Shown here piece after piece: positions 1-64,000 of a DNA stretch of 64,000 nt. Origin of the DNA: an uncultured Gemmatimonadaceae bacterium (GTDB lineage: Bacteria; Gemmatimonadota; Gemmatimonadetes; Gemmatimonadales; Gemmatimonadaceae). The notes under the pieces were generated by a model. It ran no database searches, was not told the DNA's origin, and worked only from the letters and a program-made list of their open reading frames with translations. Numbering within the stretch: the first letter of the stretch is position 1; each line of letters starts with the position of its first letter. The position numbers were made by a program, and so were the translations under genes. Location: assembly GCA_963829055.1 (NCBI GenBank), contig CAWHHI010000011.1, positions 160,001 through 224,000 of the forward strand, written 5' to 3'.

Positions 1-1807
1 CCAGGAGATAGTCCAGCGCCACGGCGCCGTTAGGCGCCTGTTGCACGACGTATCCGACGGCCTGCAGCGCCCGCGCGGTGATCGCCCGGACCATGCCTTC
101 GTCTTCGACGACGAGCACGCATTCGCCCTGCCCGCGCGCCGTCGGGGCGACGCCCTCCTCCACCGCGGGATCGGCGTCGACGAACGGCAGGTACACAGCG
201 ATGGCCGTTCCCGCGTTGATGCCGCTCTCGATCGTCACGTAGCCGCCCGACTGACGCACGATGCCATACACCATCGACAGTCCCAACCCCGTGCCCTGCC
301 CGAGCGGCTTGGTCGTGAAGAACGGCTCGAACGCGCGCGCGACGGTCTCCGGCGACATGCCCGTCCCATCATCACGAACCGTGATCCGGACGAACGGGCC
401 GGGCTCGACCTCATCGATCCGGTGCGCGGCCAGCGTCGTCCGACGCACCTGCACGCGCTCGGCGTGTACCGTCACGACGCCGTTCGTGTGCGTCGCATCG
501 CGCGCGTTCGCGATCAGGTTGATGAGCACCTGCTCGAACTGACTCCGGTCCGCGATTGCGCGGAGCGCGATCGGCGACGTCCCAATGTCCAGCCGTCGGT
601 CCGAGCCCAGCATCCGCCGCAACACCGGCGCGAGATCGGCGATGACCGCGTCGATGTCCACGACCGCGGGCTGCAGCACCTGGCGCCGGCTGAACGCGAG
701 CAGGTGCCGCGTCACCTGCGCGGCCCGACCGCCGGCCTTCACCATCTCCTCGACGTCCGCCCGCTGCGGATGGTCCGCGCCTAACGCCGCGAGCACGAGC
801 TCACCGAATCCCAGCACCGCCGACATCATGTTGTTGACTTCGTGCGCCATGCCGCCGGCCATCTCACCGACAGCCTGGAGGCGCTGCGCCTCACGGAGCT
901 TCTGGTCAGCCTGCACGTGATCGTGAATGTCGGTGGTGGACGCAAGCCACTTCTCGCCACCGTCCACGCCATCCTGGATTCTGAGTACCGTCGTCAGGAC
1001 CGTGCGCCACTCGCCGTCATACCGGCAAAGCCGGTGCTCGATCTCGAACTGCTCGACGTGATCGCGCACGGCCGCCAGCCACTCGGCCTTCACGCGCTCG
1101 CGGTCATCGTCGTGGAGCAGTTGCTGCCATCCGTCGCCGTGCAGCGCCTCCGCATCGCGACCCGAGAAGGCAGTCCAGCGCGCGTTGCAATAGTCGACGA
1201 ACCCGGCCCCGTGTGCCGTACAGATGAGCTGCGGCACGGCGTCCGCCAGCGTGCGGTATCGCTTCTCGCTTGCCGTTAGGCGGAGGTTCGCATCGATCGC
1301 CTCGGTGCGCAGGAACGTCTCCGCTTCGAGCCTGCTATCGCGATCGCGAAGCTGCTCGTCACTGGTGCTCCGCTCGTCGTTGACCGCTTGCTTGAGGCGG
1401 ATGACTTCGGTGACATCCTCGACCGAGTGAATGAGATAGGCAACCTCGCCATCAGGGCCGAACACGGGCGAATTCAGTGGGCTCCAGTGTCGTTCCTCGA
1501 ACGCGCCGTTCGGCCGGCGGATGTCGTACTTCTGCACGGGCATGCGATCGGGGCGGCGGGTCTCGAGCGCGCGCAGCAGTGACGCGCGAAGGTTGCGGAC
1601 CCCGTCAGCAGCCGGATCGTCAGGGTTGTCCGGGAAGATCTCGAACAGGCCACGGCCCAGGATCTGATCGCGCGCGGTCATGGTCGCGGCGAGGTACGCG
1701 TCAGAGACGCCGAGGATCCGGAGGTTCGGCGCGAGCAGGAGAAAATTTCCGGGCGCGCCATTGAAGACGGTGTGGTAGTCGGGTCGCGCTGGGTCGTCTG
1801 GTGCCAT
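1..1807 (-). CDS. PAS-domain hybrid sensor histidine kinase/response regulator (3' end outside window)
   Basis: My translation from ATG 1807 (GAGG upstream): MAPDDPARPDYHTVFNGAPGNFLLL.. PAS, H-box AGGMAHEVNN, FEPFFTTK and GTGLGL ATPase motifs, receiver start VLVVEDE; one frame throughout. Confidence 0.92.
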   Translation of the reverse strand, partial: MAPDDPARPDYHTVFNGAPGNFLLLAPNLRILGVSDAYLAATMTARDQILGRGLFEIFPDNPDDPAADGVRNLRASLLRALETRRPDRMPVQKYDIRRPNGAFEERHWSPLNSPVFGPDGEVAYLIHSVEDVTEVIRLKQAVNDERSTSDEQLRDRDSRLEAETFLRTEAIDANLRLTASEKRYRTLADAVPQLICTAHGAGFVDYCNARWTAFSGRDAEALHGDGWQQLLHDDDRERVKAEWLAAVRDHVEQFEIEHRLCRYDGEWRTVLTTVLRIQDGVDGGEKWLASTTDIHDHVQADQKLREAQRLQAVGEMAGGMAHEVNNMMSAVLGFGELVLAALGADHPQRADVEEMVKAGGRAAQVTRHLLAFSRRQVLQPAVVDIDAVIADLAPVLRRMLGSDRRLDIGTSPIALRAIADRSQFEQVLINLIANARDATHTNGVVTVHAERVQVRRTTLAAHRIDEVEPGPFVRITVRDDGTGMSPETVARAFEPFFTTKPLGQGTGLGLSMVYGIVRQSGGYVTIESGINAGTAIAVYLPFVDADPAVEEGVAPTARGQGECVLVVEDEGMVRAITARALQAVGYVVQQAPNGAVALDYLL

Positions 1808-1955
1808 GACCTCGAGCTCGTTCTGCGGCAGCTTCGCCGGCCGTGCAGGCGAGATGGTACCTCGAAGCTGCGCTCGCCCGAGCGCTACTCAGGCAATGTA
1901 GGTGGCGGCCGGCCACCGCCACCAGACGTTGCGAGCTCGATTCACATGCGCACGA

Positions 1956-2822
1956 CTATTTCGCTGGTGTCATCTCGCGCAGCGTCAGGGCGAGCGACCC
2001 GAGGACCGGCACATGGCTGCGGAGCATCACGAGCGTGCGCGCCGAGTCGTCGGTGAAGTACACCTCGGCGTTGCCGCCCTGCCCGAACAGGCCGCTCGCG
2101 TTGGTGATCGTCGGCTGGACGACGATCGTCTCGAACGTGCCGGCGGGCACCGTGATCGTCCGCTTGCCGACGACGCGGATGATCACGTCACGGCCCGACT
2201 TGAAGTAGCGAGGGATCGTATCCACGTCCCCGACGCGGAGCGGCAGCGTGCGGACGTAGAACAGGAACGACACGTCATCGAGCGGCTCGTCGGTCGAGAG
2301 CGAGTCGACACGACCGCTGAGCGTCTCCCGATACGTCCCCTGCTCCGGCGCGATCTCGTAGCGCCGCTGGCGCGTGTGGCGGAGCTCCTTCTGATTCTGC
2401 TCGAAGCGCCGCGAGACGAACTGCTGCGGGTCGAACCACGAGTCGAATCGGTCGTCGACCTTGGCGAACAAGAGCCCGCCCTTCACCTGCAGCGAGGCGT
2501 GCACTGTATTCCGGCCATCGATTTCTTCCTGACCAATGACCTGAAACGAGCCGGTGCCTACCTGGTGCCCGCGAAGCTCCACGTCGTACACCCCGCGCTC
2601 ACCCATGGCCACGCGATACCCGGAAGCGCTCGCCTTCGGGGCGGAGCTGGCGGCGCTCGGAGTGATCTCAGCGGCCGGGGTCGTGATGCCAGTGCGCGTC
2701 GTGAACGCCTGTGCCTGGGCAACTCCAGCTGATGGCGAGACCAGACCGGCAGCGGCCGCGAGAACGCCAACCAAAGCGAGCCTTACGCGGTCGGTGCGGG
2801 TTGTCGTGGTCGTGGATGTCAT
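1956..2822 (-). CDS. secreted DUF3108-family protein
   Basis: Likely start MTSTTTTTRT with GGAG RBS and signal peptide; PLDDVSFLFYVR and ITVPAGTFETIVVQP motifs. Confidence 0.8.
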   Translation of the reverse strand: MTSTTTTTRTDRVRLALVGVLAAAAGLVSPSAGVAQAQAFTTRTGITTPAAEITPSAASSAPKASASGYRVAMGERGVYDVELRGHQVGTGSFQVIGQEEIDGRNTVHASLQVKGGLLFAKVDDRFDSWFDPQQFVSRRFEQNQKELRHTRQRRYEIAPEQGTYRETLSGRVDSLSTDEPLDDVSFLFYVRTLPLRVGDVDTIPRYFKSGRDVIIRVVGKRTITVPAGTFETIVVQPTITNASGLFGQGGNAEVYFTDDSARTLVMLRSHVPVLGSLALTLREMTPAK

Positions 2823-3338
2823 GGTCCTGTCTCCGGTCGAATCGTTGCGACGGGAGCCCGCATTCTCGCGATCAGCCGCGTGAATCGTCGCTCCACTAGT
2901 ACGTCGAAACACGGTCGGCCGGATCGACACGACTTCGCGCGGCGCGCGAGAAAATGTTGTCGGGAGCATTGGATTGCGTCGCATCATAGACCCTCGGTAG
3001 AACGCTCCGCCTGGCGACGGCTGCCCGTTGGCTGCCGCTATTCCGGTGAGCGATTGTACGAGGGGGATGCTACCGAGCGCCCTGGCATAGACCGTCAAGG
3101 CGCCCGTCAAGCCGCTGCGGCGCAACCGCTTGCGGCGAATCACGCGAGTGCCCGCGTGGGGGCGGAACCGCCTTCTCGTTTACTCCGTCACGAGAATGGC
3201 CACGTTTGTGCGTGCGCAGCGGCGGTGCCAATTCTGCCCGTCCAGGTGGATGTCATCGTGCGTCATCGCGTGCCGCGCGGTCGCGTGCAACGGCGCACGT
3301 CGAGGCGGGCACCGCCCCCGGAATTTGGAGGTCTACAC

Positions 3339-4206
3339 ATGCTCCCTCGACGATTCGTACTCGCGCTCGCCGGCCTTGTCCCGATCGTTCAGCGGCTGCG
3401 CACCCGATCAAGCGGTCGCGCCGCTCGCGACGCCAAGCACGCCCAGCGCCATCGTGTTCGGCACGCCCGACGTCACCAACACCTACAGCAACGTCGCCGC
3501 GTTCATTGTCCGCGCACCTGATGGTCGCCTGTTCCCGGTATGCACGGGCACGCTCATCGAGCCGACCGTGGTGCTCACGGCGGCTCATTGTACGTCGTAT
3601 GTGGAGAACGTCCTGGTACCGCGCGGCTATACGGTGTACGTGAGCTTCAGCAACCTGATCTCCTTTGGGTCGCTGACCAACGCTGCCACGACGGCCTCGC
3701 TGATCGCCGTCACGGACATGATCACGAACCCCGACTACAGCCAGCGCCAGAGCGACGTCGGCGATCTCGGCCTCCTGATCCTCGCCCAGGCACCCGCCGG
3801 AATCACCCCCGCGACGCTGCCGACGCTCGGTCTGCTCGACCAGCTTGCGGAACAGAACGGTCTCAAGGGTGCGAGCTTCACGGTCGCGGGGTACGGCGTG
3901 CAGGACCGCGTGGTCGGCGGCGGCCAGCCATCGTTCACGGACGCGAACCCACTCTACCGGGGTTACGCGATCGAGAGCTTCCTCGCGCTCAACAAGGGCT
4001 ACCTGCGGCTCTCTCAGAACCCGGCGACGGGCGACGCCGGAGCCTGCTACGGCGACTCGGGCGGCCCGAACTTCCTGTCGGTGAACGGGCAGCAGATCCT
4101 CGTCGCGGTCACCGTCACGGGCGATGCGGTCTGCCGCGCGACCAATGTCGTGTACCGCCTCGACACGGTGTCGGCACAGACGTTCCTCGCGGCGTACCTG
4201 CCGTGA
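3339..4206 (+). CDS. S1 trypsin-like serine protease, probable lipoprotein (frameshift ~3390)
   Basis: GGAGG RBS then MLPRRFVLALAG; TAAHC, DLGLL and GDSGGP catalytic motifs. Confidence 0.92.
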
Positions 4207-4235
4207 TTGCCGACGCTGCCTAACGCGCGTCTTCG

Positions 4236-4282
4236 CGAGACGGCGGCGCAACGTGGTTCACTCACGTTGCGCCGCCGTCTCG
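4236..4282. terminator. perfect 20-bp stem hairpin between convergent genes
   Basis: CGAGACGGCGGCGCAACGTG-gttcact-CACGTTGCGCCGCCGTCTCG. Confidence 0.75.
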
Positions 4283-4299
4283 TGTCTACCCAGGAACGC

Positions 4300-4800
4300 T
4301 CAGCTCTTGCGACGAAACTCCACGCTGAACTGCTCCTTCCAGCCAGTGTCGGTTTTCGCGCTCGAGACCGCGCGATAGCCGTCAGCACGCCGAGTCCACA
4401 CGGCCGTCATCTCCTGGATGCCCTTGGCGGTCGGCAGGCGTGCCGGGAACAGAATGTCGTCGCCCTGTCGTTTCACGGTGCCGTCGATCATCAGCCCTTC
4501 GACGCTCACGTAGCGCCACGAGATTTCCTTCGTGGCTGGGTTCCAGCCATACAGCGTCTCGCCCTCGTACACATTGCTGCCATCCGCGCCGCGCACGACG
4601 TGATGGTCGCGAATGAACTTCCGACCGTACTTCCACTCGAAGCAGTGTTCGTCCGTCGTCTTGCCGTCGGCGAACGTGCCCACCCAACAATTGCCGACCA
4701 GGAATTCGAGCGGCGAGAAGTCGGCGGCGGCCGGTTGCTGTGCACCGAGACCCGTACCGCCGAGCAGCCCGCACATGACCAACACGACAGCGCGCTTCAT
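4300..4800 (-). CDS. secreted hypothetical protein (lipocalin/DUF1579-like)
   Basis: Signal peptide MKRAVVLV..; FSPLEFLVGNCWVG start typical of such beta-barrels. Confidence 0.75.
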   Translation of the reverse strand: MKRAVVLVMCGLLGGTGLGAQQPAAADFSPLEFLVGNCWVGTFADGKTTDEHCFEWKYGRKFIRDHHVVRGADGSNVYEGETLYGWNPATKEISWRYVSVEGLMIDGTVKRQGDDILFPARLPTAKGIQEMTAVWTRRADGYRAVSSAKTDTGWKEQFSVEFRRKS

Positions 4801-4831
4801 GCTTCGATCTCACAGGTGAGGTTGACGATAT

Positions 4832-5548
4832 CTAGCTCACCGAGGTGCTTTGCTGGAGACGCGTCAGCGTCCACATGAAGCGCCGGATCTTCGCATAGGC
4901 TTTCATCGAGACGCCGGCGTATCGGCGAAATGACACCGCGAGATGTTTGCGGCTCACATCGAGTTGCTCGTGGAGCGAGGCGACACGCAGGTTGCCGTGC
5001 GCCTGCTCGATGCGCTCGGCCGCAATGCGCACGAACTCCGGCACTGCCTCGCCGTTTGCGCGCTGTGTGCGGAGGAACGTCTCGAGCGCCTCGAACCGAT
5101 TCGCGACCGTCGTCGCGGACAGCGCTCGCTCGCGCAACGCATCGCCGCCCGACTCGATGAACGTGTCGAGATCGACGATCCGATTCACCGACTCGACGAC
5201 CCGACGTCCTAGCAGAGCGACGGCGCCGAGGGCGTGCAATCGCGCGGAGAGGAGATGAGTGCCCGCGAGCGATTCGATGATGATGGCGTGCTCGTGCAGG
5301 CCGGAGAACCAGGCTCGCTCCCATACGCCTTGACCCGTCGCGCTGAGCACGCGGTGCGGTGGGCCGAGGTTGATCATCACCTCGACCGCACCGTTAGGCA
5401 GCAGCGTCTCGCGGAACGCGCTCAGCGCGCCCTCGACTTCCCAGTACTCCAGCACGAGCCCGCGAAGATCATCCGCGGGCTCCGCCCGACTCAGCCGCCA
5501 CGCGCCGGGTGCGGCCGAGAACTGGAATTCCTGCGTTGGACCTGGCAC
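4832..5548 (-). CDS. AraC-family regulator, apparently C-terminally truncated
   Basis: ETLLPNGAVEVMINLG N-domain, first HTH VSRKHLAVSFRRYAG; stops before a second HTH. Confidence 0.8.
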   Translation of the reverse strand: MPGPTQEFQFSAAPGAWRLSRAEPADDLRGLVLEYWEVEGALSAFRETLLPNGAVEVMINLGPPHRVLSATGQGVWERAWFSGLHEHAIIIESLAGTHLLSARLHALGAVALLGRRVVESVNRIVDLDTFIESGGDALRERALSATTVANRFEALETFLRTQRANGEAVPEFVRIAAERIEQAHGNLRVASLHEQLDVSRKHLAVSFRRYAGVSMKAYAKIRRFMWTLTRLQQSTSVS

Positions 5549-5866
5549 GGCGCGGAAAATAGCCCGCGCCAGTGCTTCACATGCAACTCGGCACCTTGCT
5601 CTTCCCCGCAGGTGGCGCGATCGCTGATCGCCACGCGCCTTCAGGCGACCGCGTTAGGCACGGGTCAGTGTCAACTCGCCGGCTGTCGATCGGCGCCTAA
5701 CGTGTACGCGCCGACCCACGGACGCGCGCTACTTCCCCGTCGACCGGCGCGAAACGGTTGTGCTCGCCAATATGCGGTACCGCCAGTCCGACGCGTGCGC
5801 ACCACTCTTGCTACTGGATGCTGCTGCGGGGGCGCACATCGGGCCCGCGCCGAGCCGGGAGGCACA

Positions 5867-6220
5867 ATGCGAATGACGAAACGGGACAAGAGCGACGCGA
5901 CGCGATCGGCGACCGAACGGCGGAAGCGATATCAGCCCGCCGCGATCTACCATCTGGCCGATTCGCTGCGCCGCCAGGGCATCGACCTGGCGACGCGATC
6001 AGGACCCTGGCGCGCGGTCGAGCGCGCACTGCAGAGGCCGGGTCGCAACCGCGTTCCCGTCATTCCGATCGTCACCAACGGACTGGCGCAGGTCATGGTC
6101 GACACCATGGAGCACGCTCGTGACCTGGCCGGCCTCCTCAACTGGTGCGGTGTCGATGATCTGGACCCGGTGCCCGATCTCGTCCCGCCGCCATCGCTGA
6201 AGCTTCAGCTCGCCACGTAG
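5867..6220 (+). CDS. hypothetical protein
   Basis: GGGAGG RBS before ATG; coding-like composition. Confidence 0.65.
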   Translation: MRMTKRDKSDATRSATERRKRYQPAAIYHLADSLRRQGIDLATRSGPWRAVERALQRPGRNRVPVIPIVTNGLAQVMVDTMEHARDLAGLLNWCGVDDLDPVPDLVPPPSLKLQLAT

Positions 6221-6236
6221 CGCGTGAGTCGACTCG

Positions 6237-7937
6237 TTAGGGCGTGACGACCACGCCTGAGGTGCGACGCGTGAGCTCCGCGATGTCCACCCCCGGGTCC
6301 TTGCCGCCTCGTCCCTTCGCCTTGTACGGCGAGGTCGGACCCAGCGAGTAGTCGGCTCCGAGTCCGATCGCCGCGACGGTGCGCGGGTACCAGTTGGTCG
6401 CCGGGTAGAGTTTGGAGAACTGCCCTTCGACGCCACCGATGACGTTGCGCTCGAACGACCACGAGCGGTCGCCCGCCATCGCGGTGAACCCCGCACTGTG
6501 CAACTGCCCCCCGTCGTAGTTGACGGCGTAGCCCCCAGGCGCGGTAAACACGTTGTCCGAGATCGCGATGTTACGCGCCGCGCCCCCGGCGTACGCGAAG
6601 GCGAACACCAGCCCGCCGGAGCCGGGCGCGTGGACGAACGTGTTGTGCGAGAGCGTCACGTCGCGGAGCGGATGCGTCCACAGGTTGAGCGCGCCGCGAC
6701 CCTCGGCCCCGATCTGCGCGAAGAGATTGTTCTCGACCGTCACACGCTGCACCCAGACGTTGGTCCGTACCTGCCCGGACTCGTCGTAGGCCTGGAGGTT
6801 CAGCGCGATCGGCGCGTTCCGGACGATGTTCCACTCGAACGTCACGTCGCTCGTGCCCTCCCAGAGGCAGGAGCCGCAGGAGTCCTGCGACGACTTGAAG
6901 ACGATCGCCGATTCCTGCCCGGCGGGCCACGTGTTCTCGAACACGTTCCCCTCGTACAGCACGCGGCGCGCGTTCTTGAGTTCCGTCAGGTTCTTGACCG
7001 TCCACTTTCCGCGCCACGCCGGGTCCTTCGCGACGTGGTTCCGGCGGATGGTGATGTCCGACGGCGAGAGGTTCGCGATGCCCGGATCGGCGCCGCCAAA
7101 CATGATGTTCTCGCCGGCGCCGCCCAGGAAGTTGTTCTCGATGAGGTAAGGCCCGGGCCCGTTCCACCCCTCGATCGCCTGCGAGTCCGAGCCTAACGCG
7201 TGGCACTCGCTGAACCAGGAGTTGATGACGATGGTGTTCGCCGAGTTGAGGGCGAGGCACCGGGTGGAGTTGAGCGTCGGCGAGCCGTGGATGTAGACGC
7301 GGTCGAGAATGATGTCCCGAGGCACCGCCGCGAGCGTCGTCTGCGTTTGCCCCGCCGGCTTGTCACCGCCATCTCCGAGCCACACGAGCCCGTACTGCAT
7401 CGACGTGACCGGGAGCGTGCCAGTGACTTCGATACCGACCAGGCGCCACCCACACGTCGGGTTCTTGGTCCGGAGCGCTGGTTCGTGATTCGGCGTGATG
7501 AGCTTCGGGAGCGCAGCCGCCGCGCGCGGCGTTAGGCGCTCACCCTCCGGCGTCGTGAGGCCCGCGCCGACGATCGTCACCCAACCGGTGCAGGACCTGG
7601 CGGGAAGGGTAAAATTGCCGCGAAATGTCCCGCTGAGGATGAGGCTGTCACCCGCGACGGCCTTGTTGAGCGCGGCCTGCAGGTTCTGCGGCGCCGAGAC
7701 GCGCTTCGTCGCACTGGACTTTGGCACGGTGAGGGCCGGCACGGCGCGCGGCCGCTCGGCACGCGCGGGATCCGCTGAGCCCACGGTGCCTGGTACCGAC
7801 GCCGAATCGTTGCGCGCCTGGGCCGCGAACTGCTCGGCGACCTTCACAGCGGGGCCAGTGTCGGACGCGGTGTTCTGCGCACCGAGCGGGGCCGCAATGA
7901 GGGCGAGCGAGAGAGCCAATCGGAGACAGAGCGGCAT
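6237..7937 (-). CDS. secreted right-handed beta-helix (pectin-lyase-like) protein
   Basis: Signal peptide MPLCLRLAL..AQ; repeated IENN/IRRN/FENT strands; GPGPYLIENNFLGGAGEN. Confidence 0.8.
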   Translation of the reverse strand: MPLCLRLALSLALIAAPLGAQNTASDTGPAVKVAEQFAAQARNDSASVPGTVGSADPARAERPRAVPALTVPKSSATKRVSAPQNLQAALNKAVAGDSLILSGTFRGNFTLPARSCTGWVTIVGAGLTTPEGERLTPRAAAALPKLITPNHEPALRTKNPTCGWRLVGIEVTGTLPVTSMQYGLVWLGDGGDKPAGQTQTTLAAVPRDIILDRVYIHGSPTLNSTRCLALNSANTIVINSWFSECHALGSDSQAIEGWNGPGPYLIENNFLGGAGENIMFGGADPGIANLSPSDITIRRNHVAKDPAWRGKWTVKNLTELKNARRVLYEGNVFENTWPAGQESAIVFKSSQDSCGSCLWEGTSDVTFEWNIVRNAPIALNLQAYDESGQVRTNVWVQRVTVENNLFAQIGAEGRGALNLWTHPLRDVTLSHNTFVHAPGSGGLVFAFAYAGGAARNIAISDNVFTAPGGYAVNYDGGQLHSAGFTAMAGDRSWSFERNVIGGVEGQFSKLYPATNWYPRTVAAIGLGADYSLGPTSPYKAKGRGGKDPGVDIAELTRRTSGVVVTP

Positions 7938-8123
7938 TGTTCGGCACCTTGCGAACTCGGGCGTGGAGCGTCGTCGACAGGTCGGCCGGCCAGTGCCAGT
8001 CAACCGCCGCGACGAGGAAGACGCGCACGCGACGCTTCGGTCTGGTGCACACAATGAACGATGGCGTCCAGTAGCGCTCGGAGGGGAGGGCGATTTCGAG
8101 GAAGTGATAGAGCCAGTACCCCA

Positions 8124-9812
8124 TCACCTCGCCGGCAGCCGTTGATACGAAACATCCTCCCCTGATCGTACTTCGCTACGTCGCTCCCGTTCCGTCCGAC
8201 CGTTCACTTCCAGCAACCACACCTTCCGATCGCGGAAATACTCGATCAGCCGCGCGTTCTTCGCGGCGCCGAGGTCATGCGCCCACACGACGTCGGCCCG
8301 GTCGATGTCGGCCCCGTTTCGCACCCACTCGTCGTGGAAGTTGTGGCCCGGCCCATATCGTACGATCACGAGGTCCTTCCCAGCTTCGGACCGCAGCTGG
8401 CGCTCGATATCGGCCCGGCGGCGCGCCCACTGCGACCATTCCGGCGTCGCGCCCGTCGTCAGTGTGCGCACAAGCGGGACTCCGAGCTTCGCGAGTTGAG
8501 ACGCCGTCCAGAATGCGAGGACGAAGGCGACGACGTACTCCCCGACGGCAAAGCGGCCGAGGCGCAGCCCTCGGCACCACACGAGGCAGCTGAAATAGAG
8601 AACGATGAACAGCGCGGTTGCCGGTGCCGCGTAGTGCAGCTGGTACCACGACGAGAGTGTGAGTCCCGTGAGAACCACACAGAGACAGACGAGGGCCAGT
8701 CGCATCCACCGGTCGCGGAGCACAATCGGCAGCACGAGGAGTGGAGCGAGAAGCCACACCTGAAGGAAGAACGAGAACGTGGCCTTCAACCGCGCTGCGC
8801 TTCGCGACGCGTATCCCGCCGGTGAGCGAAGCGAGTCGGCGCTCGCCAACTCCCATTGCTGATACTGTCGCATGAGCGTGTCGCTCGACAATGGAAGATC
8901 TCGTCGCTTTTGCCAGACGAAATCAGGTCCGCGACCGTACTCGTCGTGATACGCCAGATACGGGAACTGGGTCGCCCGCCCGGTGACCGCGTGGTTGTAG
9001 CGGAGCATGAACGCAGCAGCGACGACGATGACAGCGGCCACTGGCAGAACCACGGATCGGATTCGGCGTCGCGGGCTCAAGTCCCTTCCTCGGACGAGCC
9101 GCCAGAGCACGACGACCGCGACCGGCGCACAGAGGAGCGCGCCCTCGTACGGTCTGCTGTTGGCGAGCAGCGCAGCGCCGAGGGTCATGAGAACGGCGTC
9201 GCGCGCCCGCGCCGTCTCGACCACGCGGCGTGCGCCGCCGAGCACGAGCGCACCGCCTAACGCTGCCACGGAACCGCCCCAGTACTGGAAGGTCCAGTAG
9301 GTAGAGGCGAGCCTCATCGCGAGAGCCAGCGCGCCAGCGAGCGCCCACGTCGGGCCGACCCACGCCCGCAGCATCCAGTAGACCGCGGCGCACATGAGCG
9401 CGAACGAGAGCCACACGCCGACGATCGGCTTTCCGGCCAGGGTGATGCCGAGCGAGATCGCCATGGCCTGTGCAGGCGGATACTTCGACGCGTAGGTCGG
9501 GTGCTGCAACACGTGGAACGTCTGAAGGTGCTCGGCCATCGGGTGCGGCGGGTTGGTCAGCCGGCCCGCTGCGAACGTCTCGGCGCCGAGCAGATAGCTG
9601 CCCTCGTCGTGGATGACGGGCTCGGGAAAGCCGACACCGGCGGCGCCCGCGACGGCCAGCAGGAACGCGGTAACGAAGACCAGAGCGAGCGAGACCCACG
9701 GCCGGCCCGCGAGCGCGGCGTTCCATCGACGCACCCGCTCGATCATGCGGCCCACAGCCGAAAAGACCCAGGACATGCGCGAAGCGAAGCTCATCAGTCG
9801 GGTTGCCGCCAT
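8124..9812 (-). CDS. polytopic membrane protein, GT-C glycosyltransferase-like
   Basis: HDE motif after first TM, SKYPP, about 10 hydrophobic segments; start may be 9746. Confidence 0.65.
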   Translation of the reverse strand: MAATRLMSFASRMSWVFSAVGRMIERVRRWNAALAGRPWVSLALVFVTAFLLAVAGAAGVGFPEPVIHDEGSYLLGAETFAAGRLTNPPHPMAEHLQTFHVLQHPTYASKYPPAQAMAISLGITLAGKPIVGVWLSFALMCAAVYWMLRAWVGPTWALAGALALAMRLASTYWTFQYWGGSVAALGGALVLGGARRVVETARARDAVLMTLGAALLANSRPYEGALLCAPVAVVVLWRLVRGRDLSPRRRIRSVVLPVAAVIVVAAAFMLRYNHAVTGRATQFPYLAYHDEYGRGPDFVWQKRRDLPLSSDTLMRQYQQWELASADSLRSPAGYASRSAARLKATFSFFLQVWLLAPLLVLPIVLRDRWMRLALVCLCVVLTGLTLSSWYQLHYAAPATALFIVLYFSCLVWCRGLRLGRFAVGEYVVAFVLAFWTASQLAKLGVPLVRTLTTGATPEWSQWARRRADIERQLRSEAGKDLVIVRYGPGHNFHDEWVRNGADIDRADVVWAHDLGAAKNARLIEYFRDRKVWLLEVNGRTERERRSEVRSGEDVSYQRLPAR

Positions 9813-9938
9813 CCATCGGTGGGAGGGGCCGCCTCGCGCGCACCTCGATCTGCGCTCAAGTTATTCGCGAGGAACGTAGCGTCGCGGCCATGACCGCATG
9901 GAGCTACTCGTTATCCCCCTTTCCGGCAACAGCGCCTT

Positions 9939-11555
9939 CTGAACACGCAAGCCACCACCGCGCCACGCGCGATCCTCGTACTCGCCGCCGCTATCGCGCT
10001 TACGCTCCTCGCGCCGCAGCTCGACTTCGTGCCGATATGGGACGGGTGGGCGTACGCCGAGTGTGCGGTCGACGTGGCGACGAATCGATTTGCCCTGTAT
10101 TTCCTCCGCTGCTACGACCATCCCGCGTACGTGTACTCGGGGTTTCTCGGCGCCGCTCAGTTGCTCGACGTTGGCAACCCCGTTCTGCTGTTCGTCGTCA
10201 ACGCCCTGGTTCTCGCCGCGGCAACCGTCGGGTTTCACAGGTTGATGCGTCGGGCATTCCCAGGAGAGGGCCACGAGACCGACATCGCGCTCCTGACCTC
10301 GGCGTTTCTCCTGCAGCCCGCGTTTCTCGCGTCGGTGATCCAACCGGGGCTCGACCTTCCGGTGCTGGCGGGCACGGTCTGGTGCACGGTGCTGATCCTC
10401 GAGCGTCGCTGGTTCTGGTGCGCCGCCGTGGGAATGGCCGCGGCCTTCTCGAAGGAGACCGGCCTCCTCGTCTACGGCGTGCTGCTCGGCTGCAGCGTCG
10501 TATGGTTGCTCGCGCGTACGCCAGGACCGCTCTCGACCAGGCTCCGGGCCCTGATCCCGCTCGCGCCGACTATCGTGCCGATCGTTGCCTATGCCGGCTA
10601 CGTGCTCGTGTTCAGTATCTTCCGCGCCGGACAATCGCCGGTGTGGAACACCGGTGGTAAGCTGCCGTTCGTCGTGAAGCTGATCACGACCCGGATGGAT
10701 CCCGCCACCGCGAGCTATCTTGCGATGCTGTTCGTGCTCAACTTCGCCTGGGTTCCGTCTGCCTGGGTTGCGGCGGACGCCGCGGTCGGCCTGCTTGGCC
10801 TCGCGCGACGTCGATCGGCCCGAGGCCTGCCGGGCGCGGATCGGGCAGTGATCGGATTCCTCACGCTGGCGGCAGTCGCCACGCTCATCACGCTCACGCG
10901 GTTCGTCACGTACAGCAACGTCAGGTATCTGATGGCGGGAACCGCGCTGCTGCTCGGCGTCGGATACGTCGCGCTCGTCCGGCTACACCTGCGATCCGAC
11001 GTTAGGCGCGTGGTGTTGGGAATGTATGCCGCACTGCTCGCCGTGTCGGCGATACGAACCGTGGACCCGGTGTCGCGATGGCTCTGGGGAACGTTCCCGT
11101 TCGGCTCCCACCAGATGCTGGATATGACGAGCATCACGGGAGAATGCTGTGGCGCGGGCCGGGATCAGTTGGTGTACTCGCTCGAGTTCACGCGACTTCA
11201 CGACCTCACCGACAGTGTCGTGACGACGCTCCTTCGCGATACGGCGACGGTCATCGGCGTCCCGTCGGGCATGCGGTATCTCACCGTCGGTCGGATCGAC
11301 CGTACGGCGTGGAAGAGAACACTCCGGCGTGAGGGAGCGTTCGAACCGAAGGTCATGACCGGGCCGGCGGTCGGCATTGGGGAACCGCCGCGGTCCTTGC
11401 TCTACATTGCCATGCCTAACGCCAAGGACTCTACCTCGCTCGCGGACCTTTCCAGTCTCTACGACGTCGCACCCGAGCGCCGGTTCGAGGCCAGCGGCTA
11501 TTCTGTCTCCGCGTACCAGATGACGCTGAAGAGCGGCGTCCGGGGGGCGCCCTGA
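9939..11555 (+). CDS. polytopic membrane protein, GT-C (ArnT/PMT-like)
   Basis: Frame open from CTG 9939 (start uncertain); WD..DHP loop, FSKETG, NVRYL motifs, many TM segments. Confidence 0.65.
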   Translation: MNTQATTAPRAILVLAAAIALTLLAPQLDFVPIWDGWAYAECAVDVATNRFALYFLRCYDHPAYVYSGFLGAAQLLDVGNPVLLFVVNALVLAAATVGFHRLMRRAFPGEGHETDIALLTSAFLLQPAFLASVIQPGLDLPVLAGTVWCTVLILERRWFWCAAVGMAAAFSKETGLLVYGVLLGCSVVWLLARTPGPLSTRLRALIPLAPTIVPIVAYAGYVLVFSIFRAGQSPVWNTGGKLPFVVKLITTRMDPATASYLAMLFVLNFAWVPSAWVAADAAVGLLGLARRRSARGLPGADRAVIGFLTLAAVATLITLTRFVTYSNVRYLMAGTALLLGVGYVALVRLHLRSDVRRVVLGMYAALLAVSAIRTVDPVSRWLWGTFPFGSHQMLDMTSITGECCGAGRDQLVYSLEFTRLHDLTDSVVTTLLRDTATVIGVPSGMRYLTVGRIDRTAWKRTLRREGAFEPKVMTGPAVGIGEPPRSLLYIAMPNAKDSTSLADLSSLYDVAPERRFEASGYSVSAYQMTLKSGVRGAP

Positions 11556-11572
11556 GTGAACCAGCGGTGTTC

Positions 11573-11744
11573 GTCATTCCGAGCGGAGCCTTGTCATTCC
11601 GAGCGAGCGACAGCGAGTCGAGGAATCGATTGTCATTCCGAGCGAAGTCGAGGAATCGCGCTCGTCCCGATAGAGGGACTCCTCTGCCCGTATGATCGCG
11701 ATTCCTCGACTGCGGCCTGACGGCCTCCGCTCGGAATGACAATC
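11573..11744. repeat. REP/REPIN-like palindromic element
   Basis: Three direct GTCATTCCGAGCG copies (11573, 11593, 11632); 17-bp IR 11628-11644/11728-11744; inner 15-bp IR 11646-11660/11697-11711. Confidence 0.85.
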
Positions 11745-11761
11745 AGCGAATCGCTCGTCGC

Positions 11762-12546
11762 CTAACGCGATGACGGTACGCGCTCTCTCAGCAAGCGGGC
11801 GATCTCCCGGAAATACCGAAAGGACAACCCCGCCTGGCCGAGGTGGAAGGTGAGCGGGCGCCGCAATACCGAGGTGAAGCTCGTGGCCAGAAGCCGGGTT
11901 ACTCCTTCGTCCGCGTAGACATCCAGGATGAGCCGGAGGGTCTCGGCGAGCTTCTCGGGGGCGGTTCGGAGCAGGCAGGTGGCGAGCAGCGCTCGCACGT
12001 CGTCGGCACGTCGCCAGACCATCGGGCGACTCGAATCATGAATGGTCTCGAAGTCGAACCAGTGGGCGACTCCGCGCCTCGAGGTCGACCATCACGTTCT
12101 CGGCCATGGCGTCGCCGTGGGTAAATCCCCGGGCGATGGAACTCGGCGAGGGCGACGACCGCCAGTTCGATGGCCCTCTTCCGGACCGACTCCTCGAGCT
12201 CCGGATCCTCCAGCAGCGTCGCCAGCGTCTTTCCCGCGAGGCGAGGCAGGACGAGCGTCCCGTCGGCGTCGATCCGAATCGACAGTCCCGTGGAGGCTCC
12301 GGTAGAGCTGGCGCTCGCGCTCCTCCCACTCCCGCTGCGGGAGGACTCGCACGCCGGTATCCAGGAGCCTGACGAGCGGACCACCCAACCAGACCAGGAG
12401 AGGCGCGTAGAACAGGCGGTGACTTTCGCACCTGAAGCTCGCCGTCCTGGTAGACGATCCGAGCCTTCGAGTACCTCCCGGACCGGAGCAGCCGCCCCAG
12501 AGCCAGGCACAGGAGCGAAGTAGGCACGCTCCGCCAGCTCCCGCAC
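11762..12546 (-). CDS. kinase-like protein (Kdo/WaaP/APH-type fold), frameshifted
   Basis: Stitched LVLPRLAGKTL..LAEFH..GFTHGDAMAENVMVD..WFDFE; last gene of operon. Confidence 0.6.
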
Positions 12547-12552
12547 GGCCGC

Positions 12553-12916
12553 TCAGTCCCCGGAGAGCAAGCAGGCGACACCGATGATGATCAGAACCAT
12601 GCCCACGACGTGCAGGCGACGAAGCTGTTCGCCGAAGACGTAGACGCTCGCCAGCGGGACGAGCACGTAGGTGAGGCTGGACAGCAGGTAGGCCCTCGAC
12701 AACGGGGCGACGCGGAGAACGTAGAGCCAGCACACCGTCGACGCGGCCCAGGCGACGATCCCCGACGAGGACACGCACGTCTCGGGCGGCGGCAAGCAGG
12801 AACTCGAGGCGGCCGAGCCCGGCGAGGTGCTGGGCGCCGGACTTCAGAAAGAGCTGTCCCGTCGCCGAGAACGCCACCGCACCCAGGATCAGGACCATCG
12901 TCTTTCCTTGCATCAT
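12553..12916 (-). CDS. small EamA/SMR transporter (ArnE/ArnF-like flippase), frameshifted
   Basis: ATGQLFLKSGA..WLYVLRVAPLSRAY..VFGEQL..GMVLIIIGV; 4 TM, ~120 aa. Confidence 0.85.
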
Positions 12917-13687
12917 CGATTGCCTGCCTCGTGTCGAATCCGATCGGTGAGCGAGGTGCGCGCCCAGGGGAAGAGGACCACCGAGACCCACTTCAGGAAT
13001 GTTCGAACGTATCCGAACGGCTGGAGCTCCATTCGCCGGCTGGACGTGCGCGCGGTGAGGCTTCGATCGTAGAGGAAGCGCTCACGGTGGTACCGATAGG
13101 CCGCCCCGGTCAGCGGCCACTCTTCGGCGATCGCCAGGACTCGTTGAAGGGGCCGTAGCTCTCGAAGTGCGCCCGGTCGCAGCTCATGAACGCCGGCATC
13201 GACTTGGCCCTCGCCAGGGGGAGGCGTCGCGCCAGCCCCCAGAAGGTCCACCAGAGCCCACGCTCGGATCCCGGGCTCCCGGGAGGCGAGCCGATAGAGC
13301 ACCAGGCACCTGCCCTCGTCCTCGTGGAGCTCCAGGATGCGGTCGACGGCGTTCTCCGGAACGATGGTGTCCGCGTCGACGAAGCAGAGCACCCGCCCGG
13401 AGCTGGCCGCGGCCCCGACGTTGCGCGCCGCGGCGCAGGTCCGGCCGACGCAAGGGACCAGTCGCACGCCGACGTCATCGAGCGAAGGTGCCCACGATGG
13501 CCGCAGTGGCGTCCTCGCTCCCGTCGTCTGCCACGATGACCTCGAAGGAGGTATCCGGGAGCCAGAGATCGTTCCGCGAGACGCCCGAAGCCCGAGCCAC
13601 ACTCGCGAGAATGGCCTCCAGGACCTCGCCGATCAGCGCCTCCTCGTTTCGCGCCGGGATCACGAAGGAGAGACGACGCTCAGTCAT
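12913..13687 (-). CDS. family 2 glycosyltransferase, frameshifted
   Basis: SFVIPARNEE, VADDGSED, AARNVG, FVDAD motifs. Confidence 0.9.
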
Positions 13688-14300
13688 CGCGCTCCAGGCA
13701 TCCACCCGGCGACGACGAGCGAGCGGCCGGGCAGCACCGGCCGCTCGCGCCGCGACCGGATCCGCAGCCCGGCCGCCACCACGTCCCGCTCGAAGCTCCT
13801 GGGCGGTATAGAAGCGCCGCGTATGCATGGTGAACTTCGCGTTCGGCGGGACGTAGCCGAGGAGCTTCGAAACGTGGAATGCCACGATCGTCCAGAGGAA
13901 CTCGCGGACGCGAAGCCACGCGTAACCGAGGCGACTCGAATGAAGGGACTGCACCAGGATGATGGGTCCCCGGGTGACGCGAGCCGCTTCGGCCAGCACA
14001 GCCGGCCGGGTCGTTCGGGTAGGCGAGCATGAAGAAGAGAAGCGCGGCCGAGAACGTTCCCTCCTCGAACGGAAGGACCCCGTCGGCGATCAGGACCGGT
14101 GGCGGTCCCACGACATGCATGTCGCTCACGTCGGCGGTGACCACCTCGAGTCCCAGCTCCCGCTCCAACCGGGCCGAGAGGTGTCCGGTCCCCGAGCCGA
14201 GGTCCAGCACGGGCCCTTCGGTCGGCAGCCAGGCACCCACCTGCTCCATCAGCTGGCGGGCTCGCCGTTCCATGACGGCGTCAAACATCGACTTCAACAT
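13680..14300 (-). CDS. class I SAM-dependent methyltransferase, frameshifted
   Basis: VLDLGSGTG, LPFEEGTF, LAEAARV. Confidence 0.88.
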   Translation of the reverse strand: MLKSMFDAVMERRARQLMEQVGAWLPTEGPVLDLGSGTGHLSARLERELGLEVVTADVSDMHVVGPPPVLIADGVLPFEEGTFSAALLFFMLAYPNDPAGCAGRSGSRHPGTHHPGAVPSFESPRLRVASRPRVPLDDRGIPRFEAPRLRPAEREVHHAYAALLYRPGASSGTWWRPGCGSGRGASGRCCPAARSSSPGGCLERDD

Positions 14301-15004
14301 CACTCGCCTCGAGCAACCCCGCCAGTGTGCTCGGTTCGTATCCGGTCTCGAGGAGCTCGCGCGGTGAGCCGAAGGATCTTCGGCCAGAAGCCCCGCTCCA
14401 GATCTCTGGGGTGAATCGCCAGCGTCGGGACTCCACGATCCAGGGACTGAGACAGCCACCCGATCCCGTGGCCGAGGTGCCCGAGCCAGCCCCAGCGACC
14501 ACAGTCCCAGGTCCAGGTCGCCAGGGGAATCTTTCGCCCGGCTCGTCGACTCGAGGGAGAAAAAGCCCAGGACGTATTCCAGTCCCAGGGTGTTGCCGCC
14601 TAACGCGCGCACGTGTCCCGCCTGCCAGGCCGGTGCGAGGAACCCCCGCGCTGGCTCGCCGAAGACCTCGGTGAAGACACGCTGTCCGCGCTCGACGAGT
14701 GCGTCGGGTTTCTTCCGCGTCCAGGCCGTTCATCTCGTCGCTGCCCTCGGTGAGCAACGTGGTCGGCCCCCAGCCTCGCCGACGTCGATGGAAGTAGCCG
14801 TGCAGGAGCAGCTCGTCGGAGGCCTCCTGGACGAGCTGGCAGTAGTCGGGATGCGCCGCCAGTGGCCACTCGCCGTGCCAGTTGGGGACCACACCGAAGC
14901 GAGAGACGACGCCCGACCAGCGGCGCGAGGTCCCGGATCATCACCCGGGTCTCCCGGGCGTAGGCCGGAGTGGCGTCGTGGATACAGACGAGGAAGGGCC
15001 GCAT
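14281..15004 (-). CDS. DUF2334/polysaccharide deacetylase family protein, frameshifted
   Basis: LVCIHDATP, LLLHGYFH, GFLAPAW, LAIHPRD NodB-like motifs across frames. Confidence 0.82.
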
Positions 15005-15059
15005 TCGCTGGCACGCGCGACGACGCACGCATGAACGTGCGTTGTCGCATCAGCCTTCC

Positions 15060-15273
15060 GCCTCAACGCCTCCGTCGGGTGCTGCCACTTGTTGACCGCT
15101 TCGAAGTAGAGCGTGCCTAACGTGATCGCCACCGCGATCGCCACCGTACCGACCAGGGTGAGCCCCGGATACCGCGCCAGAATGCGGACCCCGACCTTGA
15201 AGTCCAGCCAGGAGAATCGGGTCTGCGCCAGTGAGGCGGTGGAGGCGCGGCTACGAACGGAGAGCTTCGGCAT
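15060..15273 (-). pseudogene. N-terminal shard of ADOP/MacB-type ABC permease
   Basis: SWLDFKVGVRILARYPGLTLVGTVAIAVAITLG then homology ends. Confidence 0.75.
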
Positions 15274-15291
15274 GAGTCAGGCGGTGTAGGA

Positions 15292-15470
15292 CAAGTACTT
15301 TGCAAAACAGAGTAACTGTCGCGTTAGGACGGGTCAAGCCCGATCGAAGTCACAACGCGCCTGCCTCCTCGCGGTTTCGTTTGCCTCGTTGCGCCCGAGC
15401 AGAGCTCCGCATCGGTGCGCTCAACTTGGCACTGCAAAGTACTTGACATTCAAGAGGTGACCGCCTAAAT
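15292..15470. promoter_or_regulatory. paired operator-like sites and candidate sigma70 promoter
   Basis: CAAGTACTTTGCA 15292-15304 and exact reverse complement 15433-15445, the latter overlapping TTGACA 15443-15448; -10 box weak. Confidence 0.55.
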
Positions 15471-15602
15471 CGCGCATCATCACACGCCCAGCGGCCTCGG
15501 GATGCGACCCGATCCGTAGGCCCGCGGCCTAACGACCGCACCGCAGCGGGCAGTATCACTGCGCCCACACGCCGGACCCGTCCATTCCCAACCTCGTGGA
15601 TC

Positions 15603-16515
15603 GTGCAACTCGTCATTCGCGACCTATCGAAGACCTATGCCAATGGCACTCGAGCGTTGAACCACGTCTCGCTCGACGTCCCACCCGGGATGTTCGGCCT
15701 CCTCGGCCGGAATGGCGCCGGCAAGTCCACGCTCATGCGGATCATCGCCACGCTGCAGGAGCCGGACGAAGGGTCGGTCCGGCTCGGCGACATTGATGTC
15801 ATTCGTCAGCGGGAGCGCGTACGCGAGACGCTCGGCTACCTGCCGCAGTCGTTCGGGTTCCACCCGAAGGTCAGCGCAGAGCGGCTGCTCGATCATTTCG
15901 CGGTGCTGAAAGGCCTCATCGAGCACGGGCGTTAGGCGCGACGTCGTCGATTCCCTGCTCCGCCGGACCAACCTGTGGGATGTGCGGACGCAGAGGCTCG
16001 GCACCTTCTCCGGCGGCATGCGGCAGCGCTTCGGCGTCGCCGTCGCCTTGCTAGGCAGCCCGAAGCTGATCATCGTCGACGAGCCGACGGCGGGGCTGGA
16101 TCCGGAAGAGCGCGTCCGCTTCCTGAATCTGCTGAGCGAGATCGGCGAGGACAGCGCGGTCATCCTGTCGACGCACATCGTCGAGGACGTCGAGGAGCTG
16201 TGCACCCGCCTCGCGATCATCGATCGCGGCGAAATCCTGCTGGAGTCGGAACCGATGCGCGCGATCGCGGAATTGCGGGGCCGCATCTGGCGCCGGAGTG
16301 TGAGCCGGGACGAGCTGGCCGCGCTCGAGCAGGAGCTCCCGGTGATCTCCACCAAGCTGTTCGCGGGGCGGACGGTCGCGCACGTCTACGCCGACACCTC
16401 GCCGGGAGCGGCGTTCGAGGCCGTCGAGCCGGACATGAAGGACGTCTACTTCAGCGTCATGGCCGGGCACCATGGACGTCGGGCGCCAGCATCGCAGACA
16501 CGGGTGGCGTCGTGA
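15603..16515 (+). CDS. ABC transporter ATP-binding protein (frameshift ~15930)
   Basis: GRNGAGKS Walker A, FSGGMRQR, IIVDEP. Confidence 0.95.
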
Positions 16516-19500
16516 GATTTGGGGAAGTCTTCCGATACGAATTCGGGTACCGCATGCGAAGCGCCTCGACGTGGGGCTATGCGGTGTTCCTGTTCCTCAT
16601 CATCGTCTGGGGCACCCTTGCCACCGCCGACGGCGGCGCGGTCAATGCCAACGCGCCGATACAAGTCGCCCAGGCCACGGTGCTGTTCGGCGGGTTATTC
16701 GGTCTGGCGGTCTCCGCGGCGCTCTTCGGTGATGCCGCAATCCGCGACGTCGCGGTCGGCATGGATCAGCTCCTCTTCACCACACGACTCCGCAAAGCCG
16801 AGTTCCTCGGCGGCCGTTTCCTCGCCGCGCTGGCGGTCAACGCCATCGTCGTCCTCGCCCTGCCGCTGGGACACATGGTCGTCGACAGCGACACCGTTGG
16901 TGGGCTCGGAGCCGCTCGGCCCCTTCCGCCTGGCCGCGTATGTCCAACCGTTGCTGCTGTTCTCGTGGCCCAACCTCATCCTGGCAGGCGCGATCCTGTT
17001 CGCCATCGGGGCGCTGGCCCGGCACGTGGTTCCGGTGTACCTCGCGGCGATCGGCATCCTCATCGGGTACGTGACGGCCGCCAATTACTGGACTGGTGTC
17101 GACAACCCGCTACTGTCCGCGTTAGGCGACCCACTCGGCATCAATGCGCTGTTGGCGATGAATCAATACTGGACACCGGCCAACAAGAACGCCCAGCTCA
17201 TCGGCTTCCCGACATTGATGTTGCTGAACCGCGTTCTCTGGGTGGCGGTCGCGGCGGCCGTGTTCGCTCTGCTCCACCGGACATTCCGGTTCGCACACAC
17301 GAGTGAAGGCGGTCGTCGGCGCAAAGGCGTGGACGCGGTGGCAGCTGCCCCGTCGGAGCGGCACTCGCTGGTGGCGATTCCAAGAGCTGTCGGAACCTTC
17401 GGACTCCGCACCCGGCTGTGGCAGACGTTCGCGATCGCGCGTCGCACGTTAGGCGACGTCGTCGCCGGCCGCGCATCGCGAGTGATGCTGCTTGGCGCAG
17501 CCGGGTGCGTCGTGCTCATGGGCTGGAACGTGACCGAGACCGTCTTCGAGACCACAACGTGGCCGGTCACGCATCTCGTCGCCGGAAGGGTCATCTCCGA
17601 TCGCGTCGCGATCATCCCCTGGCTGATCATCGTTCTCTTCGCGGGTGAGCTCGTGTGGAAGGAGCGCGAGGTCGGGACGGCCGAAATCGCCGACGCCGTG
17701 CCCGTGCCCGATGGCCTCGTGGTGCTCGGGCGCTTTCTGGCGCTCGTCGCGATAATCGCGGCCGTGCTCGCGTCGCTCATGATCGGCGGCGTCCTCATGC
17801 AGGCGCTGCAGGGCTATTACCACTTCGAGCTCGGCCTCTACGCGCGCATCCTTTTCGGCTTCACGTTCGCCGATTGCGTGCTCCTCGGTGCGCTCGCCAT
17901 GACGGTGCACGTGCTCGTGAACCACAAGTACGTTGGCCACATCGTCGCGCTGTCGGCATGCGTGTTCACGAAGGTCGCGCCGGCCTTTGGTTTCCAGCAC
18001 CACCTGCTGGTCTACAACACCGATCCGCACTGGACGTACTCGGACATGAGCGGCTTCGGTCCGTTCACCGGTCCGTTCGTGTGGTTCAAGCTCTATTGGG
18101 CGGCGTGGGCACTTCTGCTCGGGGTGCTCGCGGTCCTGTTCTGGGTGCGCGGTCGCGAGCCCGGAGTGCGCCGTCGCTTCGCCATGGCGCGTGCGCGGTT
18201 CATCGGGCCCGTCGCGCGAGCGGCCGCGGTGGCGATGGTGCTCATCCTGGGGCTCGGTGGATTCGTTTTCTACAACACGAACATCCTGAACGAGTATCGC
18301 ACGCGGAATGAGACCGGGGCGCCGCAGGCCGAGTACGAGAAGCGCTACGCGCGTTTCGAGAAGACGCCGCAGCCGACGATCACGGACGCGACGCTGCGTG
18401 TGGAGATTTATCCCGATGAACCCGCCGCCGATGTGCGCGGCACTTATGTGCTCACGAACAAGACCATACACGAGATCGATTCGGTACACGTGTTCGCCGA
18501 TCCGAACGTCGAGGCGCGTTCGTTCTCGCTCGACCGCCCGGCCAAGCCTGTGCTCACGGATGCGAAGGCCGGGTATCGGATCTTCGCGCTGGAGCGGGCG
18601 CTCCAGCCGGGCGACTCGCTGCGGCTCACGTTCGATGTGCGCCTCGGTCAGCGCGGCTTTCCGAACGGCGGATCACAGACCGACGTAGTTCGCAACGGCA
18701 CGTACTTCGACCGACGCCGGCTGCCGTTCATCGGGTACCAGCCGATGTTCGAGCTGTCCGGCAACGAGGCACGGAAGCGCTTCGGTCTCGCGCCCCAGCC
18801 GCCACTGCCCGGGCCTAACGACGTCGAGGCCCGACAGTACCGCGGGCAGGTGCGCGGCGAGGATCGCGTCCACGTCGAGGCGACGATCGGCACCGCCATC
18901 GACCAGACGCCGATCACGACGGGCGTGCTGCGCCGAAGCTGGACGGAGAAAGGCAGGCGCTACGTCCAGTACGAAACCGAAGGTCCCGTCTCGTTCGCCG
19001 GCCCGATCTTCTCCGGTCGGTATGCCGTGCTCGAGGACCGGTGGACTCCGTCGACGGGCGCGGGACAGTCTGTCTCACTCGAGATCTTCCATCACCCGTC
19101 CCACGGCAAGGGTGCGGACCCGATGATGCGAGCGATGAAGGCATCGCTCGACTACTACACGAAGAGTTACGGGCCGTACCCCTTCCGCCAGCTACGCATC
19201 GTCGAAATACCGCCGTACTCGACGTTCGGCCACGCGGACCCAGGCACGATCGCGTTCTCCGAGGACGCGTTCTTCGGTCGAATCAAGGAAGGAGAGCTCG
19301 ACCACATTTTCTACGGGGCCTCGCACGAGATCGGGCATCAGTGGCAGGTGAGCGACGCCGTCGTGCGCGGTATCGGATACCTGAGCGAATCGTTCGCGAA
19401 CTACAGCGCAGTGATGGTGACCGAGAAGACCTACGGTCTGGAGGCAGCTCGCCGAGCCTACGGCTTTCACATGGAGCGCTATCTCGTCGGGCGGGCGGAG

Positions 19501-20121
19501 CAGTCGCGCGAGGTCCCGGTGCTCGACGTCGAGCGGCAGACCTACATCATGTACCGCAAGGGCGCGATCGCGCTCCTCACGCTGCGCGACTTCCTCGGCG
19601 AAGACGCAGTGAACACGGCGCTGCGGCGATATCTCGAGAAGTACCGCAATGCCGGGCCGCCGTATCCGACGGCGCTCGATCAGTATGCCGAGCTGCGTGC
19701 CGTCACACCCGACTCGCTTCGGTATCTCCTCACGGATCTCTTCGAGACGGTCACGCTCTGGGACGTGAAGACCGAACGCGCGTCCGTGCAGCCGACGGGC
19801 ACCGGTGCCTATCAGGTCACGCTCGACGTCGTCGCGAAGAAGATGAGGGCCGACAGCGTCGGTACGGAGACCGAGGTGCCGATGAACGACCTCGTCGAGA
19901 TCGGTGTCTTCGCGCCCGGCAAGGACGATGGCCTGGGCGAGCCGCTCTACCTAACGCGGCACCGTATCCGGAGCGGCAAGCAGACGATCGTGGTCACCGT
20001 ACCTCGGCAGCCGTCGCGCGCGGGCATCGATCCCTATCGCAAGCTGATCGACCGTCAGCGGGAGGACAACGTGGCCGATGTCGAACCCGGAGCGACGGCC
20101 GCGCCCCGCACTCGTCCTTGA
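16512..20121 (+). CDS. ABC-2-type permease fused to M1 aminopeptidase-like domain (frameshift ~16880)
   Basis: GTGA overlap with ATPase; ~13 TM then HEIGH..LSESFANY and YRKG. Confidence 0.9.
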
Positions 20122-20155
20122 TCCGTCCCTACCTCCGCCTTTTCGTATGCAGCCG

Positions 20156-21095
20156 ATGGAACTGAACATCGAGTCCGTGTCCAAGACGTATTCCAACGGC
20201 GTGCAGGCGCTGAAGGACGTGACGCTCACCATTCCGGCGGGCATGTACGGCCTGCTCGGGCCTAACGGTGCCGGCAAGTCCACGCTGATGCGCATCCTGG
20301 CCACGCTGCAGGAGGCGGACAGCGGAAGCGTGACGTTAGGTGACCCTTCGCAAGGCTCGGGGCAGCGAATCGACGTGCTGCGCCAGAAGGACGAGGTGCG
20401 GCAGGACACTCGGCTACCTGCCGCAGGAGTTCGGCGTCTATCCGAAGGTGAGCGCCGAGGAGCTGCTCGATCACTTCGCGCTGCTCAAGGGCATCGCCGA
20501 GCGACGCGCGCGCAAGGAGGTCGTCGAGGCGCTGCTCCAGCAGGTGAACCTGTGGGAGGTCCGCAAGCAGAAGCTGGGCGGCTACTCGGGCGGCATGCGG
20601 CAGCGCTTCGGCGTCGCCGTCGCGTTGTTAGGCAACCCGAAGCTCATGATCGTGGACGAGCCCACGGCCGGACTCGATCCCGGCCGAGCGCGTGCGCTTC
20701 CTCAACCTGCTGAGCGAGCTGGGCGAGAACAGCGTCGTCCTCCTCTCCACGCACATTGTCGAGGACGTGAGTGAGCTGTGCACGCGCATGGCCATCATCG
20801 ACCGAGGGCGAGATCCTGCTCGAGGCCGAGCCGCTGCGCGCGGTCGCGGACCTGCGTGGGCGGATCTGGCGCCGCGTGATCTCGAAGGCCGGAGCTGCCG
20901 CAGCTGGAGCGGGAGCACGCGGTGATCTCGACCAAGCTGCTCGCCGGACGCACGGTCGTGCGCGTCTACAGCGACGCGGCGCCCGGCGCCGGCTTCGAGC
21001 CCGCGGAGCCGGACCTCGAGGATGTCTACTTCAGCACGATGGCGGGCCAGCATCGGCCGGCGCCGCGACGGCCGGAGCCGGCGGCGACGCGATGA
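20156..21095 (+). CDS. ABC transporter ATP-binding protein, paralog 2 (several frameshifts)
   Basis: GPNGAGKS, YSGGMRQR, MIVDEP; colinear with 15603 gene. Confidence 0.93.
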
Positions 21096-24000
21096 AGCTC
21101 TGGGGGATTTTTCGCTTCGAGCTCGCTTACCAGCTACGCCGTCCCTGGCCCTGGCTCGCCATGGTCGTCCTGCGTCGTATTCGCGTTCTTCGTCGACGAG
21201 GGTAGCCATCGTCCCCGTCACGCTTCCCCAGGACTTCATTCTCAACTCGCCCTTCATCATCGCGGCCGTCTCTGTGTTCAGCTGCCAGATCTGGCTGCTG
21301 GTGGCGCTCGGCCGTGGCCGGTGAGGCGGCTGCGCGGGACGTGCACACCGGGATGCATCCGCTCATGTACACGAGCCCGTCAGCAAGGCCGAGTACCTGG
21401 GCGGGCGATTCCTCGCCGCCTTCGTGCTCAATGCGTTGATCCTGCTCGGCGTGCAGGTCGGCAGTCTTCTCGCCGTCTACGCGCCGGGCGTCGAATCCCG
21501 CGATCGTCGGTCCGTTCCGGCCGGCGGCGTATCTCGCGGCCTACGCGTTCATTGCGCTGCCTAACGCGCTCATCGCGACGACGGTCCAGTTCTCGGCGGC
21601 GCTGCTGAGCGGCCGGCCCATGGCGAGCTACGTCGGCAGCATGGGCCTCTTCTTCCTCTCGTATCCCGGTGACGTTCTTCCTGTACGTCTCGCGGATTGG
21701 GACAGCCGGAGCTCGCACTGCTGGCGGACCCGATCGGCGTCTTCGCCATCATGAACGAGATGATGTCGAAGTGGACGATCGTCGAGAAGAACGTTCGCAT
21801 GTTCACGCTGGAGGGGCCGATGCTCGTGGAATCGGCTGCTCTGGCTCGGCATCTCGCTCGCGACGCTCGCGTTCGTTTATCGGCGCTTTCGCTTTGCGCA
21901 CCGTACCGCTGTCGACCCGTCGACTGGCTTCGCTCGCGTCAGGGCAGCAGTCGCTGTGATCGCCGACGCCAGCGAGGGCCGACGCCGCGCGGATCGCCAC
22001 GTCGCCCGCGCGCATCGCGATCGCCGTCCCGCGACGGTGCGTCAGTCGTTCGGCTTCGCGACGCAGCTGCGCCAGACGCTCTCGATTGCCTCGTCGTCGT
22101 TCTGGATGATCGCGAAGAGCCTGGCCGGGCTCTTCCTGCTGGTGGTCTTCCCGATGTTCGTGGTGCTGGTGCTGATGATCGAGCTGCAGACACTGGGGCG
22201 TCCCACTGCTGCCGCGGACGTGGTTACCTCGTGTCCAAGTACCTGACGGCGACCGCTCACGCAGGCCGCTCGACTTCCGGGTCATCATCCCGCTCCTCAT
22301 CATCTTCTTCGCCGGCGAGCTGGTCTGGCGGGAACGCGATGCGCGGCTCAGCGAAAACGTCGACGCGACGCCGGTGCCGGAATGGGTGCTCTTCCTCGGC
22401 AAGTTCCTCGGACTCGGCCTGGTGCTCGCCGCGTTGATGGCGAGCCTGACTGCTCGTCGGAATGATCGCCCAGGTCGATCATGGGCTATCACGACTTCGC
22501 AGATCGGCCAGTACGTGCAGATCCTGTTCGGGCTTCAGCTCCCCGAGTATCTGCTCTTCGCCGCGCTCGCCTTCACCGTGCACGCGGTGGTGAACCAGAA
22601 GTATCTCGGCCATGCTGGTGGCACTCATCGCGTATTTCCTGATCATGTTTTCGCGCGCGTGCTCGGCATCGAGCACAACCTGCTCGTCTACGGGGCGAGT
22701 CCCGCGTGGTCCTTCACGGACATGCGCGGCTTCGGCGCGACGCTCGGTCCCTGGGCCTGGTTCAAGCTCTACTGGGCAGCGTGGGCGCTGCTGCTCGCGG
22801 TGGCGGCGCGGCTGCTCTGGGTGCGTGGGAAGGAGTCCGGTTTCGGAACGCGGCTGCGCATCGCGCGGCTTCGCTTCAACGCGATCGACGGCCGGAGTCG
22901 CCGCGATGGCGGTCGGGCTCATCCTCACCGCTCGGCGGCTTCATCTTCTACAACACGAATGTGCTCAACGAGTACATCACGAACGACGAGCTGGTGCGAA
23001 CGCCGCGCCGACTACGAGCGGCTGTACGGGAAGTACGAGGGCATTCCGCAGCCGTAGCGTATCGGCGACGAATCTGCGCATCGAGATCCATCCCGCGCGG
23101 AGAGCGGCGACGATCCACGGCAGCTACCGCCTCGTCAACCGCAGCGCGGTGCCGATCGACTCCGTTCATCTGGAGCCGGCTTTCTACGTCGACACGCGCG
23201 TGACGTTCGATCGCGCGTTCAGCCAGGTGGTCGCGGACGACGAAGCTCGGTCACGACATCTACGCGCTGAAGGAGCCGCTCCAGCCCGGCGATTCGCTGA
23301 CGCTCAACTTCGACGTGCAGTTCGAGCCACGTGGTTTCCGCAACGGTGGCCTCGCGCAACAGCGGAGCGGGCATGGCGATCGTCGAGAACGGCACCTACT
23401 TCACGAGCGGGGCACTGCCGGTCATCGGCTACCAGCCGCTTCGCGAGCTCTGGAGTGCAGACGATCGGCGCAAGCACGGCTTGCCGCGGCAGGTCACTCT
23501 CCCCGCGCCTGCCGACATCGATCCGAGCGTGGCCGCGGGCGCTGCCGCCACATTCGAAGCAATCGTCGGCACCGACGGCGATCAGGTAGCGGTTGCGCCG
23601 GGCGAGCTGCGTCGCACGTGGAGCGATGGCGGGCGCCGCTACTTCCAGTATGTCAGCGACGTTCCGATCAACGGCATGGACGTCTTCTTCTCCGCCGACT
23701 ACGCGGTGCATCGCGAACGATGGAACGAGCGAGTCGACGTCCAGGTCTTCCTTCACCCGGGACACACGAAGCACCTCGAGCGCCTGCTCCGCAGCGTACG
23801 AGCGTCTCTGGACTACTACTCGGCGCAGTTCGGTCCCTATCCGTATCGCTTCCTGCAGATCGTCGAGCAGCCCGGCAACTTCCTCGGCATGGGCGTCGAC
23901 GGAAGCGGCGTCGTCACTGGAGGCGAGGGCTTCTTCCTGCTGGATCCGCAGGGCGACGGGTTCGACGCGATCTTCGAGATCGTGGCGCACGAGATGGGGC

Positions 24001-24776
24001 ACCAGTGGTGGGGCATGCAGCTCAAGCCCGCATTTGCCGAGGGCGGCGGCGTCATCTCCGAGAGCCTCGCGTGGTACTCCGCGATGCAGCTCGTGAAGAA
24101 CGTGAAGGGCCGGGAAGCGCTGCGGCGGTTCATGAGCTTCATGCGCGAGCCGAACCCGTGGCCGCAGATCCGCACGGGACTTCCGCTGCTCCGCGCGATG
24201 GATCCCTGGGCCAACTACCGCAAAGGCCCATACGCGATGCACGCACTCAGCGAGTACGTGGGCGAGGCCCGGGTGAACGGGGCGCTTCGCACGCTGGTGG
24301 AGAAGAAGGCGTCGTCCCTGGCCACGACGCTCGACATGTACCGGGAGCTTCAGGCGGTCACGCCGGACTCGCTCAAACCGCTGCTGCACGACCTCTTCGA
24401 GGTGAACACGTTCTGGACGTTCGATACGAAGCAGGCCACGGCGGTGCAGACCGACAACAGGCACGTGGCAAGTGACGTTCGACGTCGAGGCGCGAAAGGT
24501 CGTCGTCGACAGCGCCGGCAAGGAAACGGAGGTGCCGATGAATGAATGGGTGGAGATTCGGGATCTTCGCCGACGCCGAGGCCGGGCGAGATCGCTCGGC
24601 ACAGCCGCTGTACGTGCAGAAGCATCGCGATCCGCTCCGGCAGGCAGACGATCACGGTGATCGTGCCTGACAAGCCCGCGCGCGGCGGCATCGACCCGTA
24701 CAACCTGCTGGACTGGGAGGAGGGCGACAACATCGAGGAGGTGACCGTCCAATCGCCGTCGAAAAAAACGAACTGA
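21092..24776 (+). CDS. ABC-2-type permease-M1 aminopeptidase fusion, paralog 2 (many frameshifts)
   Basis: ATGA overlap; WFKLYWAAWALLL shared with paralog 1; HEMGHQWWG..ISESLAWY, YRKG. Confidence 0.88.
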
Positions 24777-24784
24777 GTGGCCTC

Positions 24785-24843
24785 GGTATCCCGAGCGCCA
24801 GCGCTGTCATCCAGAGCACCAGCGAAGCACCAGCGAGGGATCT
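24785..24843. repeat. degenerate relative of the GTCAT(T/C)CNGAGC REP family
   Basis: TGTCATCCAGAGC..GCGAGGGATCT resembles units at 11573-11660. Confidence 0.45.
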
Positions 24844-24944
24844 TCCATGATGTACTCATGGCCGGACTAGCGGCGATGAGATCAAAGAAGGTCTTGATAC
24901 ACGCAATCCGCTGAGCCAACGAGACAAAAGCAAACAACAGCTGA

Positions 24945-25037
24945 GACAGGATTGGCAGGATTGGCAGGATTAATGGGATGCCTCAGGGACGGTCGCGATC
25001 CGCCCACCGGCAATCCTGTCAATCCTGCAATCCTGTC
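24945..25037. repeat. inverted heptamer-array element (CAGGATT x3 / AATCCTG x3)
   Basis: CAGGATT at 24947, 24956, 24965; AATCCTG at 25012, 25021, 25029. Confidence 0.8.
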
Positions 25038-25118
25038 CTTTTGTCGTTGCTGTTTGTACTCGTGCCTCGCCTGCCATACGGACTGGCGACACACGCGCGC
25101 GCATATCAGCTTGAGCGC

Positions 25119-27389
25119 ATGCGCCCTCTCATTTCTGCAGCCCTCGCCCTCGGCACGCTCGCCTTCGTTCCCACCGCACCGGAACCGACGCCACTCCGCG
25201 GCTTCACCGCGCAGTCATCGCGCGTAGAGCGCGAGTGGGAGACGAAATTCCGCGCAATCCCGGACCCGGTGAGACTGCGCGACATGATGCAACGCCTCTC
25301 CGCGCGGCCGCATCACGTGGGATCCCCGTACGACAAACAAAACGCCGAATGGATTCGCGACCAGTACGCGAGCTTTGGCTGGGACGCGAAAATCGAGACG
25401 TTCAATGTCCTGTTCCCCACCCCCACGCTGCGCGTGTTGGAGATGGTCGCGCCGACGACGTACAAGGCGGTGTTGCAGGAGCCGACCGTCACAGGCGATC
25501 CAACATCCTCCCAGCACGCGGAACAGCTCCCGACGTACAACGCGTATTCCGTTGACGGCGATGTCACCGGTCCACTGGTGTTCGTCAACTACGGCATACC
25601 CGCCGACTACGAGGAGCTCGAGCGGCGCGGCATCTCCGTGAAAGGCGCGATCGTGATCGCGAAGTACGGCGGCTCGTGGCGCGGCATCAAGCCCAAGGTC
25701 GCGGCGGAGCACGGCGCGATCGGCTGCCTCATCTACTCCGATCCGGCCGATGATGGCTACGCCGGCGGCGCCGTGTTCCCCGCGGGACCGATGCGCCCGC
25801 CGCAGGGCGTGCAGCGCGGCAGCGTCGCCGACATGCCGACGTACCCCGGCGACCCGCTCACACCCGGTGTGGGCGCGACGAAGGATGCCAAGCGACTGCC
25901 CATCGCCCAGGCGCCGACACTCACGAAGATTCCGGTGCTGCCCATCTCGTACGGCGACGCTCAGCCAATGCTCGCGGCACTGACGGGACCACTGGTGCCA
26001 GCGCAGTGGCGCGGCGGCCTTCCGATCACGTATCGCTTCGGCCCGGGCGCCGCGCGCGTGCACCTCAAGCTCAAGTTCGACTTCGGCCTCAAGACGCTGT
26101 ACGACGTCATCGCGCGACTGCCCGGCACCACCGAAGCCGACGAGTGGGTCATTCGCGGCAACCACCACGACGCGTGGGTGAACGGCGCCGAAGACCCGAT
26201 CTCGGGACAGGTGGCCGAGCTCGAGGAAGCCCGCGCGTTAGGTGAGCTGTACAAGCAGGGCTGGCGTCCGAAACGCACCATCATCTACGCCTCGTGGGAC
26301 GGCGAGGAGCCCGGGCTGCTCGGCTCCACTGAATGGGCGGAGGCGCACGCGGATTCGCTCGTCGCGCACGCGGTCGCGTACCTCAACAGCGATACCAACG
26401 GCCGCGGCTACCTGGGCGTCGAGGGATCGCACTCGCTCGAGTCGTTCATCAACGGCGTCGAGAAGGACATCGTCGATCCGGAGTCGAACGTCAGTTCGTG
26501 GAAGCGGAACCAGGCCGCGGCGGTGCTCCGGGGGAATGACGAGGCGCGCGCCGGCGACGATCTGCGGATCGGCGCGTTAGGCTCCGGTTCGGACTACACG
26601 CCGTTTCTGCAGCATCTCGGCATCGCGTCGATGAACCTCGGCTACGGTGGCGAGGACGACGGCGGCATCTACCACTCCATCTACGACGACTTCTACTGGT
26701 ACACGCACTTCAGCGACTCGACGTTCGTCTACGGCCGCGCGCTGGCGCAGGCCGTCGGGACGACGGTGATGCGACTCGCCGACGCCGACGTGCTGCCGTT
26801 CGTGTTCACCAACCTCGCGGCCACGACGCATCGCTACGTCGATGACCTCCAGCAGCTCCGCGATGCCCGGGCGAAGGCCATCACGGAGGAGCGACAGCGC
26901 GCGACCGACAGCGTGTACGCCATCGTGCGCGACCCTCGTGATCCCGTGGGGCCGCCGCGTCTGCACACGCCGCCGCCGCGCTTCGATTTTGCTCCGTTGC
27001 TCGACGCGCAGGACTCGCTCTCGGCGGCGGCGACACGCTTCGAGAAGGCGTATGCCGCCTGGCGCGACGGCGGAGACGCGGCACAGGGCGCGGCTCGGGC
27101 GGGTGACGGTGCGTCGGCAGACCTCTCGGCGGTGAACCATCGCCTGATGCGAGCGGAGCGTGTGCTCATGCTCCGCGAGGGCCTCAAGAACCGGCCGTGG
27201 TTCAGGCATTCGCTCTACGCACCGGGGTTCTACACTGGCTACGGCGTGAAGACGATGCCGGGGATTCGTGAGGCGATCGAGCAGGGAGAGTGGAGCGACG
27301 TGAACGGCGAGATCGGACGGGTCGCCGAAGCGCTTACCGCGGAAGCTGCGCTGTTGAAGGAGGCAGCGGCTTTGCTCCAGTCGCGATGA
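25119..27389 (+). CDS. M28 metallopeptidase, glutamate carboxypeptidase II/transferrin-receptor-like
   Basis: Signal peptide, PA domain, GNHHDAW, WDGEEPG, GSGSDY, YHSIYD, TFR-dimer tail. Confidence 0.95.
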   Translation: MRPLISAALALGTLAFVPTAPEPTPLRGFTAQSSRVEREWETKFRAIPDPVRLRDMMQRLSARPHHVGSPYDKQNAEWIRDQYASFGWDAKIETFNVLFPTPTLRVLEMVAPTTYKAVLQEPTVTGDPTSSQHAEQLPTYNAYSVDGDVTGPLVFVNYGIPADYEELERRGISVKGAIVIAKYGGSWRGIKPKVAAEHGAIGCLIYSDPADDGYAGGAVFPAGPMRPPQGVQRGSVADMPTYPGDPLTPGVGATKDAKRLPIAQAPTLTKIPVLPISYGDAQPMLAALTGPLVPAQWRGGLPITYRFGPGAARVHLKLKFDFGLKTLYDVIARLPGTTEADEWVIRGNHHDAWVNGAEDPISGQVAELEEARALGELYKQGWRPKRTIIYASWDGEEPGLLGSTEWAEAHADSLVAHAVAYLNSDTNGRGYLGVEGSHSLESFINGVEKDIVDPESNVSSWKRNQAAAVLRGNDEARAGDDLRIGALGSGSDYTPFLQHLGIASMNLGYGGEDDGGIYHSIYDDFYWYTHFSDSTFVYGRALAQAVGTTVMRLADADVLPFVFTNLAATTHRYVDDLQQLRDARAKAITEERQRATDSVYAIVRDPRDPVGPPRLHTPPPRFDFAPLLDAQDSLSAAATRFEKAYAAWRDGGDAAQGAARAGDGASADLSAVNHRLMRAERVLMLREGLKNRPWFRHSLYAPGFYTGYGVKTMPGIREAIEQGEWSDVNGEIGRVAEALTAEAALLKEAAALLQSR

Positions 27390-27437
27390 TGATCATCATT
27401 GCGACGCGGGCGATGGGATGCGCGTCGACAACCGACG

Positions 27438-27548
27438 TCATGTACGCGGCAGCACCTTGATGGCGCGTCGCTCGTCCATCGCACGGTATCCCTCAGCTAC
27501 CTGCTCGAGCGGCAGCGTTAGGTCGAACACCTTGCCCGGATCTATCAT
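27438..27548 (-). pseudogene. C-terminal shard of zinc-dependent alcohol dehydrogenase
   Basis: My translation IDPGKVFDLTLPLEQVAEGYRAMDERRAIKVLPRT*; no upstream gene body. Confidence 0.8.
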
Positions 27549-27585
27549 CCCGTCGGGTCACCACACGACCGGACAGGAGGTTTCC

Positions 27586-28854
27586 ATGATTACCCGGATC
27601 GCTTCCGCCGTGGCCCTGTGCAGCGCCGTGGCGTTCGTCGCCCGAAAGCCGACGCCGAACCCGCCTCTCGTGGCGGAACAGCTGCTCGACAGTCTCGTCG
27701 CTGCGAACGCGCGACCGCTATCGATCGACCGCGGGCGGCTTCAGGGGGCCGGCGCGGAGTGGCTCCTCTCGCAGGCGGCTCACGCGCAGTTCCTGGCCAT
27801 CGGGGAGGAGCACAACGTCGTCGAGATTCCGGAGCTCGTCACCGCACTGCTGACTGACCTCGAACCGCGTGCGGGATACCGGTATGTCGCGTTGGAGCAG
27901 GACCCCGTCGCCATGCGAGCGGCATCCGTCCCGCCGATGCGCGGCCGCGCCGACTCGCTGGTCGCCTATGCCCGTCGATACCCACACGCGTTCACATTCG
28001 TGAGCGATCAGGAGTTGGCGATGGTCGCCGATGTCGGCCACGTCTCGAAGGGCGGCGGCAACCCTGTCTGGGGACTCGACCAGTCGTTCGGTGTCGACCC
28101 ACGCGCTCGACCGCCTGCGCGCCATCAGCCACGGCGCGACACCGCGCAGGCGACCGCCCTCCTGCGTGCCTACCGCGACACCGCGTCGGCGAAGGAGCAG
28201 GTGCGCGATCTCGAGAAGTACCACTACATGTCGGCCGCCAAATCGGAGGACTTCGCGCGACTCGGCGAGGCGTTCCGGGATCGTTCCGGGGAGCGAAGCC
28301 GCGTTCATCATCGAGAACCTCGTCGTGTCCGACCGCATATACCGCTACTATCGTGAGCGGCGCAGCTACGAGAACGGCTACGAGCGTGAGGAGTTCATGA
28401 AGCAACGCTTCATGGATGAATACCGTCGAGCCGAAACGGCAGACCGGACGGCCCCAAGGTGATCCTGAAGTTCGGCCATCGGCACCTCTACCGCGGCGTC
28501 GGACCGAGCCATCTCCAAACGTTAGGCAACTTCGTGTCGGAGCTCGCGCGGGTGAACGGCGGCCAGAGCTTTCACATGTCTCGGTACACGCGCACAACCC
28601 CGCTGACGGTTTTCGCTCGCTCGCCACGTGGCCGGATTCCTTTCCGGACCCGCTCATCGCCCGTCACCTGCCGACCGATGCGTGGACGATCGTCGACCTC
28701 CGTCCGCTCCGCGCGAACGATCGGCGAATCGCCGCCGCGCTACGGTCCGATCAGCGCGATCAGTTCGCGCGTTGTCTTCGGATTCGACGCGGCGCTGTAC
28801 GTTGGCGGCATGCGGCCGGCAACGTACGTACATAGTCCAGGGGTGGCGTACTGA
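27586..28854 (+). CDS. secreted protein, erythromycin-esterase-like fold, frameshifted
   Basis: AGGAGG RBS; FLAIGEEH, YVALE, VWGLD, REEFMK, KFGHRH pattern. Confidence 0.6.
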
Positions 28855-28900
28855 CGTTGCTACACTCTACTTCGTGCTTCTTCACCGACAACGGAGCTCC

Positions 28901-29290
28901 ATGACCCATTCTCCCGTCATTGCGGCTGATCTCCCATTGCCCGTCGGCCCGTACTCGCCAGGCATGCAGTTCGCAGCGACTCATCTTCGTGTCGGGCCAG
29001 GGCGCGACCGATCCGGCGACGGGTCGGCTCGCGGGTTCCGACGCGGCCACACGAACACCGCGCAGTGTCTCCGGAACGTACAGACGATCCTGCGTGCCGC
29101 GGGCTCCGATCTGCAGTACGTGCTCCGCTGCGGCGTCTTTCTCGTGGACATGGCCGAGTTCCCGGAGATGAACGGGGTCTACGCGCGCACGTTCGGCGAT
29201 CATCGCCCGGCCCGCACCACCGTCGAAGTCTCGAAGCTTCCGAGCGAAGGATTGCGCGTGGAGATCGACTGCATCGCGTACCGGCCGTAG
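28901..29290 (+). CDS. RidA/YjgF/UK114 family protein, two compensating frameshifts
   Basis: PVGPYS, IFVSGQG, FPEMNGVY, PARTTV, LRVEIDCIA. Confidence 0.92.
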   Translation: MTHSPVIAADLPLPVGPYSPGMQFAATHLRVGPGRDRSGDGSARGFRRGHTNTAQCLRNVQTILRAAGSDLQYVLRCGVFLVDMAEFPEMNGVYARTFGDHRPARTTVEVSKLPSEGLRVEIDCIAYRP

Positions 29291-29515
29291 CGCGATGCAC
29301 ATCGTGAGTCAGGGAGGTGGGAGACCGTCACCTCAGATCGAAACACTCTGCTTCTTGGAATTGGTGGCGGGACAGTAGCAGAGCCGAGCGTGCCGCGATG
29401 CCTTCACGGTAGTGCTCACCGTGCCAGGGCGCGTCGTTAGGCGATTCAACACGGGCGGCACTCCGTCGGCGGCTTTGACGTCCCAGGCCATGGGCCCGAC
29501 GGTGGGTGCGCAGCC

Positions 29516-32243
29516 TCAGGCCCTGGGGCGCGGCGGCAGAGGCCACGGTCGCGCCTGTGGACAAGCCGCCATGCCGAGGCCGCGTATCGCGGCGCGGTAG
29601 GCCGGTCGGACCACAGCGGATCGACGAGTGGGTTGCAGCCGGGAACGACGACCGTCGAGGGAAGCATGCGGAACAACCGGCGCTGACCGGCGCGCGTCGT
29701 GACCAGGCGCAGGAGCGGCGCGCGGTCTCCGAGCAGGAGGTCCGCGAACGCCGCTAGGGCGCCACCGGAGGATCGTCGCCGGCCACGAGCGCCGACCGCA
29801 TCCGTTTCACATCGCCCCAGCGGCCAGCGGCAGCGTACGCGAACAGCAGTCTCACCCGCAGGGAGATCGCGGGAGAGCCGAACGCCGCAGCTCCAGCGTC
29901 CGCACCGCGCTGTCCGGCTGACCGCCGAACGCTTGGGCGAGCCCGAGGCTGGATCGCCAGCGGGAATGTGGAGTCGATCGCCAGGACGCGGCGCGCCTCG
30001 TCCTCCGCCTCGAGAACCGACGCGCGTCGATGAGCGCCGCCGCCAGCAGGTCCCGGCCGACGGCGCCAGCGGGTCGAGTCGCGTCGCCTGCGTCACGCTC
30101 GACGATAGCGTCGTCCGTCGCCCAATCGCCTGAGCATGACGCCGAACGAGTGGTGCGCGTACTGGTTCGACGGCTCGCACGCGGAGCGCGGCGCGATAGT
30201 GCGCCTCCGCCTCAGGGAAGCGGAAGTCGCGGCCGAGAGCGAGCGCCGTGGCGAGCTGCACGTCGGCGAGCGTCGAGTCGAGCGTCAGCGCACTGCCGCG
30301 CGCTCGCCTCGACCAGCGGCGTCGTCGAGTCCGGAGGGTCCGGCGACGTAGACGCCGAGCACGTTGTAGGCGAACGCGAGTGAAACGCGCGTACGCGCGG
30401 GCGAAGGTCGGGTCGCGCGCGATGGCCTGCTGGAAGTACGACGATGGAGCGGGAGACGTTCTTGGCCCCGCGCGCCGTGCCAGTGGTAGCGCCCCTCGAG
30501 GTACAGCTCGTACGCTTCCCCGTCGCTTCGTGCCGCGCCCGACGTCGACCGACATTTCGGGCTCCGCGCCGCGATCCGGTGCCGCGGGTCGCGGGCCCCG
30601 AGAGCGCTAGCGCCGGCACCAGCGCGCAACGACCGCGCGCGTCAGCGAGTCCTGGACGGCGAAGACGTCGCCGGAGCTGACTCTCGTAGACGCTGTCCCA
30701 GAGCACGGTGCCGTCGCGCGGTGCTGACGAGCTGCGTGTTCACGCGGAGGCGGTCGCCCGACGCGGCGCACGGTGCGCGCTGACGAACGCGCTCGACGCC
30801 GAGCGCGCGGCCGATCTCCTGCGCGGTCAGCCGATCTTCCCCTTGAACGCGTAGCTGGACTGTGCGACCCGCGATGCGCAGTCCTGGAAGACCGGGAGCG
30901 CGTGGGCCAGCTCATTCGGTCAGCCCGTCGCTGAAGATAGTCGTGGCGTCGCTCGAGAGCCGCTCGTGTTCGCGAACGGCAGCACGGCCAGCAGTGCGAT
31001 GGAGCGTGCACCGTCGACGCTCGGCCGCGAGCGGCGACTCACGCGGGCGTCAGTTCGGTGCCGTTGCCAGATACACGATGCGCGCCGGCTGCTCACGACG
31101 CGACACGAACGGCCGCGAGCAACGAGCGCGAGCGCCGCCAAGTCCGCGTGACGTGTCGGCCCGACGCCGGACTGACCGCGGATTGACGGAGGCGACGCCG
31201 TTACGGCGATCCAACACACGCAACGACTTCGTCCAGCGCTCTGCGGTCGCTCTTGCGGATCGCTTCGCGAGCAGCCGCCCTACCAGATCACCGAGCGCGC
31301 TCGGAACGTCCGGCCGACGCTGCGCGACGCGGCGCTGGCATCTCGGTCAGATGCGCTGCGGCGAGCGCTTGCGCGGTGCGTCCCGCTGAACGGGTGACTT
31401 CCCGCGAGCATTTCGTACGCGATGACGCCAAGCGCGTAGAGGTCCGCGCGGTGGTTCATTGTCGTGTCGCCGAGCGCTTGCTCCGGCGCCATGTACGCCG
31501 GCGTGCCGAGCGCGACGCCGGTTCCCGTGAGCGTTGCCGACTTCCCCGGATCTCCTTCGGTGGCGGCGGCGACCGCCTTCGCGATGCCGAAGTCCGCGAC
31601 GACCGCGTGGCCGCCGGACAGAAGCACGTTCTCCGGCTTCAGGTCGCGGTGCACGACGCCGTGACCATGCGCGTACGCCAGCGCGTCCGCGAGCTCACGG
31701 AGCAGGCGCACCGCTTCCGAGATCGGAAGGGCACCATTGCGCGCCAGGCGAGCACGGAGCGTCTCGCCGTCGACGTACGGCATGACGTAGTAGAGACGAC
31801 CGTCCGATCTCGCCGGAGTCGTAGACGCTCAGCACGTGCGGGTGCGTGAGCCGCGCAGCGACGCGGATCTCCCGCAGGAACCGCTCGGCGCCCATGGATG
31901 CGACCGTCGGCTCGAGGACCTTTACCGCAACGTCGGCGCTCATGGCGCAGGTCGCGCGCGAGATAGACCGTCGCCATGCCGCCGCGTCCGAGCTCGCGGC
32001 CCATGGTGTACCGGTCTGACAACGCCGATAACAATCCGGAAGCCTGACCTGCGGCCGGTGTATCGAAGAGTCCGCCCGCGACGGCCGCATGCTCGCACGC
32101 ATCGAGGAGACGCGCTGCTTCACTCCGCAACGTTCCGTCGAGCCGCACGCCCGGTCGAGGAACGTGCCGCGTGCCTCGGGTGGAAGATCGAGCGCACCGT
32201 CCACGAGGCGCTGGACCTCTTGCCAGTGCTCACGTGTCGGCAT
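29516..32243 (-). CDS. Ser/Thr protein kinase with TolB-like and TPR regions, heavily frameshifted
   Basis: [50 protein letters not shown]. Confidence 0.88.
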
Positions 32244-32850
32244 CGCTCAACTCCTGGTACAGCCACCCACGCGCTTTGACCCAGTCGCGTGCGACCGTGC
32301 GCTCCGTGAGGCCGAGCACTGCTGCTATCTCTGGTTCTGTCATGCCGCCGAAAAAACGACACTCGACCACGCGCGCCTGACGAGGATCGAGGGCGGCCAG
32401 TCGTTCGAGCGCTTCGTCCATTGCCACGAGGATGTCATCGCGTTGATTCGCCGTTAGGCCGCTGCGATTCGCCGACTCGAGCTCCTCGAGTGAAATCGCT
32501 CGCCTGCTCGGGCCGCCACGGCGAAGCGGCGTGGTTTCGTCTCGCGTGATCGACGAGCACACGGCGCATGACGTGAGCAGCCACGGCGAAGAAGTGCGCG
32601 CGATCGTTCCACTGCACGCGCGTTTGATCGACGAGCCGCAAGTACGCCTCGTGGACGAGGTCCGACGTGGCGAGCGTGTGCCCAGTGGCTTCTTGCCCGA
32701 GCTGGCGATGCGCGATGCGCGCAAGGTCGCCGTAGACGAGAGGAACGAGCCGATCCAGGGCGCCCGGCGTGCCGCCGACGGACGTGTTGAAGCGCGTCGG
32801 TTATCGCGTGTTGCTGGCCTGCCACCACCATTGTGTCCCTCGCTGCTCAC
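32230..32850 (-). CDS. ECF sigma factor, TIGR02999/ECF43-like, frameshifted
   Basis: [40 protein letters not shown]; overlaps kinase start. Confidence 0.9.
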
Positions 32851-32999
32851 GATGTCAGGATTTTCGCCGATCCTGCGCTTCTTCTCCTGCGGCAGACCGA
32901 ACCCGGTGCCGAAGCTACGTCCCGCTCACCGGACCGGCAATGCGGAACGCGACGTCGCGCCTCTGCTCAGCGCCGCACACCTCGCTCAGGAGATCAACG

Positions 33000-33972
33000 A
33001 TGCGCTCGCTTACGAAAGCCGTGGTTCTGGTGGTTCTCCCTGCCCTTGTCGGCCTTGCTGGCTGCACCAGAGACGTTCCGACGTCGCCGGTCGCCGTGCC
33101 AACTCGGCGAGCGTGGGGACGTTTCCGGATGTCATCTCCCGGAACGGATTCGCGCCCGAGGGTATCGCGTTCGGTTCCCGGCCCGACGTTCTATGTGGCC
33201 TCGCTTGCCACAGGTGCCATCTATCGCGGTGATGCCAGAACCGGCGAAGGCAGCGTGGTAGTGCCGGCCCTGCCCGGGAGGTCGGCATGCGGCGTGAAAT
33301 ACGACCCGCGTGGAGACCGGCTGTTTGTCGCTGGCAGCGCCACCGGTCAGGCGTACGTGTACGATGCCTCCACCGGAGCGACAATCGCCGTGTATCAACT
33401 GGCCGATCCGACGGCCGGTCGACGGCCATCAACGACGTCGTCGTGTTGCACGACGCCGTGTACTTCACCGACAATTCGCGCCCCGTCGTCTACCGCCTTC
33501 CGCTCGGCCCGAACGGCGCGCTACCACCGGCCAGTGCCGTGCAGACGATTCCGTTGACTGGCGACTTCCAGTTCATCCCTGGCGGCATCAAACGGAAACG
33601 GGATCGTTGCGACTCCCGATAACCGCCATCGCATCGTCGGGAACACGTTCGGCGGAGCGCTCGACGCTCGTCGACCCGCTGACCGGACATGCGACCACGA
33701 TCGACGTCGACGGCAACGTGCAATTCGGCGACGGGCTCCTGCTGGTCGGTCACACCTTGTACATGGTTCAGGGTCGGTTCAACCGGATCGCTGTCGTCCA
33801 GATGAACGCGGACTTTACGAGCGGAACGGTTGAACGGACGCTCACGAGCGCGGCGCTGGCGTTCCCATTGGCGATCGCGCTCTTCGGCGGCTCGTTATAC
33901 GCGGTCAACGCGCGGTTCAACGTCCCGCGGGGCCCGTCGGTCGAGTACGACGTGATTCGCGTGCAGCGGTGA
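33000..33972 (+). CDS. SMP-30/gluconolactonase-like beta-propeller lipoprotein, frameshifted
   Basis: AGGAG RBS, LAGC lipobox, PEGIA, INDVV, YFTD, GDGLL, YAVNARF. Confidence 0.8.
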
Positions 33973-34042
33973 CGCTCGATAGCGCCTTCCGTTGAGGCGC
34001 GAGCGAAACGGGATCGAGAGTGGTATCGAAGACGCGAACAAG

Positions 34043-34070
34043 AACGCCACAAGCGCGCGCTTGTGGCGTT
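34043..34070. terminator. 28-bp perfect palindrome, probable terminator
   Basis: AACGCCACAAGCGCGCGCTTGTGGCGTT downstream of the propeller gene. Confidence 0.65.
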
Positions 34071-34129
34071 TCAGCGAAACCGATCAGGGCGGCGGTACTT
34101 GAACCCGCGGCCCCTCACCCCCATAGGCG

Positions 34130-34450
34130 GACGGGCACCGCGAGGTTGCGGAAAACCAAGGCCGCGGACGAGCAATTTCCACCGCGGGTCGCCGTGAAGC
34201 GTTTCGAAGGCAGGTGGAATGGCGATGGCATCGAGAACCGGCGCTCGGCGCGCATATCCGCGATCCGACCAGAGGAAGGCTCTATCGGCGTCCGCGAGCG
34301 CGGCGTATGTCATTGCGACGCTCACCGGTGAAGGTACCGGCGCGACGCCGATTGCAGCAGCCGCCGAGTATGTCTCGCGCCGCACGCTGATTGAGCCACG
34401 CACCAGCAGTCGCGATGCCGGTCGATAGTCAGGCCCATGTTCTGGCGCGA
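34130..34450 (-). pseudogene. C-terminal shard of TPR-tailed kinase/regulator
   Basis: VAMTYAALADADRAFLW..PAFETLHGDPRWKLLVRGLG resembles the kinase tails in this window; bounds approximate. Confidence 0.65.
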
Positions 34451-34588
34451 GCGCGCCTAACGTGGGCTACCATTAGAGCCGGATCGCGAGCACGCAACGC
34501 CGGCCGCGCAATCGAGCGCCGGTGTCGCAGGCTGTACGTGCCTTGTTGCGCGTGCCAGCGACTACGGGTCGCCACATTCGGACGGCGC

Positions 34589-34895
34589 TCATTCGGCGCG
34601 AATCGCCACCAGCGGGTCCACCACCGCAGCCTTCCGCGCCGGAATCCATGACGCGAGCGCCGCCACCCCTACGACCACCAGCGCGATCGCCACGCCAACC
34701 AGCGGCATGTTGATCGTCACTTGTTCGCCGAACCGCGACACGATCACGTACAACGCGGCGACGCTCAGGGGCAGGCCAAGCACGACACCCAGCATGCTGA
34801 GTCGGACGCCGCTCATGAAGAACATGCGGATGACCTGGCGCGGACGCGCCCCGAGCGCGACGCGGACGCCGATCTCTCGGTGTCGCTGGGCGCAC
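34589..34895 (-). pseudogene. C-terminal shard of FtsX/ADOP ABC permease
   Basis: REIGVRVALGA..SWIPARKAAVVDPLVAIRAE; no upstream body. Confidence 0.82.
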
Positions 34896-35139
34896 CGCGA
34901 GGGCCACCAGTGGAGGGCGCATTTCCAGGTAGTCCCGTCAAGTCCCGAGAAACCGCCGCTCCCTGTGGCTGGCGTCTGGCTGATCGTCTATACTCCCATG
35001 AAGGGATTCCCGACCCGGCGGCGACGAATAGCTCCGGCAGAGCGTTCATTCGTACAGCGTCCGGGCCCCGCGCCTAACGTTGCGTCCCGGATGCGAGAAC
35101 GGCCACCGTCGCTCGTACGCCTCACGAGTCGTTCCAGCT

Positions 35140-35535
35140 ATGCCGGCACTGATGGGTCCGCAGTGGCGGTGGGCGCGTGTCGCGACGGTGGCCGTTCTCG
35201 TCGGCCCGGCTGGTTGCGACGATTATGGCGGCGGTCCAACAACGCCAACCGCGACCCAGCACGTGCTCCGCGTGCAGGCGAGCGATGCCGGTTCGGGGAC
35301 TGTCACCTCCCCGAATGCGTCGCCGCAGATCTCGTGCACGATCACGGCCGGCGCTCTGTCAGGAACATGCGGGGTCGCCTACCCCAACAACTCGGCGGTG
35401 CAGCTGGTCGCCACGCCTAACGGTGCATCGACATTCACCGGATGGAGCGGGGGCTGCACGGGGACGGACCAATGCGTGGTAGACATGTCGCAGGAGCGCA
35501 CGGTAGTCGCCTCCTTCGCGCGGGCTAGCCAGTAG
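35140..35535 (+). CDS. small lipoprotein with InlB B-repeat-like domain
   Basis: AGC lipobox; GSGTVTS..VQLVATP..FTGWSGGC..TVVASF. Confidence 0.78.
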   Translation: MPALMGPQWRWARVATVAVLVGPAGCDDYGGGPTTPTATQHVLRVQASDAGSGTVTSPNASPQISCTITAGALSGTCGVAYPNNSAVQLVATPNGASTFTGWSGGCTGTDQCVVDMSQERTVVASFARASQ

Positions 35536-35893
35536 GAGGTAGGTCGTGTGGCGCGGAATTGCAGCGACCATCGCGGCACTTGCGCGCCTACGGTCGAGTG
35601 GGGCTACGGCCGGACTGCTTGCGGCTCGTGATGTCGGCAACCGTTCCCGCCGCACGGTACGGTCGACCAGCGCGTCGTAAAAGAAGCTTCCGCGACCAGC
35701 GATCCAACGGAGCACCGGCGTCGGCTCGGCGCGGAATTCGTGGGCGTACCGACGCGCTCGTCGCGCGCCCGGTCGATGGCGGTGGGAATCAACGCGGCTC
35801 GGTCGTCCGGATGAACCTTGGCGAAGAACTCGGTCGGTCACCAGAAAACCCGCCGGGCTTGTAGCCAAACATTATTGTGAACGTCCGACCATG

Positions 35894-36545
35894 TCATCCG
35901 GTTGGCAAATCCCAGTCCCACGTGCCGGTCTGCCCGGCAGCGAGCGCACTCTGCAGCCGTTCCCGCGTACGCTCGAGCTTCTCCATGTGTCCGGCAACAG
36001 CGGCACGTGCCTGCGCCTCGTCTGCCGAGGCATCGGCCAGAATGAGATTCGCGAACAGGGCAGCGGCGATTGCTGCGAGTGTGCCGAGCGCCAGCAATAC
36101 CAAGGTGCGACGCTGTTCCGACTCGGCCGCCGCCACCCGTGCGGCGAGCGCTCGCGCTTCTTCATCGGAGATCGCCTGCTCGACGCGGCGAATCTCGTCC
36201 ATCAACACGCGACCGCGGCCGGTTTCGATGCGCGCGATGGCCGAATCGAGCCCGAGGCTACGGCGAACTTCGACGGTCGAGTCCATGAACGCGATGCTGG
36301 CCCGTGCCAGTGTCGTCAACGTGTCGAGACGAGCCTGCCGCGTCGCGTTCGCGCGCGTCAGCTGGCGGATACTCGCGAGTCGACGAATCGAGGAAGGGTC
36401 GCCCGCTCACGAACGGCGCGAGGTATACTGGACGCCGGGTGAGAAGGAACCCTCGTTGGCCGGCCTCGGGCACCGCGAGGTACGCAAGGAAGGTCGCCGT
36501 TTCCGCGCGGACTTCGTGTGCGTGTGCGTCCAACACGATGGTCGT
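35894..36545 (-). pseudogene. CHASE3 sensor kinase remnant
   Basis: EAGQRGFLLT, GRVLMDEIR, TM, then start of PAS (GTWDWDL) and stop; no kinase core. Confidence 0.72.
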
Positions 36546-36630
36546 TCGCTCGCTCGGTCGCGCCGTTGGCTCGGAGCGGCCGGGCGAGCGCCGGCTTGAA
36601 CCACGGTGCTCGTCGATCGCCCCCTCGATC

Positions 36631-38646
36631 TCAACGTAGATCCATCGCCGGGTTCCTCGTGAAGAATCCCACCGGCAACAGGGAGAAGCCGACGTGCGCT
36701 ACGGGCATGACTGGCCAGTCCTCAGGGCGCGGGATGTGTGTCACACCAGTGCTATACCACGTGACGACGTCCTCGTTCTCCACGCTCTCGTTGTCGCTGA
36801 TCCATTGAGGGAGGCCGTCACCGCCGCGACTCTGGTTGGGGTAGTAGCCGGCCGCGTTCATCTCGTCCGGCTTGTACCGCGTCACCCAGAAGTGATGATC
36901 GACGAACCCCGCGCGCTGCCGCAGCCGCGATCCAGGGAGCGAGTACGGCACCGAGTTGTCGCCAGGAACGAGGACGAATCCCGTCGGCGCACCTAACGAG
37001 TTCTTCACGGTGGGGTTGACCACCATCCATTTGCGCGCCTGCGGCAGATCGAGATCGCGGCCGGCGGTCTTCTCGTCCTTCAATACCGCTTGCTCGATGC
37101 GGAACGCGTTTCCGTCGGGGTTCACGTCCCGGTTGGTCTCGGGCAGCGCGTTGATCTCGACGACGGAATTCTTCTGTCCGTCGACATCGAAATCGAGCCG
37201 GAAGTTGAAGAAGTGCTGGTGATGCGGCGCGGACACGTATGGCGCGACCAGATGCGCCCCATCCATGGTGTGGCCCGAGCTGTCACTGCTCATCGACGTC
37301 AGGGTCACGCCCTTCGAGAGCATGATGCCGGTGAGGTCGGCCTGCATCTGCATGCTTCCGTCCTGACGGAAGATCCAGTTGATGCCGTAGTCGTAGTTCC
37401 CTACGCCCGCCAGATACCCAATGACCAGCTCGCGTCCGCGACGACTCTCGGTGTGATCGACGTTGATGTCGAAGTGCTTCCAGAGCAGTCCCCCGTCGCG
37501 TTCGTAGATCGTCACCACGCCCTTGGCGGTGTAGGCCTTCCCGAAATCGTCGGCGAAGTCCGCATTCATGAACGTCGCGTTGTCGGGCGCATCCTTGCCG
37601 GGGATCAGGTAGCTCGCGAGCCGACCGATCCCGTATTCGCCCACGTCGAATGCGTTCCGCCAGGACCACGACTTGTCCTTGTCGCCGTAGGGGACGACCA
37701 TCTCCGAGAGCGACGCGCGGTACAGAATCGGCCGGACCTTTCCGCCGTCTTCATAGCCCACCGTGTACAGGACGAGCCCTTCACGCGGATGGAGCGCATA
37801 GCGAAAGCGCCATTTCTGCCAGCGGATCTCGTTTCCGCGTATCTGGAAGTCGGCGCCGTTCGGCTGGGTGATCCTGAGCGGCTTGAGCGCGGCGCGTAGC
37901 GCCCCGGCATTCTTCGCCTCGAGTTGCGCCGCGTCTTTCGAGATCGGCACCACGCCGCGGTCGACGAACTCGACGACCTTTCGCTGGTTCATGTCGACGA
38001 CAATGTCCAGGCCCTCGATCGGTCGGGAATAGACACTCGACGTGGCATTCGTTCGATCGAAGCTCAGGGCCCTGATCAGACGCGGCCCTTCGGCTGTCGT
38101 TAGGCCGACTGTTCCCGGCGCCCAACCGTCGACGTGAACCCGGCTCAAGTCCGTAAAGCCGCGCCGCTTCATGGCGTCCTGCCAGCGAGGATCGGCCTTC
38201 ACGATCTCGGGAGCACTCGACAGCTCCTCGACGAGAAAGCCCGGCTGCACGCCGGGCATCTCTTTCCACGACGAAACCGACGCAGCCTTGAGGTCCGCGA
38301 CAGCTTCGAACGTCTTGTTCGTCGCGCGATCGTAGACGACGGCGAACGCCTCGCGGCGAAACAGGGCGCCTTGGCTGTACGCGAGGACCTCGTCCTTCGG
38401 CGGCTCCTTCAGAACGACGATCGGAAAGAGCGCACCCTTGGGGAAACGATCCGCAGCCTGGATGATCTTGACCGCAGCCGCGATCTCGCCACGGTTGAGC
38501 GGATCGAGCGGGTGCGCGACGCTCGGTGCGGATTTTGAAGGCTTGGCCGAGCCGCTGGCGGCGGGCCGTTGGGCCTGAAGCGCGGACCCCGCGACTGGGA
38601 TCGCGAGCGAAATCAGTGCGGCGACTGCCAGCGGTGTGATCTTCAT
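36631..38646 (-). CDS. tynA: copper-containing primary amine oxidase, secreted
   Basis: HPLDPL start, NYDY topaquinone motif, HQH and MPVAH copper ligands, HIPRPEDWP. Confidence 0.95.
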   Translation of the reverse strand: MKITPLAVAALISLAIPVAGSALQAQRPAASGSAKPSKSAPSVAHPLDPLNRGEIAAAVKIIQAADRFPKGALFPIVVLKEPPKDEVLAYSQGALFRREAFAVVYDRATNKTFEAVADLKAASVSSWKEMPGVQPGFLVEELSSAPEIVKADPRWQDAMKRRGFTDLSRVHVDGWAPGTVGLTTAEGPRLIRALSFDRTNATSSVYSRPIEGLDIVVDMNQRKVVEFVDRGVVPISKDAAQLEAKNAGALRAALKPLRITQPNGADFQIRGNEIRWQKWRFRYALHPREGLVLYTVGYEDGGKVRPILYRASLSEMVVPYGDKDKSWSWRNAFDVGEYGIGRLASYLIPGKDAPDNATFMNADFADDFGKAYTAKGVVTIYERDGGLLWKHFDINVDHTESRRGRELVIGYLAGVGNYDYGINWIFRQDGSMQMQADLTGIMLSKGVTLTSMSSDSSGHTMDGAHLVAPYVSAPHHQHFFNFRLDFDVDGQKNSVVEINALPETNRDVNPDGNAFRIEQAVLKDEKTAGRDLDLPQARKWMVVNPTVKNSLGAPTGFVLVPGDNSVPYSLPGSRLRQRAGFVDHHFWVTRYKPDEMNAAGYYPNQSRGGDGLPQWISDNESVENEDVVTWYSTGVTHIPRPEDWPVMPVAHVGFSLLPVGFFTRNPAMDLR

Positions 38647-38709
38647 AGTCAGGAGACTCGGGAAGCTTCCGACATGGGGTTCGTCGCCTTCCTTGCGGAC
38701 CACTCCCAA

Positions 38710-40266
38710 TTAGCGATCGGGTGCCGCCCCTTTCCGCGTCAGCTGGGCGTACGACGACATGGCCCCGGTCAGCGGATCGTCGGTCGTCATCGCCGCGGCC
38801 CACCCGCGCAGCGTATCACCCTGCAGAAGCAGCCCCACGCCCACGTTGTGCGGGAAGCGGCGTGCCTCCTCGCTCGGGATCGTCCCGGCGAACTGACCGT
38901 TCAGCATCCGGTTGCGGAACGTCGGCGCGTTCAGCACCGTCCACAGCGCATCAGTCCCGCCGAGCCTAACGTGGATGTCGTCGGCCTTGACGAGGAGCGC
39001 GATTGGCGTGGTGGCGCCGTCATACGTGCGGACCGTCCCCGTCCACTCTCCGGTCAGTTCCGCCGGACTGGCAAAGGCGACCGTCGGCGTGGGCGGTCGC
39101 CCGGGCGTTGGCGCCTTGTATCCGGGAAGCACTGCGGCGGCAATGTCGAGCGCGACGCGATGGGGAGCCGCGCCGCCCGTGTTCGCCAGCGCGACAATGA
39201 CGACGTTGTGCTCCGGGTACAGCTTGAGGGTCGTCGCCACGCCCGGCATCCCACCTGTGTGCGACACGACTCGCATGCCTTGCTCGTTGCCAATCAGCCA
39301 GCCAAGCCCGTAGCCGCTCGTCGTGTCGCCCGGCGTGGCGCGCCGGTGCATGGCGTCGAGCGTGGAGTCTTTCAGCACCGGACGCTGGTCCTTGAGATGA
39401 TCCTCGAGGTGGAACATCCCGAAGCGCACGAGCTCGTGCGCGCTCGTGTACACTGCGGACGCCGCCCAATGATCGAAGTCGTAGAACGCGATCGGCTTCC
39501 CCTGCGCCGTGTACCGCACGGCCGAATTGGCGATCCCCGCGCCGGTCCCGATCGTGGTGGTCGTCATGCCTAACGGCTTGAAGACCTCGTCCCGCATGAA
39601 CTCCTCGTACGGTCGCCCGGAGACCTTGGCGATGATTTCCTCGAGCACGCCGTAGCCGAGGTTGGAGTAGTTGTAGGTGGCGCCAGGAGGATAGACGGTG
39701 ATCGCGTACCGGGTGATCGCCTCGTCCATCAATGGCCGGGTGACCGATCCACCCTCGTAGAAGAAGCGGTAGTGCAGCGGCAATCCGGCGGTGTGCGACA
39801 TCACCCGCCTAACGGTGGCGTCCGACGCCGAGCCGGCGAGGCCGGTGATCTTGGCCGCGCCCAGATAGTCGTTGGCGGGGCGGTCGAGGTCGATCTTGCC
39901 CTGCTCCACGAGCTTCATGACGCCCGTCGCGGTGATCGGCTTGGAGATCGACGCCATCGAGTACAGCGTGGTCGGCGTTGCGGCCACCCGGCGCTCGACG
40001 TCGGCGAAGCCGAAGCCTTCCTCCCAAATGATTCGGCCGTTCCTTGCCACCGCGACTGCAATGGACGGCGTCCTGGTCGAGTCCATCACGCGGCGGATGT
40101 GGGCGCGAAGGGAGTCGAGCGCCACGGCCGGTATGCCGGCGTCCTTTTGAGCCGCACTCGCGCGCTGGGCGGAGAGCGGAGTCGCCGGCATCAGCGGAGC
40201 GGCGACAGCACTCGCGAGCGCGAGGATCAGAAAGCGCGAAGCCACGCGCCGTTTGGGAATGAGCAT
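38710..40266 (-). CDS. serine hydrolase, beta-lactamase/AmpC-like family
   Basis: SISK, YSN, HTG motifs; signal peptide. Confidence 0.93.
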   Translation of the reverse strand: MLIPKRRVASRFLILALASAVAAPLMPATPLSAQRASAAQKDAGIPAVALDSLRAHIRRVMDSTRTPSIAVAVARNGRIIWEEGFGFADVERRVAATPTTLYSMASISKPITATGVMKLVEQGKIDLDRPANDYLGAAKITGLAGSASDATVRRVMSHTAGLPLHYRFFYEGGSVTRPLMDEAITRYAITVYPPGATYNYSNLGYGVLEEIIAKVSGRPYEEFMRDEVFKPLGMTTTTIGTGAGIANSAVRYTAQGKPIAFYDFDHWAASAVYTSAHELVRFGMFHLEDHLKDQRPVLKDSTLDAMHRRATPGDTTSGYGLGWLIGNEQGMRVVSHTGGMPGVATTLKLYPEHNVVIVALANTGGAAPHRVALDIAAAVLPGYKAPTPGRPPTPTVAFASPAELTGEWTGTVRTYDGATTPIALLVKADDIHVRLGGTDALWTVLNAPTFRNRMLNGQFAGTIPSEEARRFPHNVGVGLLLQGDTLRGWAAAMTTDDPLTGAMSSYAQLTRKGAAPDR

Positions 40267-40529
40267 GGGGCCCGTCAGTCGTTTGAGATGGGGGAATGTT
40301 AGCGCCCAGTCCGTCGAGTGACGAGGGATCGTTGCCGGGCGAGAGAACCACCCCCTCCTGATTGCGGCCAGACCGCTTCCACAAGGGCTCGCGACCACCT
40401 TTATTCCCGTGTAGGGCGCCGCTCGCAACGTCCGTCGCCGCACCCGTGGAACAGCGAGTGTCCGGCGGAGACGCGCATCGCGGCGCGGCGACACGAGCGG
40501 CAGCCTAACGAGTCTACGGGAGGTGAGGC

Positions 40530-40736
40530 GTGGACAGCTTCTCGGGATGGGAACGGAGCAAGCTCGACCAGCTCGTCGAACTGCAATCGCGAACCATCGA
40601 GCTGGTGGGGATGGTACTGGCGACGCCGGCTCCGCCAGAAACGAAAGTCGCGGAAGCGGCGGAGCTCATCCGGCACTTTCGGGAGCTGAGAGACACGCTG
40701 ACCGAGCAAGCGACAACGCAGGGGCGCTCGCCGTGA
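40530..40736 (+). CDS. small hypothetical protein
   Basis: GGAGGTGAGG RBS before GTG; helical composition. Confidence 0.55.
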   Translation: MDSFSGWERSKLDQLVELQSRTIELVGMVLATPAPPETKVAEAAELIRHFRELRDTLTEQATTQGRSP

Positions 40737-40790
40737 TGGAGTCGCCGGGTTGACTGTGCCTGCGCCTAACGCTGTGGCTTCGGCGTTCGT

Positions 40791-41159
40791 TTATGCGGCC
40801 TGCACGGCAGACTCGGCTGCGGACCGGCGGACGAAGGTGCGGCCCACTCGCTTTGATCGAATCCAATACGCCGTCCACGCGAAGGACACCAGGAATGTCT
40901 CGACGTGTGGCCGATTGGTGTCCAATGCCGCGACGCCCGTAGCCACCACGAACGCGATCCAATACGTGCGCGCGTACCGCGGCCACTGAAGAGCCAACAT
41001 CACGCCGCCGAGGAACAGGCCGGCGAGAATGGGCACCAGCAGCGCGCGCTGGAGATCTGCGGCACTGACGCTCCGAATCCCAACCGCTGCGGCGCCTGTC
41101 CCGACCGCGATGGCCCCAAGGACAAAGACGACCAGCCGCCCTCTTATGTGTGGAAGCAT
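40791..41159 (-). CDS. small membrane protein, DUF2569-like
   Basis: 4 hydrophobic segments, WTAYWIRSKRVGRTF. Confidence 0.55.
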   Translation of the reverse strand: MLPHIRGRLVVFVLGAIAVGTGAAAVGIRSVSAADLQRALLVPILAGLFLGGVMLALQWPRYARTYWIAFVVATGVAALDTNRPHVETFLVSFAWTAYWIRSKRVGRTFVRRSAAESAVQAA

Positions 41160-41293
41160 CGTACCATTGGAACGAAGGACCGAATTTGCTCGCCTGCACT
41201 ACCAGGCGATCGGCTCGTATCCATCGCCCGACGAAGGACGGCCGACCCGTGTGGCTAGTCACGACGCGCATGCATCATCACATCGGCTGAACG

Positions 41294-41560
41294 ATGAGCG
41301 CGAAGAAGGACGGCATGGCGAACATTGGCGGCTTTCTGGCGGTGAACGACCCGGACCTCGCCCTCCGCTCTCGAACGCGGCTCGTGCTCACCGAGCGCCC
41401 AGCCGACTTGGAGCTCGTGCAATTGGCATTCCCTCGTCGCGTATACACGTAGAGCCACGTGGACTACGTCGCCGAGGTGGTGTTGCACGTCGGCTCGCGG
41501 CGGTACGCGCACAGCTGCTGGATCGTTAACGGCATGACGCGGTGTGGGGCTTTACCGGAC
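41294..41560 (+). pseudogene. tnaA: tryptophanase/tyrosine phenol-lyase remnant with internal deletion
   Basis: [24 protein letters not shown] joined in frame to [20 protein letters not shown]. Confidence 0.85.
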
Positions 41561-41783
41561 ACACCGCACCCGAATGTGCCGACAGCGGCGGCGCACCAGC
41601 GCTCGTAACATCAAACGCGGAAGGATTCCCCCCACGTTTTCGGCGAAGGACTGACTCTATGCGCACGCGTCATGACCCGACCAATCTCGACCACGTCGCA
41701 TTCATCGGCGTCGGCATTGGTATCGTTGGCTGGATTCTCAAGCTTCTGCTTGCCTGACGCGGGCTGTGCTGTATGGCCCTTGC

Positions 41784-42881
41784 CTAACGCAGCAACGTGC
41801 TACCGCCGGCGGCCGACGCCGCGCTGGATGAGGATGCGACCAACCCCAACCGAGCATCAACCACCCGCTCGGCCGCATCCTGCGCCGAGATCCCTTCCTT
41901 CTCCGCGCGACGGAGGACCTCCACCGACGATTCGAAGATCGACTCCACCGCCGCGTCCGTCTGAGCATCGGTCCAACCGGCGAGCACCCGGCACAGATAG
42001 ATCGCCCCGCCCGCGTTCGCGATGAAATCCGGCACGTACGTGATTCCCCGTGCGCGCAACGCGTCGCCGTCCCGGTTTGTTTCCAGCTGATTGTTCGCCG
42101 CCCCCGCGACTGCGCGAACCCGTAGCCGCGGGATCGTTCTCGCGTTCAACGTCGCCCCCGTAGCGCACGGAGCGTAGACGTCCGCTTGCGCCTCGTAAAT
42201 GTCATCGGGCGGAAGCGACGTCGGCCTCACATTGCGCGGCGACCGCGGTGGCGCGGTCCTCGGACACATCGCACACGATCGGCCGAGCGCCCAGCGCGTA
42301 CAGTTGGAGCGCGAGCGCCTTACCCACGTGGCCGCACCCCTGCACCGCCACGCGTACGCCGCGAAGGTCGCGACTCGATGTCCTCAGACGTACTGCGCGG
42401 CCTCGATCGCGCACACGACACCGCGCGCAGTCACCGGCGACGGGTCGCCGAGCTCGTTGGGCAGCCCCGTCACGTGCGTGGTCGTCTCGCGAACGATCAC
42501 CATGTCCTCGGGACCCGTACCGATGTCCACCGACGTCACATACCGACCCTTCAACGATTCCACGGCGCGGCCGTGCGCACGCAACAGCGCGGCGCGGTCG
42601 TAGCCGTTAGGTGGCTGGAGAATCACACTCTTCCCGCCGCCGAGTGGAATGTTCGCGGCCGCGCATTTGTACGTCATGCCGCGCGCGAGACGAAGCGCAT
42701 CCGTGAGTGCGGCATCGTCGTCGGCGTAGGGCATGAGTCGAGTGCCGCCGAGCGCAGGGCCGCACCGCGTGTTGTGGATGGCGAGGAAGGCGCGGTACGA
42801 AACGTCAGGATCGGTTGCGAGCCACACTTCCTCGTAGCCGACGACGCGCGGAGAGTCCAGTTTGGTGAGTCGGAGTGACAT
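41784..42881 (-). CDS. Glu/Leu/Phe/Val dehydrogenase (leucine-dehydrogenase-like), frameshifted
   Basis: GPALGGTR, GMTYK, GGGKSVI, VAVQGCGHVG, GAANNQL, PDFIANAGG. Confidence 0.93.
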
Positions 42882-42951
42882 GCGGTGGTTTCGGGATGGT
42901 GGCGGGGTATTCTAGGCAGCGGGACACGGACAGCGCCAATGCAGAGTATCA

Positions 42952-44200
42952 ATGACAGCGACAGCAGCGCACCTTGACCTCGACCACCTGTTCGCCGACG
43001 ACGCGATCAGGGACCCGTACTCGTTCTTCGGACGCTTACGCGAGATCGACCCAGTGCACTGGAACGCGCGACACGAGCTCTGGATCGTCACGCGGCACGC
43101 CGACGTCGTATCGATCGTGCGCGACCACGAGAGCTTCTCCTCGGCGGTGATCAAGTCCGATACGCGAGCCGCCATATCCGCCGCTCGACGACGATGGCCT
43201 AACGCGGCTCGACGAAGTGCGGCGTTTTCGCGGGGCGCAGCTCGTCGAACAGGATCCACCGCGCCACGGCAACATGCGGCGCCTGCTGCACCAGTACTTC
43301 ACCGCCGCGGCCATCGAGAAGTGGCGGCCCTTCATTCGCTCGGCGGTCGCGGAGCTGCTCGACGAGCTCGAGTCCGGCGCGACGATCGATGTCATGACGG
43401 CGCTCGCGGCTCCCCTACCGGTGCGCGTGATCGCGCATCTCATGGACGTGCCCGCGGCGGATCGCGCGCAGCTCCGAGAGCTCGCCGACAAGCTCCTCTA
43501 CATCAATCGCGGTGAGCCGAATCGATTCGCCACGCTCGTCGCAGGGATCCGCGGGATCCTCGATTACACCGCACCACTGGCTGAGCAGCGCCTGCACGAG
43601 CCCGGCCGCGACTTCATCTCGGTCCTGGCCGAGGGCGAGCGTATCGGAGTCATGGACCGCTACGAGTTGCTCGTCAACTGTGCGCTCCTCTTGTTTGCCG
43701 GACACGAGACCACGGTGAACCTGATCGGGAATGGCATCCTCGCATTCATTCGCAATCCTGTCGAGTGGGAGAAGCTGCGCGCGAACCCCGAGCTCGCGCG
43801 ACGCGCAACGGAGGAGTGCCTGCGCTTCGATCCTCCGGTGAAATCGACGCAGCGCATCGCGACGCGGGACGTCGCGGTGGGCGACCGAACGATTCGGCAG
43901 GGCGAGCGACTGCGCTGGATCATTGCCGCCGCGAACCGGGACCCGGACGCGTTCCCCGACCCTGACCGGTTTCGCATCGACCGGCACCCGAATCCGCACG
44001 TGTCGTTAGGCGTCGGGATCCACTTCTGCCTCGGCGCCGCCCTCGCGCGCGTGGAGGGCCAGGAGATCTTTCGTGGGCTGGCCGAGCGGGTGTCGTCGTT
44101 CCGGCTGGAGACCGTGGCGCCCGAGTATCAACCGAGCATCCAGTTCCGGTCGCTGCGGGAGCTGAGGGTAGCGATGACCCTGGCCGCTTCCACGCGGTAA
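42952..44200 (+). CDS. cytochrome P450 (frameshift ~43170)
   Basis: DPPRH, AGHETT, EECLR, ANRDP, HVSLGVGIHFCLG. Confidence 0.96.
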
Positions 44201-44272
44201 CATCCAGCCCGAGCCTCTGAGCAACACAATGATTTACCGCATCACCGAGCGCGTCTGTCGCGCTCCATCCAT

Positions 44273-45082
44273 TTGACTGAGCGGCCACGGGTCTTCGGGC
44301 GCTACGTCGCAATCGGCGACAGCTCGACGGAAGGCCTCGATGATCCGGATGGGCGAGGCGGCTACCACGGGTGGGCCAACCGACTCGCCGCGCGCGTGGC
44401 GGCGGCGCAGTCGTCCCCGCTGCTGTACGCGAACCTGGCCATTCGCGGCCGCTCGACGCGCCGAATCCGTGACGAACAGCTCGAGCCGGCGGTAGCCATG
44501 CGCCCCGATCTCGTGACGCTCTTCACCGGTACCAATGACGTTATCGCGCCGCGCTTCGACGCCGACGTCGTGGCGCGCGATGTCGAGTTCATGCAGCGCA
44601 CCCTGATCGACGGCGGTGCGACAGTGCTGGGGTTCACGCTTCCGGATCTCTCGATCGTGCTCCCGCTCGCTCGCCCGATCGCCGGGCGTGTTCGCGCGCT
44701 GAACGAGGCCCTCCGCCATGCGTCCGCGGCGAGCGGCGCCGTCCTCCTGGACTTTGCCAAACACCCCGTGGGGTCGGATCCCAGGCTCTGGAGTGACGAT
44801 CGGCTTCACGCCAACTCCGCTGGCCACGAGCGGATCGCCGCCGCGCTCGCGTGGGCGCTACATCTGCCGGGCACCGATCAGACGTGGGCGGATCCGCTCC
44901 CAACCGAATGGTCGCGATCCCTGGGCGCGAGCATCCTTGCGGAGATTCGCTGGCAGCGCGACCACTTCCTGCCTTGGGCCTGGCGGCACCTGCGGGGACG
45001 ATCGTCCGGCGACGGCCGAGGCCCAAAGCGGCCGACGCTCTCGGAGGTCGAGGTCCGAGGCGCTAACGAGTTAGGCGCCTAA
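44273..45082 (+). CDS. SGNH/GDSL hydrolase
   Basis: IGDSSTEG, NLAIRG, GTND, DRLH. Confidence 0.93.
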   Translation: MTERPRVFGRYVAIGDSSTEGLDDPDGRGGYHGWANRLAARVAAAQSSPLLYANLAIRGRSTRRIRDEQLEPAVAMRPDLVTLFTGTNDVIAPRFDADVVARDVEFMQRTLIDGGATVLGFTLPDLSIVLPLARPIAGRVRALNEALRHASAASGAVLLDFAKHPVGSDPRLWSDDRLHANSAGHERIAAALAWALHLPGTDQTWADPLPTEWSRSLGASILAEIRWQRDHFLPWAWRHLRGRSSGDGRGPKRPTLSEVEVRGANELGA

Positions 45083-45111
45083 CAGGGTCTCGCGTGATCG
45101 ACGGGCCCGCC

Positions 45112-45273
45112 TCACTTCTGCTCGGCCTTCCGCCGCTCCATCTCCGCGTGCCCGCGGCGGATCGAGCACCACTCCCGGTGATCGGCCACGGGCATACCGC
45201 ATTCGACGCAGATCCGCACGCGCTGTGTGGGCTCCGGGGTGTTGGACGAGAAGAGGCGCTTCAGAAACGACAT
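45112..45273 (-). CDS. 53-aa putative zinc-binding small protein
   Basis: GGAGA RBS; MSFLKRLFSSNTPEPTQRVRICVECGMPVADHREWCSIRRGHAEMERRKAEQK. Confidence 0.7.
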   Translation of the reverse strand: MSFLKRLFSSNTPEPTQRVRICVECGMPVADHREWCSIRRGHAEMERRKAEQK

Positions 45274-45692
45274 TGGAAATCTCCAGGATACGTTGGCCAG
45301 TGCTCTCGTACGGAACGAGGGGCGACCGGGTTACACTCAGCCCCGCGAATCCGCCGACGGGCGAGAGGCATTCATTAGATCCGCGGATCCGGCAAAAGGT
45401 TGGGACGTCGAGGACGGCGACGGACTCTCGGGCCCCTACGCGAGCTCAGGCGTCCTGACGAGCGTGCTCGCGCGGGCGATGCGGCGGCGCAGAGGGATCT
45501 GCCGGGCGCGCCGGGCGATCAGCTTCCGTTCGCAGGTCGCGAAGACCGCACGATCCCCCTGCCACACGACGATGGGCCAATGGCGGGCTGTAGCCCTCCC
45601 TTCCAGCATACGCATCATGCCGGTCGTTGCCGCCGCATCGCGAACTGTGGAGCGGGCACGGACCGGTTCCTCAACCCGACTGGGAGAAGGCG

Positions 45693-46190
45693 ATGAAGCG
45701 ACCGCTCTTTTCATTACTTGCACTGGTCTGCGCCGTCACGGCGCCGAGCAGCAGTGCTATCGCACAGAAGGAAACGGCCACCGGCGTCGAGGTGGAAAAG
45801 GACATCGCATTGCTCCGTCGCAACCTGCGAACCGAGAAGAAAAAGGTCGTCGCGTTGAACATGCCGCTGACGGAGACCGAAGCGACCAAGTTCTGGCCGG
45901 TCTATGACCAGTACACGGGCGCCATGAGCAAGCACTACGATGAGTTCTACACGGTGATCCGCGACTATGCGGCCAATCAGAAGACACTGACGGATGCGCA
46001 GGCGATCGACATGATCAAGAGATGGAGCCGCATCCAGGTTCAACTCGCGCAGACGCGGGAGGAATATGTTCCGATCATTGAAAAGGTGATCCCGGGAAAG
46101 AAAGCGGCGCACTTCTTCCAGATCGACCGGCGTCTGTACGCGTTGCTCGACTTGCAAATCGCCCAGGAGATCCCGCTCGTCGTCCAGTGA
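45693..46190 (+). CDS. secreted helical hypothetical protein
   Basis: GGAG RBS, signal peptide, LTETEATKFWPVYDQY. Confidence 0.8.
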   Translation: MKRPLFSLLALVCAVTAPSSSAIAQKETATGVEVEKDIALLRRNLRTEKKKVVALNMPLTETEATKFWPVYDQYTGAMSKHYDEFYTVIRDYAANQKTLTDAQAIDMIKRWSRIQVQLAQTREEYVPIIEKVIPGKKAAHFFQIDRRLYALLDLQIAQEIPLVVQ

Positions 46191-46317
46191 CCGAGGGTCC
46201 AGCATTCTCGGCACGAAACAACGGGCCTCATAGGACCTAAGCACACTTGCTCGATCGTACAGCGCGGCCGAGCGTGCGCGAATGGGCAACGCATGGACTC
46301 TGGCGATGAGGTCGAAC

Positions 46318-47545
46318 ATGCAGGGAGCGCCTCGGCGGCCATCCGTTCTCGGCGTCGCGGTTGCGGCGCTCGCAGCGACGATCGCGTGCGGTGGCGACCC
46401 CGACGGTCCGTCGCCTACCACGGCGAGCAAGATTTCGATCGCGCCGACGTCGCTGGCGCTCAAAGTCGGTGCTCGCGGGTCGCTCACGGCGACGGTCAAG
46501 AATTCTTCCGGCGCCGTGATCTCGAATGCGAGCGTCACCTGGGTCTCGCGAGGGCCGCAGGTCGCGACGATCGACAACAGCGGGAACGTCTCCGCGTTGG
46601 CTGCGGGCGCGACGACCGTCGTGGCAACATCGGGGCGGGTGGCGGACTCGGTGACCATCACCGTCACCCGCGACCTGCAGCTTGGTGTCGAGCCTAACGC
46701 GGCATCGGTGAGGGTCGCGGAAACGCATCAGTTCGGCGTCACCGCCAAGAACTCGCTCGGTCAGACGGTCTCGCCGCCGGCGGTCACCTGGCTCTCATCC
46801 AGCCCACAGGTCGCGACGGTGAGCGCGACTGGCGTCGCGACCGGCGTGGCGAAAGGCACGACGTCGATCACCGCGACCGGGGACGGCGTGACGAGCACGC
46901 CCGCGACGCTCACGGTGCTCGAAGGCTGCAACAGCATGGTCAACGCCAGCACGTTCGTGGCCACGCTCGACTACGACTGGGTCTCGCAGGGAACGACCGA
47001 CCGTGGGGTCGCAGTGGCTGCCGCGTATCGCGGCAGGCTTTCGGCGACGCTCACGAAGCAGGCGCGCACGGCAGCGCGAGGCCTCATGGACGGGGGACAT
47101 CACCGGGCTTGCGTCGGTGATGGAGACCAGGCAGGACCCGGCGACTCCCGACGCGACCACGACGCTTCAGGCCGACGGCACGGTGCGTCCGCTCTCCGGC
47201 GCCCTGGCGCCGAAGATGACGCTGCGAATGGATCTGCAGGAATGCACCTACCAGATCGATGCAATGGTGACGCTCAACGCGCTCCGAACCGAGCCGAATG
47301 GTGCCGCGTCCCGATCGGACATAGCGGTAGCATCGCTACACGCGACGACCAGGCCCCTCGGGACGGGGGTCGCGATCGTCCTGGAAAATGCTCCGTTCGA
47401 CACGCACTCGCAGACCTGGTCCGCGGCCAACCTGGATAAGGATGCGTTCATGCCGCTCGGCCTCGCGGTTGAGCGGACGGGCCGATCGGCAACGGAACAG
47501 GCGGTCGGCCGAGCCACGGTCCTCTGGGTGCTCCATCCCGAGTGA
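46318..47545 (+). CDS. Ig-like (Big_2) domain lipoprotein (frameshift ~47070)
   Basis: IAC lipobox; two VTWxSxxPQVAT..G.V repeats. Confidence 0.85.
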
Positions 47546-47675
47546 TGGCCTAACACCGATACCCGACAGTCCGCACAAGGGCGGACGAACCTTCGCACGG
47601 CACTCTATGTCTTTCGCGAGGCTCTCGGAGGAGAGTCGCACTGGCGTCCTCGCCATAACGGTGAGGAACGCATAA

Positions 47676-48443
47676 ATGGCGTGCGAACAGTGCGAGGGAA
47701 TCGAGCTCCAGTTCGGTCGGTCGGCGGCGAGGAAGAAGCTGCGGCAATTTCGCCGCCGCGGCCCGGATAAGACGACCCGGCTACTCGTCAATGCCCTCCG
47801 TGCCGCCCTCGACGGCACGGATACTCGTGGCGTCGTCCTCCTCGACATTGGTGCCGGTGTCGGGGCGATCCACCACGAGTTGCTGGACGGACACGTCGAA
47901 CGGGCCATCCACGTGGACGGGTCGACGGCGCACCTGGCGGCCGCGCGCGACGAAGCCGAGCGCCGCGGCCACGGCTCTCGGGTCGAGTTTGTCCACGGCG
48001 ACTTTGTCGACCTGGCCGGCGCGATTCCCGCCGCCGACGTGGTCACGCTCGACCGCGTCATCTGCTGCTACCACGATATGGAGCGGCTCGTCGGGCTCTC
48101 CGCACGGAAGGCGCGTCGACTCTATGGCGCCGTCTACCCGCGCGATGTCCGGTGGATGCACATCGCAATCCGCGCCATCAACCTGCTCCAGCGATTCAAG
48201 CGGAGCGGCTTTCGTGTCTTCCTCCACTCCCCAGCCGCAATCGACGGCGTCCTGCGAATCGCGGGGCTCGAGCGACACGCCAACTGGCGAACGTTAGGCT
48301 GGGAGGTGGTGATCTACGAGCGAAGGACGGAACCGAGCGCGATAACACCCGAAGTCCCCGCGAGTGAGGGACCCGACGCGTCCCCCGTGTCCTTACCGGG
48401 GCGTTTCGCATCGACCGGCACCCGAATCCGCACGTGTCGTTAG
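47676..48443 (+). CDS. class I SAM-dependent methyltransferase
   Basis: LLDIGAGVG, VHGDF, DVVTLDRVICCY. Confidence 0.9.
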   Translation: MACEQCEGIELQFGRSAARKKLRQFRRRGPDKTTRLLVNALRAALDGTDTRGVVLLDIGAGVGAIHHELLDGHVERAIHVDGSTAHLAAARDEAERRGHGSRVEFVHGDFVDLAGAIPAADVVTLDRVICCYHDMERLVGLSARKARRLYGAVYPRDVRWMHIAIRAINLLQRFKRSGFRVFLHSPAAIDGVLRIAGLERHANWRTLGWEVVIYERRTEPSAITPEVPASEGPDASPVSLPGRFASTGTRIRTCR

Positions 48444-48457
48444 GCGCCGGGATCCAC
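48368..48457 (+). repeat. duplicate of P450 segment 43938-44023
   Basis: 55-nt core GTTTCGCATCGACC..GGGATCCAC with one mismatch, degenerate 5' extension. Confidence 0.9.
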
Positions 48458-48616
48458 GGCTGTGCGCATAGCCGCGCATCCTAACGAGCATCGGCGCCGC
48501 TAACCCGTGCCCATCGACGGCTGACGGGGGCGCGACGGAGACGCGAGCGGCCAACCCTCGATAGACCAAAGGGCAACAAGACACCGAGGGACGTTGAACC
48601 TACGTTTCCTCACCAG

Positions 48617-49249
48617 ATGGTTAAACCATCCGGGCAACCTGAAACCGATACCAAGCAACGCATCCTCGACGCCGCCGACGAGATCTTCGTCCGGCGCGGC
48701 ATCGACGGCGCGCGCATGCAGGAGATCGCCGATCACGCGGGCGTGAACAAGGCGCTTCTGCACTACTACTTCCGATCGAAGGCCAATCTCGCTCAGGCGG
48801 TCTGGCTTCGCATCGCCTCGTCATTCGTTCCGGGCATCCTGGGATGATGGCGTCCGACCTATCGCTCGGCGACAAGATCGATCGGTTCGTCGACGCCTAC
48901 CACACGACACTCACACGCCACCCGTATCTCATGGCGTACGTCATCAGGTGAGGCTGCGCGCCATCCGGATGTCGTCGGTGACTTCTACTCCTCGGAGAGA
49001 CGTCAGGCGGCGCGCCGCATGATCGACAAGGTGCAGAAGCAGATCGACGATCTCGTCAAAGGGAGAAGACTCGAGCCTGTATCGGCCGAGCAGTTCTTAA
49101 TCACGATGGTCGGCAGTTGTCTATTCCCTTTCGCCGCGCGTCCCATGATCGCCACGGTTCTTGGGCTCGACGCCACCGGCGTGCGGAAGGTCATCGAGCG
49201 CCGACGTACAGACCTTCCTGCGTTCTTGAAAAGGGCGCTGCACCCATAG
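48617..49249 (+). CDS. TetR/AcrR regulator, frameshifted
   Basis: RILDAADEIF..GARMQEIADHAGVNKALLHYYFRSK. Confidence 0.92.
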
Positions 49250-49258
49250 GGAGGCACC

Positions 49259-49987
49259 GTGCAAACACACTGGTTCTACACCGTTTGGCCGTTCATAGGG
49301 GTGGGGGGAGCGATCGTGATGGTCGCCATCCTCCTGCTGACCGACACATTCCGTAGCGACACCACGGTATCGCGCTGGCGTGATCCAATGTGGCTGGCAT
49401 GGCTCGCCGTACCGTTCTACTGGATCCATCAGTTCGAGGAGTACAGCCTGCCGGTGATCGGCCTCGACTACTCGATCCAGGAAATGATCTGCCAGAAGAT
49501 CGGCTTTCCGCCATATCCGGACTGCCCGATCCCGCTGGCCTTCTACCCGGTGGTGAACATCGCTCTGATGTGGTTCGGCGCGCCGCTAGCGGCGTACTTT
49601 TTCAGGCGCAACGTCCTCATCGGCCTCAGCTTCTGGGGATTGCTCTTCGCCAACGGACTTGTGCACTGCGCTGGCGGCGTCGCGGCAGGCGCGTACAACA
49701 CCGGCCTATGGAGCGCCGCCTTCTTGTTTGTTCCGTTCTCCCTCTGGGTCATTTACGTCTGCGCGATTCGCGGACCGTACAGTGGCAAGGTCGTGGCGGT
49801 GGCATACGCCGCCGGAGCTCTCACTCATGTCTTGCTTTTCGCGGGCTACGGGCTTTTCAAGGCCGGAGTGATCGGCAGTGCGGGCCTGCTGGTCTATGCT
49901 GCCGTGATCGGTTTCACGCCGATCATCTTGGCGGCCCTTGCAAGCCGTTTCTTCAAGCCTCAGTTGCTGCGGCCAGTTTCGCGCTGA
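49259..49987 (+). CDS. HXXEE-domain membrane protein
   Basis: GGAGG RBS; IHQFEEY, multiple TM. Confidence 0.88.
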   Translation: MQTHWFYTVWPFIGVGGAIVMVAILLLTDTFRSDTTVSRWRDPMWLAWLAVPFYWIHQFEEYSLPVIGLDYSIQEMICQKIGFPPYPDCPIPLAFYPVVNIALMWFGAPLAAYFFRRNVLIGLSFWGLLFANGLVHCAGGVAAGAYNTGLWSAAFLFVPFSLWVIYVCAIRGPYSGKVVAVAYAAGALTHVLLFAGYGLFKAGVIGSAGLLVYAAVIGFTPIILAALASRFFKPQLLRPVSR

Positions 49988-50355
49988 CCGTTAGCGGCCA
50001 GAACACGTGGAGTAAGGACCTATTTGAACATTCTCCGCCGGCACGTCGGCCGGCCGCCGGGTCTTTTCGCGCGATTGGGTTCCACGCGTCAGGCGACCGC
50101 GCAGTGAGCACGTCGCACCCCGCCGGCGTATCTGCCGGTGCGCTAATTAGCTGGCTTGCGAAATAAGCGACAACCCAGAAGCGTGAGCGTCTGGACGCGT
50201 ACACCGCGTACCGAGCAACACGCGGTAAGTGAGCGTCTCGATTGTGATCGGACTGTGATAACGTGAGCCTCGAAACCTCGAGAAACAGCTGTTCGAAAAT
50301 GCATGAAACGGCACCCAACGGAGCTTCCCGCGTTTCTGAAGCGAGCGTTACAGCT

Positions 50356-51441
50356 ATGACACAGCGCCTAACGCGGCTGACGGTGATCCTAGCGGCCGTC
50401 ACATTCTCCGGGTCCGCGTCGGCGCAGCAGCCCGCGCCGGACACGTCAGCGCAGCCGGCCGCCGCGGACAGCGCGCGTTCGCCGTGGCTCCTCGTGCCGG
50501 TGTTCTCGTCGAGTCCCAAGCTCGGCACGGCGTTCGGGGGACTGGGCGCCTACATGCACCGCTTCGATGACAGTAGCCGCGTGTCGCTGTTCGGCCTGGC
50601 GTACCAGTACACGTCCACGAGCTCACAGATCGCCACCGGGTTTGCCCGGACATCGTTCGGCCGCGATCACCATCGCATCGTGCTGCTTGCCGCGTTCGGG
50701 AAGATCAAGAACGACTACGACGACTATCTCGGGACCGGCCAGCCGCTGAAGACCGACGATGACCTGAAGGCGCTGGCGGCGCGGTATCTGTGGCGTGCGA
50801 AAGGAGACTGGTTCGTTGGCGCCCAGGGAAGTGCCGCCAATTTCCAGGTGCTGGGCGCGTCCGCGGAAGACGATCTCGTGCTCGAGACACTGGGCGTGCG
50901 CGGCTTCAAGTCGGCGGGGGTAGGTGTCAACCTGATGCACGATTCGCGCGACAACGAAGACATGCCGACGACAGGCTGGTTCGCGAATCTCAACAACGTC
51001 GCCTATCGTGAGGCGCTCGGCGGCGACGACACGTTCGATGCGTACCGCCTGGACCTGCGCGCGTTCTGGAAGCACGGCGGCGGTCACGTGCTGGCCGTAC
51101 GGCAGTACAACTGGTTGACCAGCGATGCCCCTTCCGGCGCGCAGGCGACGGTGATCCTTCGCGGTTACAAGCAGGGTCAGTACCTCTCACCGTACATGTC
51201 CTCCCTCGAAGTCGAAGAACGCTGGGCGTTCAACGAGCAATGGGGCGCCACGCTGTTCGCCGCCGCGGCGGAGTTGTACGGCGACGCCCCAGTCAAGCTC
51301 GATCGCACCACGTATCCCACCATCGGGGCGGGCGTGCACTTCGTGCTCAAACCCGTGGAGCGCATGATCGTGAATCTCGAGTACGCCCAGGGCGTCGGCG
51401 ACAGCCGGGGAGTCTACCTGAAACTTGGCCACGCATGGTGA
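50356..51441 (+). CDS. Omp85/BamA-TamA-like outer membrane beta-barrel
   Basis: Signal peptide, DSRDN..PTTG, LRGY, terminal YLKLGHAW. Confidence 0.8.
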   Translation: MTQRLTRLTVILAAVTFSGSASAQQPAPDTSAQPAAADSARSPWLLVPVFSSSPKLGTAFGGLGAYMHRFDDSSRVSLFGLAYQYTSTSSQIATGFARTSFGRDHHRIVLLAAFGKIKNDYDDYLGTGQPLKTDDDLKALAARYLWRAKGDWFVGAQGSAANFQVLGASAEDDLVLETLGVRGFKSAGVGVNLMHDSRDNEDMPTTGWFANLNNVAYREALGGDDTFDAYRLDLRAFWKHGGGHVLAVRQYNWLTSDAPSGAQATVILRGYKQGQYLSPYMSSLEVEERWAFNEQWGATLFAAAAELYGDAPVKLDRTTYPTIGAGVHFVLKPVERMIVNLEYAQGVGDSRGVYLKLGHAW

Positions 51442-51589
51442 GTTGTCGAGGTCGACATGCGATCGTAATCGCCGGCGATGACGTGTGCTGACGATTCTGG
51501 AAAGAGCGCCGCCAGGCGCGGATCTACGTTGCCAAGCGGCGTAGCTCCTCGTGAGTCGTTAGGTAACGGGCCGAGCGGTCGCGGCCGGT

Positions 51590-52527
51590 TTACGGCCTGC
51601 CTGTGCGTAGCGAGTCCTGCTGCTTCCCGGAGTCCGTAGCGAACTTCTCCTTTGAGACTTCGCGGCCGCGAATGGTCGTCACCGTGCTGGTGTCGTGACT
51701 TGGCCGGCGTTGGTGTCGGATGCTGGCAGCGGGGAGGCTGGCTCCGGTGCGGTCTCGCGGCGGACCGAGGTCGTTCGCCGAACCTCCGGCCGCGGCTCCG
51801 TCGAGACGGTCGCCGCCCGGTTCAACCCCTGAACGATCTGTGCAGTCGTGGCGCCGCTTGTCTTCGCGCTGTTCGGGTCGCCGTAGCCGCGTAGCATCAG
51901 CTGGATCTGCCCCTGCGTGGTCACGAGCGCGATTTGCTCGCCTTCATCCGGAGTGGCCTCCACGGTGGCAACCGTGGCGTTCATGGGCCGCCCGTCCTCC
52001 GTCGGCTGTGGGGCCGACCCGATGGCCAGGATGCGCATGTTCTGCAGGAACACCTTGGCCAGGCGGCCCTTGTCCGCCGCGCCGTCCATGACGACCACGA
52101 TGTCGACGCGGCTGTTGGGCCGAATGAGGCCAGCAATACCGGACACGTCGTTGATCCGGAACGACACCGCCCGCTTCCCTTGCGCGATCTTGACCTCGAG
52201 GCCGGGACCTGTGCCGTCCGGCGCGAGTCGTCCCGGCACGAGCGGGTCTCCTGTAAAGAGGCTCACGCGGGCGACGCGTCCGACCACGGAGTCGATGGAT
52301 GTGAACGCGCCGACCGGGATGGTGGCGACGGGCCACTGGACGACGGCAACCGCCATCCGATCGATGGCCGCGCCTTCCGCCATGTCCTTCTGGGCGATGA
52401 CGACTGGACCGGTCACGATGCGCGCGTTCTCCTTTGTCTTTTCCAACACGCGGTAGACGCCGAACGTCGAGACGAGCGCGACAATGGTAGCGGCGTAGAA
52501 GATGAACGAGTAGCGCTTGGCAGCCAT
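51590..52527 (-). CDS. cpaB: Flp pilus assembly protein CpaB (probable frameshift ~51680)
   Basis: N-terminal TM, SAF domain, GKRAVSF..GIAGLIRPNSRVD, LQNMRILA. Confidence 0.9.
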
Positions 52528-52826
52528 GGGTAGCCCCGGTTTGAGGAACGCGTTCAGGGACCCGCACTATAGCGCCGTGCACCGCGTTGGACACTAGGGG
52601 AACTACGATAGTTATCGCCTAACGCGGTTAGAATGGGCGTACTACGTTAGATACCGGTATGCTGCACGACAACTAACCGTCGCCCGCATGCCTAACGCAA
52701 CGCCTGCACTCCGAAATTCCGCTATCGGTAGCCCTGCCTGAATCGATGCTTGTTCAGGGGTGACAAAACGGCCCCGCAATGAAGGTCGTTGCAGGGCCGA
52801 GAGTTGACACGCAAGCACACGAGGCA

Positions 52827-53255
52827 TCACATAGTGCCTATCTCGGAACCCGAGGTAGCCACACTGCGGCGCCGGTCGGCCATCACGAAGTCCGCCGGCG
52901 CGACCCCAATGACCATCACCGCCCGTCCGTTCAATTGGACGCGTTCGCCGATGACTTGCGGCGCCGCGTTGAAGCGTCGCCGCCAAAGCTCGTGGCTGAT
53001 CACCATGACTGGCTGGCCAACCGTTTCGTACTCGACCGGAAGAAAGAACCGTCCGAGCAACGGGCGCACGTTGGATGTGGTGAAGAACTCGGGCGAGACC
53101 ATCGCACCCGTGAGGGTATCCGTTGACGCGAGCGTGAACCGGTCAACCGCGTAGCTCGTGGCGGGGGGCTCGGCGTATTTGCTCGAGCGTTCGCAGCTCG
53201 CAGCGGCGATGATGGCGACGCTCAATGCGGGCAGGACTGTCGTTATGCGCTTCAT
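52827..53255 (-). CDS. small lipoprotein with isolated MacB/ADOP periplasmic segment
   Basis: GAGG RBS, AAASC lipobox; VSPEFF..PLLGRFF..VISHELWRRRF..LNG..VIGVAP. Confidence 0.7.
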   Translation of the reverse strand: MKRITTVLPALSVAIIAAASCERSSKYAEPPATSYAVDRFTLASTDTLTGAMVSPEFFTTSNVRPLLGRFFLPVEYETVGQPVMVISHELWRRRFNAAPQVIGERVQLNGRAVMVIGVAPADFVMADRRRSVATSGSEIGTM

Positions 53256-53533
53256 ACGCGTCCTCGTGTCACGCGGCGACGTGACCCTTCCATTCCGTCC
53301 ATTCTGGTCGCCGCGCGCGAGCAAGATGGGCGGATCTGATAGAATGGCACAACTCAACGGGTCGGCCAGAAGCTTGGATTCGTTATTGTGGACACAACCA
53401 TGATCCACTTTCCGGTCCGCCTGATCGACCGAATTTGGTTCATCTTTGCGTCGCTCCCGCTGGCGCTCGTCCCGATTTCGGTGTTACGGTCGGGCGATTC
53501 GGCGCCACCGACTCACCCATCCCCCACCCGCAG

Positions 53534-54640
53534 ATGCCCAGCAGACGCGACTTCCTGAAGACCTCGGCCGCGGTCGGCGGCTCGGTGCTCGTCGGCGCCG
53601 CCGCGCCCGGCCTCCTCGCCGCCACGCCCGAGAGAGCGCGCGCGCCGATGCGCCTCCTCATCCTCGGGGGCACGGGGTTCATCGGGCCGCACCTGGTGAA
53701 GCACGCCGTCGCGCGCGGCCACACGGTTTCGATCTTCACGCGCGGCCGCCGCGACGCCAGCACGCTGCCGGCCGAGGTCGAGCGCCTCGTCGGTGACCGC
53801 AACGGCCAGCTCGGCGCGCTCGAGGGGAAGAAGTGGGACGCCGTCTTCGACGACTCGGCCACCAACCCCGACTGGGTGCGTCAGTCCGCGACGCTGCTCA
53901 AAGGCAACGTCGGTCAGTATCTCTTCATTTCGTCCACCGGCGTCTACTACCCGTACCTCAAGAAGGGCCTCGACGAGTCGACGCCGCCGCTGCTCGAGGG
54001 GGATCAGAAGGACGGCTCGGCGGCGTATGGCACGGCGAAGGCACAGAGCGAGAAGATCACGCTCGACACCTTCGGCGAAGGTGGCATCGTCGTCCGGCCG
54101 TCGTACATCGTGGGCCCCGGCGACACGACGGATCGCTTCCCGTACTGGCCGGTCCGCCTCGCGCGCGGTGGCGAGGTGCTGGTGCCCGGGAAGCGCGACG
54201 ATTCGGCGCAGTTCATCGACGTGCGCGACCTCGTCGAGTTCATGGTGAAGGTGGTGGAGGACAAGCGCTCCGGCCCCTTCAATGCCGCTGGCCCCCGGGA
54301 CCCGATCACCATCCGCGCGTTCGTGGAGGCGGCGGCGAGCGCGCTCGGCGCCAAGGTCACGTTCACGCAGGTGGACGACTACGACTTCCTCACCGAGCAC
54401 AAGATCTTCAGCATGGTGCCGTGGGTGCTGCCGACGGGGAACAACTTCGGCCACACGGCGATCAGCAACGCGCGCGCGAAGGCCGCGGGGCTCGGCTTCC
54501 GTCCGCTCGCCACGACGGTGCGCGACACGCTTGCCTGGTGGCCCACCGAGCCGGAGGCGCGCCGTAACGCCCCGCGCTTCGCGCTCACGCCTGAGCAGGA
54601 GGCGACGGTGCTCGCGGCCTGGAAAGCGAGAAAGGGATGA
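53534..54640 (+). CDS. Tat-exported NAD-dependent epimerase/dehydratase
   Basis: SRRDFLK Tat motif, GGTGFIG, YGTAK. Confidence 0.92.
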   Translation: MPSRRDFLKTSAAVGGSVLVGAAAPGLLAATPERARAPMRLLILGGTGFIGPHLVKHAVARGHTVSIFTRGRRDASTLPAEVERLVGDRNGQLGALEGKKWDAVFDDSATNPDWVRQSATLLKGNVGQYLFISSTGVYYPYLKKGLDESTPPLLEGDQKDGSAAYGTAKAQSEKITLDTFGEGGIVVRPSYIVGPGDTTDRFPYWPVRLARGGEVLVPGKRDDSAQFIDVRDLVEFMVKVVEDKRSGPFNAAGPRDPITIRAFVEAAASALGAKVTFTQVDDYDFLTEHKIFSMVPWVLPTGNNFGHTAISNARAKAAGLGFRPLATTVRDTLAWWPTEPEARRNAPRFALTPEQEATVLAAWKARKG

Positions 54641-54745
54641 GCAATGCGTGAGACTCGTGCTCGGCCGCAAGCGACTTCGCTTTGTGCAACCGTTCTTGGT
54701 ATCGCCCGAGACAAAGTACGTCGCCCCACCGTCAACCACGGACAC

Positions 54746-55099
54746 ATGAAGCGAATACTCGTCGTCGCCCTAACGATCGTGACGAGCAAGGAGCTCGTCG
54801 CCCAGATACCCAAGCCGGTTATCGAACAGCCGACGCCCGTAACGGGGGTAAGCTCTGGGACGCACGGGCCGAAGATGCCGACAATGCCACGAAAGACCGA
54901 CCCGGCCAGCCGGGCGGCCCACAGTGACACGACGGAGATTCTCCACGCCATGGCCCAGAAGCTCCGGACGAAGGACGTCGACCGCTCCGCCGTCACGATC
55001 CAGAACGACACGGCCTGGGTGAGCCTCACGGACCCGAAGTATCGCGGGGTCGTCTATCGGCTCGAGCGACGCCATTCGTGGAAAGTCGTCGACCGGTGA
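54746..55099 (+). CDS. small secreted hypothetical protein
   Basis: MKRILVVAL..AQ signal-like start. Confidence 0.55.
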   Translation: MKRILVVALTIVTSKELVAQIPKPVIEQPTPVTGVSSGTHGPKMPTMPRKTDPASRAAHSDTTEILHAMAQKLRTKDVDRSAVTIQNDTAWVSLTDPKYRGVVYRLERRHSWKVVDR

Positions 55100-55202
55100 A
55101 GACGACGTCGCCGCGCCGTGCTTACGCGGTGCTTGCCGGAAAAAAACGTCAGGCCCTCGTTAGGCGTGGCGCCGAGGATCGGAAGCTCACAGGAAGTCCG
55201 CA

Positions 55203-55745
55203 TCAGGTCATTGCCTGTGCCAGCCACGCGCGCGCCACGCGCCAGTCGCGCTTCACCGTCGCCGTCGACAGGCCAAGCGCGGCCGCCGTCTCGTCCACAT
55301 CCAGTCCTCCAAAGAACCGACATTCCACGACGGCGGCCCGCCGGCTGTCCACCTTCTGGAGCTCTTCCAGAGCCGCGTGCAGATCGAGCAGCTGCGCAGA
55401 CTTGAGCGGCATCGCCTGGATCTCGTGGTCGAGCGTCACGGCGATGTCCTCCCCGCCGCGTTTCTGCGCGTGGCGGCGGCGTGCTCCGTCGATGAGCACT
55501 TCCCGCATCGCCCGCGCGATGAGGAGCTTGAAATGGGCCGCGTCGTTTGCCGGAACCTTTCCGGGGAGCAGCCTGAGGTAGGCCTCGTGCACGAGCGCCG
55601 TGGTGCTCAACGTCTGCGCATGATCCCCTCGCACCCGCTTGGCGATGCGGCGCAGCTCGTCGTACGCGAGCGTGAACAGTGAGTCGAGCGCCCCCTTCTC
55701 TCCATCACGCGCGCCGCGAAGCAGTACGTCCGTGGCCTGGGTCAC
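55203..55745 (-). CDS. ECF sigma factor, TIGR02999/ECF43-like
   Basis: [38 protein letters not shown]. Confidence 0.94.
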   Translation of the reverse strand: MTQATDVLLRGARDGEKGALDSLFTLAYDELRRIAKRVRGDHAQTLSTTALVHEAYLRLLPGKVPANDAAHFKLLIARAMREVLIDGARRRHAQKRGGEDIAVTLDHEIQAMPLKSAQLLDLHAALEELQKVDSRRAAVVECRFFGGLDVDETAAALGLSTATVKRDWRVARAWLAQAMT

Positions 55746-58295
55746 TTCACCGGCCGCCGCGGGTCTGCTTCCGCGAGAATGGCGGCAGCTTCGGGAATTT
55801 TCCGGAACTCATCGAGCTCGGTTCCCTGGTACATGAACCACAGCCATGCGCCACGCACTTTCACGCGCCTCAGGAGAGAAAGCGCGAGGTCGTTCTTCCC
55901 GAGCGCGACGGCGGCCATGCTGATCCAGTACGCCTCGGTGTAGGTGGGCGCAGCCGGATCTGCAATCAATCGCGTTGCTTCCTCCAGACGGACGAGCGCT
56001 CCAGCGGTGTCTCCACGAGCCGCGAGAGCCTTCGAGAGCGCGACCAGGGGAGGAATGCGATAGCTCGAATCGAGGGTGAGCGCGAACTCCGCATCCTTCA
56101 GCGCCCCCGCTACATCACCGGAAGAAACCCTAACGAGGCTCCGCGCCGCGACGGCGTACGGGACTCTTGGAGACACCGCGAGCGCGCTGTCGAGCACGCG
56201 ATGCGCTTCCTGGAGTCGCCCCTGGCGCTTGTATATCGCCGCGATCGGGACGAACACCATCGCGCGGTCCGGCTCGATGTCGAGCGCGCGGTAATAGGCG
56301 GCGAGCGCTTCGGTGTATCTGCCGAGTGCCGTAAGTGTCTGGCCGTACTGGTGGAATGCTTCGACGTTGTAGGGGTCGAGCGTGATCGTGTGCTGCAGCG
56401 CTTCCACCGCACCGGTGAGACGTCTCGGGTCACGTTGGACGAGCAGGTAGCCGCGGGCAAGCCACGCATCGGCTGATGTCGAATCGAGCGCGACGGCACG
56501 GTTCGCGAGCCGGAGCCCTTCCGCGAGCGGATCTGACGGGTACAGGCGTGATGGCTTCCATCCCCAGTCGATGAGCAGGGAGTAGGCGTACGACTGTCTG
56601 GCAAACGCTGCGGCAAACGTCGAATCCAGCCGCGCGGCCTCCCGATACCTAACGAGCGCTGCCTGGACAGAGGCCGGAGTGCGGAGAGCGAGGAGCTTGT
56701 TACCGAGCAGGAACTCCTCGTAGGCGCCGGCATTCGCCGGGAAGCTGCGTCCGATGCTGTGGCGCTCCTGCGGCGCGAGCGGTTTGCCGAGCGCCCCCAG
56801 GATGCCGATGACGAAATCGCGGCTCAGGTCGTGAATTGCCGCGCGGTGGAACGTGCGGCTTTCCGTCCACAGGACGCGGCGATCGCGTGCCGACTGCAGT
56901 GATCCGGTCACCTCGGTAGTGTCCCCGCGATGGCGCGTCGTGAGCCGGAAGAGATGGAGGTTCCGCCGCTCGCTTTCCGGTGCGAGCGTGTCGCGTGCCG
57001 GGACGAGACTGACGCGTCCCAGCGCGGTGACCCGCGCCGCGACCTCGTCGGTCAGTGCGCCGAGTATGCTGGCCGAAAGAGTGTCGGCCAGATTGCCGGC
57101 GACTGGCAGCACCGCGAGCCTCGATCACGTCATGCTCTGCGACGCCGGCTCTCGCTGACCATGCACCGAACGCCGTGGCAGCGAAGGCAACGAGCGCAGC
57201 CGCGGCGATCGTGAGATTGCGCGCGCGCGACCAGTGTCTCGCGGCGCGCTCGAGATCGCGGAAGATCGCGCTCCCGTCTGCATAACGCTTCGTCGGATCC
57301 TTCTCGAGTGCGCGCATGATCACCGCGATGGCGACCGCGGGGAGGCTGCGAATCGAATCGGGGGCTCGAACGGGCTGCGGATCCGCAACGAGCGCGAGGA
57401 TCTCCGAGGTGGTCCCTCCCGTGAACGGGGGAGATCCCGCGATCATCTCGTAGAGCACGACGCCGAGCGACCATACGTCGCTGCGCGAATCGGGCGCTTC
57501 ACGACGCGCATGCTCCGGACTCATGTACCGGACCGTGCCGGCCGTCGTAGAGCCTTCACGCGTGGAACTGACCAGCGTCGCGATCCCGAAGTCGAGCAGC
57601 TTCACGAGACCGTCGCGCGTGATGAAGATGTTCTCCGGCTTCACATCGCGGTGCACCAGCCCCGCCTGGTGCGCCGCCGCCAGACCCGCGGCCACCTGGC
57701 GCGCGATGTCGAACGCGTCGCGCGGGGGAATCGCACCACGGGTGAGCCGCTCGCGCAGCGTTTCACCCTCATACCTGGCCATCGCGATGAAGCGGTGGCC
57801 ATCCGTCGTCGTTCCGATCTGGTAGATCGTCGCGACGTTGGGATGGTCGAGCGCCGACGCGGCCTGTGCTTCGGCGACGAGTCGTTCGCCGGCGGAGGGA
57901 TCCCCGCCCATGGCGACAGGCAGCAGCTTGAGGGCGGCCACCCGGCCGAGTGTGCGGTCGCGCGCCGCGTAGACGACCCCCATTCCCCCACGGCCGATTT
58001 CGGAGACGATGTCGAAGTCGCCGACCCGGTCGCCCTCGCGAAGCGGTGCCGCATCGCGGGTGTCGGTCTCGATGGCGATGTGGGCGAGCGGTGCGATGCC
58101 CTGGTCGATGAGGTCGTTCGTGCCCTCGTCCGCGGAGAGCATGGCTCGCAGCGTCGCGAGGAGGACGACATCTCCCTCGGTCTCCGCGTCCAGCACGCGC
58201 TCGCGTTCTACCGGGGCGAGGTCCATCAACCGTTCGAAGATGGCTACAGCACGTTGCCACTGAGCGGGGTCGAGCGGCGATCTGCCTGTGACCAA
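55742..58295 (-). CDS. Ser/Thr protein kinase with TM and TPR repeats (frameshift ~57110-57150)
   Basis: IGRGGMGVVY, HRDVKPEN, DFG, GTVRYMSPE; AYEEFLLG TPR region; GTGA overlap with sigma. Confidence 0.93.
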
Positions 58296-58439
58296 CGGCG
58301 GCTCCGGCTGATGGTTGGGGAGCCAAAAGTGTGAGCCCGAGCAGCCTCGTGCGCAAGCAGTTGATCCCCTCCTACCCGGTTTTGCGCAGGGTGAAACAGA
58401 AGGAACGACTTCCACCCGCCTGACATACCGGGGTTCCAA

Positions 58440-61400
58440 ATGCGATTGCGCCGCATCCTCCTCATTGCTGCTGCCACTCTGTCGGCCTGCAACGACATCG
58501 ACGGACCTCGTGGCCGCGAGATCAGCCCGGTGTCCGGGTCACAAGTGCGCGATGCGCGAAACGGCGGCGTCACCGGCTTCTATTTCCTGCCGCCGATCGC
58601 GCCGGCAATCACGTATACGGGTGCGTTCGACGCGAAGCGATCTCCTGTCGTCCTGATCTGCCGCCTCGAGGATGCAGCGTGCACGGAATCCGGTCGCGCA
58701 GCTCACCAGCTCGGGATCCGGCGCCGAGCGCGTGCGCGTCAGCATCGAGAACGAGCACTATGGTGTGGAATGGAGCACCCGTGGTCCCGGCCTTCTGCCG
58801 GGTGCGACCTATCGCGTCAGGGTACTCGATGGAGCGACCGAGCTGGGATACGCCGACGTGCGCCTGTTGAAGACCGACGCCGAAGCGAAGGCCCTTCCGT
58901 CCGGCATCGTCGGGGTCGTCTTCGGCTCGACGCTGGCCATCAAGTTCCGCGTCGAAGTATCGACGGTGGGCCCGCCAGTGAACGCGACGCTCGGAGCAGC
59001 CGGCGGAACCGTGCGCGTGCCACTCGGCGCGGGTGGAATCTTCACGCTCGAGGTTCCTGCTGGAGCCCTGGATGCGGAGGTTGCGTTCACCATCACCCCG
59101 CGAGCGCCAATCGCGGGCAAGCTGGCGTCCATCGGGATCGCGCCGGCGAACGTTCTCTTCGCGCAGCCCGCTCGCATCTCCGCTCAGCCTGCCCACGACC
59201 GTCGTATCGACGTTAGGCAAGCCGGCGTTCGTGCTGGGAAACGGCTCCTTTCCCCTGCTTCTCGCCACTGACGCAGTCGAACCCGGAAAGGTCTTCAGCG
59301 CACGCCTCCCGATGCTCGGCAACCTGCCTTCGTTCCTCCGTTCACAGACGGCGACACGAGTCGGGTATGCAATGAACGCAGCAGCAGAGCCTTCGGGAGA
59401 CGCGATCGATCTCGTGATCGCGGACGCGCAACAGGTAATCACCGCCTTTCTCGCAGCGGCTGCTGACCTCGATTCGAAGCGGAGCTTCACATCTGCCATC
59501 AAGTATCGGATGGAAGCCGCGGCACTGGCGCAGTGGGCCGGCTTGGATGATCTGGCGACAGAGGCAATCGCGGCTGGCCAGGCCTCGGCCTGTGCAAAGC
59601 TCGATCAGGTCACTGGTCTCGCCCCGACGGCCCTGGGAACCGAGTTCAGGGATCTCTGGAAGGCTCTCGAGCCCGTGCTCGCATGGGTTGGTGCCGCGCA
59701 GTCGGTCGGACTGAACCCGGAAGAGTGCCCGTCTCTCGCGGCCTTTCGGACCAGCTTGTCCGAGCTCGTCGCTGACTTCGTGACACTGTATACCGCGGCA
59801 ATGGAGCGGTCGCGCTTTCCGAGCAATGCCGAAGGTCTACAGGATCAGATCTACTCTGCTCTGCTCGTCCGGAAGTACGGGTTCCCGCTGGGAATGGATG
59901 CGGACTTCGATCGCATCAAGTCGCTGATTCAGCGACCGCTCGCGCAACGCTATCGAAGGGCCGCGTACGACTTCTGCCGGAGTGACAATAGTCAGCATCT
60001 CATCAAGGAAGTATTCCTCGCTGCGCGTGATTCTGTCATGTACGCGCGCAACCTTCCGCAGGTATCTGCGCTGGGACAACGAGTACAGGCGGATGACGAT
60101 TTCGGGTTCGACGCGGCTGGCCTTTCGGAGGATCTCCAGCTTTGCGGAACCGCCATCGTCGTTACCAGCGAGGATGCCAGGGGGAACAGAACCCTCGAAG
60201 GCGGCATCGGGGGTACCAGCATCCCGGGTCAACCCGAGCGGAGCCTCGACATCGATGCGAACCCACACGGAAAGATCGAGCTCGAAGGTACCCTGATCGC
60301 GTTTCGGTGTGGTGAAGACGTCGGGAACGATGTCATCAATGTCGACTTCAACGGCGTGCGTGTCCGGACGTGGACCCGGCCCCAGCCTACCGCACATTTC
60401 ATCGTCAACGAGACAAAAAAGTTCGATGTCGACAGCCTGGCGATGGTGGCAGGACTGGACGCGAACGGCGGAGGAACCTTTCCGCTGACCCTCAGTCGCG
60501 AAGGAAACGCATGCGGAGGGTCGTACTCCCTCCCCGGCGCAGGCACATCCACGTTGCTCGCGACGATCAACGTGAAGTTCCCGAAGATCGCCGTGAGCGT
60601 CGCTCCGACGACGGCGGCACTCGCGCCTGGAGAGAACAAGACATTCACCGCGACTGTCACCGGTGCGGCCAATACCGACGTCACATGGACGGTGATCGGC
60701 GGCAGTTACGTGGCCACAGGCAATTCCATCACGTACACCGCTGGCCCTACCGCCGGTTCATTCACCGTCACCGCGACGAGCGTCGAGGAGCCGGCGAGCA
60801 GCGCAGAGGCACAGGTGAACGTTGTCGCGCCACCAGCGATCACGCTCGCACTGACGCGCATCGACGGCGGAGCGCAGTCGCAGGTGTCGGTGGCGGCGGG
60901 TAATGCATGCACCCAGAGCTTCTTTCTTCCAACGACGTCACCGCCGCCGGGCGCTGTCACACTGAGCCCCGCGCAGTGTGCAGCAGGAGGAGCAAGCGCC
61001 TCGGCGACCCAGCGATACACGTCGACCGTAACGTCCGGAAGCTTGATGACGTTCACTGCGAGCGGCCAATCCTCCACGAGCTCGGCCGTCGAGACCACGC
61101 GCGGATTCACGCAGGCGTATGCGACGTTCGATTTCGAGGTGAGCGGAGGCGACGTCTCCGTTACACTGAGCGGGCAGTTGAACGCCAGCATTCCGGACAC
61201 GACGAGTAGCACGGAGGCGCGTGCCTCGTTCATCCTGCAGCGCCGTCTCGGTGCGCGCCTGGTCGATAAGCAGGTGGGTGGAAACGCTGGCGACACGCCA
61301 TTCACGACATCAGCGCCTTTGTCCGGAACCTATCGGCTCACTCCCGGCATCTATCGGGTCAACGTGTTCGCCACTGGCGAGGCGGCGGCGGTCATGCGTC

Positions 61401-61480
61401 CGGATGCCCAGGGTGATCTGGAGTTGCGTAGCGCGGCCGGTTCGTCGAACTACAGCTTTACGCTGACTGTTGCGCCGTAG
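58440..61480 (+). CDS. large surface lipoprotein with Ig-like domains, frameshifted
   Basis: LSAC lipobox, GFYFLPP, ZU5-like EVPAGAL, Ig repeat FTATVTG..VTW; frames join ~58700 and ~59170. Confidence 0.78.
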
Positions 61481-61574
61481 GCCCGTCGTGGCCTGATCGG
61501 CGTACAGATTTGTTGGAAGGATCCGCGGCTTGAGCGCGGGCCAAAAGAATCAGACCCGATGGGTCAGGATGAGA

Positions 61575-61609
61575 AACGGCCGCGCAACCACGTCGGTTGC
61601 GCGGCCGTT
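61575..61609. terminator. 15-bp stem hairpin
   Basis: AACGGCCGCGCAACC-acgtc-GGTTGCGCGGCCGTT. Confidence 0.75.
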
Positions 61610-61621
61610 CGTTAGGTTCGA

Positions 61622-61663
61622 CTGGGGCGGGTGGATTCGAACCACCGACCTCCTCGTCAACAG
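61622..61663 (-). mobile_element. 3' half of tRNA-Asn(GTT), candidate integrative-element att site
   Basis: Minus strand CTGTTGA-CGAGG-AGGTC-GGTGG TTCGAAT CCACC-CGCCCCA-G; no D arm or 5' acceptor strand upstream. Confidence 0.8.
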
Positions 61664-62020
61664 GCAAAGCGCCAGAAACGGCATCACGTCGCTGACTGCG
61701 AGCGTGCGATTGCCACCCCGCCGTTAGGTCGCACGATGACCAAATACCATCTCTGCCCTTCCGGCGCGCCTGTCGACAGACACAAGCCGTGAGTTATCCT
61801 CACTCGGTTGCGGCGTCTCGATCCAACCGCGTTTGGGTACGGCATTCGGTACTTCCCGCTGCGCGAGATGCATCCGCTCGCGGAGCACGCCGCTGGGACA
61901 GCGGAGGCTGCGGATGGGGTGCGAGGCTGCGCCTGATCGCAACGGCTCGTTAGGCAGAACAGTGACGCCCGATTCGGACATGATCGCCCTACGTCACCGC
62001 GCCGGATGGTGGCCGGCGCG

Positions 62021-62550
62021 TGGCTGGGACTGACGAGCATGCGCGAGCGTGTGCGGCTCGTGGACGGCCAGCTCACGATCCATTCGGCGAAGGGCGAGGG
62101 CACGCGCCGCGAGGCACGCGTGCCCTGTCATTCCACTTTCCGCGCCTCTCTCTGACCCGTCCCTAAGGGCTGATAGCAGCAGAACCCGCCGCCGCGTACC
62201 GTCTCGTCAGAGCCTGACGTGCACCCGACGCCCACGTATGGCGCCGCGGTCGATGACGACGAAGAGCTGTTGCCGATCATTCGGCCGACACGAAGCGTCC
62301 GTCGTTCGACTGTCTGGTGCTCGACATCGAGTTCGGTGGCATGTCGGGCATCGACCTGGCCACGCGTCTCGTGGCCGACGAGTGTCCAACGTCATTCATC
62401 TATCTCACGGCTCTTGACGAATCCATTGCCCGCGCCAGCGCAGGCGTGTCAGGTGCCGCCGCGTACTCTCGCAAGACCGACTCCGGTGCCGACGTTGTGA
62501 CCGTCTCGAAGCTCGCCTCATTCGGCACCTTCGTGCCAGCTATCAAGTGA
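62021..62550 (+). pseudogene. degraded histidine kinase C-terminus plus receiver domain
   Basis: LGLTSMRERVRLVDGQLTIHSAKGEGT; AVDDDE, CLVLDIEFGGMSGIDL, IYLTA. Confidence 0.75.
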
Positions 62551-62669
62551 GTGTCGGCGCTATGCCGTTCATCCAGAGAACGGACGGTCGTGGAAGCTAG
62601 AGGGGCGATCGTCCTTCTGCTTCCGAAGCGACACTGAGACGGATCTCGCAAATGACAAAGGATGCAATC

Positions 62670-64000
62670 ATGCGAACAACGCTGCCACTCGTCATCGGAA
62701 CCGCGCTGTTCATCGCCGCATGCGAAGGATCGCCGCCCCCGGCGACGCCTGCCGGAGGAGCATCGCCAGCGGTGCGACTTGGGGGTGAGCCGACCGGCGC
62801 TGGAACGGTCACCGCCGATGCCGGTGAGATCCAGCCGGTGGATCCCTCCAAGTTCTACAAAGAGCCCGGCTACTCTCCATACGCGGGACGCCGCTATCCG
62901 GAGCGGCCGTACTTCGGCGACGAGCACGTGCACACCGCGTGGTCTGTCGATGCGGGCGGCTTCGGGACGACACTCGGCCCGGAGGAAGCGACGCGATTCG
63001 CACGGGGCGAGGAAGTCACCTCCACCAGCGGTCAGCCCGTGAAGCTCGGACAGCCCCTGGACTGGGTCGCCATCACCGATCACTCCGATGGCATGGGCAT
63101 GATTACCGAGATCAAGAACGCGAATCCCGAGTTGCTAGCGGACCCGACGATCAAGAAGTGGTACGGCATGTTCAACAGCGGCCCGACTGAGGCGCGGGCC
63201 GCAGTGATGGAGTTGGTGAAGGCGCAGGCCACCAGAAATATGCCGCCGCCCTTCATGGATCCCAAGTTCGCGCGGAGCCTGTGGATCAGGAATACCGCGA
63301 TCGCCGACAAGTACAACGAGCCGGGGCGGTTCACCACGCTGATCGGCTATGAGTGGACGTCGAACGCCGGCGGCGGCGACAACCTGCACCGGAACGTCAT
63401 CTACCGCGACGGCAAGGACAAGGCGGACATGGTGCTGCCGTACACGACGTTCCAGAGCGAAAACCCGGAAGACCTCTGGAAATGGATGGCGGCGTGGGAG
63501 AAGACGACGGGCGGCAAGATGCTCGCGATTCCCCACAACGGAAACTTGTCGAACGGCCGCATGTTCGCGCTGACGACGTTCGGTGGCGATCCGCTGACCA
63601 AGGCCTGGGCGGACGAGCGTCAGAAGTGGGAGCCGCTGTACGAAGTGATTCAGATGAAGGGACAGGGCGAGGCCCATCCCGCGATCTCGACCACCGACGA
63701 GTTCGTGCAGAACTACGAGTTGTGGGATCGCGGAAACCTGACCCTGATCCCGAAGAAGCCCGGCCAGCTCCAGACCGAATACGCGCGGGACGCGCTCAAG
63801 AACGGACTGAAGGTCGAACAGGACCTCGGGACCAACCCGTTCAAGTTCGGCCTGGCTGCGGGCACCGACACGCACAATGGCCTGACGGCCGCGGAAGAGG
63901 ACAATTTCTTCGCGAAGTTTCCGGCGTCGGAACCGAGGGCGGACCGCTGGGACGAGAACGCGATAAAGATGGGCGAGCGGGTGGTCAAGGGCTGGGAGAT
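62670..64000 (+). CDS. DUF3604 family (PHP-like) lipoprotein, runs off window
   Basis: IAAC lipobox; FGDEHVHTAWSVDA, AITDHSD, GYEWTS, NLHRNVI, IPHNGNLSNG, TDTH. Confidence 0.9.
   Translation, partial: MRTTLPLVIGTALFIAACEGSPPPATPAGGASPAVRLGGEPTGAGTVTADAGEIQPVDPSKFYKEPGYSPYAGRRYPERPYFGDEHVHTAWSVDAGGFGTTLGPEEATRFARGEEVTSTSGQPVKLGQPLDWVAITDHSDGMGMITEIKNANPELLADPTIKKWYGMFNSGPTEARAAVMELVKAQATRNMPPPFMDPKFARSLWIRNTAIADKYNEPGRFTTLIGYEWTSNAGGGDNLHRNVIYRDGKDKADMVLPYTTFQSENPEDLWKWMAAWEKTTGGKMLAIPHNGNLSNGRMFALTTFGGDPLTKAWADERQKWEPLYEVIQMKGQGEAHPAISTTDEFVQNYELWDRGNLTLIPKKPGQLQTEYARDALKNGLKVEQDLGTNPFKFGLAAGTDTHNGLTAAEEDNFFAKFPASEPRADRWDENAIKMGERVVKGWE

What the first reader, a model, noticed from the sequence alone, without database searches (positions are those of the whole stretch)
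28..61955. Highly iterated non-palindromic octamer GCCTAACG, about one per kb on both strands: candidate uptake-sequence/HIP1-like system
Seen (hand count, may miss some): GCCTAACG at 779, 4218, 5695, 7191, 9255, 11414, 11760, 14598, 15115, 15527, 18813, 20260, 21559, 34455, 35072, 35415, 38964, 39568, 39807, 40503, 40764, 41782, 43197, 46692, 50366, 52617, 52690; CGTTAGGC at 28, 1274, 5392, 5652, 7530, 11000, 15930, 17120, 17447, 26575, 28520, 29435, 32452, 38098, 44004, 48292, 48438, 55158, 59211, 61948; plus 19 single-mismatch copies keeping CCTAAC (15 keep CCTAACG). A rough zero-order expectation at ~67% GC is 2-3 exact copies, so about 20-fold excess, despite containing TA, which is otherwise scarce here. 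Established: Neisseria DUS and Pasteurellaceae USS are non-palindromic, on both strands and inside genes; cyanobacterial HIP1 is palindromic; Chi and KOPS are replichore-polarised. Inference: the 27:20 strand split argues against Chi/KOPS and fits an uptake signal, a chromosome-wide protein binding site or a modification/repair-driven motif. I know of no description of this motif but cannot search the literature.
Basis: partly seen in the sequence, partly recalled or inferred. Interest (0 to 1): 0.9.

Follow-up and report, generated by a model that had tools for sequence, protein, structure and literature searches.

The report
Hyper-abundant genome word matching integron core
This soil bacterium has written the eight-letter DNA word GCCTAACG about 5,000 times through its genome against its own codon habits, much like the "self tags" that Neisseria and Haemophilus use to choose DNA for uptake, and the word is spelled exactly like the conserved end of integron gene-cassette sites, but what reads it is still unknown.

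Summary
The window has 47 copies (27 +, 20 -) against 1.2 expected. The genome has 5,004 copies in 7.78 Mb, about 83 times a masked Markov null and 21 times a synonymous-codon shuffle. It is a bare 8-mer with no conserved flanks. It lies on both strands without replichore polarity and in all four stop-free reading frames, and it holds 46% of all TTA codons and 25% of TAA stops. Copies avoid each other below about 500 bp. They are missing from three blocks of probably foreign DNA.

The word is hyper-abundant only in some Gemmatimonadaceae genera and in soil Chthoniobacterales (Verrucomicrobiota). It matches, 8 of 8, the invariant inverse-core end of the integron attC sites examined from both phyla.

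I found no reader. ComP-like pilin, Vsr with C5 methyltransferase, RecC, G000's AddB and integron integrase all fail to track richness.

Best reading, at confidence 0.45: an uptake-sequence-like tag kept up by biased DNA exchange. This scan noted the same word earlier in other genomes. My six paper searches found no description of it.

The parts
28..35 (-). GCCTAACG copy
   Evidence: in called ORF, sense, read xxG-CCT-AAC-Gxx
779..786 (+). GCCTAACG copy
   Evidence: in called ORF, antisense, gene strand reads xCG-TTA-GGC
1274..1281 (-). GCCTAACG copy
   Evidence: in called ORF, sense, read xGC-CTA-ACG
4218..4225 (+). GCCTAACG copy
   Evidence: outside or at the edge of the ORFs called
5392..5399 (-). 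GCCTAACG copy
   Evidence: in called ORF, sense, read xxG-CCT-AAC-Gxx
5652..5659 (-). GCCTAACG copy
   Evidence: outside or at the edge of the ORFs called
5695..5702 (+). GCCTAACG copy
   Evidence: outside or at the edge of the ORFs called
7191..7198 (+). GCCTAACG copy
   Evidence: in called ORF, antisense, gene strand reads xCG-TTA-GGC
7530..7537 (-). GCCTAACG copy
   Evidence: in called ORF, sense, read xGC-CTA-ACG
9255..9262 (+). GCCTAACG copy
   Evidence: in called ORF, antisense, gene strand reads xCG-TTA-GGC
11000..11007 (-). GCCTAACG copy
   Evidence: in called ORF, antisense, gene strand reads xxC-GTT-AGG-Cxx
11414..11421 (+). GCCTAACG copy
   Evidence: in called ORF, sense, read xxG-CCT-AAC-Gxx
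11760..11767 (+). GCCTAACG copy
   Evidence: outside or at the edge of the ORFs called
14598..14605 (+). GCCTAACG copy
   Evidence: outside or at the edge of the ORFs called
15115..15122 (+). GCCTAACG copy
   Evidence: in called ORF, antisense, gene strand reads xCG-TTA-GGC
15527..15534 (+). GCCTAACG copy
   Evidence: outside or at the edge of the ORFs called
15930..15937 (-). GCCTAACG copy
   Evidence: outside or at the edge of the ORFs called
17120..17127 (-). GCCTAACG copy
   Evidence: in called ORF, antisense, gene strand reads xCG-TTA-GGC
17447..17454 (-). GCCTAACG copy
   Evidence: in called ORF, antisense, gene strand reads xCG-TTA-GGC
18813..18820 (+). GCCTAACG copy
   Evidence: in called ORF, sense, read xxG-CCT-AAC-Gxx
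20260..20267 (+). GCCTAACG copy
   Evidence: outside or at the edge of the ORFs called
21559..21566 (+). GCCTAACG copy
   Evidence: in called ORF, sense, read xxG-CCT-AAC-Gxx
26575..26582 (-). GCCTAACG copy
   Evidence: in called ORF, antisense, gene strand reads xCG-TTA-GGC
28520..28527 (-). GCCTAACG copy
   Evidence: in called ORF, antisense, gene strand reads xCG-TTA-GGC
29435..29442 (-). GCCTAACG copy
   Evidence: outside or at the edge of the ORFs called
32452..32459 (-). GCCTAACG copy
   Evidence: in called ORF, sense, read xxG-CCT-AAC-Gxx
34455..34462 (+). GCCTAACG copy
   Evidence: outside or at the edge of the ORFs called
35072..35079 (+). GCCTAACG copy
   Evidence: outside or at the edge of the ORFs called
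35415..35422 (+). GCCTAACG copy
   Evidence: in called ORF, sense, read xxG-CCT-AAC-Gxx
38098..38105 (-). GCCTAACG copy
   Evidence: in called ORF, sense, read xGC-CTA-ACG
38964..38971 (+). GCCTAACG copy
   Evidence: in called ORF, antisense, gene strand reads xxC-GTT-AGG-Cxx; kept in congeners G001 and G002, replaced in G003 and G004
39568..39575 (+). GCCTAACG copy
   Evidence: in called ORF, antisense, gene strand reads xCG-TTA-GGC; kept in 3 of 4 congeners, GCCTAATG in G002
39807..39814 (+). GCCTAACG copy
   Evidence: in called ORF, antisense, gene strand reads xxC-GTT-AGG-Cxx; kept in 2 of 5 congeners
40503..40510 (+). GCCTAACG copy
   Evidence: outside or at the edge of the ORFs called
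40764..40771 (+). GCCTAACG copy
   Evidence: outside or at the edge of the ORFs called
41782..41789 (+). GCCTAACG copy
   Evidence: outside or at the edge of the ORFs called
43197..43204 (+). GCCTAACG copy
   Evidence: in called ORF, sense, read xGC-CTA-ACG; kept in 2 of 5 congeners
44004..44011 (-). GCCTAACG copy
   Evidence: in called ORF, antisense, gene strand reads xCG-TTA-GGC; kept in 2 of 5 congeners, CGTTAGGT in the other 3
46692..46699 (+). GCCTAACG copy
   Evidence: outside or at the edge of the ORFs called
48292..48299 (-). GCCTAACG copy
   Evidence: in called ORF, antisense, gene strand reads xCG-TTA-GGC
48438..48445 (-). GCCTAACG copy
   Evidence: outside or at the edge of the ORFs called
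50366..50373 (+). GCCTAACG copy
   Evidence: in called ORF, sense, read xGC-CTA-ACG
52617..52624 (+). GCCTAACG copy
   Evidence: outside or at the edge of the ORFs called
52690..52697 (+). GCCTAACG copy
   Evidence: outside or at the edge of the ORFs called
55158..55165 (-). GCCTAACG copy
   Evidence: outside or at the edge of the ORFs called
59211..59218 (-). GCCTAACG copy
   Evidence: in called ORF, antisense, gene strand reads xCG-TTA-GGC
61948..61955 (-). GCCTAACG copy
   Evidence: outside or at the edge of the ORFs called

Best explanation
GCCTAACG is a genome-wide 'self' word that works like the DNA uptake sequences of Neisseriaceae and Pasteurellaceae. Some step of DNA exchange between relatives, most likely binding and uptake of DNA during natural transformation, prefers fragments that carry the word. 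Homologous recombination then replaces word-less alleles with word-bearing ones. Over time this molecular drive writes the word into every place that tolerates it: wobble positions, stop codons and the 3' flanks of genes. It saturates at about one copy per 1.5 kb, because a second copy on the same fragment adds nothing. The spelling is that of the inverse-core end of local integron attC sites, so the same reader would also favour DNA carrying gene cassettes. Shown here: the abundance, the frame-independence against codon bias, the strand symmetry, the short-range repulsion, the graded tolerance by position, the depletion in atypical or foreign DNA, the patchy lineage distribution across two phyla, the identity to the attC end, and the presence of a DNA-translocation and type IV pilus gene set. 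Inferred, not shown: that DNA is taken up at all, that uptake or any other exchange step prefers the word, and which protein reads it.
For: Abundance: 5,004 copies, 83-fold over a masked order-3 Markov null and 21-fold over synonymous-codon shuffles. It is a bare 8-mer; flanks carry at most 0.13 bits.

Reading frames: it sits in all four stop-free frames (627, 954, 1,343 and 463 copies) and holds 1,199 of 2,609 TTA codons.

Strand and polarity: strand choice is random over 109 bins of 50 kb (chi-square 114). Across the GC-skew switch on contig C16 the split is 284 leading to 355 lagging.

Spacing: gaps of 100, 200 and 500 bp or less make up 1.4%, 4.4% and 20.0% of gaps. Placement that keeps local density gives 6.4%, 12.3% and 28.0%, and 0 of 200 simulations go as low.

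Position tolerance: single changes at positions 0, 2, 4 and 7 are enriched 3- to 21-fold, while changes at positions 1, 3, 5 and 6 are not.

Depletion in atypical DNA: density rises from 0.24 to 0.75 per kb from the lowest-GC to the highest-GC gene octiles. Three blocks totalling about 128 kb hold no copy. They carry second copies of housekeeping genes at 47-66% identity.

Conservation: orthologous sites are kept in 11 of 23 pairwise comparisons, against 18% for other 8-mers in the same alignments.

Distribution: the word is lineage-restricted and shared by all 7 genomes of the genus.

Gene set: ComEC with ComFB, DprA, a weak ComEA-like hit, four pilin-like ORFs and PilM/N/O are present.
Against: No uptake or transformation has been shown, and my searches found no paper pairing 'uptake sequence' with this phylum (0 occurrences of 'uptake sequence' in all 15 papers listed). 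No ComP-type receptor turned up: PF16732 matched 0 of 8 word-rich genomes. ComEC and a PilQ-like secretin are also present in word-poor G294 of a rich genus, so the machinery does not discriminate. The two unnamed type IV pilus ORFs occur across the family. Inverted word pairs acting as terminators, common for DUS and USS, are rare: 30 pairs within 100 bp. The identical word in two phyla, and in integron sites of word-poor genomes, is not what independently drifting uptake dialects predict and points to a shared cause I could not name. Two word-poor relatives sampled (200 kb and 184 kb) show no alternative word, unlike the Neisseriaceae, where dialects replace each other (recalled from Frye et al. 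2013; I saw only its entry in a reference list). Gene calls come from a crude caller of my own that covers 78% of the genome.
Confidence: 0.45

Rival explanations
1. The word is the binding site of a resident chromosomal protein, such as a nucleoid organiser or a 'self' marker read by a defence or repair system. Selection on the chromosome itself, not DNA exchange, keeps about one site per 1.5 kb.
For: Even spacing with short-range repulsion, strand symmetry, a bare 8-bp site of the size one DNA-binding domain reads, and depletion in foreign DNA would all fit a regularly spaced binding site.
Against: No known nucleoid or partition protein uses thousands of exact 8-mers forced into rare codons (from general knowledge). 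No candidate protein was found. Selection on each of 5,000 sites would have to overcome the cost of 1,199 TTA codons. The patchy gain within one genus (G241 and G298 rich, G294 poor) is hard to square with a core architectural role.
Confidence: 0.2
2. The word is read by the integron machinery: the integrase IntI or another protein that recognises the attC inverse core. Its spread reflects that system, for example as decoy or secondary sites, or as the raw material from which gene cassettes are made.
For: The word matches, 8 of 8, the only invariant block at the inverse-core end of attC. This holds in 41 attC-like sites among 44 copies on the array strand in four loci of word-poor G027 and G025, with the block invariant in the 32 sites aligned. 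It also holds in attC-like sites beside intI in three Verrucomicrobia genomes and in sites of one viral contig. GCCTAAC fits RYYYAAC and GTTAGGC fits GTTRRRY (PMC3053210, passages read). 148 called genes end on the TAA inside the word; from recall only, cassette genes often end this way. Integron integrases are common in both phyla.
Against: IntI does not track richness. It is over the family cut-off in 24 of 41 relatives, including word-poor G007, G008, G009, G011, G012 and G016. It was not found over the cut-off in rich G002 and G004, is in three frame-shifted pieces in the richest, G014, and was not found in rich G325. At most 35 of 5,004 copies start an attC-like hairpin. Close '+-' pairs are no commoner than other pairs (14 against 16, 18 and 23). 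No known integrase activity creates bare half-sites inside genes.
Confidence: 0.15
3. The word acts after entry, as a Chi-like signal that protects incoming linear DNA from a helicase-nuclease or stimulates its recombination. Drive on imported fragments, rather than fork repair, would leave no replichore polarity.
For: It has the 8-mer length of E. coli Chi (recalled). Any sequence bias in the integration of imported DNA would give the same drive. G000 carries AddA- and AddB-like genes on contig C15.
Against: There is no polarity (44:56). RecC was found in 0 of 14 Gemmatimonadaceae genomes searched. G000's AddB-like protein matched 0 of 10 other word-rich genomes but did match 3 word-poor ones (G009, G294, G008).
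Confidence: 0.08
4. The word is a by-product of DNA modification plus biased very-short-patch repair, as proposed for HIP1 in cyanobacteria (recalled).
For: The three word-rich Verrucomicrobia tested carry adjacent C5-methyltransferase and Vsr genes, and the weak one (G324) does not.
Against: Vsr was found in 0 of 8 and C5 methyltransferase in 1 of 8 word-rich Gemmatimonadaceae, G000 included. Depletion of one-off variants is not specific to transitions. A mutational process would not make copies avoid each other. The word is not palindromic.
Confidence: 0.04
5. It is an artefact of sequencing or assembly, or a side effect of composition or peptide usage.
For: G000 looks like a long-read assembly with many split ORFs.
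Against: Short-read MAGs of the genus carry it. Contigs from four public runs of four studies cover window 34001-44000. For the copy at 38964, the differences listed for the X1 contig that spans it (14 letters plus 2 indels, out of its 17 other letters and 2 gaps) all lie outside the word. The excess is 21-fold over a codon-aware null, in four frames and in non-coding DNA. There are zero copies in about 128 kb of equally GC-rich DNA in the same assembly.
Confidence: 0.01

Closest known systems
DNA uptake sequences: DUS of Neisseriaceae and USS of Pasteurellaceae
   Same: A short non-palindromic word at roughly one per kb, on both strands, inside genes in any open frame against codon preference, more evenly spaced than chance, scarce in foreign DNA, and shared by related species.
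   Different: Uptake is not shown. No ComP-type receptor was found. There are few inverted-pair terminators. Richness is patchy even within a genus, and the two word-poor relatives sampled show no alternative dialect. The identical word occurs in two phyla. The word equals an integron site.
Integron attC sites: inverse core RYYYAAC and core GTTRRRY (PMC3053210, passages read)
   Same: The word is the invariant inverse-core end plus one G of the attC sites examined in the same order and in Verrucomicrobia. Its TAA often serves as a stop codon.
   Different: Genome-wide copies are bare half-sites with no palindrome, no partner core within 40-130 bp and no cassette array. Integrase presence does not follow richness.
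Chi (RecBCD/AddAB) and KOPS (FtsK) octamers
   Same: Over-represented 8-mers read by a DNA-processing machine.
   Different: Those are polarised by replichore (recalled). Here the split is 44:56 across a skew switch. RecC was not found in the family, and AddB is not co-distributed.
HIP1 of cyanobacteria
   Same: A hyper-abundant octamer inside genes.
   Different: HIP1 is palindromic and linked to methyltransferases (recalled). This word is asymmetric, and G000 showed no C5 methyltransferase or Vsr.

Membership tests
DUS/USS-type uptake sequence | Short non-palindromic word far above chance, about one per kb | tested here: met
   5,004 copies in 7.78 Mb; 83-fold over a masked Markov null and 21-fold over a codon shuffle
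DUS/USS-type uptake sequence | Both strands, no replichore polarity | tested here: met
   2,457 against 2,547; chi-square 114 on 109 bins; 284 against 355 across the skew switch on C16
DUS/USS-type uptake sequence | Inside genes in every open frame, against codon bias | tested here: met
   627, 954, 1,343 and 463 copies in the four stop-free frames; 46% of TTA codons lie in the word
DUS/USS-type uptake sequence | More evenly spaced than random | tested here: met
   Gaps of 200 bp or less are 4.4% against 12.3% simulated; 0 of 200 simulations go as low
DUS/USS-type uptake sequence | Scarce in recently acquired DNA | tested here: met
   0.24 per kb in the lowest-GC gene octile against 0.75 in the highest; no copy in three blocks of about 128 kb
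DUS/USS-type uptake sequence | Frequent inverted pairs acting as terminators | tested here: not met
   14 '+-' and 16 '-+' pairs within 100 bp among 4,984 gaps
DUS/USS-type uptake sequence | Competence machinery encoded | tested here: met
   ComEC with ComFB, DprA, a weak ComEA-like hit, pilins and PilM/N/O. The same genes also occur in word-poor genomes
DUS/USS-type uptake sequence | Known receptor type (ComP minor pilin, PF16732) | tested here: not met
   0 of 8 word-rich genomes among 41 searched; the only match over the cut-off is in word-poor G016
DUS/USS-type uptake sequence | Word-bearing DNA is taken up or transforms preferentially | not testable with these tools
   Needs uptake or transformation competition assays
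Integron attC site | Inverse core and core flanking an imperfect palindrome of 57-141 bp | tested here: not met
   At most 35 of 5,004 copies start such a hairpin; flanks are not conserved
Integron attC site | Arrayed after cassette genes beside intI | tested here: not met
   Copies are dispersed on all 20 contigs; arrays are seen only in word-poor relatives
Chi / KOPS | Strand polarity that follows the direction of replication | tested here: not met
   44:56 on C16
HIP1-type or VSP-repair-driven motif | Palindromic word with a cognate methyltransferase and Vsr | tested here: not met
   The word is asymmetric; Vsr in 0 of 8 and C5 methyltransferase in 1 of 8 word-rich Gemmatimonadaceae

The most novel reading that the evidence does not exclude
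Two unrelated soil lineages, some Gemmatimonadaceae and Chthoniobacterales, share a DNA-exchange tag copied from the integron cassette boundary. Their uptake step, or another transfer step, reads the attC inverse-core word. That would couple transformation to cassette capture, pool genes across phyla, and perhaps make these genomes, where many genes already end in the word, a cradle of new gene cassettes.
Probability: 0.2. Interest if true: 0.9.

Novelty: new variant of a known kind. Interest (0 to 1): 0.75.

Why it matters
From recall, sequence-specific DNA uptake is known from only two families of host-associated Proteobacteria, and one of their receptors is still unidentified. Here a word with the full statistical signature of such tags occurs in abundant, mostly uncultured soil phyla, and it is identical across two phyla and to the most conserved letters of integron recombination sites. 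If an exchange step reads it, that would show how soil bacteria choose DNA. It would also link transformation to integron cassette capture and give a simple sequence marker for membership of a gene-sharing group. If a chromosomal protein reads it, that would be a new kind of genome-wide architectural or self-recognition code. In either case the word gives a precise bait for pull-down, uptake and binding experiments.

Tried and rejected
Searches that gave nothing usable:
- Full-text search for the word: 478 papers hold it, and none of the 20 listed has it in the title or abstract. The titles look like unrelated primer or oligo uses; I did not open them.
- Covariance model of 32 attC sites searched in G000: no match, but only 150 of 8,790 first-look candidates were scored, so this says little. 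I replaced it with a regex-plus-folding scan.

Candidate readers tested against word-rich and word-poor genomes, none co-distributed:
- ComP_DUS, integron integrase, PilQ-like secretin and ComEC.
- Two unnamed ORFs in the type IV pilus cluster. Both occur across the family and were not found in Verrucomicrobia.
- Vsr and C5 methyltransferase, RecC, and G000's AddB-like protein.

Other checks:
- Viral contigs. Of 120 loci, most hold only the matched pair of copies, and several that I looked at are one-strand arrays or repeats. Only L223 and L194 show both-strand richness of 0.5 per kb or more. This gives no case for a phage packaging signal.
- Dialects. The top 8-mers in 200 kb of G008 and 184 kb of G294 show no comparable word; the G294 signal is a heptamer tandem element.
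- Public runs. Contigs cover the stretch, but only 40 of 506 differences were displayed, so per-site polymorphism at the words could not be read.
- The word-free blocks turned out to hold housekeeping genes, not islands or prophages.

Full report
THE OBSERVATION. Dinucleotide-preserving shuffles give a mean of 1.18 and a maximum of 5.

The window is G000:C11:160001-224000 in a genome of 7,784,024 bases in 20 contigs. The whole genome holds 2,457 + 2,547 = 5,004 copies, at 0.48-0.80 per kb on every contig. The word is the top 8-mer by z-score under an order-3 Markov model. With the word masked out of the model the expectation is 60, so the excess is about 83-fold. Shuffling synonymous codons within each called gene, 12 times, gives 163 +/- 10 copies against 3,419 observed in those genes. 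Gene calls throughout come from a simple caller of my own that covers 78% of the genome, and the assembly has many split ORFs. Frame counts are therefore approximate.

ANATOMY. The word is a bare 8-mer. Over 5,003 copies the flanks carry at most 0.13 bits, with G disfavoured on either side.

Single changes are tolerated at alternate and end positions. Against the masked null, G>A at position 0 gives 827 copies (21-fold) and G>C 428 (14-fold). C>A at position 2 gives 583 (9-fold), A>G at position 4 gives 1,763 (2.9-fold) and G>A at position 7 gives 435 (17-fold). Changes at positions 1, 3, 5 and 6 sit at or below expectation.

Copies lie in all four frames that have no stop: xGC-CTA-ACG 627, CCT-AAC 954, xCG-TTA-GGC 1,343 and GTT-AGG 463. 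The two stop frames hold 26 copies, and 1,591 copies lie outside or at the edge of called ORFs. The word contains 1,199 of the 2,609 TTA codons and 566 of the 3,517 CTA codons in called genes. Its TAA is the stop codon of 148 of 598 genes that end in TAA, and its TAG of 116 of 1,222 that end in TAG. Density peaks at stop codons and stays raised for about 90 nt downstream, in both orientations. It is 0.94 per kb outside called genes against 0.56 inside.

STRAND AND SPACING. Strand choice over 109 bins of 50 kb fits a coin toss (chi-square 114). Contig C16 has a GC-skew and gene-orientation switch near 550 kb. Summing the bins either side gives 284 copies on the leading strand and 355 on the lagging strand. 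That small bias matches the excess of antisense over sense copies (1,812 against 1,601). This is not the polarity of Chi or KOPS.

Copies avoid each other. Gaps of 100, 200 and 500 bp or less make up 1.4%, 4.4% and 20.0% of all gaps. Re-placing copies at random within 20-kb bins gives 6.4%, 12.3% and 28.0%, and none of 200 simulations goes as low. Close pairs show no preferred orientation: 23 '++', 18 '--', 16 '-+' and 14 '+-' within 100 bp. The inverted-pair terminators typical of DUS and USS are therefore rare.

WHERE THE WORD IS MISSING. Three blocks hold no copy: C6:5440-55037, C11:0-46789 and C6:591808-623330. They are not prophages. They encode chorismate synthase, peptide deformylase, tryptophan and shikimate enzymes, FtsK, FolD and the like, often as split ORFs. 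Several of these have a second copy elsewhere in G000 at 47-66% amino-acid identity. All three sit at or near contig ends, and the bin has 3.95% estimated contamination (table). They are most likely foreign or chimeric DNA. They serve as an internal control: about 128 kb of equally GC-rich sequence from the same assembly with zero copies. Within ordinary genes, density rises from 0.24 per kb in the lowest-GC octile to 0.75 in the highest, the opposite of what the word's own composition predicts.

RELATIVES. All seven genomes of the genus carry 2,501-5,112 copies, and another genus of the family (G014) carries 6,360 in 5.1 Mb. Most other genomes of the family and order hold 6-60 copies, below the reversed-word control. 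In a sample of 301 genomes of the phylum, rich genomes are confined to a few genera of the same family and one genus of a second family. G241 and G298 have about 3,900 and 4,100 copies, G305 has 4,469, and G166, G194, G293, G122 and G212 have 700-1,100. G294, in the same genus as G241 and G298, has 66. Samples of 200 kb of G008 and 184 kb of G294 show no other hyper-abundant bare word.

Congeners share about 78-81% DNA identity in the genes I could align. At five window sites the word is kept in 11 of 23 pairwise comparisons, against 18% (3,960 of 21,993) for other 8-mers in the same alignments. Where it is not kept, the other genome has a one-off variant or an ordinary GC-rich codon string. 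These comparisons are few and not independent of each other.

A SECOND PHYLUM. By my count of the record titles, 36 are Gemmatimonadota, 46 are Verrucomicrobiota (Verrucomicrobiae, Chthoniobacterales, Spartobacteria, Verrucomicrobiales) and 43 are single loci from other taxa. Whole-genome counts confirm this. Three Verrucomicrobia have 5,186, 3,272 and 4,562 copies in 3.2-4.3 Mb, a fourth has 661, and a further Gemmatimonadaceae genome has 7,821 in 6.1 Mb. Of the 12 loci that match G000 by BLAST, 11 come from records titled Gemmatimonadaceae or Gemmatimonas, with a best identity of 84%. On that basis I place G000 in that family.

THE INTEGRON LINK. Earlier notes of this scan said the word matches integron sites, and I tested that. 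In word-poor G027 and G025 the few copies cluster on one strand at about 550-bp spacing, in G027 beside an integron integrase gene. Of 44 copies on the array strand in four loci, 41 begin a 96-142-nt imperfect palindrome that ends in GTTAGGC or GTTAGAC. I aligned 32 of the 41, leaving out six long sites of 137-142 nt and three others. At the 5' end of that alignment the only invariant block is exactly GCCTAACG.

The same arrangement stands beside intI in three Verrucomicrobia, where one strand reads GCCTAACGA, and in one viral contig. GCCTAAC fits the inverse core RYYYAAC and GTTAGGC fits the core GTTRRRY that define attC sites of 57-141 bp (PMC3053210, passages read). A wild-type attI1 oligo in PMC2811028 also contains GCCTAAC (Table 3 passage).

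The genome-wide copies in G000 are not attC sites. A scan for inverse-core-to-core hairpins found 55 strand-specific candidates, of which 35 begin with the exact word. Many of those 55 are the same hairpin counted on both strands. Nor does the integrase explain richness. It is over the family cut-off in 24 of 41 relatives, including word-poor G007, G008, G009, G011, G012 and G016. It scores just over the cut-off in G000, was not found over the cut-off in rich G002 and G004, lies in three frame-shifted pieces in G014, and was not found in rich G325.

THE SEARCH FOR A READER. G000 encodes ComEC next to a ComFB-like gene, DprA and a weak ComEA-like hit. It also has four pilin-like ORFs and a pilus cluster made of two pilins, a small N-methyl protein, two unnamed ORFs and PilM/N/O. 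None of this discriminates rich from poor genomes:
- A PilQ-like secretin and ComEC are also in word-poor G294.
- The two unnamed pilus ORFs have relatives at about 30-38% identity in rich and poor family members alike, and none in the Verrucomicrobia.
- The Neisseria receptor family ComP_DUS matched 0 of 8 rich genomes.
- Vsr matched 0 of 8 and C5 methyltransferase 1 of 8 rich Gemmatimonadaceae, although all three rich Verrucomicrobia carry both.
- RecC matched 0 of 14 Gemmatimonadaceae.
- G000 has AddA- and AddB-like genes, but its AddB matched none of 10 other rich genomes and did match three poor ones.

INDEPENDENT DATA AND LITERATURE. Twenty public runs from 17 studies (rhizosphere, soil and freshwater sediment) hold 32-48% of the sampled words of window 34001-44000. 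Contigs of four of these runs, from four studies, cover the stretch. The X1 contig spanning 38597-39156 differs by 17 letters and 2 gaps. The 14 letter differences and 2 indels that were listed in that span all lie outside the copy at 38964. Only 40 of 506 differences were displayed, so I cannot speak for every site.

Searches for the word itself, for the word with attC and integron, for 'uptake sequence' with the phylum names, for uptake sequences with integrons, and for uptake sequences with Verrucomicrobia found no description of this word as a genomic feature. Supplements were not consulted.

READING. The pattern is what molecular drive through biased DNA exchange predicts, and what is known for DUS and USS. 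The word is strong, frame-blind and strand-blind. It saturates at about one copy per fragment-sized interval, tolerates change by position in a graded way, accumulates with residence time and is restricted to certain lineages. I therefore rank an uptake-type tag first, at 0.45.

I keep that figure below one half for three reasons. Nothing shows uptake. No reader was found. And the identical spelling in two phyla and in integron sites calls for a shared cause that ordinary dialect drift does not supply. That remains inference.

The rivals are a chromosomal binding site (0.2), an integron-linked reader (0.15), a non-polar Chi-like signal (0.08), modification with biased repair (0.04) and artefact (0.01).

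The tallies include unpublished genomes (G013, and also G086, G125 and G204).

Noticed in passing
G000 genome-wide (for example C20); not specific to the window: A second repeated motif, TGTCATTCCGAGCGGAG. GTCATTCC occurs 934 times on both strands. It resembles the hairpin 'Ssn-related motifs' tied to a single-strand nuclease that modulates transformation in Neisseria (PMC11893778, passages read).
   Followed up: partly
G000:C6:5440-55037, C11:1-46789, C6:591808-623330: Three word-free blocks at or near contig ends hold housekeeping genes, many split. Second copies lie elsewhere at 47-66% identity. They are probably chimeric or foreign DNA in this bin.
   Followed up: yes
L057 (G027:C95:1-20000), L056 (G027:C80), L058 (G025:C3), L059 (G027:C43): Large integron cassette arrays in word-poor relatives: 22 attC-like sites in 20 kb of G027:C95, and an array beside intI on C80.
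   Followed up: yes
G000:C20:110001-250000 (L045, L046): Scattered attC-like hairpins (for example at 119250, 119423, 173524, 183881 and 192695) lie near a divergent integron-integrase-like gene at C20:208041-208958, which scores 265.7 bits against a cut-off of 265.
   Followed up: partly
L206 and L223 (viral contigs): Two 'viral' contigs are rich in the word without conserved flanks. L206 has 16 copies on one strand and 2 on the other in 20 kb. L223 has 4 + 8 copies in 7.8 kb.
   Followed up: no
G322:C15, G323:C4, G325:C5: All three word-rich Verrucomicrobia tested carry adjacent C5-methyltransferase and Vsr genes, and the weakly enriched G324 does not. The sample is too small to read.
   Followed up: no
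L324-L328 (G294): A small element made of tandem CCTGAAC heptamers recurs in the G294 sample; its core 8-mer CTGAACCC occurs 24 times in 184 kb, mostly as overlapping copies in clusters.
   Followed up: partly
window 48438-48445 and 44004-44011: These two copies share identical 20-nt downstream flanks (ACACGTGCGGATTCGGGTGC) and similar upstream sequence, which suggests a duplicated gene segment in the window.
   Followed up: no
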